NCBI GenBank assembly: GCA_050273025.1
Contig: CP158635.1
Coordinates: 17,174,001-17,238,000 of the forward strand
Length of the DNA stretch: 64,000 bases
Direction: 5' to 3'
Source of the DNA: Cenococcum geophilum
Lineage: Eukaryota
Shown here: positions 1-64,000 of the stretch, in pieces
How positions within the stretch are numbered: the stretch's first letter is position 1
Layout of the letters: the number at the start of each line of letters is the position of its first letter
Notes under the pieces: generated by a model
Seen by the model: only the letters and a program-made list of their open reading frames with translations
Database searches by the model: none
Told to the model about the DNA's origin: nothing
Translations under genes and position numbers: made by a program

Positions 1-451
1 ATACCGTTAAACTAATCCGTAGGAGTAGCTCTATAATCCATTAATATATCTACCCTATTAGCCCCTATAATGTTAAGTAGAAAGTGCCACTAAACGGGTA
101 ATATATTAATAATTAACTTGCCCGCCCTTACTATAAATATAACACTAGTTAACTGGCGGACGCCTATCTAAACGCTAGCTAGAGCATTTGCTAAGTGGAT
201 ATTACGCCCAGTAATAAAGGAAAAAAAGGTTAAAGTTATTATAGAGTATTTATAGGACTGGGGATAGTCCTTTAGCAAACTTTCTTTAGCCTAGCTATAG
301 TATAGTACTAGTAAAAGATAACACTTAAAAAAAAAGAAGGTAAAGGAGCTTATTATTACCCTTTTAGGGGATAAAGAAACCCGTAATATAATTAAGGAGG
401 CTATAAATATTTATTTAGAACTAGTTAATATAGTTATAAATATCCTTTATA

Positions 452-877
452 TATTACGGACGCTTTAAGTACAATGTTATAACTACTTAGAGAGGAGTTG
501 GAAGAAGCTAGTTAGTTAATATAGGTACGGACCAAGATAGAACCCATAGAACTATATAATGAGGAATGGTAAGTAAGTCACATAATAGTTAAACGTATTA
601 GCTGCGTTAAATAAAAGGGACGTCACGTTTAATATAAATAAGACGTACATTACGTATAAGAAGGATTTTATAGGAGTACGGTTATATATTTAAGGACCCT
701 TAGTCCCTACCTAGATAGTTCCTTCCTTATAGTAATTCTTAGAATATAATTGGAGTTAATCTATTAGGCAATCACTCCACCAGTTATTATTACGTTGTTA
801 ACTTTTATACTTGTATTTCCTACACACCTAGCCTAATAACGAGCCCATCGTAGATCTTGCTATAAGGTTCCGTTACA
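452..877 (+). repeat. 5' LTR of Gypsy A1
   Basis: tattacggacgc...ggttccgttaca; direct repeat of 7983-8408. Confidence 0.96.
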
Positions 878-921
878 CAATTACTACCTAGTTACGGTAT
901 TAATATAAGAAGTTAAATAAT

Positions 922-3900
922 ATGCCACTAAAAGCAGCTACTATAACGCCATTAACGGCAGCAACTACTTTAAGGATAGGAGGTGATACTAATATAGTAA
1001 ATACTAACTTACAGTAACCTGTGACGGTTGGATAGCTATAGGAAATAGTTAACTAGCTAATAGCTAATAATATAGTGTTAGAAGAAAGACTTAACGGAAT
1101 AGGAGCAGTAAAGATTAAGCTACTATTAATTAAGAGATTTATAGGGGAGAGGTTAAAGCTTAAAGGATTCCTTACGCAGATATACTTTAAGGTCTTATAA
1201 GAGGGAGTAAAGTTACCTATACCTGTGGATCGGATAGCCTATACAGGACTATTCTTATTAGAAAAAGCACTTAAGTAGTTTAAATTTTACCTTACGGAGA
1301 TATAGGTAAATAGAATGACGACCACTAACTAAGACGTGCGATTTATGTTCTTAAGTTAGGAAGGATTCGCAGAATAACTTATACAGATATTTAGAGACCC
1401 GGAAGAAACAACTATAGTAAAAAGAAAACTCTAGAACCTTATACAATAAACTTTAGTAATTAAGTATATAATATAGTTTTAGACACTAGTAATATAAGTA
1501 GAGTGGAATAATAGGGCGCTTATAGTATAGTATAAACAGGGACTTAAGGCTAAAGTTTAGGACGCGATTATCCTAATAGAAGATATAGATACCCTAAGGG
1601 AACTAATAAATTAGGCGATTAAGATTAATAATTAGATCTACTAAAGGGAATAGGCTAAGAGAGGCTAGGATAAAGTTCTATAGTTATATAAGGCGCAGAG
1701 TATATAATAATAAAAGCTAAGTTAGAAACTATAGTATAGTGTAGAGCTAATAGACCTAAATAGCACTAAAGAAACCTATAAGAAATAAAGCAAACTATAG
1801 AAACCTAGAGGATAAGAATTAAGTAATTAAAGGTCTAAGGAGCAGAGGCTAAATTAGGGATCTTAATAGTAGAAGATATTTAGGCGGACTCTATAGTAAG
1901 AGAAATAGTTTAAAGAAGGAGCTTATATAAATTGCGGAAAATAGGGTTATTATATTAGAGACTATAGAAGTGGATAGAGTTGCTATATAGTAAAGGGTAT
2001 AAGACTAGTAGATAATATATATATATAAAGGGACGATAATATGCTATAAGGAATAAAAGAATGTTTAATCTAAAGTTTTATGTTTTATTATAATAACGCA
2101 TACTAAATTTATAAGAACGCTAAGTATAGCGTAAGCTATTAGCTATAAGAGCTAATATCTATAGGATATAAAGGAACTAATAAACTAGTTCGCAGATCGG
2201 ATATTAAGGACAATAAATTTAATTTAGGCGAAATATTCCGTAATAATAAGGTAATAAGGGCTGCTTACTAGGAGCGAGTAGACCTTAGAGATATTATACT
2301 AGAGGTAGAGGATAATTCCACTATAAAATAGGGAATATTAGTAGGAATTAAAACCCTACTAAATACGATGTCTATCGCTTTATAAGACGTAAGAGAAGTA
2401 GGACAGTAAACTACTTCGGCACTTAATAAAGGTAAAAGGCTAAAGGCTTAAGATTCTTATAGCGAGATAAGAGATAACTAAGATTCTTAAGACAAGATAA
2501 GGTAAGCTTAAGGACCTATAATAGATAATAACCGATAGAGTAGAGCAGCAGCTTAGTTTAAAAATATACGAATAAGCTTAGGATGGAAGTTCCTATAAGC
2601 ATAAGATTCTTAAGATAAGATAAGTAAGATTTAAGATTCTTAAGACAAGATAAGAACACTAAGTAAGCCTAGTTAAACTAAGGCTAGAGCTAAGCTTAAG
2701 TTAGAAGCAAGCTCAGGATTAAAGAGCCTAAGGGGTTAAGAATTTGGAGTATAAATTAAGACACCTATAGATAAGAGGTAAGGAGCTTCTTTATAGATTA
2801 GAGAATCTGTAGCATAAATAGCAATTAGACTAGGAGACGAATATATAGACCTAGAGGATTTACTAGTTAAATAAAGTGTTTAGACTAAAGATTAAAAAGT
2901 TAATACTAGGATTAAGAAGTAAGATAACTTCGAAGATTAGAGCGTAAGGCATAAACTAAAAGAAACTATAGAAGAGTTTAGGCAAAGAATTATCATATAG
3001 TAAGAACAGAAACTAGACAAAAGATCTAGTATATTAGGACGTATAAAGGATAGAGTACTAGTATAAAGAATTACTAATAGACTAAGAATAGGTATACTAA
3101 GAGCTAAGTGGCTTACTAAATTAGAAAATAAAAAGGATCTAGGGATTCTAACTAGGTTTAAGAAACGATATATAAAGGGCTATTATAATGTAGTAATAAG
3201 AAGATACTTCCTTATAGACAGACTATATATACTCTAGCAGCTATATTAAAAGTGGTATAGGTAAAGGCATAATAATAAGTAGGAAGATTTCTATATATAG
3301 TTGGATGAAAAAGTTATTTAAGACTACCCGATTATAGAGAAGGCCATAACGCATATTAAAGGAGCCTTAATTATAATATTAAAGGATCTAAAAGAATAAT
3401 TAGAGGACTAGAGAAGCAAGAGATGTATCTTAGTACCTATAAATAAAGTTATAATATTTAGATTAGTATAATAAAGGTTTAAACTTAGGGATAAAGATAA
3501 GCTAAGAGTTAACCTAAAGCACCTAGTATATTATACGTTATTATGGATTATATGCGTAGATAATATATATAAAATATATAAGAATCTAAAGGAAAAAAAA
3601 TCGGAAATACCCTATAAGGATATACTAGATAATAGATAAGCAATAGTATAGGAATGCTAAATATATATATAGATGGCATCCAGCAGAGGTCTAAGAGGAA
3701 GGAAGTTTAGTACTTTAACTAGGAAGATTCCTTACGGAAGAATGCTTAGACGGACAATAGTGGTGAAAATGCCTAGAAAACACGTATTTATAGTATATTA
3801 AAGATAAAAAGCGAACTAGGTATTAGCTAAAGAACGAGCTAAGTATACTAGGATTAAGCAACTAATAGTTAGGAAAAGTAGAGGCCTATAGGACTAAAGG

Positions 3901-6900
3901 GAGCCAATAGTAGAGCCTTAGACCCTTAAAGGAATTTAAGGATAATACCTAAATTTACGAATTAATTAGTAAGATTAGCAGTTTAAAGCGCTAATAGATA
4001 GTAGAGTAACGCGAAACTATATCTTACTAGTAGTAGTTAAGAGAATAGAACTACCTTATAAATAAAAGGAGCAACCTTACTTATTAGTTATAATTTTAGG
4101 AGATCTAATAACCTATAGAGGAGGGATTATTAATCTTAAAATAGGACCTATTTAGATAACTATTAAAGGAAGATAAATTAAGATGTCTTTTAATATCCTA
4201 CTATTAGGACGGGATGAGGCAGTATTAAGTATACCTTAGTTATAGGAATACAATCTAAGGATTAATTAGATTATAGGTCAGGTTAATATTAGAGATACTT
4301 AACGCTGTAAAATACAATAATAAGCTAAGTTGGTATAGTACTAAGTAGGAGCAACCTATAAAGAAATAGAAAAAGGACTAAGTTATATATTAAAGAGATA
4401 CCATAAATACGGCAAGAAACTATGGTTACTAAAAAGTAAAAAGCTGTTAGAATATGCAGCATAGGACTATAAGATAGAATTAAAACTAGGAATAAGTCTA
4501 AGGTTCTTTCTAATCTATAAGCTTACTAAAAAAGAAGGTAGAGCATTAAAAGAGTTTATCTAAGAGAACTTATAAAAGGGATATATTAGACTATTATAGT
4601 CATTAGCAGGATATCCAGTACTATTTGTATTAAAGAAGAATGGTAAACTAAGGCTGTATATTAACTATAGATAGTTAAACAGTATTACTAGAAAGGATAG
4701 GTATTCTTTACCCTTAATTAGCGAAATCTAAGACCGGATAGGTAATATATAAATCTTTACGAAGATAGATCTAAGATAGGCGTACTATTAGATTAGGATT
4801 AAGGAGGGCAACAAATAAAAGGCAGCCTTTAGGTTAAAGAAAGGACTATATAAACTATTAGTTATATAATTCGGACTTATAAACGCACTAGTAACGTTCT
4901 AGAAGCGTATTAATAATATATTAGGAGAATACTTAGATAAATTTGTTATAATATATTTTAATAATATTATTATCTACTTAATAACTAAGGAAGAATACGG
5001 GGAATACGTTAAATAGGTCTTAAAGAGACTATAAGAGGAATAAATACTAGTAGCAATTAAAAAATACAAGTTCTTTACTAGAAAGATAAATTTTATTAAA
5101 TTTATTATTAAACTAGGCCAACTTAATATAGATCTAAAGAAGATTAAGGTTATAGTAAATTGGTAGGAACTAGAGAATGTTATATAGTTAAGATCGTTCT
5201 TAGGGTTTTGCAATTACTATAGGAGGTTTATAGCATAGTAGTTAAAGGATATTAAGCCATTTATAAGATTAATAAAGAAAGAAGAACTATAGGTATAGGG
5301 AAAGGAGTAAAGAAAACTCTTTAAGAAAGTTAAAGAGTTATTTACCTAGGAGCTAGTTCTTAAGATCTATTAACTAGGACTAGAGATAGTTATAGAGATA
5401 GATATATTAGATTATATACTAGGGGCGTGCTTTATATAAAGGCATTAAGATAGATAGCACCTAGTAGCATACTATAGTTAAAAGATAATACTACTAGAGT
5501 TAAACTATAACATCTATAATAAGGAGTTGTTAGGTATAGTTACAGCATTAAAGAAATAGAGAGCATTTTTATAAGGTATAGAGAAACTATTTATAGTTAA
5601 GATGAATTATAAAAACCTAATAGGATTTCTAATAACAAAGGAACTTAACTAAAGATAGGTTAGATAGGCAGAGATGCTTACGGAATACTATTTTAAGATT
5701 TAGTATACTAAAGGTATAGATAATACACGGGCAGATACTCTAAGCCGTAAAGCTAAACTATAAAATAAGGAAAAGCTATTAGGGGCTTTATTACGGAAAG
5801 ATATAGATAGATTAATTAGATATAATTATCTAAAAATTATAGTAACTTAAAAAGATAATAAACTAGAGAAAGTCTATAAGATACTAGAAAGCTTTTAGGT
5901 ATAAAGAATTCTAAAAGCATAGCTAGAAGATCTATAGATAGATATATACGAAAATTAAAAAGTAAAGTATATCCTAAAAAGCATAGCAGAGTAGTTTATA
6001 GAAGACTTCTATAAGGAACTAACTTAAGGACATAATAGAGCAACAGGCTTAGTATTAAAACTTTAAAAGGAGTATATTATTAACAGAATCTAGAAGATAG
6101 CTAGAAAAGTTATAAAGAAATATTTAGATTGCTAAAGAAATAAACTAATAAGGTATAAGCCGTATAGAGGGCTATAACCTATTAAAACACCAGAAAGACT
6201 ATAGGAGGTTATATTATAGGACTTTATTATTAAGTTACTAAAATTAAGAGATCCTATTACCAGATAAGATTATAACACAATCTTAGTAATAATAGATAAG
6301 CTTATAAAATAGGGATACTTTATAGCCTATACGGAAGAAATATTAGCGGAAAATATCGCTAGAATCTATATTAAAGAAGTATTTATAAGACATAGAGTAC
6401 TAAATAAAATTATATTAAATAGAGATCTAAGATTTATAGTAGTATTTTAGGAAGTATTCTTAGTAGAGTAAAGAATTTAAGCAGTAACTTCTACCGCATA
6501 CTATTTATAGACAGACGGTTAAATGGAAAGATTAAATTAGACACTAGAGCAGTATCTAAGGCATTATATTAATTATATATAGAATAATTAAGTATTACTA
6601 TTACTAGTTATATAGTTTATATACAATATAACACCTTAAGAAGGAATAGGTACATTATTATTTAAGGCAAATTACGGGTATAAGCTAAGAATATTATTAT
6701 TACTATAGTAAGTGAAGAAAACAAGTAGTATAGCTAAAGAAAGAATAAAGATATTAATAAATCTTTATATAGACCTTATGGAATCAGTAAAGAAAGTATA
6801 AGAAAGAATAAAAAAGTACTATAATACTAAGAGATCTAAGGGACCAGATCTTAAGGAGGGAGATAAAGTATAGCTACTACATAAAAATTTCAAGAGTTGA

Positions 6901-7287
6901 CGACTAAGTAAGAAGTTAGACTACGTTAAACTAGGACCTTTTAAAATTATATAGAAGATTTTACCGGTCACGTTTAAGTTAAACCTACTAGCCAAAATAA
7001 AGATCTACCCTATACAGCATATTGTAATACTAGAGCCAGTATATAGGAATATTAAGCCACTAGTTTATAAAGCAGATACGTATAGAGGATAAGAAGAAGA
7101 CAAATAGTAAGTATTAAAGATTATTAATTATAAGGACATTAACAACAAAACATGGTACGAGATTAAGTGGATAGGCTATACTAAGACTACCTAGGAGCCA
7201 CTAAAGAATTTAAAGAACGCTATAGGAAAGGTATAGGAGTATTAAAAGAGATTAGGTTAGGTAGTATTAATAAAGAAGGATTACTAA
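922..7287 (+). pseudogene. gag(-extension)-pol of Gypsy A1
   Basis: ATG at 922. Gag motif RF.GER.KLKGFLTQ (~1135-1180). CCHC knuckle ~1918-1965. Protease ALIDS.. ~3988. RT YR.LN..T.KD.YPLP.I ~4665-4720 and degenerate YLDD ~4953. RNase H, integrase (W.VI.WDFI.KLP ~6200-6240, HP.TDG..ER.N ~6500-6540) and chromodomain (YE.KW.GY...TWEP..NL ~7155-7215). Many RIP stops; end coordinate approximate. Confidence 0.92.
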
Positions 7288-7874
7288 AGAATAAGTTACC
7301 TAAGGGGGACCTAAAAAGAGTAGTTACCGAACTACTTAGATCTATTTCCTTCTCTATTAAAGGAGAATCTATTCTTTTATTACCTAGTTCCTAAAGACCT
7401 TATTAAATAAGCTTCTATTCCTTTAAATAAACTTTCTTATAAATATATTCTAAACGCTAAAGACAAGTATAAGCTAGACGCTAAGCTTTAAGGATATATA
7501 CGGACTCTTTTAAGGTACGCTAAACCTTAAGCAGCGCAGAGGCTAGTTTACTATTAAGCTTCGTAATAGTAAATTAAATATAAAACCCTAAGATAAATTA
7601 ATTAGGGAACTAGACGACTATTAAGGGTAATAGGTCGCGTATACTTAGCATTAGACGTAGAATAAATATCACACGATAAACGTATATTGGCGCGAGTATA
7701 TTTAGAATAAGAGGAGGGTTAGTAACTAGAAGGACTCGCGATCGTAATATAACTTAACCCCTCTTTTATATAACGAGAGTAAGGGATTGCTATTACTTTA
7801 CCGAGTAATAGTATTAAGGAGATGGTATAAAGGCGACGCTTAACCTAAGAGAGAGAAGAAATTGCTTTAGGTAT
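7187..7874 (-). pseudogene. Antisense accessory gene of Gypsy A1: Zn2Cys6-like cluster plus coiled coil, one inferred intron
   Basis: Consensus across the five copies: MPKA...LGE.M..PCSRCAKEGL.(C)......PSSCS.CT.AN...SCD. After a ~55-bp intron-like segment: ...RLQRLE..R.KVHSKEWKLI..GL.EL. Ends approximate. Confidence 0.65.
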
Positions 7875-7982
7875 TATAAGCAATAATATTAACTAAATTA
7901 ATTAGACGGATATTATACCTCTAGTAAATAACCTAGAAATGCTAGGTATCTTTAAGGATAAAGATAAAGAGGAGGGAGATAG

Positions 7983-8408
7983 TGTTACGGACGCTTTAAG
8001 TATAATATTATAACTACTTAAAGAGGAGTTAGAAGAAGCTAGTTAGTTAATATAAGTATAGACTAGGATAGAACCTGTAGAACTATATAATAAGGAATAG
8101 TAAGCAAGTTATATAATGGTTAAACGTATTAGCTGCGTTAAATAAAAGGGACATTACGTTTAATATAGATAAGACATATATTATATATAAGAAGGATTTT
8201 ATAGAAGTACAGTTATATATTTAAGGACCCTTAGTCCCTACCTAGATAGTTCCTTCCTTGTAGTAATTCTTAGAATATAATTAGAGTTAATCTATTGGGC
8301 AACTACTCCACCAGTTGTTATTACGTTGTTGACTTTTATACTTGCATTTCCTACATACCTAGCCCAATAACGAGCCTATCGTAGTTCTTACTATAAGGTT
8401 CCGTTACA
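7983..8408 (+). repeat. 3' LTR of Gypsy A1
   Basis: tgttacggacgc...ccgttaca, followed by the TSD ttata. Confidence 0.96.
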
Positions 8409-10738
8409 TTATAAAGAGCTTTATAATCTTTATCAGCAGATAGTTATTTTTAGCCTATAGAAGTTAAATCTAGAGCTTAAAGACGTTTAACTCTCGTAGA
8501 GCTATAAAGCAATTAGTTAATATACCCCTCTACTCTACTAACTAATAGAAGGATTATTGGCATAATTAAGAAGTAATAAATTACGAAATCCGTACTTAGG
8601 GTAGGTTATTCTTCTTATATTTATCCTTTTATTAGGCCGCGCTTAAAGCTTTACTAACTATTTTACTTAGCTTTTTAGTCTTTATTTTTAAGGTATAGGT
8701 ATAAAGCATTAAGTTCTATTACTACTTTATAAACTAGGGCTTATTAACGGATATAAGACGCTTAACTATTAGAAGATAGGATTAGCTAAACGCTTTAAGG
8801 AAGGTTATAGTACTAGCGGCGGATATACTGGCGCTAATATTGTTAAAGACTTACCTCCAATTAATATCTACTTTTGATAATATCTATATTATATATAACA
8901 ATTTTAATTACCTTAAGCAAACGTAATATTAGTTAATTGGAGATACTAGTGTTTTATATTCCTATACTACTGGAAAGCTTATCTATAGATTTTATATTCC
9001 CCTAGTAGCCTTCTTTAAAGTATACTATATAACTAAGTATAGCTTCGGATTAAGAATATTACTAAGGCACTAGGCAATATATATAATAGCGTTTAAAGTT
9101 AGATATCTATTTTTATTATTATAGATGCTCTCTAAAGTACGTATCTGGCTGCTATAAATAGTATTTTTAAATCTAACACTAGGCTTAAATATCCGCGTAT
9201 GCCTAAGATTAATATTCTGCTATTTATAAAGACAACCTATATAAACCTAGGCCCTATTATAGAGAGCGAGGCTTTTATAAATGGCAACTACTATATACTT
9301 AAGACGATCTTCCTAGAGCAACTACAGCTTAATTATAATAACGATTTTTAGGACTAATTATATCTAGTATACGGTAATTAGAAAACTATAAAGCTTATTT
9401 ATACCTATAAGCGGGAGCGGGCGGAGGCTGCGCTCTTATATAATAGCTACCGTTAGGTACTACCTATTCTAGGTCTTTAGCACCTTTAGTTAAACTTCCT
9501 ATATATAATTATAAGGACTTTCTTTAGTGGTAAGTAATATACGTAGTAGTACTCTACGCTCTATACTTATATAAACCACCTTAGGTAACGAAATATTCCT
9601 ATAGAGCGCCCTCCCTTTTACTATTTTAAGGAGCTAGTACTATATAGTTTTAATACCTATATTATTGCACTCTTCTTAATATATATCCGCGATAGACTTA
9701 ATATCTATAAAAAAGGTGCGGTTAAAAGATACATTAAATTCTTAACGCCTAAGCAGTTTCTATAGCATATTAAGGATATCTATATAGCGGGTTTTAGCTT
9801 TAAAGTCGGCCGTAAGGCTAATAAATTAGTTTCTCCGCAGCCCTCTGCCCGCGGAGGTTCTTAAATTATAAATTAATTATTTATAGTTCCTAACTCTGCT
9901 ACTATAAGCTAGCCCACTTAGATTGTTAATATAGAGTTCTTTAATTATATTTAGTATCTATAGGTGGTTAAAATATATAAAGTGTTAAAATATGCTATTA
10001 AGTATACGGATATCGGTCTTTTAAAACGTGTAATTACCCATCTTTGCCTTTACTTTACTAAATTAAGGAGCAATAACTATATATCTAAAATAATGTACTT
10101 CTAAAGGTTAGTTATAATAGAGGCGTATAATCTAGTACTTTAGTAGGCCATACTTATAAACGGGCTAATTAATAATTACGGAGAGCCAAATAGCTTTTTT
10201 AAAGCTGATTAACTTAATAAACTACTAAATCTTTAGCTAAAGGAGTTACTCTAATTACGCGGAAACTTGACCTTTAGAGTAGACTCTCTATTTAGGTAGA
10301 GTGTTCTTACTATAAGTTATACTAGACCTCTTTATACTAAGTTTAAGGATGCGTTTAGTAAGCGGATAATATCCAATTATATAATTAAGTCTTCTGCGGT
10401 TAATATCCAGTCCCTTACGGATATAATTATGCGTTAGCATATGCGGGACGTTAGGTTTAAAGCACCTACTATTTTTTAACTTAGATTAGAGCGGCTCTTA
10501 TAAGGCGGTATTACTAATTTTAATATGCGGATGTCTTATATTAGCAGTTTACTATATAACCCTTATAAAGACGGATTTAATAAGGCTATAGATAATATGC
10601 CAGAGGACTTTTAAATACTTAGGCTTATAGTACGTTTCTATCTTTATATTAAGTAAGTTCTTTTTTATTAATATTAACTCTAGCTAGTGTATAATCTTCT
10701 TAATGCGTAGTATATAACGTAGTAGTTAGCTATTTTAT

Positions 10739-12670
10739 AGTGCGGATATATAAATCTCTTCATCTTAGCTTATATGGATATTATAATATTAATTAAGTAT
10801 ATCTATTAAGTATAAGGCGGAGACTTAATTCCTATATATATAGTAGCAAAAAGGTAAGAGCTACTATTTTATTATTATAAACCCGCAATAATAGCTAACC
10901 TATAGTAATAGCTAACTTATATCTACTTATTCGATATCTAGTAGCCTAGTATTATGTATAAGTGTAATAACACCACACCTTAGGAATGCAAGCTCATCCT
11001 TTATCTTACTTAGAGAATCTCTAAACTTATTTAACTGGCGGTCTATAGCTTAAATATCTTTCGCTATATTAGTTACCCGTTTACAAACTATATTAATACG
11101 CGCAGAAACAGCGATTACTAAATATACCTTAATAGACCCGATGCCAGCGGAAGCGGTAGTAGTAATAGCAGCAGCACCCGGCGTGCTAGTAATTAGCAAA
11201 AGAGTTAGAGGAGTAGCGGTAGAGCGGGTGCCTCTACAGTTGTGCGTACTACTGTAAGTAGGAGTTTTAATAGGGGGGGAGGTTTTAGTGGGGGGAGGCG
11301 TGGTAACGCGGGCGGGGATAGTATAAGAATAAAGCTATACAGATATTAGCAATATCCGTATTATTAACACGTAGATACTATACCTTCTTAGTAGTTGTAT
11401 TAGCTAGATTACTAGTAGAAGCTAATTTCGCACGTTTTCTGCTTTAAGGTGTAACTAGCTCTAGAATTAATAAACTTTCTTATACGCGTGTTAGCTGATA
11501 GAATAATAGTATACTATTAGTATATACCTTTCCGCACGACCTACCGCCTATATAATATCTTAAGTATATACCCCTAAAATGAGGCCCGGAGTTCTTCTTG
11601 TAAACGCGATATTTATAGCTATACTTCTCATATAGAGCATATAGCGGATTACGCAGCTTACTAAAGCTACCTTTAATATTCTAGACGTGTATTAATATCC
11701 ACTAGCGACTTTCCTTTATATTCTCCTAAACACTAGCTTTTAGAATATACTATTTATTTACTAACAGCACTTAGATAGGAAGGCGCTTATTTATATTTGT
11801 AGTACTATAAAGATTATAAGGGCTGCGGAGATTATAAGGGCTGCGGAGATTATAAGAGTCGGCGTTATTAAGATTTTTATCTTTACCGCTATTTGAAGAT
11901 TCGCTATTTAAAGAAACCTTATAAATATCTAGGTTACTATAAGAGGTAAATTAGTAGATAAGATATTAAAACGGTATAACTAATATATACAATTTAATGG
12001 TTATCTTAGTCTTTAGATTCGTATTAGCAGCCTTTTTAGCCTACTTTCTAAGAAAAGAAGATAAACGAGCCTTATTAAGCCTCTTTTTAGAGGTATTAGG
12101 TGGCGGCAGTAGAGAGGCAAACGGCGAAGAAGCGGACGGTAAAGAAACTAACGGTAAAGTGGTTTACGGTAAAGATATAGGCAGCAAAAAGGTGCGCGGA
12201 TTTTTAGCGGATTTTGCTCTATCTATATTTTTGTCATCTACTAAATCCTATAAAGAGCGCTTCGGTATATATTTTCTAAAATTATATTAGCTATAGGTAT
12301 AATTTAGTATTAGAAAGCTTACTCTTTAGGAATAGAGTCTAAAGGCTTAGTTAGAGCAGCTATAGCGTACTTAATAGCATCCTTGTTTATTTTACGTATA
12401 TCGAGTTTCTTAACCGCCTAGCTGCTATTATTTATATTTATATTATTTATAGGTATAAATAAAGGTATTATAGATAGTAGAATGCTAAGGGACAGTGGAT
12501 AAAATAACAATGATAAAGTTTGCGGTGCGGTGCTGTAAGGTAGAAGGTTAGTAGAGGAAGAAGAGGTGCGGAGGTTAATTAAAGGTAAATATCTACGCTA
12601 CCGATTTTATTAAATTAGCTTACTAATAAATAATTGCTACTATAGTAACTTACCTTAGTAATTATCAATA
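10739..12670 (-). pseudogene. Unit 1 of a ~1.95-kb tandem duplication; degenerate multi-exon gene of unknown function (Ser/Pro-rich, Cys-rich segment)
   Basis: Colinear with 12671-14630. Minus-strand GTAAG donors (cttac at ~12319 and ~11007) and GCTAAY branch sites are conserved in both units. Confidence 0.6.
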
Positions 12671-14630
12671 GTGCGGATATATAAATATCTTTATTTTGGC
12701 TTATACGGATATCTTTATCTTAGCTTATATAGATATATTTATCTTAGTATATATAGATATTATTATCTTAGCGTATACGGATATTACAATATTAATTATA
12801 CCTATTAAATATAAGGTAGAGACTTAATTTCTACTTACGTAGTAGTAGAGAGGTAAGAGCTACTATTTTATTACTCTAAACCCGTAATAATAGTTAACCC
12901 GCAATAACAGCTAACTAGTATTTACTTAAATTCTATATCTAGCAACCCGGCGTTGCGTATAAGTGCTATAATACTACGCCTTATAAACGTAAGCTTATCC
13001 TTTATCTCACTTAGAGAATCTTTAAGCTTACTTAACTAGCGATCTATAGCCCGAATATCTTTTACTATCTTAATTACCTATTTATAAACTATATTAACGC
13101 GTGCGGAAATAGTAATTACTAAATATACCCCGACATTTTCCGTGCTAGTAGGAGCGGCAGTAATACTAGAAGCAGTACTAGGCGTGTTAGGAATTAGTAA
13201 AAGAATAGAAGGAGCAGTAGTAAAATAGGTACCCCTATGGCTGCGTATATTACTATAAGTAAAAGTCTTTAGAAAAAGGGAGGTCTCTAAAGGGGGGATA
13301 GTGCGGGTATAAAGCTATACGGATATTAGCAATATCCGTATTATTAAGATATAGATATTATACCTTCTTAGTAGGTATTTTGGCTAAATTACTAGCAGAA
13401 GCTAATTACGCATGTTTTTTACGCTAAGGTATAACTAGCTCTAGTTTTAGCAAACTATCCTATTATATATTAGCTAATAGAATAATAGTATACTATTAGC
13501 ATATACCTTTTCGCATAACCTACTACTTAAGCGGTATCTTAAGCACGCACCCCTAAAATATGGCCTAGAGTTCTGCTTATAAACGTAATATTTATAGTCT
13601 TACTTTACGTATAGAGTATATAGCGGATCGCGTAGCATACTAGAGCTACCCTTAATATTCTAGACGTGGGTATATATCCGCTAGTAAGCTTCCTTTATAT
13701 TCTCCTAAGCACTAGCTTTTAGGGTATACTATTTATTTACTAACAGCACTTAAATAGGAAGGCGCTCGTTTATGTTAATATCTAATATTATAGCTTAGGC
13801 CGTTTGCGTACTGCAAAGCTTATAAGGGCTGCGGAGATTATAAAAGGATAGAGGAGAGCTTTTAGAAGAGTCGGCGTTATTAAGATTATTTTCTTTATTG
13901 TTATCTAAAATCTCTAATATTTCTATTAGGTTACTATAAGAGGTAAATTAGTAGATAAGACACTAAAAGAGTATAGTTAACACATATGATTTAAAGGCTA
14001 TCTTATACTAAATATTTTACGCAGCAATTCTATTAGCCTGCCTCTTAAGAGAAGTAGAAGCACGATAAGAATTAAACTTCTTAAAAGTAGTAGGCGACGA
14101 AGAAATAAGCGGCTTAAAGGCAGGCGGCGAAGAGGTAAGCGGTAAAGAAGTAGGCAGCAAAGAGGCAGGCAGTAAAAAGGTAAGCGGATTTCCGGCGGAT
14201 TTCACAATAACCTTATTATAATACTCTGCTAGATCCGACAAAGAGTGCTTTAGTACGTATTTCCTAAAATTATATTAGCTATAGGCATAATTTAGTTTTA
14301 GAAAGCTTACTCTCTAGGTAAAGATTTTAAAGGATTAGTAAAAAAAAGAGCGTCCTTAAAAGCGTCCTTAATTATTTTATCGTTAATATTACGCTTATTA
14401 AGTTCCTTAACTAAATAGCTATTAGACGTATTTAGAGGTATAAAAGAAGGTATTATAAATAGTAGTATACTAATAGATAGTAGATAAAATAACAATAATA
14501 AAGTTTACGGTGCGATACTGTAAGGTAGAAGGTGCGAAGGTTAATTAAAGGTAAATATCCGCGCTATAGATTTTATTAAATTAGCTTACTAACAAATAAT
14601 TACTATAGTAACTTACTTTAGTAAATATTA
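12671..14630 (-). pseudogene. Unit 2 of the tandem duplication; degenerate multi-exon gene
   Basis: Track ORFs 14307-14495 and 14017-14241 correspond to two exons separated by a GTAAGC...TAG intron. The exon at ~13510-13750 reverts to C..C....NSRPYFGGAC.R....G.C.K. Confidence 0.6.
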
Positions 14631-14759
14631 ACTACCTTATATACGCTTATTTATAACGCGTAAATCCTTTATAGTTAAGTTACTACTAATTAAAGTAAGT
14701 GGGCGCTGTCTAGTTAACTTGCGAAGTAATATTAATATAGAATTACCGCTTAATTAAGG

Positions 14760-15741
14760 TGCTGGAGAAGGGTTATAAGCGGATATTAGGTTTACTTAGT
14801 AGGTAGATTTCTTACTTTTAAAATGCATAGATATGTTCTTTTATTTTCTCTTACTATAAGGCGGATCTAATATTAGCTAAGAGGCTTAAGGTATAGTAGC
14901 TTAAGAAGAACGGATAATATCTAGTTAAGAGAATTATAAGACACTTAAACTAAATAGCTAATATAATATAGGTTCTATAGGTTTTAGGAGCTTTAGGTAT
15001 AAACCTTAATATCTTTCTAAATAAAAATCTAATAGACTATTTAAATATATATGCGGAGATCGACACTTAATATCTGGATATTAATTAGAGCTCTACCTAA
15101 GTCTTAGTTAAATTAATAAATAAGTAAAACGCTAAGGAATATTAAATACTAACCTACTAAAGCTGCGTTATATCCAAAACTAAGGGCGAAGATTAAGCAC
15201 TAGGCTGTAGGTTCTAAGCTATACTTAGTTTAAAGAGCGGAGATTAAATATTAGACTGTAAATTCTAAGCTATACCTAATTTAGAAAGTGGGGATTAAGT
15301 ATTAGCATACGAATTCTAAACTATACCGCCTAGTTTAGAGGGCGGAGATTAAGTATTAGCCTATAAACCCTAAGCCTTAGAGTTTCCTAGGAGCGGAGAT
15401 CTAGTATTATAACTTAAATCCTAAGCCTTGGGATTTTCTAGGAGCGGAGATATAATACTATATTACGAATTCTAAATTTCCAGATTTCCTACTACCTGGG
15501 AACTGGTGCTACGGTATAGATCTTAAACTTTAGAATTTTTTATAATTAGAGATTTAGTGCTATATTGCGAATATTAAACCTTAGGCTTATTTAAAAGTTA
15601 AGACTTAGTGTTACACTATAAGCTCTAATACTTAGACTGCCCTAAGGATTTAGATTTAATGCTATACTATAAGCTTTAATATCTGGATTACTCTAAGGGT
15701 TAAGACTTAATGCTTCGCTATAAGCTCTAATATTTAGATTA
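14760..15741 (-). pseudogene. Probable low-complexity 3' end of the helicase gene, containing a 51-bp repeat
   Basis: Joins 26085-26733 once the 15742-26082 insertion is removed. The 51-bp period (17 codons) is frame-preserving. Coding status is inferred. Confidence 0.4.
15185..15741. repeat. Diverged 51-bp tandem repeat (continues at 26085-~26300)
   Basis: aagctctaat/aagctttaat recurs at 15620, 15671 and 15722; gcg.agattaa at 15186 and 15237. The unit ...gatta|ctctaagggttaagac is rejoined across the insertion. Confidence 0.8.
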
Positions 15742-16019
15742 CATCGGCAAAATATTGTCCCTTGTAAATGACCTCAGCTGCTAGAAGTTGGCGTCGTTAG
15801 CGGGCCATTAAGAGCATTAACCAACTTAACAAACCAGCCTATGTCGAGTTTATTTAACACGCAGCCTACGCGCAGCCTGCGCATAGCCTACGTAACCTAC
15901 GCAACCTACGCAACCTGCGCAACCTATATAACTTATAATTTTAGATAATAAAGGCTACTTTAAAGCCGTTTATAAAGCTATTAAGATAAATTATATATAC
16001 TTCTTTATATAATCTATTA

Positions 16020-16410
16020 TATCTACATCTGCTACCTATCTATATTGTCTACCTATCTATATTACCTACCTATCTATATTACTTACCTATCTATATTACC
16101 TACCTATCTATATTACCTACTTATCTACATCGCCTACCTATCTATATTATCTACCTGTCTATATTATCTACCTATCTATATTACCTACCTGTCTGTATTA
16201 CTTACCTATCTACATTACCTACCTATCTATATTGTCTACCTATTTACATTATCTATCTATCTACATCGCCTACCTATCTACATCGTCTACCGGTCTACAT
16301 TACCTACCTATCTATATTATCTACCTGTCTGCATCGCCTACCTATCTACATTGTCTACCTATTTATATTATCTACCTATCTATATTGCCTACCTATTTAT
16401 ATCTGCCTAT
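16020..16410. repeat. CTAC-based minisatellite (ctacctatctacatta, ~16-bp unit)
   Basis: Directly visible; also at 37230-37393, 43475-43735, 25020-25115, 44205-44295 and 46295-46470. Confidence 0.95.
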
Positions 16411-16635
16411 AGTGTCTAATTTAATTCGGGGGAGAGGTCGGCCTAATTAAAGGCTCTAATTAATTCAAATCGTTCTCTATAGCCGTTCGCTAGCTGTATA
16501 TTTAAACAGTAGTTATCTAGGGTGCCTCCCTAGGAGGCCTTAATTCGATTCGATTCGGTAATAAGCTCTAGATTAATTCAATTAATTAATTAAATTATTT
16601 GTGGTATTCGCTAGCTAGTTATTTAAACGGTCGTC

Positions 16636-16776
16636 GTCTGGTTCTAGTAACGGTCGTCTGCTAGTTCTAGCGACGGTCGTCTAGTTCTAGCGATGGTTAT
16701 CTAGTTCTAGCGACGGTCGTCTAGTTCTAGCAACGGTTGTCTAGTTCTAGCGACGGTTATCTGGTTCTGGCGACGG
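16636..16776. repeat. 20-bp tandem repeat ctagttctggcgacggtcgt (continues at 24819-25020)
   Basis: Directly visible and split by Gypsy A2. Further arrays at 25350-25475, 43960-44200, 44530-44650 and 46540-47260. Confidence 0.95.
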
Positions 16777-19700
16777 TGTAACAGAACCTTGTAGTAGGAA
16801 CTACGATAGGTTCTGTTAATAGGCTAGGTGTATAGGAAATGCAAAGATAGTAGTTAACAATGTAATAATAACTGGTGGAGTGGTTGCCTAACAGATTAAC
16901 TCTAATTGTATTCTAAGAATTACTATAAGGAAGGAACTACCTAGGTAGGGACTAAGGGTCCTTAAATATACAACCATACTCCTAAGAAATCCTTCTTATA
17001 CGTAATGTATGTCTTATCTATATTAAACGTAACGTCCCTTATATTTATTATAGATAACACGTCCAACTATTATATAACTTACTTACTATTCCTTATTATA
17101 TAGTTCTACGGGTTCTATTCTGGTTTATACCTATATTAACTAACTAGCTTTTTCTAACTCTTCTTTAAGTAGTTATAATATTGTACTTAAAGCGTCCGTA
17201 ATACTATCTCCCTCCTCTTTATCTTTATTCTTAAAGATACCTAGTATCTCTAGGTTATTTATTAGAGGTATAATATCTATCTAATTAATTTGGTTAATAT
17301 TATTACTTATTATACCTAAAGCAATTTCTTCTCTCTCTTAGGTTAAGCGTCGCCTTTATACCGTTTCCTTGATACTATTACTAGGTAAAGTAATAGCAAT
17401 TCCTTACTCTTATTATATAAAAGAGGGGTTAAGTTACATTATAATTATAAGTTCCTTTAGTTACTAACCTTCCTCTTGTTTTAAATGCACTTACGCCAAT
17501 ATATATTTATTATGTGACATTTATTCTATATCCGATATTAAGTATACGCGTCCTATTACTCTTAATAGTTTTTAAGTTCCTTAAGTAATTTGTTATAGGG
17601 TTTTATATTTAATCTGCCGCTATAAAGCTTAATAATAAGCTGGCCTTTATACTGCTTAAGGTTTAGTATACCTTAGAAGAGTCCGCACGTGTCCTTAAAG
17701 CTTAGCGTCTAGCTTATACTTATCTTTAGCGTTTAGAATATATTCGTAAAAAAGTTCATTCTAAGGAGTGGAAGCTTATTTAATAAGGTCTTTAGGAGCT
17801 GGGTAATAAGAGAACTAACTCTCCTCCTATAGTGAGGGGAATAACTCTAAGTAGTTTAGCAGTCGCTTTTCCTGGGTCCCCCTTAGGTAACTCGTTCTTT
17901 AATAATCCTTCTTTATTAATATTGCCTAACCTATTTTCTTCCGATACTCCTATACCTTTCCTATAGCGTTCTTTAAGTTCTCTAGTGGCTTCTAGGTAGT
18001 CTTAGTATAGCCTATCTACTTAACCTTATACTATATTTTATTATCTATATCCTTATAACTAATAATCTTTAAAACTTACTATTTGTCTTCTTCTTAACCT
18101 CTATATATATCTGCCTTATAAACTAGTGACTTAATATTCCTATATGCTAGCTCTAGTATCGCGATATGCTATATAGGGTAGATCTTTATTTTAGCTAGTA
18201 GGTTTAACTTAAATATGACTGGTGAAATCCTTTATATAATTTTAAAAGGTCCTAGTCTAACGTGGTCCAACTTCTTGCTTAGTTATTAACTTTTAAAAAT
18301 TTTATACAGTAGCCATACTTTATCTCCCTCCTTAAGATCTGGTCCCTTAGATCTCTTAGCATTATAGTACTTTTTTATTCTTTGCTATACTGCCTTAGCT
18401 GTTTCCATAAGGTTTACATAAAGATTTATTAAAGTCTCTATTCTCTACTTAGCTTTACTACTCGTTTTCTTTGCTTAATATAGCGATAATAATGTTCTTA
18501 GCTCGTATTTATAATTCGCCTTAAATAGTAACATACCCATTTCTTCCTGTGGTGTTGTATTATATATAAACTGTATAACTAGTAATAGTAATACCTAATT
18601 ATTCTATGCGTGATTAATATAATGCCTTAGATACTGCTCTAGTGTCTAGTTTAATCTTTCCGTTTAATCGTCTATTTGCGGATAATATGCGGTGGAAGTT
18701 ACTACTTAAACTCCTTATTCCGCCAAGAATACCTCCTAGAATACTGTTACGAATCTTAAATCTCTATCTAATATAATTTTACTTAGTGCTCTATATTTTG
18801 CAAATACTTCTTTAATATAGATTCTAGCGATATCTTCCGCTAAGATTTCTTCTGTATAGGCTATAAAGTATCCCTACTTTGTAAGCTTGTCTACTATTAC
18901 TAAGATTGCGTTATAATCTTATTCGGTAATAGGATCTCTTAACTTTAGTAACTTAATAATAAAGTCCTATAATATAACCTCCTATAGTCTCTCTGGTGTT
19001 TTAATAGGTTATAGCCCTCTATACGGCTTATGCCTTATTAGTTTATTCCTTTAGCAATCTAAATACTCTTTAGTAACTCTTCTGGCTATCCTCTAGATTC
19101 CGTTAATAATATACTCCTCCTAAAGTCTTAACACTAAGCCTATAGCTCCATTATGTCCTTAAGTTAGTCCCTTATAGAAGTCCTCTATAAACTGCTTTAC
19201 TATGCTTCTTAGAATGTACTTCGCTTCTTAGTTTTCGTATATATCTAACTATAGATCTTCTAGCTGCGCTTCTAGAATTCTTTATGCCTAAAAGCTTTCT
19301 AGTGTCTTATAGACCTTTTCTAACTTATCCTTTTAAGTTACTGCGATTTTTAGATAATTATACCTAATTAGTCTATCTGTATCTTTTTGCAGTAAAGCCC
19401 CTAATAGCTTATCGTTATTTTATAGTTTAGCCTTTTAACTTAACGCGTTAGCTTGCGTGTTGTCTATACCCTTAGTATGCTAAATCTTAAAATAGTATTT
19501 TATAAGCATCTCTACCTATCTAACCTGCCTTTAATTAAGTTCCTTTATCGTTAGAAATCCTATTAGGTTTTTATAATCCGTCTTAACTATAAATAGTTTC
19601 TCTATACCTTGTAAAAATGCTCTTTATTTCTTTAGTACTATAACTATACCTAATAACTCCTTATTATAGATGTTATAGTTTAACTCTAGTAGTGTTATCT

Positions 19701-22700
19701 TCTAACTATAGTATGCTACTAAATACTATCCGTCTAGATGCCTTTGTATAAAATATACTCCTAGTATAAAGTCTAATGTATCTGTTTCTATAACCGTTTC
19801 TAGCCCTAGTTAATAGATTTTAAGAACTGGCTCCTAGGTAAATAACTCTTTAATTTTCTTAAAAAGTTTTTACTGTTCCTCTCCCTATACCTATAGTTCT
19901 TCTTTCTTCGTTAATCGTATGAATAGTTTAATATTCTTTAACTATTGCGCTATAAACCTTCTACAGTAATTGCAAAACCCTAGGAACGATTTTAACTGCG
20001 TAACGTTCTCTAGTTCTTGCTAATTTACTATGGCCTTAATCTTCTTTAGATCTATACTAAGTTGGCCTAGTTTAATAATAAATCTAACAAAATTGGTCTT
20101 CCTTGTAAAGAACTCGCATTTCTTAATTGCTACTAGCATTTGTTCTTCTTATAGTCTCTTTAAAACCTATTTAACGTGTTCTCTATACTCTTCCTTGTTT
20201 ATTAAGTAGATAATAATATTATTAAGGTATACCATAATAAATTTATCTAAATATTCTCCTAATATATTGTTAATTCGCTTCTGGAACGTTACTAGTGCGT
20301 TTATAAGCCCAAATTGTATAACTAATAGTTTATATAGTCCTTCCTTTAACCTAAAGGCTGCCTTTTATTTGTCGCCTTCCTTAATCCTAATCTAATGGTA
20401 CGCCTATCTTAGATCTATCTTTATAAAGATTTGTATATTACCTATCCTATTTTAGATCTCGCTAATTAAGGGTAAAGGATACCTATTCTTCCTGGTAATG
20501 CTATTTAACTATCTATAGTTAATACACAGCCTTAGTTTGCTATTATTTTTGGTATAAACAGTACTAGATAACCCGCTAATAACTACAATAGTCTAATGTA
20601 TCCCTTTTATAAGTTTTTTTTAGATAAACTCTTTTAATGCTCTACCTTCTTCTTTAGTAAGCTTATAGATTAGAAAGAACCTTAGACTTATTCCTAGTTC
20701 TAATTCTATTTTATAGTCCTATGCTGCATACTCTAATAGCTTTTTACTCTTAGGTGACTATAGTTTCTTGCTATACTTGTAGTATCTTTTTGGTATATAG
20801 CTTAGCCCTTTTTCCGTTTCTTTATAGGTCGCTTTTACTTAGTACTATACTAACTTAGTTTATTGTCGCATCTTATGGCGTTATATATCTCTAATATTAA
20901 CCTAACCTATAACCTAATTAATCTTCGGATTATATTCCTGTAACTAAGGCATTTCTAATACTGCCTTATTATTCCCTAATGGTAATATATTAAAAGACAT
21001 TTCAACTTATCTTCCTTTAATGGTTAGCTAAATAGGTCCTATTTTAAGATTAATAATGCCTCCTCCGTAGGCTATTGGATCTCCTAAAATCGTTATTAAT
21101 AGGTAAGGACATTCCTTCTATCTATGTGGTAACCCTATTCTTTTAACTGCTGCTAGCAAGATATAGTTTCTTATTGCTCCACTATCTATTAATGCCTTAA
21201 ACTGTTAATTTTGCTATTTAACTTATAAATTTAGGTATTGTCCTTAAATTCCTTTAAGGGTCTAAGGCTCTACTACTAGCTTCCTTTGGTCCCGTAGGCC
21301 TCTACTTTTCCTAACTACTAGCTGCTAGATCCTACTTATACTTAGTCCAACTTAGGCCAATACTTAGTTTGTTTTTTGTCTTCGATATACTATAGATAGG
21401 TGTTCTCTAGACATTTCTACTATTGTCGTCCTTCTAGGCATTCTTCCGTAAGGAATTTTCCTAGTTAAAGTGTTAAGTCTCCTTATTTTTAAACTTCTAC
21501 TAGGTGCCAACCATGCATATACTTAGCATTTCGATACTTTGCCTTATCCGTTATCCAATATATCCTTATTAAATACTTTCGATTTTTATCCTTTGGTGCT
21601 CTATATATGTTGCATGTATTATCCACATATGCTATCCATAATAGTATGTAATATGCTTAATATCTTAGGTTAACTCTTAGCTTATCTTTGTCCTTAAGTT
21701 TAAACCTTTCTTATATTAATTTAAGCGTTGCGACTTTATTTGCAGGTACTAAGATACGCCTCTCGCTTCTCCAGTCCTCTAATTGCTCCTCTAAATCCTT
21801 TAATGTTATAATTAAGGCTTCCTTAATATAAGTTATAGCCTTCTCTATAATCGGGTGGTCTTAGACAACTTTCTTGTCTAACTATATATAGAAATCTTTC
21901 TACTTATTATTATGTCGTTGCCTATACTACTTTTAATATAGCTGCTTAAGTATATACGGCTTATCCGTAAGGAAATATCTCCTCATTACTACGTTATAAT
22001 AGCCTTTAGTATATTATTCCTTAAACCTAGTAGGAATCCCTAGATCCTCTTCTTATTCTAGTTTAGTAAGCCACTTGGCTCTTAGTGTGCCTACTCTAGG
22101 CCTATTAGTGATCTTTTATACTGGCGCTCTATCCCTTATACGTCCTAATATATTAGATCTCTTATCTAGTTTCTGTTCTTGCCATAAGGTAATTCTTATC
22201 CTAAATTCTTCTATGGTTTCTTTTACGTCGCGTCTTACAAGTGGATCCTTAAAGTCTTTATACTTCTTAATCTTAGTATTAACTTTTTAATCTTTAGGCT
22301 AAACATTATATTCCCTTAGTAAGTCTTCTAGGTCTATATATCTGTCTCCCAGTCTAATTACTATTTACACTGCAGATTCTCTAATCTATAAAGAAGCTCC
22401 TTATCTCTTACTTATGGGTATTCTAATTCACACTCCGAATTCTTAACCCCTTGGATTCTTTAATCCCGAGCTTACTTTTAACTTAAGCTTAGCTCTAGCC
22501 TTAGTCCAACTAGGCTTTATTAGTGTCCTTATCTTATCTTAAGAGTCCTAGATCTTACTTATCTCTTCTTAAGAATCTTATGCCATTAGGAATTCTTATC
22601 CCGAGCTTATTTGTATGTCTTTAAACTAAGCTGCTACCCTACTTTATTAATTTTTGTCTATTATGGGTCTTTAAGCTTACCTTATCTTGTCTTAAGAATC

Positions 22701-24813
22701 TTAGTTATCTCTTATCTTATTATAAGAATCTTAAGCCTTTAGCCTTTTGCCTTTATTAAGTGGTAAGCTAGCACTAGCAGTCATCTACTTGCTTAATCGT
22801 CCTTAGATATTACTTCTTCCGTCTTATAAAGTAATAGACGCTGTGTTTAACGGTGTTATAATACCCGTTACTGAACCTTGCTCTATAGCGGTTTTAGTCT
22901 CTACTTCTATTACGTTATTAAGGTTTAGATACCCCCAGTTAGTTCCTTTACTATTCTCGTCGCTATTAATTAATAAGTACTTTAACTCTATTGTTATTAT
23001 TGCTAATTATTATCTATATATTGCTATAACATCTTAATTTAGCTTATAGAGTTAATCTTATTTTTTATTTAACTCTTTAGTTCCTCTAAGTCCTTTTAAC
23101 TCTAGCTTTTATAGCTAATAGCTTACACTATACTTGGCGTCTTTATAAATTTAGCATACGTTATTATAATAAAACGTAAAACTTTTAATTAAATATTCTT
23201 TTATTCCTTATAATATACTATTATCCCTCTATACGTGTGTGTTATATACTATTAGTTTAGTTCCCTTTATTATATAGTAACTCTAACTATCTTTATAATC
23301 CCTTGCGAAGTAACTCTATTTTCTATAATTTATATAAGCTCCGTCTCTAAACTATTAACTTTATTATAGAGTCCGCCTAAATATCTTCTACTATTAAGAT
23401 CCCTGGTTTAGCCTCTACTCTTTAGTTCTGTAATTACTCGATCCTTAACCTCTAGGTTTTTATAGTTTCTTACTCCATCTCTTATAGGCTTTTTTAATAC
23501 TACTTAGGTCTATTAGCTTTGCGCTATACTATAGTTTCTAACTTGGCTTTGGTTGTTGCGTACTCTGTATCTTATACAACTATAGAACTCTATCCTGGCC
23601 TTTCTTAGCCTGTTCCCTTTGGAAGATCCTATTATTAATCTTAATCGCTTAATCTATTAATTCCCTTAGGGTGTCCGCATCTTCTATTAGAATAATTACG
23701 TCCTAGACTTTAGCCTTAAGTCCTTATTTATACTATACTATAAGCGCCTTATTATTCCATTTGACCTATATTATAAGTGTTTAAAACTATATTGTGTACT
23801 TAATTACTAAAGTTCGCTATATTAGGTCCTAAAGCTTTCTCTTTACTATAGTTATTGCTTCCGGGTCCCTAAACATCTATATTAATCGCTCCGCGAATTC
23901 TGCCTAGCTAGAAAATATAAATTATACCTCTTAATTAGTAGTAGTTATTCTATTAGTTTATATTTCTATTAAGTAGGGTTTAAACTATTTAAGCGCCCGA
24001 CCCGTTAGGAATAGTCCTACGTAGGCTATTTAGTCTATTATTGTGGCTAACTTAGCCCCTTCTTACATGACTTTAAAATGCATCTATATTAGAAATCCTT
24101 TAAGCTTTAATCTTTCCCCTAAGAATCGTTTGATTAATAATAACTTAACCTTTACTACTCCAATTCTATTAAGTCTATTCTTAAGTACCATATTATTTTC
24201 TATTAATTAATCCACTATTTTTTGTAATTATCCTACCGTTATAGGTTATTGCGAGTCAGTGTCCGCTATATTAGTGTTACCCCCTAACCTTAAAGTAGTT
24301 GCCGCCGTTAATAGCGTTGTGGTGGCTGCTTTTGGTGGCATATTATTTAACTTTTTATATTTAATACTATAACTAGGTAGTAATTGTGTAACGGAACCTT
24401 ATAGTAGGAACTACAATGGGTTCTATTAATGGGCTAGGTATATAGGAAATGTAAAGATAGTAGTTAACAACGTAATAATAACTGGTAGAGTGGTTACCTA
24501 ATAGATTAACTCTAATTATATTCTGAGAATTACTATAAGGAAGGAACTACCTAGGTAGGAACTAAGGGTCCTTAAATACACAACCGTACTCCTAAGAAAT
24601 CCTTCTTATACATGATATACGTCTTATCTATATTAAATGTAACGTCCCTTACGTTTATTGCAGATAACACGTCCAACTATTATGTGACTTGCTTACCATT
24701 CTTTGTTATATAGTTCTACGGGTTCCATCCTGGTCCGTGCCTGTATTAATTAACTAGCTTCTTCTAACTCTTCTCTAAGTAGTCGTAAAATTGTACTTAA
24801 AGCGTCCGTAATA
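16777..24813 (-). mobile_element. Ty3/Gypsy family A copy 2 (complete; divergent subfamily)
   Basis: 427-bp LTRs at 16777-17203 and 24387-24813. TSD GACGG at 16772-16776 and 24814-24818. gag ATG at 24341 on the minus strand. Reverse complement of A1. Confidence 0.97.
17312..17998 (+). pseudogene. Antisense Zn2Cys6-like/coiled-coil gene of Gypsy A2
   Basis: Retains tcc tct tgt ttt aaa tgc (Cys4/Cys5) and tgt gac (Cys6). Inferred intron ~17544-17598. Exon 2 reads ...KVHSKEWKLI..GL.EL. Confidence 0.65.
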
Positions 24814-25584
24814 GACGGTTATCTAGTTTTAGCGACGTTCGTCTAGTTCTGGCGACGGTTATCTAGTTCTAGCAACGGTCGTCTAGTTCTGGCGACGGTT
24901 ATCTAGTTCTGGCGACGGTCGTCTAGTTTTGGCGACGGTTGTGGTTTTAGCGACGGTTATCTAGTTCTGGTGACGGTTGTCTAGTTCTAACGACGGTCGT
25001 CTAGTTTTGGTAACGGTTCTTTTCTACCTGCTTACCTGCCTGCCTACCTACTTGTTTACCTACCTACTTATTTATTTACCTACCTACCTGCCTACCTACC
25101 TGCTTATCTACCTACGTTAATGTCTAATTTAATTTAGGGGAGGAGTTAGCCTAATTAAAGGCTCTTATTAATTTAAATCGTTCTCTATAGCCGTTCGCTA
25201 GCTATATATTTAAATAGTAGTTATCTAGGGTGCCTTCCTAGGAAGTCTTAATTTAATTTAGTAATAGGCCGATATTAAAGCTCTAGTTTAATTTAATTAA
25301 TTAATTAATTAAATTATTTATAGTATTTGCTAGCTGGTTATTTAAACGGTTATTATTTAGTTTTAGCAATAGTTATCTAGTTCTAGCAATAGTTATCTAG
25401 TTTTGGCGACAGTTATCTAGTTCTAGTAATAGTTATTTAGTTTTAGTAACGGTTGTCTAGTTCTAGTAATAGTCCTCTACTAGCTGCCGTTCCAGTACCT
25501 CCTAAGGTAAGGAGGATATAAAGAAGGGTAAAAAATAAGGTGGCTATAAAGGGGGTAACTTAGTAGAGGTATGTGCGGGGACCT

Positions 25585-25795
25585 AATATAGAGCTTTATA
25601 CAGAGCCTTATATAGAGTATCTATACATAGAGCTTTATATAGAGCCTTTATTATAGAGCTTTATATAGAGCTTCGTATAGAGCCTTATATAGAGCCTCGT
25701 GTAGAGCCTTATATAGAGCCTTATATAAAGCCTTATATAAAGCCTTATATAAAGCCTTTATCGTAGAGCTTTATATAGAGCTTTATATAGAGCCT
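25585..25795. repeat. 12-bp repeat agagctttatat
   Basis: Directly visible. Homologous arrays at 44765-44878 and 47430-48324, and inverted at 49700-49858. Confidence 0.95.
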
Positions 25796-26084
25796 CTTAA
25801 GTATATAATTTAAAAATAATATATTATATTACCTTAATTATATATTAAGGAATATATAAGTTAGTTAACTGTGTATTATTTAACCTTTAAATATATTAAG
25901 TTAGTTAATTGCAGGTCAATTACAGGTTAATTATATATTATTTAACTTTTAAATATATTAAGTTGGTTAACTGCGTATTATTTAACTTTTAAATGTGTTA
26001 AGTTAGTTAACTATATATTAATTACACGAAACGCGCTTAATAAAGTCGACTTAAAACCTAGCCTGCGAATATTTTCCTAATATA

Positions 26085-26733
26085 CTCTAAGGGTTAAGAC
26101 CTAATACTATACTATAAGCTTTAATATCCGGATTGTTTTAAGAGTTAAGATACGGAGCTGCCTTATAAGTTATAATACCTAGCCTACCCTAGAGACTAAT
26201 TTTTAATACTATAGTATAGACTTAGATATCTAGGAGCTATAGGGAGTTAATGTTTATTATTATAGTATAGACCCTAATATCTAAGAGGCTAATACTTAAT
26301 ACCTAATAACTAACGCTAATTATTGCCCTAGGGCTGTTAATACCCGGCCTAGCTTTAGGATTCTAGATATCCGCCCTATATTAAAAACTAGACTTAACCG
26401 TTATATTGCTAGAACTAATATCCGTTATAAAGTATTAGTGTACTTAGCCTAAAGGTATTCTACTAGTTAGAGTTTAAGCTAGCTAGCTGCGCGTTCCTGC
26501 TAGATATAGGCTAAGAAGGTAATAGTATTAGCAGCCCTATATACGGATTTTCGGCAGATATTAATTAAAATAGCTAGGCTACTTATATTTACGGACATTA
26601 AGCTGCTAATACTATACGCCTCTCCGCTACCCTAAACCGTGGTAATATCCGCTTTACGCTATCTTTTAATTTGCTTATTAACGCTAATAGCTAGCTCTTT
26701 ACCTAATTTGCCTTTTCTACCTCTATTTAAATA
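26085..26733 (-). pseudogene. C-terminal segment of the RecQ-like helicase gene
   Basis: Continuous with 34700 across the AAGGT TSD. Reads ...GRKGKLGKELAISV.KQIKR(W)RKAD... Confidence 0.55.
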
Positions 26734-26738
26734 AAGGT

Positions 26739-29700
26739 TGTTACAGACGCTTTAAGTACAATATTATAACTACTTGGAGAGGAGTTGGAAGAAGCTAGTT
26801 GGTTAATATAGGCACGGACTAGGATAGAACCCGTAGAACTATATGACGAGGAATAGTAAGTAAGTTATATAATGGTTAAATGTATTGGCTGCGTTAAATG
26901 AAAGGGACGTTACGTTTAATACAGATAAGACGTATATTACGTATAAGAAGGATTTTATAGGAGTACGGTTATATATTTAAGGACCCTTAGTCCCTACCTA
27001 GATAGTTCCTTCCTTATAGTAATTCTTAGAATATAATTAGAGTTAATCTGTTAGGTAACTACTCCACCAGTTATTATTATATTGTTAACTTTTGTACTTA
27101 TATTTCCTATATACCTAGCCCAATAATAAGCCTATTGTAGTTTTTGCTATAAGGTTTTGTTATATAATTACTACCTAGTTATAGTATTAATACAAGAAGT
27201 TAAACAATATGCCACCAAAAGCAGCTACTATGACGCCATTAACGGCAGCAACTACTTTAAGGATAGGAGGTAATACTAGTATAGTAGATACTAACTCACA
27301 GCAACCTATAACGGTTAGACAGCTATAGGAAATAGTTAACTAGCTAACAGCTAATAATATAATATTAGAAGAAAGACTTAATAGGATAGGAGTAGTAAAG
27401 ATTAAGCTACTATCAATTAAGAGATTTACAGGAGAGAGGTTAAAGCTTAAAGGATTTCTTATATAGATACACTTTAAGGTCTTATAAGAGGGAGTAAAGT
27501 TACCTATACTTGTGGATCGGATAGCCTACGCAAGACTATTCTTATTAGGAAAAGCACTTAAGTGGTTTAAATTTTACCTTATGGAGATATAGGCAAATGG
27601 AATGACGACCACTAATTAAGACGTGCGATTTATATTCTTAAGTTAGGAAGGATTCGCAGAACGACTTATACAAATGTTTGGAGACCTAGAAGAAATAACT
27701 ATAGTAGAAAGAAAACTTTAGAACCTTATATAACGAACTTTAGTAATTAAGTATATAATATAGTTCTAGACACTAGTAATATAAGTAGAGTGGAATAATA
27801 GGGCGCTTATAGCACAGTATAAATAGGGACTTAAGGCTAAAGTCTAGGATGTAATTATCCTAATAGAAGATATAGATACCCTAAGGGAACTAATAGATTA
27901 GGTAATTAAGATTAATAATTAGATCTACTAAAGGGAATAGGCTAAGAGAGGCTAGGATAGAGTTCTATAGTTATATAAGGCGTAAAGTACGCAACGACAA
28001 AAGCTAAGTTAGAAACTATGGTATGGCGTAGAGCTAATAGACCTAAGTGGTACTAAAGAAACCTATAAGAAATAGAGCAAACTATAGAAACCTAAAGGAT
28101 AAGGATTAAGTAATTAAAGGTCTAAAAAGCAGAGGCCGAATTAGGGATCTTAATAGCAGAAGATATTTAGGCGGACTCTATAGTAAGAGAAATGGTTTAA
28201 AGAAGGAGCTTGCATAAATTACGGAAAATAGGGTTATTATATTAGAGACTGTAGAAGTGGATAGAGTTGCTATATAGTAAAGGGCACGAGACTAGTAGAC
28301 GATATATATATATAAAGGGACGATAATATACTGCGAGGAATAAAAGAATATTTAATCTAAAGTTTTGCGTTTTGTTATAATAACGCATACCAAATTTATA
28401 AGGACGCTAAGTATGGTGTAAGCTATTGGCTATAGGAGCTAGCACCTATAGGATATAGAGAAACTAATAAACCAGTTTATAGATCGGATATTAAGGATAA
28501 TGAATTTAACCTAGGTGAAATATTTTATGACGATAAGGTAATAAGGGCCGCTTACTAGGAGTAAGCAGACCTTAGAGATATTATACTAGAGGTAGAGGAT
28601 AATTCCACTATAGAATAGGGAATATTAGTAGGGATTGAAACCCTACTAGATATGATGTCTATTGCTTTATAAGATGTAAGAGAAGTAGGATAGTGAACCA
28701 CTTTGGCACTTAATAAAGGTAAAAGGCCAAAGGCTTAAGATTTTTATAGTGAGATAAGAGATAACTAAGATTTTTAAGATAAGATAAGGTAAGCTTAAGG
28801 ACCTATAATGGATAGAAACCGATAGAGCAGAGCAGTAGCTTAGTTTAAAAATATACGAATAAGCTTAGAACGGAAGTTCCTACAGGCATAAGATTCTTAA
28901 GACAAGATAAGTGAGATTTAAGACTCTTAAGATGAGATAAGAATACTAAATAAGCCTAGTTGGACTAAGGCTGGAGCTAAGCTTAAGTTAGAAGTAAGCT
29001 CGGGACTAAAGAGCCTAAGGGGTTAAGAATTTGGGGTATAAATTAGGACACCTATAGATAAGAGATAAGGAGCTTCTTTATAGATTAGAGAATCTATAGT
29101 ATAAATAGTAATTAGACTAGGAGACGAATATATAGACCTAGAGGAGTTACTAGTTAAATAAAGTATTCGGATTAAAGATTAAAAAGTTAATACTAGGATT
29201 AAGAAGTAAGACAACTTTAAGGATTAGAGTATAAGGCGTAAACTAAAAGAAACTATAGAAGAGTTTAGGTAAAGAATTATTATATAGTAAGAACAGAAAC
29301 TAGATAAAAGATCTAGCATATTGGGATATATAAAGGATAAAGTACTAGTATAAAGAATTACTAATAGACTAAGAGCAAACATACTAAGAGCTAAGTGGCT
29401 TACTAAACTAGAAGATGAAGAGGATCTAGGGATTCTAACTAGGTTTAAGGAACAATATATAAAGGGCTGTTATAATGCAGTAATAAGAAGATACTTCCTT
29501 ATGGATAGATTATATACACTTTAGTAGCTGTACTAAAAGTGGTATAGGCAAAGGTATAATGATAAGTGGGAAGATTTCTATATATGGTTAGATAAAAAAG
29601 TTATTTAAGACCACCTAATTATAGAGAAGGCTATAACGCATATTAAAGGAGCCTTAATTATAACGTTAAAGGATCTAAAGGAATAATTAGAGGACTAGAG

Positions 29701-32700
29701 AAGCGAGAAACGTATCTTAGTACTTATAAATAAAGTTATAATATTTAGATTAGTATAATAAAGGTTTAAACTTAGGGATAAAGATGAGCTAAGAGTTAAC
29801 CTAAAGCACCTAGCACACTATACGTTATCATGGATTGTGTATATAGATAATATATACAAAATATATAAGAATCCAAAGGAAAAAAATTGGAAATACCCTA
29901 TAAGAATATACTGGATAACGGATAAGTAATAGTATAGGAATGCTAAATATATATATAAATGGCATCTAGTAGAGGTCTAAGAGGAAGGAAGTTTAGTACT
30001 TTAACTAGGAAGATTCCTTATGGAAGAATGCTTAGACGGACAATAGTAGTAGGAATACCCAGAAAATACGTGTCTATAGTATATTAAAGATAAAAAGTAA
30101 ACTAGGCATTAGTTAAAGAATAAGCTAAGTGCACTAGGATTAAGTAGCTAATAGTTAAGAAAAGTAGAGGCCTACGGGACTAGAGGGAGCTAGTAGTAGA
30201 GCCTTAGACCCTTAAAGGAATTTAAGGACAATACCTAAATTTATAAATTAATTAGTAAGATTAGCAGTTTGAAGCGCTAATAGATAGTAAAGTAACGTAA
30301 AACTATATCTTACTAGCAGCAGTTAAGAGAATGGGACTACCTTATAAATAAAAGGAGCAACCTTACCTATTAGTTACAATTTTAGGAGATCTAATAACCT
30401 ATAGAGGAGGGATCATTAATCTTAAAACAGGACCTATTTAGATAACTATTAAAGGAAGATAAATTAAGATATCTTTTAATATCCTACTATTAGGACGGGA
30501 TGAGGCAGTATTAAGTATACCTTAGTTATAGGAATATAATCCAAGGATCAATTAGATTATAGGTTAGGTTAATATTAGAAATACTTAATGCCGCAAGATA
30601 TAATAATAAGCTAAGTTAGTATGGTACTAAGTAGGAGCAACCTATAAAGAAATAGAAAAAGGACTAAGTTATATACTAAAGAGATACCACAAGTACGGTA
30701 AGAAACTATAGTCACTAGAAAGTAAAAAGCTATTAGAATATATAGTATAGGACTATAAAATAGAGTTAGAACCAGGAATAAGTCTAAGGTTCTTTCTAAC
30801 CTATAAGCTTACTAAAGAAAAAGGTAGAGTATTAAAAGAGTTTATCTAAGAGAACTTACGAAAGGGATATATTAGACTATCGCAGTTATTAGTAGGATAT
30901 CCAGTACTATTTATATTAAAGAAAAATAGTAAACTAAGGCTATGTATTGACTATAGATAGTTAAACAGTATTACTAGAAAGGATAGGTATCCTTTACCCT
31001 TAATTAGCAAAATCTAAGATAGGATAGGTAATGCGTAAATCTTCACAAAGATAAATCTGAGATGGGTGTACTATTAGATTAGGATTAAGGAGGGCGACAA
31101 ATAAAAGGCAGCCTTTAGGTTAAGGGAAGGACTATATAAACTATTAGTTATATAATTCGGACTTATAAACGCACCGGTAATGTTTTAAAAGCGTATTAAT
31201 AATATATTAGGAGAACACTTAGATAAATTTGTTATAGTATATTTTAATAATATTATTATCTACTTAATGACTAAGGAAGAATATAGAGAATACGTTAAAT
31301 GGGTCTTAAAGAGACTATAAGAAGAACAGATGCTAGTAGTAATTAAAAAATATGAGTTCTTTACTAGGAAGACCAATTTTATTAAATTTATTATTAAACT
31401 AGGCTAACTTAGTATAGATCTAAAGAAGATCGAGGCTATAGTAAATTAATAGGAACTAGAGAACGTTATATAGTTAAGATTGTTTTTAGGGTTTTAAAAT
31501 TACTATAAAAGGTTTATAGTATAGTAGTTAAAGGATATTAAGCCACTTACGAGGTTAATAAAGAAAGAAGAACTATAGGTATAAGGAGAGGAGTAAAGAA
31601 AACTCTTTAAGAAAGTTAAAGAGTTGTTTACCTAGGAGCCAGTTCTTAAGATCTATTAACTAGGACTAAAGATAGTTATAAAGACGGATGCATTAGACTA
31701 TATACTAGGGGCGTACTTTATATAAAGGTATTAAGATAGATGGCACCTAGTAGTATACTACAGTTAAAAGATAATATTACTAGAGTTAAACTATAACATC
31801 TATAATAAGGAGTTGTTAGGTATAGTTACAGCATTAAAGGAATAGAGAGCATTCTTATAAAGTATAGAGAAACTATTTATAGTTAAGATAGATTATAAGA
31901 ACCTAATAAGATTCCTAATAATAAAGGAACTTAACTAAAGATAGGTTAGATAGGTAGAGATGCTTACGGAATACTATTTTAAGATTTAGTATACTAAAGG
32001 TACAGATAATATACGGGTAGATGCTCTAAGCTATAAAGCTAAACTATAAAATAAGGAAAAGCTATTAGGGGCTTTATTATAAAAAGATATAGACGGATTA
32101 ATTAGGTATAATTATCCGAAAATTATAGCAACTTAAGAAGATAATAAACTAGAGAAAGTCTACGAGATACCGGAAAGCTTTTAGGTATAAAGAATTCTAA
32201 AAGTATAGCTAGAAGATCTATAAACGGATATATACAAAAATTAAGAAGTAAAGTACATCCTAAGAAGTATAGTAGAGTAGTTTATAGAAGACTTCTATAA
32301 GGGATTAACTTAAGGATATAATAGAGCTACGGGCTTAGTGTTAAAACTCTAAGAGGAGTATATTATTAATAGAATTTAGAGGATAGCTAGAAGGGTTATA
32401 AAGGAATATTTAGATTGCTAAAGAAATAAACTAATAAGGCATAAGCTATATAAAGGGCTATAACCTATTAAAATACTAGAAAGACTATAGGAGGTTATAT
32501 TATAGGACTTTATTATTAAGTTACTAAAATTAAGAGATTCTATTACCGGATAAGATTATAACGCGATCTTAGTAATAGTAGATAAGCTTATAAAGTGGGG
32601 ATACTTTATAGCATGTATAGAAGAAATCTTAGCGGAAGATATTACTAGAATTTATATTAAAGAAGTGTTTATAAGATATAGAGCGCTAAGTAAAATCATA

Positions 32701-34694
32701 TTAAATAGAGATCTAAGATTTATAGTAGCATTTTAGAAAGTGTTTTTAGTAAAGTAAGGAGTTTAAGCAGTAACTTCTACCGCATATTATCCGCAGACAG
32801 ATAGTTAAATGGAAAGGTTAAATTAGACGCTAGAGCAGTACCTAAGGCATTATATTAATTATATATAGAATAACTGGGTATTACTATTACTAGTTATATA
32901 GTTTACATATAATGTAACACCTTAAAAAGGAATAGGTATATTACTATTTAAGGTAAATTACAGATATAAGCTAAGAATATTGTTATTACTATAGTAAATA
33001 AAGAAAACAAGTAATATAGCTAAAGAAAGAATAAAGACATTAATAAATCTTTATGTAGACCTTATAGAATTAGTAAAGAAAGTATAAAAAAGAATAAAAA
33101 AGTACTATAATACTAAGAGATCTAAGGGACTAGATCTTAAGGAGGGAGATAAAGTGTAGCTACTATATAAAAATTTTAAGAGTTAACGACTAAGTAAGAA
33201 GTTAGACTATATTAAACTAAGACCTTTTAAAATTATATAGAAGATTTTACCGGTTATATTTAAGTTAAACCTACTAGCTAAAATAAAGATCTACCTTATA
33301 TAGTATATTATAATGCTAGAGCTAGTATATAGAAATGTTAAGCCACTAGTTTATAAAGCAGACATATATAGAGGATAAGAAGAAGATAAATAGCAAGTAT
33401 TAAAGATTATTAATTATAAGGATATTAACAATAAAATATAGTATGAGGTTAAGTAAATAGGCTACACTAAGACTACCTAGGAGCTACTAGAGAATTTAAA
33501 AAACGCTATAGGAAAGGTATAGGAGTATTAGAAGAGATTAGGTTAGGTAGTATTAATAAAGAAGGATTACTAAAGAATAAGTTACCTAAGGGGGACCTAA
33601 GAAGAGCAGTTACTAAACTACTTAGATTTATTTATTTCTCTATTAGAGGAGAATCCGTTCTTTTATTACCTAGTTTCTAAAGACCTTATTAAATAAGCTT
33701 TTACTCCTTTAAATAAACTTTCTTATAGACACGTTTTAAATACTAAAGACGAGTATAAGCTAGATGCTAAGCTTTAAGGACATGTGCGGACTCTTCTAAG
33801 GCACGCTAAACCTTAAATAGCGTAGAGGCCAGTTTACCATTAAGCTTTGCAGTAGTAGATTAAATATAAGACCCTAAGATAAATTAATTAGGGAACTAGA
33901 CGACTATTAAGAGTAATAGGTTACGTATATTTAGCATTAGATGTAGAATAAACGTTACATAATAAATGTATATTGGCGCGAGTGCATTTAAAATAAGAGG
34001 AGGGTTAGTAACTAGAAGGACTCGCAATTATAATATAATTTAACCCCTCTTTCGCACAATAAGAGTAAGGGATTGCTATTACTTTACTAAGTAATAGTAT
34101 TAAGGAGACGGTATAAAGGCGACGCTTAATCTAAGAGAGAGAAGAAATTGCTTTAGGTATTATAAGTAATAATATTAACTAAATTAATTAAACGGATATT
34201 ATACCTTTAGTAAATAACCTAGAGATACTAGGTATCTTTAAGGACGAAGATAAAGAGAAGGGAGATAGTATTACGGACGCTTTAAGTATAATATTATAAC
34301 TACTTAGAGAGGAGTTAGAAGAAGCTAGTTAGTTAATATAGGTATAGACTAGGATAAAACCCGTAAAACCATATAATAAGGAATAGTAAGCGAGTTATAT
34401 AATGGTTAAACGTATTAGCTATATTAAATAAAAGGGACGTTATGTTTAATATAGATAAGACGTATATTATATACAAGAAGGATTTTATAGGAGTATGGTT
34501 ATATATTTAAGGACCCTTAGTCCCTACCTAGATAGTTCCTTCCTTATAGTAATTCTTAAAATATAATTAGAGTTAATCTATTAGGCAACCACTCCACCAG
34601 TTATTATTACGTTGTTAACTTTTATACTTGCATTTCCTATATACCTAGCCCAATAACGAGCCTATTGTAGTTCTTGCTATAAGGTTCCGTTACA
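26739..34694 (+). mobile_element. Ty3/Gypsy family A copy 3 (complete), inserted in the helicase gene
   Basis: 426-bp LTRs at 26739-27164 and 34269-34694. TSD AAGGT at 26734-26738 and 34695-34699. gag ATG at 27209. Colinear with A1. Confidence 0.97.
33473..34160 (-). pseudogene. Antisense Zn2Cys6-like/coiled-coil gene of Gypsy A3
   Basis: Homologous to 7187-7874; retains Cys2 (tgt gcg aaa) and Cys5. Confidence 0.62.
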
Positions 34695-34699
34695 AAGGT

Positions 34700-36770
34700 A
34701 ATAAACTTATCTAAATTATTACCAAGCTAATTATAATTATAATTAGGTAGGTTTTTCTTAAGCGCCTTATAGCTAGTTATATACCAGGCGCAGCTATAAA
34801 GGGTAGTAATTTACTTATTAGATATAACATAGCTTAAGGTTAAATTCTAAATAGCGTGCTAATATTTCTTCTCTATTTAGTTATAGAACTAGTTTTTTAT
34901 ACTTATAGTAAAGGCCTTTTAGTATATCTTTCTTGGGATCCCCTCTATATACGGCTTGCGGATATTAAACTCTTTAAAAGCCCATAAAGTAGGATTATAG
35001 TTAAAGTAATAACCCTAGCTACTAGTGGACGGAGACTGTTCCTTATAGTTTTCTAATATAATTTTTTATAAGTAGCCCTTTTCCTTATTTATAAGAGCAT
35101 ATATATAATAAAAGAAAGCTGCTCTTTTCTTAGCTTTAGTTTTTAAGCGCTATACTAGCTTCTTTAGTAGAATATCTATAAGTAGAACTACGGATATTCC
35201 ACCTAGACTAAGCTCTTGCCCTATATTAAATACGGACGGATTAAAATTAGCATCGCTATATATAGACACTCTTAAAGATATATTGCTAGCAAAATTAGCA
35301 GCCCCGTCCTTTTATAGCACCTATCGCTTAATATAATATTTACGGCTAAGTTAACTTAGCTAAAATCGGAAGGCTCTACTAGTATAACCGCGATTTTTGG
35401 CTAGCCTAGTAATATCCTTATATAGACCTTTATACTAATCCTTAATTAGAAATATTACCTTACCTACTTAACTACTACTACGAGCACCGCGTCTAAGCCG
35501 TTACCATATTATATTAATAGACTTATCTTTATATATATAATACTACGCGATATAGTTAAAATTAGGAATATTAGCGCTATAGGTAAGCGCGTTAAAGGAG
35601 AGCAAAATACGGATTTCTAAGTTAGACTTTCTTAACTCCTTATATAGTCTGTCTTTATTTATAATAGCTAACGATATATAATAAAGCTAAATAGCTCTTC
35701 TAGCCTACGCTTTTTAGTACCCGTAATATACTAACTATAAATAAATTAAATCCCTCCCTAGTAATATTAGGTCCTTTAAATTAAAAAAGATAATTATCTT
35801 TAGGATCCAGTAGGGAGTTAGCGTGTATTAGATTCTCTACTTAGTGAATATAGCGGTATACGCGCGGTCTATAATAAAGTATAAGCTCTTAAAGGACTTC
35901 TTATTTCTTCGCTTAACATATTCTCTAATAATTAATAGATCTGGCTGGTTAATTAATATCCGTACTATATTAATATTATTTTAAAAGCCCGCTAACTTTT
36001 AAACAGTCTTAAATATTATATTATTAAGCGTTACAGTATAAGCAAACTAAGGCTTCCGCCTTAATAACGACCGCACTTTCTATAGCTGTGTATACGAATT
36101 CCGGAACGAACCCCCCTAATTAGCTATAAGGTGCACCTTATTAATTACTACTAAGCTAATATGTGTATGGAAGGTAGGGTTAGTAAGGGTCTTATAAAAC
36201 CTTTTACTAACTAATAGCTCCGGCGATATTAAAATATAGGTATATACTCTAGTGCGGATTTCCTATAAAAAACGTATGGATATTATTTTAGCGTATATAT
36301 AAACCGGCCTTATTTTAGAAAGCTCCTTAATCTTTATCTTCTACTCCACGCTAATCGCATTAAGTAGTAAAATAATAATTACTACTAAGGCCCGAAGAAG
36401 ATATGGCATTACTTATATTATTATACTCTTACTAAATAAGGTTTTTGCAATAAGTATTATATCTTTTTCCTTAAATAGCAGCCACCTAAGGGCTTTAAGC
36501 TGCTCTACACGTCCGCAATACGGATATAAAAAAGTAATAGCCTTATTAACCTTACTTAGCTACCAGGCCTTACTCTCTTTGTAAAGCATAAGAAGCTAAT
36601 CTTAAAAGTCCTATAGCTATTATTCCTAGTTTATTTTACGACTCCTTTAAATCTAATTATCCAACACTTAATACGGCCGCGGCTATTTTAGCACCTTATT
36701 TAACTTCCTCCCTCTCCGCTTAGTAGGTTTTAGTACTAGTATACAGTAGATCTGCTTAAATATCTATAAC
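34700..36770 (-). pseudogene. RecQ-like superfamily-2 DNA helicase (AcademH-type), RIP-degenerate
   Basis: Minus-strand motifs in order (RIP-reverted): I KD.ILIAKT.FGKS (~36425-36470), Ia II.PLNAI..EQ (~36340-36385), II VVIDEAHL...WG..FR..Y (~36090-36155), III PWFACTATL (~36025-36055), V IRILLS.DAL..GA.IP (~35560-35615), VI WQRLGRGAR (~35480-35510). These are followed by a Zn-binding-like C.R...Y...CC.NCNP (~34990-35080). Start approximate. Confidence 0.88.
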
Positions 36771-36952
36771 TTAGTAGTTAGCGTGTAATAAGGTTTAAAG
36801 GGAGATTATCTAGCGTAATATAGATATTGTATATCCACCTAGCTATAGTAGGTGCCGTAAGGTACCTATTATAGGTCTATACGTATTTTATATATATTAG
36901 CTAGCGTTAGCTAGCGTTTAATAAAATTATATATAGAGGTTTACGCTTTTAA

Positions 36953-39900
36953 TATCGGCAAAATATTGTCCCTTATAAATGACCTTAGCTGCTAAAAGTT
37001 GGCGTCGTTGGTGGGCTATTAAGGGCATTAACCAACTTAATAAACTAGCCTATGTTAAGTTCATTTAACATATAGCCTACGCGTAGCCTATATATAGCCT
37101 ATATAACCTACATAACCTACGCAACCTGCGTAACCTATATAACTTATAATTTTAGATAATAAAGGCTACTTTAAAGCCGTTTATAAAGCTATTAAGATAA
37201 ATTATATATACTTCTTTATATAATCTATTATATTTACATCTACTACCTATCTACATCGTCTACCTATCTATATTACCTACCTATCTACATTACCTACCTG
37301 TCTACATTACCTACCTATTTATATTACCTACCTATTTACATTACCTACCTATCTACATTATCTACCTATCTATATTATCTACCTATCTACATTTGTTGGG
37401 AATAAAGGCAAATGGTCACCATATAAGGCATATTGCCGTCACGTGTGGTAAGTTGCCGTTACGTGCGGCAAGTTGCTATCACGTGCCGCCGCGGCACTAG
37501 CGTAGTAAGGAACCTTAAGTTCCTTACCCCTTTCTTAAAGAAGAAAACAGAACAGAACAATTATTATACTATCTACGAACCGTAGCTACGTAATATCCCC
37601 CTTATATAACCAACACTAATTAGTGGTTAACTTTACTATTATACTATAGAGCAGCTAGGTATTCCACTAAGAAGAGATAAGCCACTATACCAGTGCTACT
37701 CGTGCTAAAGAAAGCTATCTTTTAAGGTTAGAACTGGTCCTAAACCTTAAATAGAACTCTTCTACGAATCTAAGGATTTAAAGGCTAAAACTGGTCCTAA
37801 GCCTTTCTAAGATTATAGATTCTTGCGTCCATTATATAGAATAACACGCTTTATAAGTCTTCGCGATTTAAGGCTAGAACTAGTCCTAAGCCCTATAATT
37901 GTAAATATACGTTATAAACGCGTACTAAACGATAAATATATATTACGAACGCGTACTAAACGACAATCCCTACACTAATAACACTTCCCTCCCTCTAAAA
38001 ACATGGCTATACCTACTTTAAACGACTAGGAAGACTTCTTACCACTAGGGGTAGCTTTATACGCGAAACTTATTAATAAAAATTAGGACGAATTTACCTT
38101 TAATATAATAACTTATACTGTAAAATAAGTTAATAGCTTTCTCCTATACCATATTATATTCTACTAAAGTAAATACTATACTAATATACAGCTATGGGAA
38201 TATTTTAGGGAGGATTTTATAGGATAGACCGCTAATACCTAGGCACTTAGCAATATTAATATTATTTAGGATTTTTAAGACTTCCTCCATAGGAATAGGG
38301 TATATATTACTAAGAACGGTAACCTAATTACTAGTAATATTTAGGCCGTTATTACTAGTATAAAAAAACTAGTATAGACGGAAGCTAAGATTATATATTA
38401 ACTATAGAAACCTAGAACTAACCTATATTCTTTAAAAGGCAACTTTAATTTAAAACGAAACCCCTAAAACGCTACTCTTCTACCTAAAGGTACTCTCCTA
38501 CCTAGAGGTACTTATTCTCTACCTCCGCCGCCTTTAGCTCCTTTACTCTAGCTAACTAGTAACCCTTTACTATAAGAAGTTATAAATCTAATAAAGGTAT
38601 ATTTAGATAAAAAGAAGAAGTTTAAAGAAGAATTATATGATATACTTAGAGTAAAACTATAGGTCTTCTATAACTGTTGCAATAAGGTTAGAATTTAATG
38701 CCACTAGTACCACCACGCTTTCTCCATTATGTTAAAGGGATAGGCAGTAATATTATATTATAACCATATTATGGGTAAAAACTATAGCTTTAATATAATG
38801 TTTTAGCTCACTAAAGCCCACTTTAAGACTAATAAGAATCGCTAACTTTATATATCTAAATAGCGAGAGACTATATTCTAGAGAGTTATTGCTTCTAACC
38901 TAACAAAGACTTATTTAGAGTGCCTTTAACTACTTTTTAATAAACTCTAAAAAATTTAATACGGACTTATCGAAACTTACTAAAATAAGAACAGCCTAAG
39001 GGACTAGGTTATTTTAGCATGCTATAGCGTTCCTAAGTATAACTTGGTGCTATATAAACCTATAGATATATTTAAAGGAGTATATACTAAGCTACGCTCT
39101 GCTATAGGTACTATAATACAAATATAAGAATCTTAACAGCTCTATACTAAAAGCCCTACCTAACTAAGCATTCCCAACTAATATGATTATAACTAGACTA
39201 ATTGAATATATAGCGGCCGTAGTAGGGAATACGGTAAAGGGTACAATTAACGTTAACTATAAGGTAATTATGGAGGTCCTTATGGAGGTTTATTTTAAAA
39301 TAATTGCTAAAAGAAGTGCTATGTTTGTAAGAAGCCAAATTACTAGTTAACTAGATACTCCCTTAATAAGCGAAAAGAGGCATATAATAAGTTCCGTTAG
39401 AGTATAAAAAATGTTAAAAATTATAAGGTTACTATAGCCTACTTTTAAAGCTTCCTAGTTTAATATAAAGGCGTAGAAAACCTTAAGGGTAAGGTTAATA
39501 AGACTAAATAGCTCCTTATAGATATGGAAATTGAGGACTACTTACCTAACTAATACTTTACTAAGTACGGTAAGGTAAATGGTATACAAACTATTGCTAT
39601 TCTTAATAACTAATCTACGCTCTATTTTATTACGAAGTTAGATATCTTTAATAAGCTAAAGGAGAGCTCCGCGTTTTCCTTTAATAATAGATACTCGGTA
39701 AATGTCTTCTATAGTATTATGCCGGATACTAGAGCCGTAGGAGTATCTATAGTAGGAGAACCTTAAGTTCGAGCCCTTTAGCAGCTTAATAGCTCTATTT
39801 AGATTAACTATTTAACGGCAGGCTAATACACAATTCGTTTTAGCAAAGGTACTACAATCTCTTTTGGCATAATTAGGGTTTAAACCCCCTTAGGGTATAT

Positions 39901-42900
39901 TACTTTTTACGTTGTTCCTACAAACACCCTATTTCTATTTTGCATTAGAGATATAGATAAACTAGGCGTTAAGCTTAATAACCTTAAGAATATGCTTATA
40001 TAGGGAGATAATTGGGTGCCTATTATACGTAAGTAGGGTCACCCTTAGCTACTCCTTTAATAACCAGAAAAGAGTGTTACTTAAAGCTATTTAACTAAGT
40101 TAGAGTTACGCCAACTATACCGTTGTTTTAGTTACCTATTAGTTCACTAATTACTTAGGGTTCTTTAGCAAGTAGGCTATAAAGTTAAGGTTAAGGTAAT
40201 TAAGCATCTTATAAAATACTGCTACTACTACTAAATAAACTAAAGGTCCCCTGGCCGATTTAAGTTCACCCTTAAAGATAACTATAACTTTAACTTCTAT
40301 ATTATTGTTGACGTTATATACCTTAGCGGCAAGCTAGTACTCTAAGTTGTTAACTTCTTAACCTCCTTCTAAGCCGCACAATTCTTAAAGGATATATTAG
40401 CTAGGAACGTATAGGATACCCTTTAGTTATACTAGATTAATATCTACCTAGGACCCCCTAATTAAATCGTCTATAATATAAGAAAGAACTTCTTATCTAT
40501 AGAGTTCCGATAATAAATAAAGGCAATGGTAATTGAGGTTAAGGAAGTCCCTGTTAAGGCATATAATAGTATTAAAAAAGTAGAGCGATATTACGCGCTA
40601 TTACGCCGCGTATATAAGATTATCTCTTTAGAACTAAAGGACGCTAGCGAAGAACTTATCTTATAAATAGCTATTAAAGCTATTAACGATTCCGCTGGCC
40701 TAGATAGACTTATACCTATATTACTAGTCTTTAGCGCCTACCTATAAATAACTAATAATTCTCTACTATCTCCCTCCGTTATACAATAAGCTAAGGCGAT
40801 TCGTAAGGTAATAAAGGAGGTGTAATGCCTCTATGCCATATACCAGGTTAATAATATACTAGGAATGAAAAATAGCCCAAATACCTTAACTACGCTTAAT
40901 CTGCCACTCTAGTCTAAAGTACGCATATAGCGTAAAAGGGGAGGATAGTTAGGCCTACATTAACTTATTGCAATTAATAGTTAAACTTGCACTATTTAGA
41001 TGCCTTACGGACCCACCTAATTTCGTTTAATTGTTATTAAGCCTTACTATAAAGATAACAATTCTAAGCCTTTATAGGATGCCCTAGAAGATACCCTAGA
41101 AGAGAACTACAATTAATATGCTTTAGAAGGCGACTATAATCCCGATACAATTGTAGTAGATACGCCACAACTATAACGCGGTAGAGGTTGCCCGAAGGGA
41201 TTATAAAATCGCTAACACCTTATTAATTTTAAAGAATAATTTATTGCCGCCATTAAGAATGAAGTTAAGTTATTAATGGCCTTTATAATAGCTAAAGAGA
41301 AGGCTAACTTTAAGCTCGCAAAACAGCTCTAAAAGGAAGGTCGTATTATAACCCTAGGAGCTCCTTTCTAAGCATCTAATAAGTAGGAGATCAACGGTCT
41401 TATTGTAAGAGGAGTCTTTAAATTTAAGAAATATAACCCTACTAAGTTTAATAGAGTTCGCATCTTTAAGTTAAGAATAGTTAATGAGATTAAGGGCAAA
41501 GCTACTAACGCCCTATTTGAGAAATTAAGGCTTATTATTTAAGGTTATAACAATAATAGCAAAGAGATAATTCTTATATAATCTCCTATGATTTAACGAG
41601 CTAGTTAGCGAGTTATTATTATATTAGCTCCCTCCTTAATAAAGAATAGAATAGCAGTTTATTTATAAGATATTACTTAAGCCTACACCCAATTAGAGAT
41701 GCACCTTTAGCGCTTAATATTAGCATACCTTCCGGAGTAAATTCGCCACCAGTATCCTAAAGACACGATTATAGTTATGCTTAAGCTATTATATAGAATC
41801 GCAAAGGTAGGAACTTACTAGTAGGCTACCTATAGTAAGCACTATAAAGAGAAGCTTTTAATAACTACTTCTATATTTGATCTTTACTTCCTTATTATAA
41901 CTATAGGAACCCTATTTAGAATTATTGGTATATAAACTAATAATATAATTATCTTAGGAGACGACTAATTCTTAGCTCTTAAAGAGGATAAGCTAGTAAA
42001 GGCAAATCTCATAACAAAGCTAAAGGAAAAGCTTAACTTAATAATACTATTACTCTTTAATAGATGTATCCTCTCCCTAAATAAGGATTCCATTGCTTTA
42101 CGCCAGAAGGGTTAAGGTAAAAAGATTAACGTTATTAACGTTAATTCCCTAAAGTAAGAATACGTGGAGTAACGCGCTCGCGAAGCTTATATTGCTTCTA
42201 TCTGTCAACCTAAGGCTTTATTTAATCTCTTTGTTGCCGCCTAACACTAGGAACTAACTAAGGACGACATTCTTGCCCTAAATAAACGTCTTTTCTAGCA
42301 AATAAACCATCTTAATTAGGGACTACTCTACGTGCCTATTAATCTTCCTACCGCTAAGCTCTTTATATTTGTTAATAAATCGTTTATAAATAATAAAGAT
42401 TTTAGCTCCTAGTTAGGATATAAGATTATTATCGCGAATAAATTTACTAGAGAGAATAACTTTATAATCTATAGCAATCTTATCTATTAGAGCTTAACTA
42501 AGAGTAAGCGCGTTATCTAAAGTATTTTAGCGTTAGAGATATATAGAATAGTTAGCGGAGTTAATATGGTAATTGTAATTGGAACTACCCTAAAGATAAT
42601 TATAGATTAACTTAAACTTCCCGTTATCCCTATAATCGTATATACCAATTTATTTTCCCTCTATAAGTGTTTAGTTAAGCTTAATACTACAAAGAAGAAG
42701 CACCTTATAATTGATATTATAGCACTTTAGTAATCCTACGAGCGTTAAGAACTCTTTAAGATTTAATAAATTAATGGCTAAGATAACCTAGTAGATGTAA
42801 TAACAAAGGCAAACCCAAATAAGGTACTAGAGACGTTTGTTAACACAAATACTCTATATATACGAGTTAAAGGTTAGGTTAAAAGGGAGTCCCTAGAAAT

Positions 42901-45123
42901 TTCTTAGTTATATAAGGTCTTAAGATATCTAGGAACTTTAACCGGCGGTTAAAGTTATTTAATTAGTTAGATTCTATAGACCCTAACTTAAACCAGCCAA
43001 TTAGGATTTTCCATCCCTAGGATAGAAAATCGCTATTAGCTCGCTTACCGCTAGCGCCTTAGCGGCCCTACTAATAAGATACCTACCCATAACTTATAAG
43101 TAAGAAAGCACTACGTGCTAAGAGGCAAATTTTAGGACAGTGAGACTTATATTACAATAGCAATAGTAAGTAAGGAGGATTAATTTTTGTTCCGCTAGTT
43201 AAGCGGTATATATATATAGATGGCAACTATAAAAGAAGAGTTGCTAGTATTAGGAATAAAGGCAAATAGTCACTATATAAGGCATATTGCCGTCATATAT
43301 AGCAAGTTGCCGTTACGTGCGGTAAGTTACTATCACGTGCCGCCGCGGCACTAGCGTGGTGAGGAACCTTAAGTTCCTCACCCCTTTCTTAAAGAAGAAA
43401 ACAGAATAGAACAATTATCATACTATCTATGAACCGTAGCTATGTGATATCCCCCTTATATAACCAATAACATTACCTACTTATCTATATTACCTACCTA
43501 TCTACATTACCTACCTATCTATATCGTCTACCTATCTACATTATTTACCTATCTGTATCGCCTACCTATCTATATCGTCTACTAGTCTGCATTATCTACC
43601 TATCTATATTACCTACCTATCTATATTACCTACCTATCTATATCGCCTACCTATCTACATCGCCTACCTATCTATATCGTCTACTTATCTACATTATCTA
43701 CCTGTCTATATCGCCTACCTATTTACATCTGCCTATAGTGTCTAATTTAATTCGGGGGAGAGGTCGGCCCGATTAAAGGCTCTAATTAATTTGAATCGTT
43801 CTCCATAGCCGTTCGCTGGCTATATATTCGAACAGTAGTCATCTAAGGTGCCTCCCTAGGAGGCCTTAATTCGATTTAATTCGGTAATAGGCTCTAGATT
43901 AATTCAATTAATCGATTAAATCATTCGTGGTGTTCGCTGGCTGGTTGTTCAAACGGTCGTCATCTAGTTCTAGTAACGGTCGTCTACTAGTTCTGGCGAC
44001 GGTCGTCTAGTTCTAGCGACGGTCATCTGGTTCTGGCGACGGTCATCTAGTTCTAGCGACGTTCGTCTAGTTCTGGCGACGGTCGTAGTTCTAGCGACGG
44101 TCGTCTAGTTCTGGCAACGGTCGTGGTTCTAGCGACGGTTATCTAGTTCTAGCGACGGTCGTCTAGTTCTGGCAACGGTCGTCTAGTTCTGGCAACGGTC
44201 CTCTCCTACCTACCTACCTGCCTACCTACCTACTTGTCTACCTACCTACTTATTTATCTACCTACCTACCTACCTACCTGCCTGCCTGCCTGCGTTAGTG
44301 TCTAGTTTAATTTAGGGGAGGAGTTGGCTTAATTAAAGGCTTTTATTAATTTAAATTGTTCTCTATAGCCGTTTACTGGCTATATATTTAAATAGTAGTT
44401 ATCTAGGGTACCTCCCTAGGAAGTTTTAATTTAATTTAGTAATGGGCCAATATTAAAGCTCTAGTTTAATTTAATTAATTAATTAATTAAATTATTCGTG
44501 GTATTTACTAGCTGGTTATTTAAATAGTTATTATTTAGTTTTAGCGACGGTTATCTAGTCCTAGCGATAGTTATCTAGTTCTAGTAACGGTTATCTAGTT
44601 TTAGCGACGGTTATCTAGTTCTAGCGACGGTTATCTAGTTCTAGTAATAGTTTTCTATTAGCTACCGTTCTAGTGCCTTCTAAGGTAGGAAGAATATAAG
44701 GAAAGGTAAAAAATAAGGTGGCTATAAAGGGGGTAACTTAGTAGAGGTATGTGCGGGGACCTAATATAGAGCTTTATATAGAGCCTCTATATATAGAGCT
44801 TCGCGTAAAGCCTTATATAGAGCCTTTATACGTAGAGCTTTATATAAAGCTTTATATAAAGCTTTATATAGAGCCTTTTAAGTATATAACTTAAAAATAA
44901 TATATTATATTACCTTAATTATATATTAAGGAATATATAAGTTAGTTAACTGCGTATTATTTAACTTTTAAATATATTAAGTTGGTTAATTATAGATTAA
45001 TTATAGGTTAATTGCGTATTATTTAACTTTTAAATGTATTAAGTTGGTCAACTGTATATTAATTACGCGAAACGCGCTTAATAATGTTAACTTAAAACCT
45101 AGCCTACGAATATTTTCCCGATA
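36953..45123. mobile_element. Non-autonomous CATC-terminus TIR element, copy 2 (~2.1 kb native, split by Copia)
   Basis: Left end tatcggcaaaatatt; right end aatattttcccgata. 2-bp TSD AA/AA. Colinear with copy 1. Confidence 0.87.
37394..43469 (+). mobile_element. Ty1/Copia LTR retrotransposon (complete, RIP-inactivated)
   Basis: 222-bp LTRs at 37394-37615 and 43248-43469. TSD ACATT on both sides. ORF from ATG ~38003: CYVC.K..CW...H knuckle ~39315, protease IMPDT.A...ST.G ~39715, integrase LH..FGH.S/C..CQ ~40115-40235, RT DI.QAY ~41668 and Q.DD ~41935, RNase H FVD.SF.NN.D.SSQLG ~42370. Order PR-IN-RT-RH. Confidence 0.95.
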
Positions 45124-45329
45124 AATAACGCGTTTTTTTTTAATGAAAATAATTATAAGACCTAAAAATACCTAAGTAATAAAAATAATATATTTTAAAA
45201 GCCTAGGTTCTGTTATATAATTAATTAACTTTAGGAAATAATATAAAATACTAGTGTTGAGTTATTTTAATATCCGCAACCTCCGCAACGCGGATATTGT
45301 TTACGCGCTTTACGAATATTGCGAAACCC

Positions 45330-45427
45330 GCTTAGACGTAATTCAGGTGGTGCACCACAAACGTAGTTAGTCACCCGCTTGCGGGCCGATTGACTCCGCA
45401 CCAACGAAATCACGTCTAAGCTTACTG
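45330..45427. other. GC-rich nested inverted repeat; candidate right terminus of the AcademH-like element
   Basis: gcttagacgtaattc (45330-45344) pairs with gaaatcacgtctaagc (45406-45421). Inner arms agttagtc/gattgact and cccgc-tt-gcggg. The terminus assignment is inference. Confidence 0.4.
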
Positions 45428-47429
45428 AGGTAAAAATCACGCCAAAATCAGCTATAGGCAAAACTCCTTAGTACGATACCGGGTATATAACGATACCATT
45501 AGTATTACAATCTACACGCCCTAATTAAGCCTTTTTTGGTGTAATTAACGATAATCTAACTTTTACAATATTGTTAGGTGCCTCTACCAAAATCGGTATA
45601 ACCAGTTTTAATTCGCTAGATTTAGCCTTACCTTACCGCAAGTTTAGCCGTTAACTTTTATTAAAATCTGTTAAATTAAACCTTAGATCTTATTCTCTAT
45701 ACTTAATTCTACCTTATTAATTATAGGTAGGTCTCGAAATTCTAAGAGGCTATATTATTATGGATTCTCTAACTTTAAACGCTAGAAAATACGCGCCTAT
45801 ATTAGGAAATTTTTTTTAGGGCTCGTTGTTACGGTTTGCGGCAAATTGCCGCAAACCGTACGGCTGTGGTAGGTAGATATAGTTAATAGCAATTTGCGCA
45901 AAACGTATATTTTATAATAAAATCGCAGCACCTAATAGCAAATTGCGGCAAAATGCTACCCCTATAAATAAATTATAGTAAAATGCTACCCTATAAATAA
46001 ATAGCGCGCAAACTATATAAATTATAAAAACTGTATAAATTGTATAAACTATACGAATTATATAAACCGTACAAATTGTATAAACCGTATAAATTATATA
46101 AACTATATAAATTGTAAAAACTGTATAAATTATAACTATAAATTATAATTATATTATATAATAACCAAATTATTACATATTCCCATAGATTTCTATAATA
46201 TACTTTTAAATATATTTATATTATAACTATATAAAATATAGAGCTATCTACTTTAGGCGTTAAGGGGGAAGCCTCTTGCAGAGGCTCTAAATTATCTACC
46301 TACCTACCTACCTGCCTGCCTGCCTACCTACCTACCTACCTACCTACCTACCTACCTGCCTACCTACCTACCTATCTACCTACCTACCTATTTGCCTACC
46401 TACCTATCTGTCTGTCCGTCCGTCTATACCTACCCATCTATACCTACCTATCTATGCCTACCTATCTATATCACCTTAATTTAATCGATTAATTAAATTA
46501 TTTATTATATTTGCTGGCTAGTTATTTAAACGGTTGTTATATGGCTCTAGTAACAGTTATATAGCGATAATAACGGTCGTCTAGCTCTAACGGTTATCTA
46601 GCTTTAGTAACGGTTATCTGGCTTTAGTAACGGTCATCTAGCTCTAGTAATGGTCGTCTAGCTCTAACGACAATTATCTAGCTCTGGCGACGGTTATCTA
46701 GCTCTGGCGACGGTTGTTTAGCTTTAACGACAGTTATCTAGCTCTAACAGTCGTCTAGCTCTAGTAACGGTTATCTGGCTCCGGCGACGGTCGTCTACCT
46801 TTAGCAACGGTTATCTAGCTCCGGTAACAATTATCTAGCTTTAGCGACGGTTATCTAGCTCTAGTAATGGTTGTCTAGCTCTAACAACAATCGTCTAGCT
46901 CTGATGACGGTTGTTTAGCTCTAATAATAGTTGTCTAGCTCTGACGGTTATCTAGCTCTAGTAATGGTTATCTAGCTCTGGCAACGGTCGTCTAGCTCTG
47001 GCGATAGTTATCTGGCTCTAGCAACGGTTGTCTAGCTCTAACAATAGTTGTTTAGCTCTAATAACGGTTGTCTAGCTCTAATAACGGTTATTTAGCTCTA
47101 ATAGTTGTTTAGCTTTAGCGACGGTTATTTAGCTCTAGCGACAGTTATTTAGCTCTAATAACGGTTATCTAGCTCTAATAGTTGTCTAGCTCTAATAACA
47201 GTTATCTAGCTCTAACAGTTATCTAGCTCTAGCAACAGTTGTCTAGCTCCGGCAATAGTTATCTACTAGCTGTTATTCTAGTGTCTTCCTAGGTAGGGAG
47301 GATATAAAAAAGGGTAAAAAATAAGGTGGCTACTTAGGTGTATATAGGGGGTATATTTAGCAGAGGCATATATAGAGGCTATTAGGAATATAGCAGGGAC
47401 CTAATAGTAGTATATCGCGCGTATATATA

Positions 47430-48324
47430 AAGGCTTTATATAGAGCTTTATATAGAGCCTCTGTATATAGAGCTTCGCGTAGAGCCTTGTATAGAGCTTC
47501 GCGTAAAGCCTTATACAGAGCCTTTATATATAGAGCTTTATATAGAGCTTCGTAGAGCTTTATATAGAGCTTTATACAGAGCTTTGTGTAGAGCTTTATA
47601 TAGAGCCTTATATAAAGCTTTGTATAGAGCTTTGTACAGAGCCTTGTATAAAGCCTCTATATATAGAGCTTTATATAGAGCCTCATATAGAGCCTTATAC
47701 AAAGCTTTATATAGAGCTTTGTATAGAGCTTTATGTAGAGCTTTATATAGAGCTTTATATAGAGCTTTATATAGAGCCTTATATAGAGCCTCTATACGCA
47801 GAGCTTTGTGTAGAGCCTTGTGTAGAGCCTTGTGCAAAGCTTTATGTAAAGCTTTATATAGAGCTTCGTGTAAAGCTTCGTGTAGAGCTTTATATAGAGC
47901 CTTTATACGCAAAGCTTCGTGCAGAGCTTCGTGTAGAGCTTTATGTAGAGCCTCTATACGTAGAGCTTTGTGTAGAGCATTGTGTAAAGCTTTATATAGA
48001 GCTTCGTGTAGAGATTTATACAGAGCTTCGTGCGAGCCTCTGTACGCAGAGCTTTGTATAGAGCCTTATGTAGAGCCTTATATAAAGCTTTGTATAGAGC
48101 TTTGTATAGAGCTTTATGTAGAGCTTCGTATAGAGCTTCGTGCGGAGCTTTGTGCACGAATTTGTGCAGAACTTTGTATAGAGCCTCGTGCAGAGCCTCT
48201 GTACGCAGAGCTTTATATAGAGCCTTATATAGAGCCTCGTGCAAAGCTTCGTGTAGAGCTTCGCGTAAAACTTTATATAGAGCTTTATATAGAGCTTCGT
48301 GTAGAGCTTCGTGCAGAGCCTCTG
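47430..48324. repeat. Expanded 12-bp minisatellite (agagct[t/c][t/c][a/g]t[a/g]t)
   Basis: Directly visible; produces the spurious ALYR/ALYK ORFs in the track. Confidence 0.96.
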
Positions 48325-48590
48325 TATTAGGAAAAAATATTTTAGGTACATTGTTGCAAGCGAAAATCGGGGTCTGCAAAACCTGCGTAAGTTGCAATTT
48401 TGGTAGTTTGCGGCGATTTGTAGCAATTTGCTATGAACACATAGATAGGGTAGGCGCGTGTATAGGTAGCCTATGTGTTTGTAGCAAATTGCTGCAAATC
48501 GCCGCAAATTGCCAAAATTGCGACTTACGCAGGTTTTGCAGACCCCGATTTTCGTTTGCAACAACGAGCCCAAAAAAAAATTTCCTGATG
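48325..48590. repeat. ~266-bp fold-back (arms ~120 bp) forming the right end of CATC copy 3
   Basis: gcgaaaatcggggtctgcaaaacctgcgtaagt...aacacatag pairs with ctatgtgttt...acttacgcaggttttgcagaccccgattttcg. Confidence 0.92.
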
Positions 48591-49054
48591 TACCACTAAA
48601 AGCTCTACGCTGGACCCGATCGCGATACGGAAACAGATAAGGAGGACGCCTAACAACCTTAAATTAAGCTTAATGAGGCGCTAGAGGCCTTACGATCCCT
48701 TCGACTGTATGGGGAATAATAGGAAGTTGGTGATAAAGAGGTTATTGTAACTCTATTAAGGCACGATTGTCAAATTTAAGACCGACGGTTTTAAAATACT
48801 AAGCAAGTGGCGATTACCTCTTTCTTTAGTAGAGCCAGTTGCCCAATTATAGCTTCGCGCATGTAGATACACAATACATACTATAATTTTGATTTTTAGT
48901 GTATCTTATATACAAAACCTAAATACAACGATACCATTGATATTACGATACCCTCGGCTGCAGAAGCCATATCGTACTAAGGAGTTTTGCCTGCATCTTT
49001 ATATATTAATAACTCTACCGCCACTTAATAAATAATTATAAAATGAAGTATTTA

Positions 49055-49454
49055 ACGTACTCCACAAGCGAGCCGCCACCCCAAGCGAGCCGCCACCCCA
49101 ATCAACTTTCTGCGATGCGTCACAATGGCTCAACCATCTAGTATACAATTGACCTGCAAAGAAGCAGATATTATCCTTACTATCTCCTCTATCGATCAGA
49201 ATCAAATTCAGAGCATAAAGCGTACTGCATCAACGCTCCGCGATCAACGCGCCAAAATCACTACGCGACACAATTATGTGCCCAATTTAAAGAAGCTTAC
49301 CAAGCTTAAAGAGAAGGTAATTATCAGACACATACTGGACCTAGACTCGCGGGGGTTTGCGCCTACTCTAGGTGCTATAAAAGATATAGCGGATAAACTG
49401 CTTGCTACGCATACCGCTAGGCAGGTTAGCAAGAACTGGCCTACCAACTTCGTT
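49055..49454 (+). mobile_element. Fot1/Pot2 (pogo) DNA transposon 5' end, truncated by CATC copy 4
   Basis: TA followed by ACGTA-type TIR with an internal direct repeat caagcgagccgccacc x2. Confidence 0.88.
49125..49454 (+). pseudogene. Fot1-type transposase N-terminus (HTH psq-like plus CENP-B HTH)
   Basis: ...STLRD.R.......KLT..KEKVIIRHILDLDSRGFAP....KDIADKLLA.....VSKNWPTNFV. The ORF tail to 49520 is read-through into the inserted TIR. Confidence 0.9.
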
Positions 49455-49858
49455 CATCAGGAAAAATTTCTTTGGGCACGTTGTCGCAAGCGAAAATTAG
49501 GGTCTGCAAAACCGGCGTAAGTCGCGATTTTGGCGATTTGCTGCTACTTATATGGATTTCTGTAAATTGCTATAAATATATAAGCTACTTACGCAATTGC
49601 TGCAAATTACTAAAATTGCGACTTAAGCAGACCCTAATTTTAGCTGTAATTAAAATACTACAAAATTGTAACAAAAATACTATAAAACTGCAATAAAAAT
49701 ACTATAAAGCTATATAAAGCTCTACACGAAGCTCTATACGAAGCTTTATATAAGGCTTTATATAAGGCTTTACACAAAGCTCTACATATAGAGGCTCTAC
49801 ACGAGGCTCTGTATAAAGCTCTATATAAAACTCTATACAAAGCTCTACGTATAAAGGC
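49455..49858. mobile_element. CATC-terminus element copy 4 (one end only, inverted relative to copy 3)
   Basis: catcaggaaaaatttctttgggcacgttgtcgcaagcgaaaatt, a partial fold-back to ~49645, then an inverted 12-bp array. Interrupted by the Gypsy C LTR; the other end is not in the window. Confidence 0.82.
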
Positions 49859-52800
49859 TAGTAATTATATTAGACTAGGGTAATATTATAAGGGCGCAAA
49901 GAGGCTTCGGGGCAGATTTGAAGGAATAATATAAATTCTATCTAAATCTATAGGTATAGCTCTTATAGAGAGTAAGACATTATATAAAGAAGAGAAGGGA
50001 ATAATAAGAGAATTATATAATTAAATAGTTAGGGGTCTTAGTGGTTAATACGTGCGCATATATACACGCGGTCTTTAACGGACTTTAGTAAAATTCAATT
50101 AATCTAGCAGAACTTGGCAGAAGTTAATTAAGCTATTAAAATTTAGTAAAATTTAGTTAAAGCGTTAGAATTTATCTATTAAGGGTTTTACTGAGATATT
50201 CCTACTATAACTAGGCCAGTCCCGTTATAGTACTCCCCCTTTAGCCAAAGGTCTAAAATAATTTAATTTTAGTTAAGACTTATTGCTTATTACGTTTTTA
50301 TACTTATATTAGGCGGCGGTATAGAGTTTTACTAATTCTATTATTAAATAGACTAATTAGGATTTTCTATCCCCGGGATAGAAAATTGCTATTAGCTTAG
50401 TTAAGGCAATGTCACGGAACCCCACCGCAGGGGCCTCTATAGGAGAGCCCCGTGCTCTCGCGCACACCTCGCGTACAGCTTATGTCAGCTACGCGTAGGT
50501 ATATCACCTCCTTACGCCCTCGACCCTTACGATCGATCGCGCAATGTCTTATAGACTCCTCAAATACATACGCTTTGTAGCCACTGCCCCCGTCCCATAA
50601 CATTACGTTGCGCCTTTTTTTTTTTACCACCGACGCTCAGCCTACGACCAATTCTACGTCTCTATAATACTGCAGGCGCTGCCAAAAGCAGCATGTCTAC
50701 GAATTACCTCACTTTATACTTCTAAGGAACCTATAATAGTAAGACGATATTCCTTACTAGCTACTATATTAAACCTAAAGAATAATCTAATACCTACACT
50801 TAACCTACGACGCTAATTAATCCTAGGAGAATTTAATTTATTAGCCCTAGCCTTAACCCCTAAGGAGACGGACACTAATAATATCATATTTTTTATTAAC
50901 TATATAACTACGGATAAGCAAACAGAAGGGCTACTACCTATTAAAATTAAAATATAAGACGCCGAGATGTTTATAAAAATGGTAGCATAAGACCCTAATA
51001 AATACTACCGCCTTTTATAGAACTACTACCTAAAGCTTATATAAGCTAAGATGCGTACTACCTAAGATCGCGATATTATCTAAGACCTACAAGCTTATAA
51101 GGCGCTCACTAATAATATACGTTAAGAAACTAAAGACAACCTCCGCGTGTCTAAATGCGACGTTTAATAGTTAAAGAAGGCTAAGATTATACTAATTACT
51201 ATAGTTACTAAAAAAGAAGGCATAATTAAATACCTATAATCTTAGCTTAATAAGCACATTTATAATAACGCTAGATACCTCTCTACTATATATAACGCCG
51301 CCTAAGTCTTTACGCCCCTGGTAACTTTACCTACTTAACGCTTAATAGAGGGCTAGCGCTAAGTAGCTTTACCTAATAGGAACCCCTACTAAAGTAGTAA
51401 TAATAAAAGCTATAATAATTGGACCTAAACTGCTACTATAGGGTCTAATATACGCTACCCTAATTTCCTAGTCTTTTAGGGAGACTGTAAGGAATATAGC
51501 TATTAAAAGATGCAAATCCGTAAGAAACTAACTTAGAGTGCCTACCTTTTTCTTACAGAAGACACTAAGATTGGCTATATTATTGGGCGAATAAAGGGTA
51601 CACCGTTTAATAGACTCTTCGCCTAATAGAAAACTAGTAGCCCCTAAAAGTGGTAGTCCTACTAAGAAGTCCTTAATAATCTTAACTTAATATACCACGA
51701 CTATAACCTACTAGCTACTAACTAAGCTAAACTATATATCCTAAAGATAAACCCTACTAAATTATTTAATAAATTCTATATTAAATTTTAGGAATATACT
51801 AGAGCCCTTACTTAAGATAATACTAAAGACTAGGAGGACCTCCTTAAAAAAGTTATTTATTACCTTAGTTACGCAGCCGCTAGCCATAACTACAATAATA
51901 TTTGTAATATAGTAGCAGCTCTATAGAAGATTAAATAATAACTAAATTAAATTACTACTACTAACTTTTACCTAAAAACCTCTTTATAGAAGCCCTCTAG
52001 GCCTACTAAACCTATATATACTAAGCCACTAATACCTACTACCTTAAGTACTACCGGAACCAATATTAATTTCTCTATACTAACCTTCCTATAAAAACTC
52101 TTAGATAGAGAGCGTAAGCTACTCCAGAAACTAGGACGCTGCTATAAATGCCGTTAAGAAGGCTATTATTACGATAACCTAAACTGCCTAATAGCTAGGT
52201 TTAGTAGCCGCCGCCTAATACCTAACCTAATACCCTAAATACTAAATATATTACTACGCGCTATTACTATACAAAATAAAGACGTAGTAATAGTAGTAGA
52301 GTTAGATATGGAAGTGGAAAACGCTAAGTCCTAGCCCTAAGTTATAGGTTAGGACGCCCTAATAATAGAGGGATCTATATATTGGCTTACTTAATAGATA
52401 ACTCTATAAAGATAAATAGATAAAAATAGATAGTTTTACCTATAATAGGAACTACTACTAAAAAATAATATATAAGCTATTCTATAATTAATTGCGAAGC
52501 TACTAATAAATTTATAAATACCTAATTTATATATACTTATAACCTATCTACCTTACCCCTTACTAAAGCCCGCGCCTTATAACTCGCTAATAGTAATTAT
52601 ACCGCATAAAAGATTACCTATATAGCATAACTCTACTTAGATATAAATAGGCACTAGGAAGAACTCTAGGCCTATATTATACCACTTACTAATTACCCTA
52701 TTATCCTTAGAATAAACTAGCTTAAATAATATAACCCCACCATTAACTGGAAGAAAAGAGAAATAACCTTTAACTCTAAATACTGCAGAGAGACTTGCCT

Positions 52801-55800
52801 AGGGTATAGCCTAGCCGCCTCTATTTACTCCCTAGGATATTAACCTAAGGAACCCTTTATTACCCCACCTATAACTAACTACCACTATATAAGTGCCTTA
52901 GCCTTCTACCATATAGCATATAAAAAAGGCTAAACCGTTACTGTAGCTTCCTAATTATAACTATATAAGCTTAACAAAGAACAGAACTATATTCTCTATA
53001 GTAATAGAATAGACATAGTTAACCTTTTAGAAGATAACGCCCCTATAGAACTCTACAGACTTTTACCTTTAGACTTTAAGAAGTTTATAAAGCTTAAAAA
53101 AGGACTTACTAACGAAGAACTCTATAAGCTCCTCCTTAAGAGGTACTATAACTTTACTAATATATGCTTATAAAAGAGTATAGATATACTCCCCCTATAT
53201 TAACCTAATAACTATACCATTAATATTAAATAAGGAAAAATACCACCTTATAAGAGACCCTATTTAATATTAAAAGACGAACTTCTAGTTATAAAAAAGT
53301 ATATTAACAAGTACCTTAATAAAGAATTTATTTGTCCTAATATATTACTAGCAGCCGCCCCTATCCTTCTCGCTAAGAAGCTAAAAGGAGGTATTTAATT
53401 CTACGTTAACTATAGAGGACTTAACGCTATTATAATTAAAAACCGATACCTAGTACCGCTTATACGTAAGACCCTTAAGTGGCTTAGTTAAGCCAAAATC
53501 TATACTAAGCTTAATATTATCGCCGCCTTTAACTATTTTTAAATACGAGAAGGTAACAAATAAAAAACCGTATTTATATTACGCTTTAGCTAATTTAAAT
53601 ATATTATTATACCCTTTGGCGTATATAACGGCCTAGGCACCTTTTAAAGCTATATTAATAACGCCTTATAGGACTACCTTAATAACTTCTGCTCTGCGTA
53701 CCTAAACGATATACTTATTTATAGTAATAAACCTTTTAAGCATACCGAATATATTTAAAAGGTCCTATAGCGCCTTAGGGACGTAGGACTTTATATTAAT
53801 TTAAAAAAAATGCAAATTTTTAGTTATAGAAGTAAAATACCTTAAACTAATTATTACTACTAAGGGTGTCTATATAGACCCTAAAAAGGTATATATAATT
53901 ACTAAATAGCAAGCCCCTAACTGCATTAAGGACGTATAAGCCTTCCTTAGTTTCGCTAACTTCTATCGGAAATTTATATACAACTTCTTAGGCGTAGTAG
54001 CACTACTTATAGTAATAATGCAAACAAAGGGCCTTTTTATAAAAGGAAGAAAAACGTACCTACGCTTTACCTAGACGCCTAAATATAAGAAGGCGTTCTA
54101 AGACCTTAAAAATGCCTTTACTAAAGCACCTATTCTAGCTTACTTTATACTAGGATAATAACTCTACCTTAAAACCAACTCCTTAGACCATATTAACGTA
54201 GGCATCCTTTCCTAGATAGGCGATAACAGTCTCCTTTACCTAGTCGCATTTTACTCGTCTAAGCTTATACTATAAAAGTATAACTATAAGATCTATAATA
54301 AAGAACTCCTTGTAATTATATAAGTATTTAAAGAATTCTAACTAGAACTCTCCTTAGTAAAGCCTAATTAGCTAACTAAAGTTCTTACGGACTATTGCAA
54401 CCTTAAGTACTTTATAACTATAAAGCAGCTAAACTAACGCTAAGTATATTAGAACGAGTTCCTCTCTAGTTTTAACTTTAAAATTGTATATAGACTAAGA
54501 GTATAAGGTACCAAACCTAATAGCCTAATATGCCGCTTGTAAGACCTTCCTTAGTCTAAAAATAACCCTTATAATTAGTTCTAATAACAAATAATCCTAA
54601 AAGCACAAAATTTGGCCCTAGGTATACTACCTATAATAAAGCTAACTATACCCTAGCTTTATACCACAGAACTAAAGTTACCTCCTAAAATTAACGAGCT
54701 TATTACTACGGTATATAACGCCTCTATTAACCCATTACTATATTAACTTATTACCGCAAAGACTACTAGCGCCTATACGCTACCTACTAACCTCTAAAGC
54801 TTAGGCTAAATTAATATAGTAGCTTTAGAAGTAAAAGAAAATAGGCTCTATTATAGAGGCCGCCTATTTATCCCTAACCTAGAAAATCTATAACGGCAAT
54901 TAATCTAAATAGCCTATAACCTCTAATTAAGTGGCTACCTAGGTAAATGAGAAACCTATAAGCTTTTTAGCTAATACTACTTTTAGCTAAAAATAATAGA
55001 CTTAGTTAAACGCTTTATAGGCGCCTACTATAGTTATAAGCGCGCTAAGGCCTTTAATATAAAGTACTAAGGACTACTATACCCTCTACTAGTACCTATA
55101 TAATAATAGGCAGATATCGCTATAGATTTCGTTATTAACCTACTACCCTATAAATAATATAGCCATATCTATAAGAACATCCTTATAATAATATACTAAC
55201 TTATAAAAGAGCGCCACTATATCCTAACCAAAGGCGTAGCCGTTAGTGATATTACTAACGCCTTCCTCCGTAAAGTTTACCGACTATATAGGTTACCTAA
55301 CTTAATTACGTCTAACTAAGGCATATAATTTAACTCTAATATATAGAGACAAATCTGCTAACGCCTTAGCATCTCCGTTAAGATGTCTATATCCTTCTAC
55401 TATAAAACTACTAAGTAACTAGAAAACGCTAATACCAATATAAAAGCGTACCTACAATAGGTAGTCGCCTATAGTTAAGATAACTAGGTAGATTACCTTT
55501 TACTAGGTAAATTTGTAGTAAATAACTATATCTTAACCACTATAGGACTTACCCCATTTTTTATAAATAAGGGTTATTACCCCTAATCTGGTATAGAGCC
55601 ACTAGAACCTATTAATAAGAAACTGCCATATAAAAAACGTCTTAAGATGCTACTTACTAACTAGTATATAGACTGTATATAAAATCTACTTAACTACTAT
55701 AAGGGAGAAATGGCCTAGGCTTAAGTAAAGTAAGCCTACTTCGCCAACTATTATAAAACGCCACCACCGGAGATACGTGTTGGCGACTGGGTATAGCTAA

Positions 55801-57719
55801 ATATATATAATATCTCTATATAAAAGCCTATAAAGTCACTTAATTATAAGAACCTTAGCCCCTATTTAATTAAATGAGTTATTAATAGGGGAGCCGTATA
55901 TAAGCTAGAACTCCTATTTACCCTAGCTACCCGCGGGATATGGCCTATATTTTACCTATAGCTACTATACCTTTATTAGCCTAACCCCTTATTAGGGTAG
56001 ATATAGCATAAACCCCTACTAGTACTAATTTAAGATAAAAACGAAGATAAGAACTACGAGGAGTGGACTATTAAACGAATTATTAACTCTAAATACTTTG
56101 GCAAAGGTAGAGGATAACGGCTTTACTATAGAGCTATATACATAGGATTTAATATAGATTAGCCAAAATGGCAACTATAGAAAGACTTTAAAAATACAAA
56201 GGATTTAATTAGCAACTTTTACTACGTAAACCTATAGAAACTGGGCCTAAGTAAAAACTTTATACCTAATCCTCTATAAGAGCCCTTATAGAGTTAAACC
56301 GTTATACATTACCATATAAGGGCAAATTGCCATTAGATTGCCGTTAGATTGCAGTAAAGTATAATTACGTAACTGGAATATCATTAAGATGTCCAGAAAC
56401 TTTAACCGGCGGTTAAAGTTATTTAATTAGTCGGATTTTTAGATACTAAGCCCTATTATATAACATTGTTTTAAGCCTTTAGCAATACCCCCCTTTTTCT
56501 TCTTTTTTATACCTTAAGTGTCCCTTTTATATATATATAGTAACCACAGCGTCGCCGGAGCTCCGCCTTTATAAGAGGGGGGGTAGTATTACGGAACCCT
56601 ACCGCAGGGGCCTCTATAGGAGAGCCCTATACTCTTATACACACCTTATATATAGCTTATGTTAGCTACGCGTAGGTATATTACCTCCTTACGCCCTCAA
56701 CCCTTATAATTAATCGCGCAATATCTTATAGACTCCTCAAATACATACGCTTTGTAGCCACTACCCCTATCCCGTAATAGGTAATAAGTAGAACTAATAT
56801 CTTTATAGAGGGTCTTAGTAAGGCAATCTTAACTAATTAGATAACTTTAACCGCTGGTTAAAGTTCCTTAATATCTTATATATTATATAACCATGTTATA
56901 AACATTATAATATATTTTAAGTTCTTTTTAAATTCGAGCTTCCTGCTATTATGTTTCGTGTATTTATATTAGGTAGTAGTTATTTACCTTTATATCGTGT
57001 CTATCTAGCTAAAGTAAGCCATAAAAAATAGTCCTTGTGGAATTCTTTTACTAAAGAAGGCGTATTAGTCTTAATTTACTTATAAGGTTTCTAGGTTTAT
57101 ATCTTATATCCTTCCTATTTAATAAGAAGTTTAAATTATTTAGACTATATCTTCTATTATATATTATTAATTAAGTTAATAAAGTAAGAACCGTTACCGT
57201 TATTAATAATTATAGAAGGTAGTAGTAGTACTTCGCGAGTTATAGGTTTACCCTTTAAGGGTTATAGCAAGTTTATATAAAATATCGGATATATCTTTAT
57301 CTTAGTTAGTAGTTTAAGCCTATAAGAATACGGGCTTAGTTTCTTCTTAATATAGTATAGGCCCGTAAACTTCTAATCTAGTTCCTTTAAGAGTTACTAA
57401 GTCTTTAGGTTTTATATATTTAGGTAAACTATATTACCTTCCTTAAAGTCCTATACAGGAGCTCGTCCTTTATTTATATGCTATTCCTATATTATTTAAG
57501 CGTACGCTAATTTACATTATAATAGTTCCGTTAACTACTTTATTTAATTAACGAAGTTATATATATTAATTAGTTAAATCCTCTTAATTATAGGTCCTAT
57601 TATATTAATTTTAGGTTATAGTTTAAATCTAAGTTAAGGGTCTTGTCTATAGGTTACGTAGAACGGCGTTACGCCTATTAATTCGTTTCTTATATTATTT
57701 GCAGTAAACTTAGCTAAAG
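49859..57719 (-). mobile_element. Ty3/Gypsy family C, 3' part (3' LTR ~49859-50229, 3' UTR, chromodomain/integrase end 56785-57719), split by Gypsy B and cut by A4
   Basis: Minus-strand PPT aaagggggagtac abuts the LTR at 50229. Minus-strand EL.QKFTGPY.I......YSY.L.L.....I.P.F...LL (~57270-57390) and chromodomain ...IKWEGY...TWEP (~57085-57200). Left LTR boundary approximate. Confidence 0.8.
50410..56779 (+). mobile_element. Ty3/Gypsy chromovirus family B (complete, RIP-inactivated)
   Basis: 193-bp LTRs at 50410-50602 and 56587-56779. TSD GGCAA/GGTAA. PPT aagagggggggtag. Gag knuckle GRCYKCR.EG ~52134, RT YRGLNAI.IKNRY.VPLI ~53410 and AYL.DILIYS ~53696, RNase H, integrase, chromodomain EEWTI.RII.S ~56058. 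Confidence 0.96.
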
Positions 57720-58660
57720 TGTAACGGAGCCTTGTAGTAGGAACTACGGTAGACTCGTTAATGGGCTAGGTATATAGGTATTATAAGTAAGTCAACAATG
57801 TAATAATAACTGGTGGAGTGGTTGCCTAATAGATTAACTCTAATTATATTCTAAGAATTACTATAAGGAAGGAACTATCTAGGTAGGGACTAAGGGTCCT
57901 TAAATACACAACCGTACTCTTATAAATCCTTCTTATACGTAATATACGTGTTATATATAAGGTACGTAAGTTCCTCTTATTCCTCTTATTTAATATATAG
58001 CATATTATATAACCTTAGTTACTATTCCTTATTATATAGTTCTATGGGTTCTATCCTAGACTATACCTATATTAACTAACTAGCTTCCTCTAACTCTTCT
58101 CTAAGTAGTTATAGTATTATACTTAAAGCGTCCGTAACACTATCTCCCTTCTCTCTATCTTTGTCCTTAAAGATACCTAATATCTCTAAGTTATTTACTA
58201 GAGGTGTAATATCCGTCTAATTAATTTAGTTAATATTATTGCTTATAATGCCTAAAGCCTCTTCTTCTTTATACGCGCAATAATGTACCCGCACTATTAC
58301 TATAATATTATTACTTAGTAAAATAATACTATCTCCGTGTTCTTATTGTTTAAAAGAAAGGTTAGTTTACGTTATATTAGTAAGTCCTTTATCTTAATAG
58401 CCCTCTTTCTATTTAGAGTATACTAAAGTAAACATTTAATTGTCTTATAATGTTCGCTCTACTTCTAACGCTAAGTATACGCGTCCTATAACTCTTAATA
58501 GTTTCTAAGTTCCCTAAGTAATTTATTATAGGGGTTTATATTTAATCTGCCGCTATAAAGCTTAATAGTAACCTAGCGTAGGCCCTTATAGAGCTTAAGC
58601 GTTCTTAGAATGCGGAATAGAAGACCCTAAACGCCCGCATTACGGCGTCTACCTATCTAC
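57720..58660 (-). mobile_element. Ty3/Gypsy family A copy 4 (3' LTR 57720-58139 plus antisense gene start), interrupted by A5
   Basis: LTR homologous to family A with a variant middle segment. ATG at 58248 reads MPKASSS...PCSYCLKE. Confidence 0.9.
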
Positions 58661-61600
58661 TGTAACGGAACCTGGTAGTAAGAACTACGGTAGGTTTGTT
58701 ATTGGGCTAGGTGTATAGGAAATGCAAGTATAAAAGTCAACAACGTAATAACAACTGGTGGAGTAGTTGCCCAACAGATTAACTTTAATTGTATTCTAAG
58801 AATCACTACAAAGAAGGAACTATCTAGGTAGGGACTGAGGGTCCTTAAATACATAACCGTACTCCTAAGAAAGTTGTTGCTTTATCTGCTCTATCTGCTC
58901 TATTCGCTCTACAATAGATCTCACAGATTATACAGATTATATAGATCACATCACGTGACTTTGCCTACTATTCCTCGTCATATGGTTTTACGGGTTCTAT
59001 CCTAGACTGTGCTTATATTAACTAACTAGCTTCTTCTAACTCTTCTCTAAGTAGTCATAATATTGTACTTAAAGCGTCCGTAACACTATCTCCCTCCTTT
59101 TTATCTTCGTCCTTAAAGATACCTAGCATCTTTAGGTTGTTTACTAGAGGTATAATATCCGTCTAATTAATTTGGTTAACATTATTACTTATAATGCCTA
59201 AAGCACCTTCTTCTTCCTCTACAGCCCGTTGGTCTCGTACTATTGCTATAATATTATCTCTTGGCGAGATAATGCCTTCTCTATGTTCTCGTTATATGAA
59301 AGAGGGGCTAGTTTACGTTATATTGGTAAGTCCTTTGTCCCAGTAACCTTCCTTTTATTTAAAGTGCACTAAAGCAAATATTCAGTTATCCTATAACATT
59401 TACTCTATCTCTAATATTAAATATACGCAACCTATTACTCTTAATAGTCGTCTGGTTCCCTAATTAATTTATCTTAGGGTCTTATATTTAATCTAAGGCA
59501 GAAAAACTTAAGGGTAATCTTACCGTAGCGCTAGCGGAAGCCTATTGTCAATCCAAAGAATCTACTTATGCCCTTAAGGCTCAGTAGTCTACCTTTATAA
59601 AAGTTTAGCGTCTTTAACGCGTTTATAAGAAGGTTCACTCTAAGGAGTGGAAACTTATAAAATAAGGTCTATAGGAACTAGGTAATAAAAGAACGGATTC
59701 TCTTCCAATAGAGAAGGAAATAGATCTAAGTAGTTCGGCAACTACTCTTCTTAGGTCCCCCTTAGGTAACTCATTCTTTAGCGATCCTTTTTTATTAATA
59801 CTACCTAATCTAATCTCTTCTAATACTCCTATACCTTTCCTATAGCGTTCTTTAAATTCTCTAGTAGCTCCTAGGTAGTTTTAGTATAGCCTATCCACTT
59901 AACCTTATACTATATTTTGTCGTCAATGTCCTTATAATTAACGATCTTTAATACTTACCATTCGTCTTCTTCTTATCCTTTATACGTGTCTGCTTTATAA
60001 ACTAGTGGCTTAACATTCCTATATACTAGCTCTAGCATTACAATATACTGTATAGGGTAGATCTTTATTTTAGCTGGTAGGTTTAACTTAAACGTAACTA
60101 GTAAAATTCTCTACGTAATTTTAAAAGGTCCTAGTTTAACATAGTCTAACTTCTTACTTAGTCGTCAACTCTTAAAATTTTTATATAGTAGCTATACTTT
60201 ATCTCCCTCCTTAAGATCTAGTCCCTTAGATCTCTTAGTATTATAGTACTTTTTTATTTTCTTTTATACTTTCTTTACTAATTCCATAAGGTCTATATAA
60301 AGATTTATTAATATCTTTATTCTCTCTTTAGCTATACTACTCGTTTTCTTTACTTACTATAGTAATAACAATATTTTCGGCTTATATCCGTAATTTGCCT
60401 TAAATAGTAATGTGCCTATTCCTTCTTAAGGTATTACATTATATATAAACTATATAACTGGTAATAGTAATACCTAATTATTCTGTGCATAATTAATATA
60501 ATACCTTAGGTACTGCTCTAGTGTCTAATTTAATCTTTCCGTTTAACCGTCTGTCTATAAATAATATACGGTAGAAGTTGCTGCTTAAACTTTTTACTCC
60601 GCTAAGAACACTTCCTAGAATACTGCTATAAATCTTAAATCTCTATTTAATATAATCTTACTTAGTACTCTATATCTTACAAATACTTCTTTAATATAAA
60701 TCCTAGCGACATCTTCTGCTAAGATTTCTTCTATATATGCTATAAAGTATTCCTACTTTATAAGCTTGTCTATTATTACTAAGATCGCGTTATAATCTTA
60801 TCCGGTAATAGGATCTCTTAACTTTAGTAACTTAATAATAAAGTCCTATAATATAACCTCCTATAGTCTCTCTGGTATTTTAATAGGTTATAGCCCTCCA
60901 TATAGCTTATGCCTTATTAGTTTATTCCTTTAGCAATTTAGATATTCCTTTATAACCCTTCTAGCTATCCTCTAGATTCCATTAATAATGTACTCCTTTT
61001 AGAGTCTCAACACTAAGCCCGTAGCTCCATTATATCCTTAGGTTAGTCTTTTATAGAAGTCCTTTATAAACTGCTCTGCTATGCTTCTTAGGATATACTT
61101 TACTTCTTAATTTTCGTATATATCCGTCTATAGATCTTTTAGCTATACTTCTAAAATTCTTTATGCCTAAAAGCTTTCTAATATCTTATAGACTTTCTCT
61201 AGTTCGTTATTTTCTTAAGTTACTACAATTTTTAGATAATTATATCTAATTAACCCATCTATATCTTTTCGCAATAAAGCCCCTAATGGCTTTTCCTCAT
61301 TTTATAGTTTAGCTTTACAGCTTAGAGCATTTACCCGCGTATTATCTGTACCTTTAGTATACTAAATCTTAAAATAGTATTCCGTAAGCATCTCTACCCA
61401 TCTAACCTGTTTTTAGTTAAGTTCCTTTATTATTAGGAATCCTATTAGGTTCTTATAATCTATCTTAACTATAAATAGTTTCTCTATGCCTTATAAGAAT
61501 GCTCTCTATTTCTTTAATGCTATAACTATACCTAATAACTCCTTATTATAGATATTATAGTTTAACTCTAGTAGTATTATCTTCCGACTATAGTATACCA

Positions 61601-64000
61601 CTAGGTACTATCTATCTTAATGCTTTTATATAAAGCATGCCCCTAGTATATAGTCTAATACATCCGTTTCTATAACCGTCTCTAGTCCTAGTTAATAGAT
61701 CTTAAAAACTAGCTCCTAGGTAAACAACTCTTTAACTTTCTTAAAGAGTTCTCTTTGCTCCTCTCCCTATGCCTATAGTTCTTCTTTCTTTATTAACTAC
61801 GTAAATAGCTTAATATTCTTTAACCACTGCGCTATAAACCTTCTGTAATAATTACAAAACCCTAGGAATAATCTTAACTATATAACGTTTTCTAGTTCCT
61901 ACCAATTTACTATAGCCTTAATCTTTTTTAGATCTATACTAAGTTGGCCTAGTTTAATAATAAATCTAACAAAATTGGTCTTCCTAGTAAAGAACTCGCA
62001 TTTCTTAATTACTACTAGCATCTATTCTTCTTATAGTCTCTTTAAAACCCATTTAACGTGTTCCCCGTGTTCTTCCTTAATTATTAAGTAAATAATAATA
62101 TTATTAAGATATACTATAACAAATTCATCTAAGTGTTCCCCTAATACGTTTTTAATATACTTTTAGAACGTTACTAGTGCGTTTATAAGCCCAAATTGCA
62201 TAACTAATGGTTTATATAGTCCTTCCTTTAACCTAAAAGCTGCCTTTTATTTATTACCTTCCTTAATCCTAATCTAATAGTACGCCTATCTTAGATCTAT
62301 CTTTATAAAGATTTACATATTACTTATCCTATCTTAGATTTCACTAATTAAGGGTAAAGGATACCTATTCTTCCTAGTAATGCTGTTTAACTATCTATAG
62401 TTAATATACAGCCTTAGTTTACTATTTTTCTTTAGTACAAATAGTACTGGATAACCCGCTAATAACTGCGATGGTCTAATATATCCCTTCCATAGATTTT
62501 CCTAGATAAACTCTTTTAACGCTCTACCTTCTTCTTTAGTAAGCTTATAGATTAGAAAAAACTTTAGACTTATTCCTAGTTTTAACTCTATCTTATAGTT
62601 CTATACTATATACTTTAATAGCTTTTTACTTTCCGGTAACTATAGTTTCTTACTATACTTATAGTATCTCTTTAGTATATAACTTAGTCCTTTTTCTATT
62701 TCTTTATAGGTTGCTCCTACTTAGTACCATACTAACTTAGCTTATTATTATATCTTACAACATTAAGTATCTCTAATATTAACCTAACCTATAATTTAAT
62801 TAATTCTTAGATTGTATTTCTGTAACTAAGGTATACCTAATACTGCCTTATCCCGTCCTAATAGTAGGATATTAAAAGATATCTTAATTTATCTCCCTTT
62901 AATAGTTATCTAAATAGGTCCTATTTTAAGATTAATAATCCCTCCTCTATAGGTTATTGGATCTCCTAAAATTATAACTAATAGGTAAGGTTGCTCCTTT
63001 TATCTATAAGGTAGCCCTATTCTCTTAACTGCTACTAATAAGATATAGTTTTATATTGCTCTACTATCTATTAGCGCTTTAAACTACTAATCTTACTAAT
63101 TAATCCGTAAATTTAGGTATTATCCTTAAATTCCTTTAAGGGTCTAAGGCTCTACCACTAGCTCCCTCTAATCCTATAGGCCTCTACTTTTCCTAACTAT
63201 TGGCTACTTAATCCTAGTACACTTAGCTCACTCTTTAGCTAATGCCTAGTTCGCTTTTTATCTTTAATATACTATAGATATATATTTTTTAGGCATTCCC
63301 ACCACTATTATCTATCTAAGTATTCTTCTATAAGGAATCTTCCTAGTTAAAGTACTAAACTCCCTTCCTCTTAGACCTCTACTGGATACCATCCATATAT
63401 ATATTTAGCATTCCTATACTATTACTTATCTATTATCCAGTACATCCTTATAAAGTATTTCTAATTCTTTTCCTTTGGATTCTTATGCATTTCGTATATA
63501 TTGTCTACGCACGCAATCCATAATAACGTATAGTATGCTAGGTGCTTTAGGTTAACTCTTAGCTCGTTTTTATTCTTAAGTTTAAACCTTTATTATACTA
63601 ATCTAAACGTTATAACTTTATTCGCAGGTACTAAGATATATCTTTTACTTCTCTAGTCCTCTAAACGTTCCTTTAGATCCTTTAATATCATAATTAAGGC
63701 TCCTTTAATATGCGTTATGGCCTTCTCTATAATCGGGTAGTTCTAGATAACTTTTTTATTTAACTATATATAGAAATCTTCCCACTTATTATTATGCCTT
63801 TGCCTATACTACTTTTAGTATAGCTACTAAAGTATATACAGCTTATCCGTAAGGAAGTATCTTCTTATTACTATATTATGATAGCCCTTTATATATCGTT
63901 CCTCGAACCTAGTTAGAATCCCTAGATCCTCTTTATCTTCCAATTCGGTAAGCCACTTAGCTCTTAGTGTGCCTGCTCTCGGCCTATTGGTGATTTTTCA
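58661..64000 (-). mobile_element. Ty3/Gypsy family A copy 5 (3' LTR 58661-59085, antisense gene, pol); runs off the window
   Basis: Reverse complement of A1 ~3060-7400 from ~59650 onward; variant LTR middle segment. Confidence 0.95.
59194..59878 (+). pseudogene. Antisense Zn2Cys6-like/coiled-coil gene of Gypsy A5
   Basis: Intact ATG: MPKAPSSSSTARWSRTIAIILSLGEIMPSLCSR.MKEGLV; aag tgc act retained; exon 2 ...KVHSKEWKL. Confidence 0.68.

Follow-up and report, generated by a model that had tools for sequence, protein, structure and literature searches.

A RIP-inactivated, helicase-bearing transposon, probably of the AcademH type, beneath five nested insertions in Cenococcum geophilum

The window (the whole 64,000-nucleotide stretch analysed here) opens on more than 45 kb of repetitive DNA, which raises the question of what element, if any, underlies the block. 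The first-pass annotation had proposed five nested insertions over about 11 kb of continuous sequence. Self-BLAST and junction reading identified five insertions with target duplications (A1, A2, A3, X1, and X2), and their removal in silico left a scaffold of ~11.0 kb composed of positions 1-451, 8414-15741, 26085-26738, 34700-36952, and 45126-45433. The joined scaffold was compared with five uninterrupted sister copies on metagenome contigs. It aligned with each of L001, L002, L003, and L007 as one HSP of ~11,030 to 11,080 columns at 83.5 to 87.5% identity, and with L008, whose contig begins inside the element, as one HSP of 9,860 columns. All four scaffold junctions were colinear with the uninterrupted copies, and no indel was found at any join. 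Therefore, the insertion coordinates given in the annotation are exact to the base; its right end, 45427, falls short, as the right TIR reaches 45433. Positions 1 to 45433 hold a single dead copy of a ~11.24-kb class II transposon, later invaded by five elements, and this nest is confirmed. The inflation to over 45 kb was also correctly seen: an 11-kb unit was enlarged fourfold by the five later insertions.

Three of the insertions are LTR elements. A1 (452..8408, + strand) is a Ty3/Gypsy-type LTR retrotransposon flanked by the TSD TTATA at 447-451 and 8409-8413. Its LTRs (454-877 and 7985-8408) are 90.8% identical by self-BLAST, and Pfam recognized the domains RVT_1, RT_RNaseH, and SH3_Tf2-1. 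A3 (26739..34694, + strand), an LTR retrotransposon of the A1 family (90.9% identical), is flanked by AAGGT at 26734-26738 and 34695-34699. A2 (16777..24813, - strand), a Ty3/Gypsy-type LTR element with the TSD GACGG, lies within X1. X1 (15742..26084, 2-bp duplication TA) and X2 (36953..45125, 2-bp duplication AA) are two copies of one unclassified TIR element, X, the former internally deleted and the latter full length (8.2 kb, with an imperfect ~14-bp TIR). Searches with six frames of X and with pieces of it gave no Pfam match. By eye, one frame of X bears a candidate likeness to gag/protease/integrase/RT.

The ends of the underlying family, ~11.24 kb long, could be read from its other copies. 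The 20-bp TIR, TTACCTCAGCAAGCTCAGAC, was present at seven left and seven right ends, the window included, and 9-bp TSDs flanked all three complete copies (AGTGTGGCC/AGTGTGGCT for L003, AGAGAAAGA on both sides of L007, and TGAACGACC on both sides of L011). The existence of TIRs and TSDs, which the annotation had anticipated, is thereby established in the sister copies; the window's own left end lies outside the window. Two copies, L011 and L006, are internally deleted derivatives that retain both termini. Base 1 of the window corresponds to position 9115 of L003 and the family left end to position 8904, so that the window starts ~212 bp inside the element, and the left TIR and left TSD of this copy lie upstream. 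The last scaffold segment (45126..45433) carries subterminal ATATCCGC/GCGGATAT repeats and the right TIR at 45414-45433, with two mismatches, both transitions. Judging from the 9-bp TSDs of the sister copies, the right TSD should be AAATCACGC at 45434..45442, with its partner upstream of the window. The closest intact protein belongs to a 90% cluster of which one member is from Cenococcum geophilum 1.58.

Which genes does the element carry? The annotation had described a + strand gene with DN.D / GDQ.T / G.WH motifs. Pfam (PF20231) and tblastn to the ORFs of L014, an intact, diverged relative, located the remains of a DUF6589 (DDE-fold) transposase gene at 217..10599 on the + strand, interrupted by A1; the 5' part of this gene forms the first scaffold segment (1..451, + strand). 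PF20231 matched at about 9106-10261 in the window (E=1.4e-32) and in L014 (E=9.6e-73). Residues 67-286 of the N-terminal L014 ORF aligned with 217..8838 across the A1 junction. Stops interrupt the frame 32 times in the transposase core (9019-10599), and there is a single frameshift near 9001-9019. The motifs of the gene are present only in RIP-degraded form, with YNNFN for YDNFD, GNX.T for GDQ.T, and GLXH for GLWH. Across 42 sequences, D38, D198, and E473 are near-invariant. An AF2 model of the DUF6589 protein had a pLDDT of 85.8 and a pTM of 0.87. With this model, the top 10 Foldseek matches were all Hermes and weak (E 0.015-0.07, every E above 0.001). VIA-align gave Z scores of 10.6 for Hermes (299 aligned), 9.5 for Tn5, and 9.4 for the P-element (300 aligned), and its rows 1 to 24 were DDE transposases or integrases without exception. 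The DUF6589 protein is thus predicted from its model to have a DDE/RNase-H transposase fold. Our literature searches found no paper that connects DUF6589 with a DDE transposase fold and a helicase-bearing TIR element, and none tying DUF6589/PF20231 to Academ; in three supplementary files of PMC10799480, PF20231, DUF6589, and Academ had no occurrences. As a lead only, look-alike clusters in the ESM Atlas came from Arthropoda, Cnidaria, and Mollusca as well as fungi, 26 of 30 being in the DUF6589 set.

The second gene is a RecQ-like SF2 helicase on the - strand, convergent with the transposase gene, whose core, with motifs I-VI in one frame, lies at 34700..36730, as found by tblastn to the L014 helicase and by comparison of the translations. 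One match covered 36730-35858 (44% identity, E=8e-55), and another ran from 35818 through the A3 junction to 26730 (32%, E=1e-35), where it stopped within the third scaffold segment (26085..26738, - strand), the C-terminal tail region of the gene, itself colinear with the uninterrupted copies. The core contains 41 in-frame stops, VVINKVH..NXGGSFRNSY replaces VVIDECH..NWGKSFRPHY, and all four Cys of the zinc-binding stretch are Tyr. The annotation's helicase with motifs I-VI and a Cys-rich tail was recovered as a gene, with degraded motifs and without these four cysteines. Neither the whole frames nor pieces of the window helicase gave a Pfam match even at E up to 10, because its RIP composition leaves HMMER blind to it; its identity as RecQ-like is assigned by sequence, through tblastn to L014. 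The 1190-aa helicase ORF of L014 matched DEAD (E=1.8e-13) and Helicase_C (E=1.7e-9), and its best 37 of 38 PDB matches were RecQ-family (E. coli RecQ, E=1.5e-20). Of the domains expected by the annotation, DUF6589 was thus detected in the window itself, and DEAD and Helicase_C in L014 but not in the window. A remnant at 15355..15732 (- strand; tblastn 63%, E=7e-34; 16 stops) corresponds to the L014 ORF (7712-8119) that immediately follows the helicase ORF on its 3' side and is possibly the helicase tail.

The window copy was killed by RIP, as had been proposed, because substitutions comprised 2756 transitions against 162 transversions, in a CpA>TpA context. Most frequent were G>A changes following a T (563) and C>T changes preceding an A (471), the indices were 1.67 for TpA/ApT and 0.37 for (CpA+TpG)/(ApC+GpT), and the transposase and helicase cores carry the stops counted above.

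The extra cargo predicted for the element proved to be a multi-exon Cys-rich gene present twice in tandem, within a duplication of 10746-12668 and 12749-14631 (73% identity). Copy A (10930..11950, - strand) has a Cys-rich exon (11483-11950) and a coiled-coil-like exon (10930-11334), with 67% and 65% identity to L014 ORFs by tblastn; copy B (12925..13947, - strand) was located by tblastn to L014 ORFs and by self-BLAST. The cargo protein matched Zn_clus (E=0.0037, 17.8 bits; Pfam gathering cutoff 21) and DUF3716 (E=0.04, 14.3 bits; cutoff 22) below the cutoffs, and its top three ESM Atlas matches were DUF3716 clusters (0.88, 0.86, and 0.86; a lead only). Its cysteines, read in the L014 translation, are spaced C-x2-C-x6-C-x14-C-x2-C-x6-C. 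A word-index search for longer homologues of the cargo gene, which is weak evidence, returned no match among 97 candidates.

The element is also strewn with an 8-mer, GCGGATAT, which occurs 39 times in L014 against 0.54 expected and is specific to the element. The 8-mer (extended, T-GCGGATAT-Y) recurs roughly every 300 bp from one end of the element to the other; it lies on either strand, in every reading frame, within introns, and inside subterminal palindromes, and the left end of the family holds ATATCCGC-AA-GCGGATAT. Its density stays high in diverged lineages while its positions turn over. Between L014 and L001, 14 of the 39 positions matched exactly, compared with 21% for random 8-mers, and this match is not proof of selection because it is due in part to conserved protein motifs and a highly similar cargo region. 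Zn2Cys6 proteins classically bind WGCGG cores and everted CCG-N4-CGG repeats. A tentative reading, which we consider rather unlikely, is that GCGGATAT is a tag by which the element marks itself, read by the products of the tandem Cys-rich genes (Zn-cluster/DUF3716-like, with a coiled coil) or by the N terminus of the transposase. Such a tag could bring the helicase or transposase to sites all along so long an element, or protect the element from silencing.

Could the nest be a chimera, with repeats wrongly joined during assembly? The whole region is repetitive, and in four public runs the short-read contigs match it only as small pieces; 44900-46200 was repetitive in all four, with no spanning contig. 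In three of the four, loose ends at 45124 continued into uninterrupted element sequence, from which it follows only that some copies lack X2. Mis-assembly would not yield clean target duplications at each insertion together with base-exact restoration of the host element, and we therefore consider a chimera very unlikely. Nor is the pairing of the two genes readily explained as a host or telomere-linked RecQ gene beside an unrelated transposon fragment, the two joined only by our excisions. Telomere-linked RecQ-like helicases do occur in fungi, and the solved relatives of the helicase are cellular RecQ proteins. However, independent copies, each at its own genomic site, have both genes between the same TIRs and 9-bp TSDs, the helicase falling within the TIR-bounded unit in all five full-length copies; the internally deleted L011 and L006 still keep both termini; and the helicase finds 147 cluster representatives at E<=1e-30, whereas the best solved RecQ reaches only 1.5e-20. 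We find this explanation scarcely credible. The annotation's own pairing holds, since the transposase-like and helicase genes co-occur in five of five full-length sisters and as intact ORFs in L014, and the helicase belongs to a multicopy mobile unit bounded by TIRs and TSDs, not to a host or telomere-linked locus. Four of the 20 helicase-relative clusters examined shared their source and a same-sized contig (4420, 5587, 6302, and 14033 bp) with DUF6589 matches, which does not by itself prove synteny.

The remaining question is to which superfamily this two-gene transposon belongs. Kojima 2020 (Mobile DNA 11:15) reportedly describes the AcademH lineage of the Academ superfamily. According to PMC10045372, AcademH elements have a helicase and TSDs of 9-10 bp, while the nuclease-bearing AcademX has TSDs of 3-4 bp; the lineage is also covered in PMC5751038. 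In PMC10799480, AcademH helicase domains are given as DEAD/Helicase_C, and the lineage is placed in Basidiomycota, Ascomycota, and Mucoromycota, with Kojima 2020 as the cited source; the annotation's view that fungal AcademH is mainly basidiomycete is, by that text, outdated. AcademX was ruled out: the TSD is 9 bp, not 3-4, and none of the eight L014 ORFs had an XPG Pfam match at E<=0.01. KolobokH makes 4-bp TTAA TSDs. It was rejected, as the TSDs here are 9 bp and unrelated in sequence among copies, and only DUF6589 was matched, with no Kolobok/THAP-type transposase. A DDE transposon that carries a helicase yet belongs to another superfamily, described or not, for example MULE-like and resembling AcademH in architecture only, deserves more weight. 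MULE elements make 9-11 bp TSDs, so a TSD of 9 bp also occurs outside AcademH, and since it is compatible with MULE, the fold alone leaves room for a distant MULE kinship; the fold matches are generic DDE, and DUF6589/PF20231 is tied in the literature searched to no curated Academ sequence. Against this, no L014 ORF matched MULE, Transposase_mut, or another named transposase in Pfam at E<=0.01, compared with 9.6e-73 for DUF6589; DEAD and Helicase_C, both present in the helicase, are the domains listed for AcademH in PMC10799480; and the animal-plus-fungus range of the look-alikes mirrors that reported for Academ (a lead only). We judge another superfamily improbable. The element, RIP-inactivated and five times invaded, is probably of the AcademH type, judged by published descriptions of that lineage. 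The gene pairing, the 20-bp TIRs, and the 9-bp TSDs match those descriptions and support the annotation's placement of an AcademH-like element in an ascomycete. AcademH is already reported from Ascomycota.

As to how such an element would move, the DDE transposase may bind the TIRs and subterminal repeats, excise the element, and integrate it at a 9-bp staggered cut. The element's helicase might assist by opening the duplex or remodelling it at the element ends or the target, which would account for the longer TSD of AcademH than of AcademX (9-10 versus 3-4 bp, in PMC10045372). The window copy was then destroyed by host RIP and received the Gypsy and X insertions. The locus shows RIP and nested insertion building AT-rich isochores, and it gives, for a type of transposon that has been little studied, a fully worked-out case in an ascomycete, with TIRs, TSDs, and gene map defined. 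L014, an apparently intact relative, is suited to activity work. The predicted DDE transposase fold of DUF6589 would allow thousands of "hypothetical" fungal and animal proteins to be annotated as transposases, and the 8-mer with the tandem Cys-rich genes offers a lead to possible self-recognition by a long DNA transposon.

Compared with known systems, the DUF6589 model shares with hAT (Hermes) and P-element transposases an RNase-H-like DDE core broken by a large alpha-helical insertion domain. However, it aligns with them at just 7-9% sequence identity, and the element has no hAT or P Pfam match, a TSD of 9 rather than 8 bp, and an added helicase gene. With cellular RecQ proteins (E. coli RecQ, WRN, RECQ5, RECQ1, and BLM), the helicase has in common motifs I-VI, the DExH...WG..FR signature, and, following the core, a C-x19-CC-x2-C stretch that resembles a zinc-binding site. 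It differs from them in being encoded in a mobile element and in its long Ser/Gln-rich tail; against solved RecQ chains, only the N-terminal lobe (residues ~80-287) aligns, the C lobe having one weak RNA-helicase match. The closest likeness is to AcademH, with which the element shares a TIR-bounded class II structure, a transposase and a separate SF2 (DEAD/Helicase_C) helicase, a 9-bp TSD, and a low-to-moderate copy number in fungi including Ascomycota. It departs from AcademH in its size of ~11.2 kb with two tandem Cys-rich (Zn-cluster/DUF3716-like) multi-exon genes and in the 8-mer dispersed along its whole length.

The window has a GC content of about 30%, and no ORF of at least 150 aa was found in it before 47.4 kb. 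Self-BLAST and the reading of junctions showed that positions 1 to 45433 consist of one host element and five insertions. A1 (452-8408, TSD TTATA) and A3 (26739-34694, TSD AAGGT) are copies of the same Ty3/Gypsy-type LTR retrotransposon, with RVT_1, RT_RNaseH, and SH3_Tf2-1 present in A1. A third copy, A2 (16777-24813, minus strand, TSD GACGG), lies inside X1 (15742-26084, 2-bp duplication TA), an internally deleted copy of an unclassified element, X, which is found at its full length of 8.2 kb as X2 (36953-45125, 2-bp duplication AA). Besides these 2-bp target duplications, element X has imperfect TIRs of about 14 bp (CATCGGCAAAATATT...) and, internally, tandem arrays of 17- and 20-bp units; a Pfam search with X gave no match. 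By eye, one frame of X looked retroelement-like (a CCHC-like knuckle and DTRA in place of DTGA), a feature that would be unexpected in an element with TIRs. Farther along the window, the flank hosting the transposon insertion (45434-48600) is itself repetitive in public runs and gives way to tandem arrays of 4/8-, 12-, and 20-bp units (46263-48345) that resemble those within X. Another minus-strand copy of the A1-type element, at 58661-63998, continues beyond the window, and ahead of it lies an additional LTR-like stretch (57720-58581).

The five leftover segments (1-451, 8414-15741, 26085-26738, 34700-36952, and 45126-45433) were joined by a script, and this scaffold was aligned to metagenome contigs carrying relatives of the host element. 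With each of four uninterrupted copies (L001, L002, L003, and L007), it formed one HSP spanning about 11 kb at 83.5 to 87.5% identity, and it aligned over 9.86 kb with L008, whose contig starts within the element. At all four junctions, the scaffold was colinear with the uninterrupted copies and free of gaps. The segment coordinates proposed in the first-pass annotation were thus exact, apart from the right end of the element, which lies at 45433 and not at 45427. Comparison between copies set the family limits at L003 8904-20141 (about 11.24 kb), with a 20-bp TIR, TTACCTCAGCAAGCTCAGAC, at both ends; this TIR was found at seven left and seven right ends, one of them the window's right TIR (45414-45433), which differs from TTACCTCAGCAAGCTCAGAC by two transitions. 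Since window base 1 corresponds to L003 9115, about 212 bp of the window copy, among them its left TIR and TSD, precede the window. Each of the three copies whose contig contains both ends was flanked by 9-bp TSDs: AGTGTGGCC/AGTGTGGCT for L003, AGAGAAAGA at both ends for L007, and TGAACGACC at both ends for L011. In the internally deleted derivatives L011 and L006, the termini were kept.

A plus-strand transposase-like gene had been suggested from its motifs, and a Pfam search of the window gave a DUF6589 (PF20231) match on that strand at about 9106-10261 (E = 1.4e-32). The nearest intact protein, P0001, is 65% identical to the window's DUF6589 and shares a 90% cluster with a hypothetical protein of Cenococcum geophilum 1.58, which suggests a probable host. 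An intact but diverged relative of the element, L014, has the same left TIR as the window family (at 42-61) and a transposase 61% identical to P0001. Its DUF6589 ORF is in two parts, 287-1165 and 1092-2999 (PF20231, E = 9.6e-73), which we regard as one gene because the N-terminal ORF matches residues 26 to 282 of an 891-aa DUF6589 protein (E = 2e-21). With the L014 proteins as tblastn queries on the scaffold, the transposase was placed at 217..10599 on the plus strand. Across 42 aligned DUF6589 homologs, E473 and N476 do not vary, and near-invariance was seen for D38-N39, G197-D198-Q199, and H233. An AlphaFold2 model of the DUF6589 protein was confident (pLDDT, 85.8; pTM, 0.87). Foldseek returned no PDB match at an E value of ≤0.001, and its ten best matches, all weak (E = 0.015 to 0.07), were the Hermes hAT transposase. 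An independent VIA-align search also ranked Hermes first (Z, 10.6; 299 aligned residues), ahead of Tn5 (9.5) and the P element (9.4; 300 aligned), followed by retroviral and Ty3 integrases, ISCth4, IstA, and Sleeping Beauty; the first 24 matches were DDE recombinases throughout, and RAG1 scored a Z of 6.0 over 324 residues. We conclude from the predicted structure that the DUF6589 protein, a putative transposase, adopts a DDE/RNase-H fold into which a large helical domain is inserted.

The annotation had also described a convergent minus-strand RecQ-like helicase. The L014 helicase, an uninterrupted minus-strand ORF of 1,190 aa (8070-11642), contains DEAD (1.8e-13) and Helicase_C (1.7e-9) domains. 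Of its 38 matches to solved structures, 37 belong to the RecQ family, with Escherichia coli RecQ the best (1.5e-20), followed by WRN, RECQ5, RECQ1, BLM, and RECQ4; the remaining one is a weak match to an RNA helicase. tblastn with the L014 proteins recovered the window's helicase on the minus strand at 36730-35858 and 35818..26730, spanning the A3 insertion, and a further minus-strand ORF remnant at 15355-15732. The window's own helicase copy had no Pfam match in any search of the window frames, and the transposase and helicase motifs were present only in RIP-degraded forms. In the helicase's zinc-binding-like stretch, all four Cys positions are occupied by Tyr.

The window copy is dead: its transposase gene has 32 stops in the core and a frameshift near 9001-9019, and its helicase core has 19 plus 22 stops. 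In a six-copy alignment, the biallelic columns comprised 2,756 transitions versus 162 transversions, and the leading contexts were G>A after T (563) and C>T before A (471). The window copy was the most extreme of the six (TpA/ApT, 1.67; [CpA+TpG]/[ApC+GpT], 0.37). These results support its inactivation by RIP, as proposed.

The extra cargo genes also proved real. L014 carries two tandem copies of one minus-strand gene, placed on the scaffold by tblastn at 10930-11950 and 12925-13947. In each tandem unit of about 2 kb, the minus-strand gene is split into several exons by introns of canonical fungal type (GTACGT donor, CTAAC branch, and TAG acceptor). One exon has the pattern C-x2-C-x6-C-x14-C-x2-C-x6-C and matched Zn_clus (E = 0.0037) and DUF3716 (E = 0.04) below the Pfam threshold; the three best ESM Atlas clusters for the cargo protein were DUF3716 (0.88, 0.86, and 0.86), and the final exon is coiled-coil-like. 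A search for a longer cargo homolog found none, which is weak evidence. Between L014 and the window family, the cargo region is locally about 82 to 94% similar, versus about 50 to 70% for the transposase and helicase regions. At the nucleotide level, L014 3044-8096 and window 10415-15733 (cargo) are 81 to 82% identical, and the transposase region just about 65%; the two subfamilies could have exchanged the cargo module, or the module could be more strongly constrained. L010 (11998-21842) appears to have an extra insertion downstream of its transposase gene and three cargo-type units rather than two; the number of cargo copies thus differs between family members.

The commonest GC-containing 8-mer of the element is GCGGATAT with its reverse complement, ATATCCGC. 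Exact copies numbered 39 in L014 (42-12044) against 0.54 ± 0.69 in 200 shuffles, an excess of about 70-fold; L001 had 28, the L003 element 16, and the window scaffold 13. The 8-mer is element-specific, with just 4 exact copies in about 92 kb of other sequence (LTR elements, flanks, X2, and the remainder of the window). When up to one mismatch was allowed, L003 had 71 sites (expected, 16.2 ± 4.0), 63 of them within the element. In the distant fragment L012, the 8-mer is present 4 times in 1.5 kb. Sites were seen on either strand and, in the ORFs for the transposase and the helicase, in every reading frame. A single cargo intron has two of them; others lie 3' of the cargo genes, in 24-bp tandem triplets, or form part of subterminal palindromes, for example ATATCCGC-AA-GCGGATAT at the element's left end. 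Fourteen sites are common to L014 and L001; another 25 are exact in L014 alone, and another 14 in L001 alone. The motif resists RIP because it contains neither CpA nor TpG; even so, its density was highest in the unmutated L014. Going by Zn2Cys6 site rules, we hypothesize that the Cys-rich cargo proteins may be linked to the 8-mer.

Academ transposons are described as low-copy in most fungal taxa, with an RNase-H domain that had no Pfam family match in 2017 (PMC5751038). The literature searched yielded no mention of DUF6589/PF20231 in an Academ context. Among 110 hits, DUF6589 relatives were frequent in Ascomycota (Penicillium, Metarhizium, Fusarium, Geoglossum, Sclerophora, and Ascosphaera), with distant ones in Schizophyllum; Metarhizium and Ascosphaera also yielded helicase relatives, and ESM Atlas look-alike clusters of the DUF6589 protein in Arthropoda, Cnidaria, and Mollusca provide a lead only. 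Four of 20 helicase clusters looked up shared their source and a contig of equal size (4,420, 5,587, 6,302, or 14,033 bp) with a DUF6589 hit, which hints indirectly that the pairing extends to lineages just 33 to 39% identical to L014. The taxon range, the look-alikes, and the sources of helicase relatives back the AcademH assignment indirectly. AcademH is given DEAD and Helicase_C domains and is low-copy in Basidiomycota, Ascomycota, and Mucoromycota (PMC10799480, citing Kojima 2020), and its TSDs are 9 to 10 bp, versus 3 to 4 bp for AcademX, a difference tied to the helicase versus a nuclease (PMC10045372). The host element has this architecture: a DDE-fold transposase and an SF2 helicase are encoded separately between its TIRs, and its TSD is 9 bp long. 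The earlier reading of a RIP-killed AcademH-like element is supported by architecture, TSD length, and RIP, the class being assigned on architecture. The data support window 1-45433 as a copy of an AcademH-type transposon, a known type, that was killed by RIP and invaded five times in a host that is probably a Dothideomycete.

Follow-up and report, generated by a model that had tools for sequence, protein, structure and literature searches.

The 64-kb stretch of Cenococcum geophilum DNA analysed here (the window) holds five Gypsy retrotransposon copies in which the region between pol and the 3' LTR appears to be coding on the strand opposite to gag-pol, and this locus raises the question of whether that region is a genuine, intron-containing gene of the element and what kind of protein it would encode. 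The carrier is a Ty3/Gypsy chromovirus: LTR pairs were found, and the RVT_1, RT_RNaseH and RT_RNaseH_2 domains scored over cutoff in a single frame of 2381 codons. The integrase Tf2-1 SH3 domain reached 28.6 bits (vs a cutoff of 30), and the chromodomain, without a Pfam match, could be seen by eye in the translation (W.EIKWIGY...TWEP..NL.NA).

The same antisense gene is present in 5/5 copies, as a previous reading made from the sequence only had claimed, with its start at 7874 in copy c1, 17312 in c2, 34160 in c3, 58248 in c4 and 59194 in c5. In all five copies the antisense start lies 109 nt from the start of the 3' LTR (T7983 in c1), in good agreement with the distance of about 110 bp given by that reading, and the gene points into pol. 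Copies c1-c3 constitute subfamily A and c5 subfamily B. The features are as follows, in window coordinates:

7643..7874, minus strand: exon 1 of c1, 77 codons plus 1 nt, which begins with ATA in place of ATG and codes for both the N-terminal helix region and the six-Cys motif
7588..7642, minus strand: intron of c1, 55 nt, phase 1, with a TAAC-like branch region and a YAG acceptor; its donor, GTRCGY where relatives are less mutated, now reads ATACGC
7223..7587, minus strand: exon 2 of c1, coding for the coiled coil, the motif KVR.KV.SKEWKL and a C-terminal tail that ends in ...TPIPFL
7220..7222, minus strand: stop codon TAG of c1; a stop in 21/21 aligned copies, and 7 unmutated relatives end at the same residue
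7875..7982, no strand assigned: spacer of c1, 108 nt, separating the 3' LTR from the antisense start codon, with the polypurine tract and a purine/pyrimidine conservation of 0.90-0.98
7983..8408, plus strand: 3' LTR of c1, its start TGTTAC read directly and its end inferred from the 426-nt 5' LTR at 452-877
17312..17966, plus strand: gene of c2 (exon 1 17312-17543, intron 17544-17598, exon 2 17599-17963, stop 17964-17966)
33506..34160, minus strand: gene of c3 (exon 1 34160-33929, intron 33928-33874, exon 2 33873-33509, stop 33508-33506)
58248..58665, plus strand: truncated gene of c4 (exon 1 58248-58476, intron 58477-58531, exon 2 present only in its first part)
59194..59845, plus strand: gene of c5, subfamily B (exon 1 59194-59422, intron 59423-59477, exon 2 59478-59842, stop 59843-59845)

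The gene model of c1 comprises 199 codons, and the last ~30-180 nt of its exon 2 overlie the 3' end of pol (chromodomain end and tail). The starts assigned by the sequence-only reading were all retained, whereas the end that it gave for c1 (7187) had to be replaced by the TAG at 7222-7220, and c4 was found to be cut off within exon 2: there the last profile match ends at 58665 and is followed by LTR end sequence. The 108-nt spacer presumably serves the antisense gene as 5' UTR, promoter region or both. A gene end at TAATAA (7403-7408), beside a pol stop, was considered and rejected, since those stops occur in only 9-13 of the 21 copies and the relatives continue through this point (...KLVEQGL...) to the common stop at 7220. 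A profile built from unmutated relatives only (A5) matched the five antisense-gene places of the window with 80-112 bits and gave no other significant match in it; all the matches were opposed to pol in orientation, and the two exons matched in different frames.

The window copies are RIP-inactivated, dead relics of the antisense gene. All of them show RIP-type transitions and the donor AT instead of GT. In the four full copies (4/4) the coding length is divisible by 3 once the intron is removed, and each contains 7-11 internal in-frame stops (9 in c2, 11 in c3 and 7 in c5), which together with the destroyed splice donor make it impossible for the gene to work in the window. The ATG is kept in part, as previously noticed: it is still seen in c4 and c5 and has become ATA in c1, c2 and c3, while over 87 aligned relatives and copies the start codon reads ATG in 17, ATA in 69 and AAT in 1. 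The cysteine motif has suffered likewise, with Cys1 kept in 2/5 copies, Cys2 in 2/5, Cys4 in 1/5, Cys5 in 3/5 and Cys6 in 3/5. Each cysteine except Cys3 is thus seen as C in at least one copy, and the claimed spacing, C-x2-C-x6-(Y)-x13-C-x2-C-x8-C, could be confirmed. Cys3 is Y in 5/5 copies, always as TAY, and it is a true Cys in relatives (33 C and 112 Y among the best 150 hits), consistent with the earlier suggestion of RIP; the loss of Cys3, of the ATG and of the donor is attributed to this process.

The gene that existed before RIP can be approached through its relatives, all of them from metagenome or ENA records. When a profile of the five window translations was searched against 1.84 billion proteins, 170 matched at E<=1e-3 and 74 at E<=1e-10, and a metagenome scan with the single protein P0061 as query yielded 185 stretches encoding relatives. 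The 80 related loci come from three metagenome data sets only and may represent few fungi. Viral contigs gave 21 pattern matches, none of which was a relative. In the related loci a convergent pol C-terminus was seen within 1.5 kb downstream in 78/84 hits, four of the six misses lying at contig ends. Unmutated relatives such as P0151 and P0169 contain C-x2-C-x6-C-x13-C-x2-C-x8-C followed by a helix of ~100 residues.

Transversions are informative on the selection that acted on the protein. Fixed transversions between subfamily A (c1-c3) and c5 fall in 7440-7880 in 52 of 55 cases, and at 7590-7880 only the antisense frame containing the cysteines shows an excess of synonymous changes (11/26 vs 5.4 expected, p 0.012; BLOSUM p 0.002). 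Across 22 sequences the transversion diversity at codon positions 1/2/3 amounts to 0.058/0.013/0.103 in exon 1 and 0.094/0.064/0.199 in exon 2, following the order 3 > 1 > 2 in both exons, and to 0.058/0.059/0.027 in the intron, without a position-3 excess. As judged from these substitution patterns, purifying selection on the protein sequence is shown.

The intron-like segment of about 55 bp with a RIP-altered donor, previously proposed to precede the second exon, could be located at 7642-7588 in c1, and the donor AT occurs in 5/5 copies. Exon 1 and exon 2 lie in frames 0 and +1 in 18/18 full-length metagenome loci (of 21 loci inspected). Among 86 sequences the donor is GT in 25, AT in 60 and AC in 1, and the acceptor AG in 83 and AA in 3. 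The intron measures 55 nt in 69 sequences, 61 in 4, 127 in 2 and 130 in 9, values that all equal 1 mod 3; the exceptions to this rule are one sequence of 54 nt and one of 131. Six contiguous proteins (P0151, P0169, P0171, P0174, P0175 and P0177) read ...AE-W-SRV... across the junction, where the W codon, T+GG, results from the excision of exactly the 55 nt. The records behind these contiguous relatives may be mRNA or intron-less DNA. The borders T|GT...AG|GG at 55 nt were chosen because P0151 shows the W junction; three alternatives, GTATAC (57 nt), GTCCTA (49 nt) and GC..GG (52 nt), were rejected. In P0178, which lies on a 120-kb contig, the frame continues across an intron of equal length, and P0061 is contiguous with another junction (CT-FHVR) that is not explained by canonical splicing. 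Thus, at the level of sequence comparison, a single 55-nt GT-AG intron is shown in the predicted gene of active relatives.

Spliced antisense RNA from the window itself had also been proposed as a check, and it was not found: four RNA runs contained no spliced joint at 7588/7642 and covered next to nothing of 7410-7870. The raw-read run gave 64 reads, all of them only partial fits and mostly below 90% likeness. The first mates of this run mapped to the plus strand over 7155-7358 and to the minus strand over the LTR, a distribution that would fit opposite transcription directions if the library were stranded, and from which no conclusion is drawn.

The protein of ~199 residues is arranged as a short N-terminal helix, the six-Cys motif, a long heptad-patterned helix, a basic motif and a tail. 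In the AlphaFold models a single helix is predicted with pLDDT >95 at residues 98-197 of P0169 and 77-151 of P0151, and the Cys region has pLDDT values of 42-61 in both. The heptad pattern exceeds all but 1-64 of 2000 shuffles, so that the second exon is indeed heptad-rich, as claimed, and its end lies over the end of pol. The conserved basic motif that follows the helix is KVREKVRSKEWKLVEQGL, and the DNA that encodes the tail, which ends in SSDTP[IV]PF[LPS], overlaps the chromodomain end of pol.

The best explanation for these observations, including the mechanism described below, is a genuine accessory gene of a Ty3/Gypsy chromovirus family, which runs against gag-pol in the interval from pol to the 3' LTR and is inactivated by RIP in this window, and it is regarded as probable. 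In this scenario the promoter of the antisense gene would lie within the 3' LTR or beside it, and the intron of the gene would survive because the genomic RNA of the element is the opposite strand. The earlier statement that only an antisense orientation allows a retroelement to keep an intron is nevertheless too strong, given that retroviruses retain sense-strand introns via incomplete splicing. The protein may bind zinc through its six cysteines and dimerise through the coiled coil, and it could act in the nucleus to control how the element itself is expressed or integrated, akin to a minimal Gal4-type module or to HBZ of HTLV-1.

Two more specific readings of the protein can be placed at the same, rather low level of likelihood. 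The first is a true fungal Zn2Cys6 protein of Gal4 type, in which a binuclear zinc cluster and a coiled-coil dimer would recognise CGG-type half-sites, for example in the LTR. The conserved six-Cys spacing favours it: C or Y occupies all six positions in 102/111 hits that cover them, and only 7/91 columns of the best 150 hits exceed 80% C+Y, namely those of the six cysteines and that of the TGT codon containing the splice donor. The order of cluster, linker and coiled coil is likewise that established for Gal4-type DNA-binding domains. The known Zn2Cys6 spacing is C-x2-C-x6-C-x5-12-C-x2-C-x6-8-C; the Cys3-Cys4 spacer of 13 found here is one above that range, and together with a G at a usually basic position it would place the motif outside the family pattern. 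In the Pfam search for Zn_clus (PF00172) proposed by the sequence-only reading, none of the relatives tested reached the gathering score of 21, the best being P0151 and P0098 with 13.6 bits; at E<=10, weak matches appeared in 5/32 and 3/21 members and covered profile positions 16/18-36 only, the second half of the model; the weak matches favour family membership, and the low score and this narrow coverage (16-36) count against it. The antisense translations of the window itself (X at stops) gave 0/12 Pfam matches. DUF3716 (PF12511) was matched by P0170 only, at 15.4 bits vs a gathering score of 22 (E 0.018, profile positions 3-59 of 59), which corresponds to 1/32 and 1/21 members, below cutoff. 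The structure search likewise proposed, run by sequence against the PDB, gave nothing significant, with a Mediator coiled coil as the best match (E 0.089). In the ESM Atlas the nearest cluster is auto-named 'Zn(2)-C6 fungal-type domain-containing protein' (score 0.92, 212/256 features shared), a lead only; the Cys region alone retrieved unnamed clusters with scores <=0.83, and AlphaFold gave no confident fold for it. Conservation of the six-Cys spacing is supported, and membership of PF00172 is not (13.6 vs 21 bits).

The second reading is a zinc-binding cofactor of retrotransposition that would contact Gag, integrase or the chromodomain and serve particle assembly, nuclear import or integration-site choice. 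The retention of the gene next to pol in nearly all related elements (78/84) and the tail co-encoded with the chromodomain end point to such a role, and accessory roles of this kind are proposed, in passages of a review, for plant antisense ORFs at the same place (PMC7264820). Against it, the protein lacks similarity to any known cofactor in the Pfam and PDB searches.

An anti-silencing role of the protein, directed against genome defences such as RIP, RNA silencing or heterochromatin, is very unlikely. That the gene is encoded by the element is all that speaks for this, and the five copies together with all 80 fetched related loci are heavily RIP-mutated (GC 0.26-0.36 in the 21 measured); therefore the protein did not protect them.

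It is highly improbable that the antisense RNA itself is the active product, through dsRNA and small RNAs or through transcriptional interference, with the ORF incidental or kept by cis-acting sequences at the 3' end. Regulation through dsRNA by retroelement antisense transcripts is described in parts of PMC7264820, and the spacer and the intron are well conserved as DNA; however, the codon-position pattern and the synonymous excess indicate selection on protein, the six Cys columns are conserved and the intron length obeys the frame rule in 84/86 sequences. A coding signal on the sense strand (a pol extension or an env-like third ORF) is practically refuted, since one sense frame sharing third positions scores equally at 7440-7590 (11/26 synonymous, p 0.002) but none scores at 7590-7880 (p 0.46-0.91), the profile of the relatives matches the antisense strand only, 170/170 relatives align to the antisense translation, and at 7223-7390 sense stops occur in up to 17/21 copies per site against only 2 antisense stop occurrences.

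The accessory antisense gene can be compared with several known systems. With Gal4-type Zn2Cys6 proteins it shares six Cys in two C-x2-C-x6-8-C halves, a linker and a heptad helix, and it differs from them in the score below the Pfam threshold, the middle spacer of 13, the helix of ~100 residues and a length of 199 aa without regulatory or activation domains. HBZ of HTLV-1 is an antisense bZIP factor expressed from the 3' LTR, with a spliced form. The layout is similar, with a minus-strand gene beside the 3' LTR, a spliced mRNA (here predicted) and a small protein with a coiled-coil dimerisation helix; unlike the present protein, HBZ belongs to a human retrovirus and has a leucine zipper and a basic region with no Cys cluster, and there is no homology between the two. 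An antisense promoter in the 3' LTR of HTLV-1 is mentioned in sections of PMC7264820. A bolder reading, to be held only tentatively and on balance doubtful, is that ascomycete Gypsy elements of one large lineage carry a sequence-specific DNA-binding dimer of their own (a minimal, divergent zinc cluster plus a 100-residue coiled coil), made from a spliced antisense mRNA begun at the 3' LTR and switching the LTR or nearby host genes on or off. If true, this would be a fungal counterpart of the retroviral HBZ/Tax-type regulators, and it might connect, in evolutionary terms, the passenger genes of retrotransposons with the very large family of zinc-cluster factors in their fungal hosts.

Antisense ORFs between pol and the 3' LTR are described for plants in parts of PMC7264820 (maize Grande gene23, rice RIRE2, Silene Retand and Phaseolus PvRetro13). 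The present gene resembles them in position, orientation and retention in most copies, and some of the plant products are nuclear according to the same passages. It differs in that those elements have plant hosts and belong to non-chromovirus lineages, no sequence similarity is reported in these passages or was found, and no cysteine cluster is described there. For antisense genes of LTR retrotransposons in general, the same portions of the review assign no function and report no similarity to other proteins (PMC7264820).

The closest parallel is brtn, the antisense gene of Boty-like elements of grey mould (Zhao et al. 2011; Virology 417:248), as described in passages of PMC8365987, PMC7264820, PMC4227169 and PMC5987419. 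By that description brtn too is an extra gene of a fungal chromodomain-bearing Gypsy element, situated after pol and before the 3' LTR, in reverse orientation to gag-pol, and present in most copies; the likeness is one of layout. None of the 276 fetched proteins is named brtn, and a passage of PMC8365987 states that brtn is absent from the current B05.10 annotation. Genome annotation misses the present gene as well, its fetched relatives being unnamed or called 'hypothetical protein'. The open-access papers searched on retrotransposon antisense genes contained no description of this protein, and among the matches listed only brtn and the plant cases appeared.

Such extra genes have been known in plants for ~25 years and in fungi, in one element, since 2011. 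The position between pol and the 3' LTR on the opposite strand, the presence in 5/5 copies and the conservation at the protein level are those of an antisense additional ORF (aORF-3R; brtn type). Unmutated relatives such as P0151 and P0169 lend themselves to direct assays of zinc binding, DNA binding and action on the LTR. With a gene model that is precise as to its single intron, phase-1 junction and stop, a six-cysteine motif joined to a long dimer-type helix and a coding region that overlaps the chromodomain, the feature is a further instance of the antisense-gene arrangement already known from brtn and from plants.

The window is AT-rich from end to end (GC 0.27–0.40) and consists of nested LTR retrotransposons that bear, in great number, the C-to-T and G-to-A changes typical of repeat-induced point mutation (RIP) in fungi. 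Five copies of one Gypsy-type element (c1–c5; c1–c3 belong to subfamily A, c5 to subfamily B) carry a one-intron gene between pol and the 3′ LTR, antisense to pol. The LTRs of this element are 426 nt long, and its gag-pol spans 2381 codons in one frame, free of frameshifts, and matches RVT_1 (E 2.5e-15), RT_RNaseH (1.9e-16) and RT_RNaseH_2 (3.2e-16) in Pfam, with the Tf2-1 integrase SH3 domain slightly below its cutoff (28.6 bits vs 30). A chromodomain-like C-terminus is readable in the pol translation (…WYEIKWIGY…TWEP..NL.NA…), and the remaining two sense frames gave no Pfam match. The copies and the features of c1 are:

c1 and c3, plus strand: full or near-full element copies
c2 and c5, minus strand: full or near-full element copies
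c4: fragment copy
452–877: 5′ LTR of c1
7874–7643, minus strand: exon 1 of the antisense gene of c1
7642–7588, minus strand: intron
7587–7223, minus strand: exon 2
7222–7220, minus strand: stop codon
from T7983: 3′ LTR of c1

Elsewhere in the window, a 17-nt tandem unit is repeated at least 20 times per array at 15959–16513, 37180–37460 and 43397–43839, apparently within another repeat family. More short-unit arrays (20-nt and 12-nt units) lie at 46524–47195, 47488–48345, 24884–25123 and 44066–44305, some of them at two places.

The antisense feature is beyond chance on three independent lines, namely the substitutions within the window, the relatives and a reverse profile test, and the gene is very probably real. 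Regarding the first line, RIP does not produce transversions, and 55 of them are fixed between subfamily A and c5: 52 in 7440–7880, 3 in 7187–7440 and none in the flanks. In 7590–7880, 11 of 26 are synonymous in the antisense Cys frame, where 1000 random placements predict 5.4 (p 0.012; BLOSUM p 0.002), and the excess of synonymous and conservative changes is confined to that frame (other five frames, p 0.32–1.0). In 7440–7590 the signal shifts to a different antisense frame (11/26, p 0.009); a sense frame with common third positions also scores there (p 0.002), and because it does so equally well this interval alone does not tell the strand. Across 22 sequences, transversion diversity by codon position is 0.058/0.013/0.103 in exon 1 and 0.094/0.064/0.199 in exon 2, and the classic pattern is missing from the intron (0.058/0.059/0.027).

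Regarding the second line, a profile of the five window translations (with X at stops) retrieved, from 1.84 billion representative proteins, 170 at E≤1e-3, 74 at E≤1e-10 and one at E≤1e-30. Among the best 150 of the 170, C and Y together exceed 80% in just 7 of 91 profile columns, and these are the six cysteines and the TGT codon carrying the splice donor. C or Y alone occupies all six positions in 102 of the 111 full-covering hits within this set, two of which (P0088 and P0128) keep the six cysteines intact, and Cys3 is C in 33 of the 150 although it is gone from every window copy. In the reverse direction, a profile made from relatives only (A5) found five places in the window, at 80–112 bits each, always antisense to pol and with exon 1 and exon 2 in different frames; outside these places it gave no significant match, two others having E 0.27–0.59 and negative scores.

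The five start positions proposed in the sequence-only reading fall in a single alignment column, and translation of the strand opposite pol from this column reproduced the cysteine pattern it described. Cys1 is retained in c4 and c5, Cys2 in c3 and c4, Cys4 in c2, Cys5 in c2, c3 and c5, and Cys6 in c1, c2 and c3. Cys3 is indeed Tyr in all five copies, as had been noticed, and every other replaced cysteine is also Tyr (TGY to TAY, a RIP-type change). The start codon survives, as claimed, in some copies (ATG in c4 and c5, ATA in c1–c3); across 87 sequences the column reads ATG in 17, ATA in 69 and AAT in one. Without the intron, the coding length is 199 codons plus stop in c1, c2 and c3 and 198 plus stop in c5, each divisible by three, with 10, 9, 11 and 7 internal stops, respectively. 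The gene of c4 ends abruptly within exon 2, and the splice donor is AT in all window copies. Since their damage consists of transitions only, the window copies are RIP-killed pseudogenes.

The whole protein is visible in unmutated relatives from protein collections, such as P0151 (152 aa) and P0169 (239 aa, N-terminus open). It begins with MPPK…, a short helix and …EIMPS, followed by the motif C-SR-C-AKEGLV-C-(13)-C-AE-C-(8)-C, then DVRSVSDAE-W-SRVQSAAAKL… and a long helical stretch, KVREKVRSKEWKLVEQGL, an acidic Ser/Thr-rich piece and the C-terminal end …SFFGDPSLSMLPDLLSSDTPVPFL. A metagenome scan gave 601 pattern matches, 185 of which encode relatives; the best 80 of these (L001–L080) come from three data sets. 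In all 18 full-length loci printed, the first part lies in frame 0 and the second in frame +1, with a conserved segment between them. In less mutated loci this segment starts T|GTRCGY and finishes TTATAG|GG, with TAAC close to the 3′ end, so that removal of the segment joins T and GG into a Trp codon, and the predicted W is present in six contiguous proteins (P0151, P0169, P0171, P0174, P0175 and P0177). This bounded segment and its W junction bear out the intron that had been proposed. In the 86 sequences compared, of which 81 are locus hits and five are the window copies, the donor is GT in 25, AT in 60 and AC in one, and the acceptor AG in 83 and AA in 3. The lengths are 55 (69 sequences), 61 (4), 127 (2), 130 (9), 54 (1) and 131 nt (1), and equal 1 mod 3 in 84 of 86, as a phase-1 intron would require and as would not be expected of a translated insert. 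One subfamily has an intron of 127–131 nt rather than 55 (12/86; e.g. loci L004 and L068), and the frame rule holds in 11 of these 12.

Because P0178, from a 120-kb contig, reads through an unmutated intron of the 55-nt length class, the gene exists both in genomic copies that contain the intron and in contiguous copies that do not. The contiguous forms would be spliced mRNA from environmental transcript assemblies, the alternative being intron-less DNA copies. The contiguous relative P0061 has a junction (…AE-CT-FHVRS… vs W-SRVQ) that is not accounted for by excising the canonical 55 nt.

Exon 2 had been described as overlapping the end of pol and ending at 7187; the overlap stands, and the end is corrected to 7220. 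The next stop codon to be common to all 21 copies, a TAG, occupies 7222–7220, and seven unmutated proteins end at that residue (P0169, P0175, P0177, P0178, P0179, P0180 and P0186). An end at TAATAA 7403–7408 was rejected, as those stops occur in only 9–13 of 21 aligned copies and relatives continue …KLVEQGL.EL… there. The coding hand-over between strands is visible when transversion diversity is split by coordinate phase: sense third positions vary in 7100–7219 (0.052 vs 0.002 and 0.008), are invariant in 7223–7300, where they are antisense second positions (0.000 vs 0.017–0.018), and antisense third positions vary in 7411–7489 (0.171 vs 0.053–0.063). No sense-frame stop common to all 21 copies was found in 7192–7477.

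Membership of the Zn2Cys6 family, suggested earlier, was not confirmed by Pfam. The best Zn_clus match reached 13.6 bits (cutoff 21) with the second half of the model only, on the first Cys triad, and at E≤10 the model hit 5 of 32 and 3 of 21 relatives. DUF3716 was also below threshold (15.4 bits vs 22, one relative), and the best hit of the profile among all PDB sequences was a Mediator coiled coil (E 0.089). AlphaFold2 predicted a single long helix with pLDDT above 95 both in P0169 (50 input sequences; residues 98–197) and in P0151 (32 input sequences, rich in intact cysteines; residues 77–151); the Cys region was of low confidence in both runs (42–61). Small hydrophobic residues recur along the helix in a significant heptad pattern, the observed value being reached by 1, 17, 17 and 64 of 2000 shuffles in four relatives, and together with the predicted helix this supports the coiled-coil exon of the sequence-only reading. 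The nearest ESM Atlas entries are three Ascomycota protein clusters (representatives of 192–214 residues), one auto-named ‘Zn(2)-C6 fungal-type domain-containing protein’ (score 0.92); this name, like the scores of at most 0.83 with the Cys region alone, is a lead only.

The arrangement recurs among relatives. The 80 loci gave 84 hits, and 78 of these are followed, no more than 1.5 kb downstream, by a pol C-terminus encoded on the other strand (median 398 nt from Cys-region start to aligned pol end), and four of the six misses are less than 500 nt from a contig end. The 108 nt from start codon to LTR, including the polypurine tract, are conserved at 0.90–0.98 by purine/pyrimidine class. Between the subfamilies, the 52 fixed transversions of the accessory gene compare with 3 at the pol end (7187–7440) and 0 in the spacer (7880–7990), and the intron region groups c2 with c4, and c1 and c3 with c5; such a mosaic points to exchange between element lineages through recombination, as occurs during template switching. 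Some 36,600 contigs from a DNA run of what is probably the source organism match the 1.5-kb stretch around the gene, with a summed depth 20- to 100-fold lower over the exons (7410–7560, 7665–7870) than over pol, the intron region and the LTR; in the majority of genomic copies the exons are therefore either absent or more than 20% divergent.

These data show a conserved, selected, intron-bearing antisense gene whose product is a small protein with six cysteines and a long helix. Its transcription would start in or beside the 3′ LTR, and the intron would be spliced out of the antisense transcript only; since the reverse-transcribed RNA is the opposite strand, the intron would never be lost from the element. 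The cysteines may hold zinc and the helix may form a parallel dimer, a combination whose chances we put at about even, and in the nucleus the dimer could act on integration or on the LTR of its own element. Sequence-specific DNA binding by the predicted protein seems rather unlikely.

Nothing relevant on a retrotransposon-encoded zinc-cluster protein turned up in the open-access literature searched. The closest known case is brtn, the antisense gene of Boty-like fungal Gypsy elements described in 2011, compared here through the descriptions in citing papers only. According to these, it belongs to the BcGypsy1 subfamily and is absent from the current B05.10 annotation (PMC8365987), a ‘brtn-106’ is mentioned (PMC4227169), and a Monilinia transcript resembles Pol and BRTN (PMC5987419). 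One of them draws brtn alongside the plant cases Grande, RIRE2, Retand and PvRetro13 and says that none of them has a known function or a clear similarity to other proteins (PMC7264820). The present gene, dead in the window, joins this known class of retrotransposon passenger genes; what makes it valuable is its intact relatives, through which the function of such genes can be tested.

Follow-up and report, generated by a model that had tools for sequence, protein, structure and literature searches.

How short palindromes of the same sequence have come to lie behind the pol genes of both Copia and Gypsy retrotransposons, which to our knowledge are usually regarded as not exchanging sequence, and what such palindromes might do there, are the questions raised by this locus. 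The window, i.e. the whole stretch of 64,000 nucleotides analysed, is a RIP-mutated, AT-rich nest of fungal LTR retrotransposons with a GC content of about 0.27-0.40, hardly any open frames and a TpA/ApT ratio of 1.66, a RIP signature. An earlier note on this DNA had described one palindrome (P1) in a Copia and in two Gypsy elements (B and C) and a second one (P2) in the Copia and Gypsy C, and proposed either a cis-acting module exchanged between the superfamilies by template switching or a tiny hitch-hiking element. Loci outside the window are given by L numbers, and the genome searched comprises 178 Mb in 7 contigs.

Host elements and the two cassettes

The elements of the window, together with the two cassettes that surround P1 and P2 (M1 and M2, respectively), are as follows.

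37394-43469, plus strand: Copia, GalEa-type, with the TSD ACATT at 37389-37393 and 43470-43474
37394-37613, plus strand: Copia 5' LTR, 220 bp
37614-37622, plus strand: CTAATTAGT, the CHSeq1 of fungal GalEa elements (PMC5445492, accessible text), directly 3' of the Copia 5' LTR
42891-42975, plus strand: homology block shared with Gypsy family D at its 3' end, with the last four pol codons, the stop codon TAG (42905-42907) and M1
42923-42974, plus strand: M1 in the Copia, with an AGAT flank, P1 at 42934-42956 and a RIP-mutated CCAAT box on the minus strand (42962-42966)
42997-43068, plus strand: M2 in the Copia, with CCAAT, P2 at 43005-43031, inverted CCAAT and a GCCAAG-like tail; with homology to the inside of a Gypsy LTR
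43220-43247, plus strand: Copia PPT, with a short inverted repeat on its two sides
43248-43469, plus strand: Copia 3' LTR
50230-50241, minus strand: Gypsy C PPT; the 3' LTR begins at about 50229 and extends leftwards
50352-50397, plus strand: M2 in the Gypsy C 3' UTR, with P2 at 50361-50387; antisense to the element
50410-56779, plus strand: Gypsy B, with RT_RNaseH domains and the TSD GGCAA (50405-50409) / GGTAA (56780-56784)
50410-50602, plus strand: Gypsy B 5' LTR; the insertion separates the M1 and M2 cassettes of Gypsy C
56387-56450, plus strand: M1 in the Gypsy B 3' UTR, with P1 at 56398-56420 and a RIP-mutated GCCAAG at 56445-56450
56571-56779, plus strand: Gypsy B PPT and 3' LTR (LTR 56588-56779)
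56815-56876, minus strand: M1 in the Gypsy C 3' UTR, with P1 at 56843-56865
56902-57717, minus strand: RIP-broken pol end of Gypsy C, with a Tf2-type SH3 match below the curated cut-off

The pol end of Gypsy C is presumably chromodomain-like. The Copia shows the features of the GalEa clade, namely CTAATTAGT, the 220-bp LTR, the ACATT TSD and, after RIP, the motifs KLRLII and CQPKA, an assignment that is a feature comparison and not a phylogeny; the features given in the accessible part of PMC5445492 are CHSeq1, a TGT..CA LTR of about 235 bp, a 5-bp TSD and the motifs KSRLVI and CQPEA. In the LTR pairs of both the Copia and Gypsy B, transitions and a few gaps are the only differences. Gypsy B sits in the 3' UTR of the minus-strand Gypsy C, between P1 and P2 of the latter, and is a present-day case of the nesting that could seed a capture. 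All four copies of a further family, Gypsy A, in the window lack both cassettes.

Some further observations concern the 3' ends and LTRs in general. The GalEa PPT (43220-43247) is located in the loop of the short inverted repeat, while in Gypsy D, F, G and LTR-b a different hairpin and then a run of T come just 5' of the PPT. Many families reuse TCACGTG, GGCAA-N-TTGCC and TTCTGCC repeats in their LTRs or tails (LTRs at 37394-37613 and 50040-50229 of the window, L080 and L089), and an ORF fragment at 49056-49520 has an apparent resemblance to the N-terminus of a pogo/Fot1 transposase.

P1 was recovered at all three sites claimed, exactly at 42934-42956 and 56398-56420 and with one mismatch at 56843-56865 (chance 0.01), and P2 at both of its sites, with two mismatches to the form noted in the Copia and three in Gypsy C (chance 0.00). 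The homology reported around them was likewise found, M1 aligning over 67-68 bp (about 87%) and M2 over 43 bp (91%), and the orientation of P1 and M1 is the same relative to all three elements. M2 of Gypsy C is inverted relative to that of the Copia, as it is in uninterrupted C-type copies. The statement that the elements share no other similarity held within the window, according to a self-BLAST, but not genome-wide, where the Copia tail and a different Gypsy family have a longer block in common.

The palindromes as first written are RIP products of CG-rich originals. In less-mutated copies P1 reads AACTTCGACCG-N-CGGTCGAAGTT (44 sites genome-wide) and P2 reads GATTTTCCAT(C/G)CC-N-GG(G/C)ATGGAAAATC (220 sites), the centre being a single base that can be any nucleotide; for P1 before RIP, CAA/TTG was assumed at first but fitted only 3 sites, and the CG form of real copies took its place. 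M1 and M2 are two separable cassettes. In M1 (~55 bp) a GCCAAG site is followed, across a variable spacer, by a CCAAT box, then by P1 and a further ~10 nt. M2 (~47 bp plus tail) has P2 in the middle, set off by 3 nt on either side from a CCAAT box in front and an inverted one behind, after which comes a tail that carries a GCCAAG-like site. In the subfamily of the window Copia the GCCAAG site is absent from M1.

The genome-wide search that the earlier note had asked for was performed with RIP-tolerant patterns and revealed 3,201 M1 and 2,672 M2 sites, against 0 for reversed-pattern controls; positions and host families were tabulated for samples. The second arm of the palindrome is transition-only at 3,153 of the 3,201 M1 sites, and in most hosts homology falls to chance 10-30 nt outside the core. 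With 46 sites for the unmutated inner 15-mer of P1 and 44 for the whole palindrome, there is no sign of a separate pool of sites in host promoters; the two extra sites, which lack the full 23-mer, are at G000:C4:21853075 and C6:18119782. A metagenome scan gave at least 122 stretches, and the contexts inspected looked like the same families. Covariation in the stems, also suggested as a check, amounts to one pair in P2 and none in P1. At all 100 of the sites listed the two bases of this inner P2 pair agree, each of the two types accounting for 50 in a count made by eye; it is one two-sided C-G/G-C change which may be a single inherited event.

Positions and orientations across the genome

The first 15 listed RIP-type P1 sites are all situated between pol and PPT (four in GalEa, three each in Gypsy B, C and F and two in Gypsy I), and the cassettes recur at this position among GalEa Copias as well as four lineages of Gypsy RT, i.e. 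B, C, E and a D/F/G/LTR-b group, with 35-52% identity between lineages and 70-85% within that group. In a third Copia type (L135, L137 and L138) M2 is antisense and lies directly where the RNase H region ends. When 221 distinct M1 sites were clustered by their flanks, the upstream side fell into 24 types and the downstream side into 23, in 35 combinations, a count to be read with the over-splitting of families by the clustering (7 of the 24 types upstream belong, as variants, to a single LTR) and a sample biased by the choice of loci. One upstream flank pairs with several downstream flanks across M1, and vice versa. Several GalEa copies lack M1 or its GCCAAG which, together with the absence of both cassettes from Gypsy A, indicates that neither cassette is essential.

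The cassettes are also parts of LTRs. Among 30 unmutated P1 sites with flanks inspected, 13 are located inside the ~180-bp LTR of a canonical Copia, which has RVT_2, Pol_BBD and SH3 domains above cut-off, gag and rve below it, and M1 in both LTRs. Here M1 belongs to U3 and lies 22 nt before the TATA box, and a location within the LTR, upstream of TATA, was seen for M1 in L061, L079 and L109. In the solo LTR L061 (180 bp, TSD GCTTC) the CCAAT box is found at 1491, P1 at 1501-1523 and TATA at 1546, a layout that is by its sequence a putative promoter geometry, antisense to most of the 3' UTR copies. M2 in turn lies inside both ~200-bp LTRs of the Gypsy L114 and also within the solo LTRs of this element; inspection of the M2-bearing Gypsy LTR revealed no clear TATA. 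RNA reads from 4 of the 24 runs listed were placed on L061, and the raw run gave 312 reads, 17 of them over P1, without any pile-up of starts in the LTR; all reads over P1 had the first mate on the plus strand (library strandedness unknown), the neighbouring flank is another repeat and depth was low. This second, unannotated repeat (L061:1610-2040), possibly a MITE, took most of the RNA and DNA depth and shows opposite-strand joints.

The Copia LTR, Gypsy E and two further elements, family Y and the gag-like element X, carry M1 in the CCAAT-sense orientation and the other hosts carry it in antisense; M2 is likewise found in both orientations. In Y and X, M1 or a degenerate form of it is located ~230 bp upstream of long ORFs, in the CCAAT-to-ORF sense. 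Family Y (L179:778-1140, L140, L269:4080-7193 on the minus strand and L270; at least 44 genome matches) has an intronless ORF of ~1,040 aa (P0001) just downstream of M1 and of a Gypsy-type integrase, and its units are often paired ~5.8 kb apart with ~77% identity. P0001 belongs to a broad family with 609 representatives, of which 7 out of 20 scanned gave weak matches to PhyH 2OG-Fe(II) dioxygenases; both putative metal-binding histidines are missing in P0001, and a sequence search of ESM Atlas and PDB gave no usable match. Element X (L132:1041-3500; also L074, L075, L112, L120, L121, L124 and L128) has gag-like ORFs rich in tandem repeats and without Pfam matches, a degenerate M1 before the ORFs and an antisense M2 after them, and is possibly non-autonomous. 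By eye, the 12-bp arrays at 44759-48330 of the window resemble its repeats.

Origin of the Copia tail

The longer block that the Copia tail shares with Gypsy begins inside pol. GalEa L202 ends with WVKRES-PEIS* and Gypsy D (L190) with KDKNA-PEIS*, with the same stop codon, while GalEa L131 ends with WVKRE*. The only long match between L202 and L190 is this block, 100 bp at 95%, which in the window Copia corresponds to 85 bp at 79%. Sister GalEa subfamilies have kept a relic of a Gypsy poly-G PPT after M1, followed by LTR-like sequence that runs into M2, and the 3' UTR of GalEa L118 matches a Gypsy LTR over 161 bp at 79.5%. The in-frame junction, the 100-bp block, the PPT relic and the LTR relic thus show that M1 and M2 of the Copia are a captured Gypsy pol end, 3' UTR, PPT and LTR, a tail that deletions then shortened. 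Another locus, L115, looked like a chimera of Copia RT and Gypsy integrase, but nesting is the better reading, with a Gypsy I-like 3' end and other sequence in between.

These results support the exchange across superfamilies proposed earlier and, in the case of the Copia, place it at an in-frame junction with the 3' end of a Gypsy. Template switching by the RT would be the simplest route, the alternative being nesting in a tolerant 3' UTR and subsequent deletion. Both P2 alleles occur within several Copia families which, together with flanks that recombine across M1, points to repeated exchange, and we regard it as very probable that the cassettes have a history of exchange between families. 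The earlier note would have withdrawn its module if the homology extended into a simple chimeric element, and in part it does; the M1+M2 arrangement of the Copia is a chimeric capture, but this does not account for the ~55-bp core that a second Copia LTR and several Gypsy RT lineages contain.

Function, rival explanations and known systems

Regarding function, we lean, if only slightly, towards M1 and M2 being putative LTR-type promoter or enhancer cassettes that act on double-stranded DNA. Four points favour sites at the DNA level, the occurrence of both orientations with intact asymmetric flanks, the retention of the GCCAAG-like hexamer, the fit of the CCAAT boxes to CCAATVR and the geometry in the LTR. 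The hexamer is kept at 181 of the 221 sites and in 31 of the 35 flank combinations (background 12.9%), with spacers of 10, 12, 13 or 14 nt. The unmutated CCAAT contexts (CAG, CAC, AGC and GGC) all match CCAATVR, and the contexts TAG, TAA and TAC can be read as RIP products. The CCAAT box would then serve the CCAAT-binding complex (CBC; CCAATVR is the consensus in the accessible part of PMC7144946) and GCCAAG would be a PacC-type site (GCCARG in that of PMC3618310), with the dyad as a site for some further factor. M1 may have originated in the Copia LTR, the direction being not proven, and after capture erosion would have spared the cores of the sites if these boost or insulate transcription of the element in either orientation.

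Several results count against the regulatory reading or are neutral to it. Perfect dyads of 23 and 27 bp exceed the usual length of a factor site, CCAAT and GCCAAG are short motifs, and M1 of the window Copia has no GCCAAG. The CCG-N-CGG centre is possibly akin to the everted sites of Zn2Cys6 factors, which it recalls. The bipartite CBC:HapX site, with RWT exactly 12 bp after CCAAT, is absent from the unmutated copies inspected by eye, where M1 has ACC and the inward-facing left box of M2 TCC or TGC. In six within-family pairs the core was not more conserved than the flanks, a comparison of low power with few transversions, and a promoter scan with bacterial models, not suited to a fungus, found nothing. 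A wider version, in which one shared, orientation-independent enhancer or anti-silencing cassette would be read by CBC, PacC and a dyad factor, switch Copia and Gypsy families on together and also serve as a homology hub for swaps of 3' ends, is a reading that we consider rather unlikely.

Of the other explanations, a possible one, to which we give roughly one chance in four, is that the cassettes have no function in the 3' UTR and are debris of LTRs and 3' ends, spread by hairpins that stall the RT, with the shared 50-100 nt as a landing site for template switches. The capture junctions with their PPT and LTR relics, the reshuffling of upstream and downstream flanks across M1 and the presence of both P2 alleles in the same Copia families all agree with such passengers, the tiny divergence apart from RIP may reflect recent exchange, and in plants nesting prefers 3' UTRs, according to the accessible text of PMC6911290. 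Survival of a discrete CCAAT and GCCAAG while the spacer changes in length and sequence is left unexplained, as is the drop of homology to chance so close to the core in most hosts. A hairpin located at the genomic RNA's 3' end and serving dimerisation or packaging, as the earlier note had considered, or else the priming of RT, could let unrelated families co-package, and genomic RNA includes both U3 and the 3' UTR. The palindromes fold as stems of 10-12 bp (z -1.3 to -5.3 in 5 folds), as any perfect palindrome does, and the concordant two-sided change in P2 would suit a stem, although a lone covarying pair may be one inherited event and a DNA dyad fits it equally. Ty1 dimerises via palindromes, but its PAL sites are in the 5' UTR (PMC6844567, part accessible), and Rfam at gathering score gave 0 matches at 4 loci. 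The one-base centre is free to vary, the cassettes are parts of LTRs, and the asymmetric CCAAT/GCCAAG flanks are kept although the cassette is inverted in some hosts; since CCAAT and GCCAAG persist in either orientation and across variable spacers, promoter or enhancer sites in DNA are favoured over RNA hairpins, which we find improbable.

The thousands of copies and fairly sharp homology edges would suit a MITE-like element inserting into 3' UTRs, or the hitch-hiking element of the earlier note. This is contradicted by the absence of any consistent TSD or TIR at the cassette edges in 12 contexts (only unrelated 5-mers and one 6-nt inverted match) and by the placement of 15 out of 15 first-listed sites between pol and PPT of five LTR families, neither the behaviour of a hitch-hiker nor the scatter of an ordinary MITE at random positions, and the solo occurrences do exist but are solo LTRs with their own TSD; we consider it very improbable. 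Convergence or a RIP artefact is hardly credible, given that the less-mutated, CG-rich copies form perfect palindromes and have their flanks in common and that the reversed-pattern controls gave 0, even though RIP has lowered the complexity of the sequence as reflected in its TpA/ApT ratio. The regulatory reading, and with it the protein-binding site among the options of the earlier note, is the one that we favour on the strength of the motifs and their arrangement. If the cassettes are regulatory, they would offer a handle on the joint amplification of many families in a RIP-active genome, for example by pH signalling via PacC, and the wider version, if true, would amount to a shared transposon regulon spanning the Copia/Gypsy divide.

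Compared with known systems, the fungal CBC and PacC sites are matched by M1 and M2 in sequence, CCAATVR and GCCARG, without the bipartite HapX signature (PMC7144946, PMC3618310; accessible parts). PAL1 and PAL2 of Ty1 are also self-complementary sequences in the RNA of an LTR retrotransposon, but differ in being located in the 5' UTR, family-specific and without a CCAAT context, as far as the accessible part of PMC6844567 describes them. The CHS of GalEa elements (CTGATCAGT or CTAATTAGT) is, like M1 and M2, a short palindromic non-coding motif common to families of one species and stems from the same clade as the window Copia; it replaces the PBS right after the 5' LTR (PMC5445492, accessible text) and is here separately present at 37614-37622, whereas M1 and M2 have another sequence, lie at the 3' end or in the LTR and cross superfamilies. 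Hybrid LTRs of Ty1/Ty2 (PMC3511429) and TRIM chimeras of sugar beet (bioRxiv 10.64898/2026.03.01.708851) resemble the present case in that families trade LTR and internal modules through template switching, but in the accessible parts of these reports the partners are related families or non-autonomous elements, while here a coding Copia and Gypsy swap 3' ends with an in-frame junction in pol.

The closest analogue is the RM box of Sireviruses, which shares with M1 and M2 the palindrome, the CGG/CCG core, the position upstream of the LTR TATA, the occurrence in divergent elements and a proposed cis-regulatory role (PMC2829016, PMC4728375; accessible parts). In PMC2829016, as far as accessible, RM boxes also precede an extra 3' ORF and an inverted repeat is found at the PPT, as here, and there are 8-32 boxes per element with CGG..CCG polarity in one plant Copia genus. 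M1 and M2 differ in having a single copy per site, the order CCG-N-CGG, a tie to CCAAT and GCCAAG, and hosts that are both Copia and Gypsy elements of a fungus. In the literature, covered mostly in openly readable form, neither the cassette nor an exchange of 3' ends between Copia and Gypsy in fungi was found described; the supplements of PMC5445492 could bear on the cassette. LTR cis-modules and recombination between families are thus known, and what is unusual here is the crossing of Copia and Gypsy, with an in-frame capture of a Gypsy 3' end by a Copia mapped and one 55-bp cassette marking about 3,200 sites in many families, so that classification of families by LTR or UTR can mislead in such genomes.
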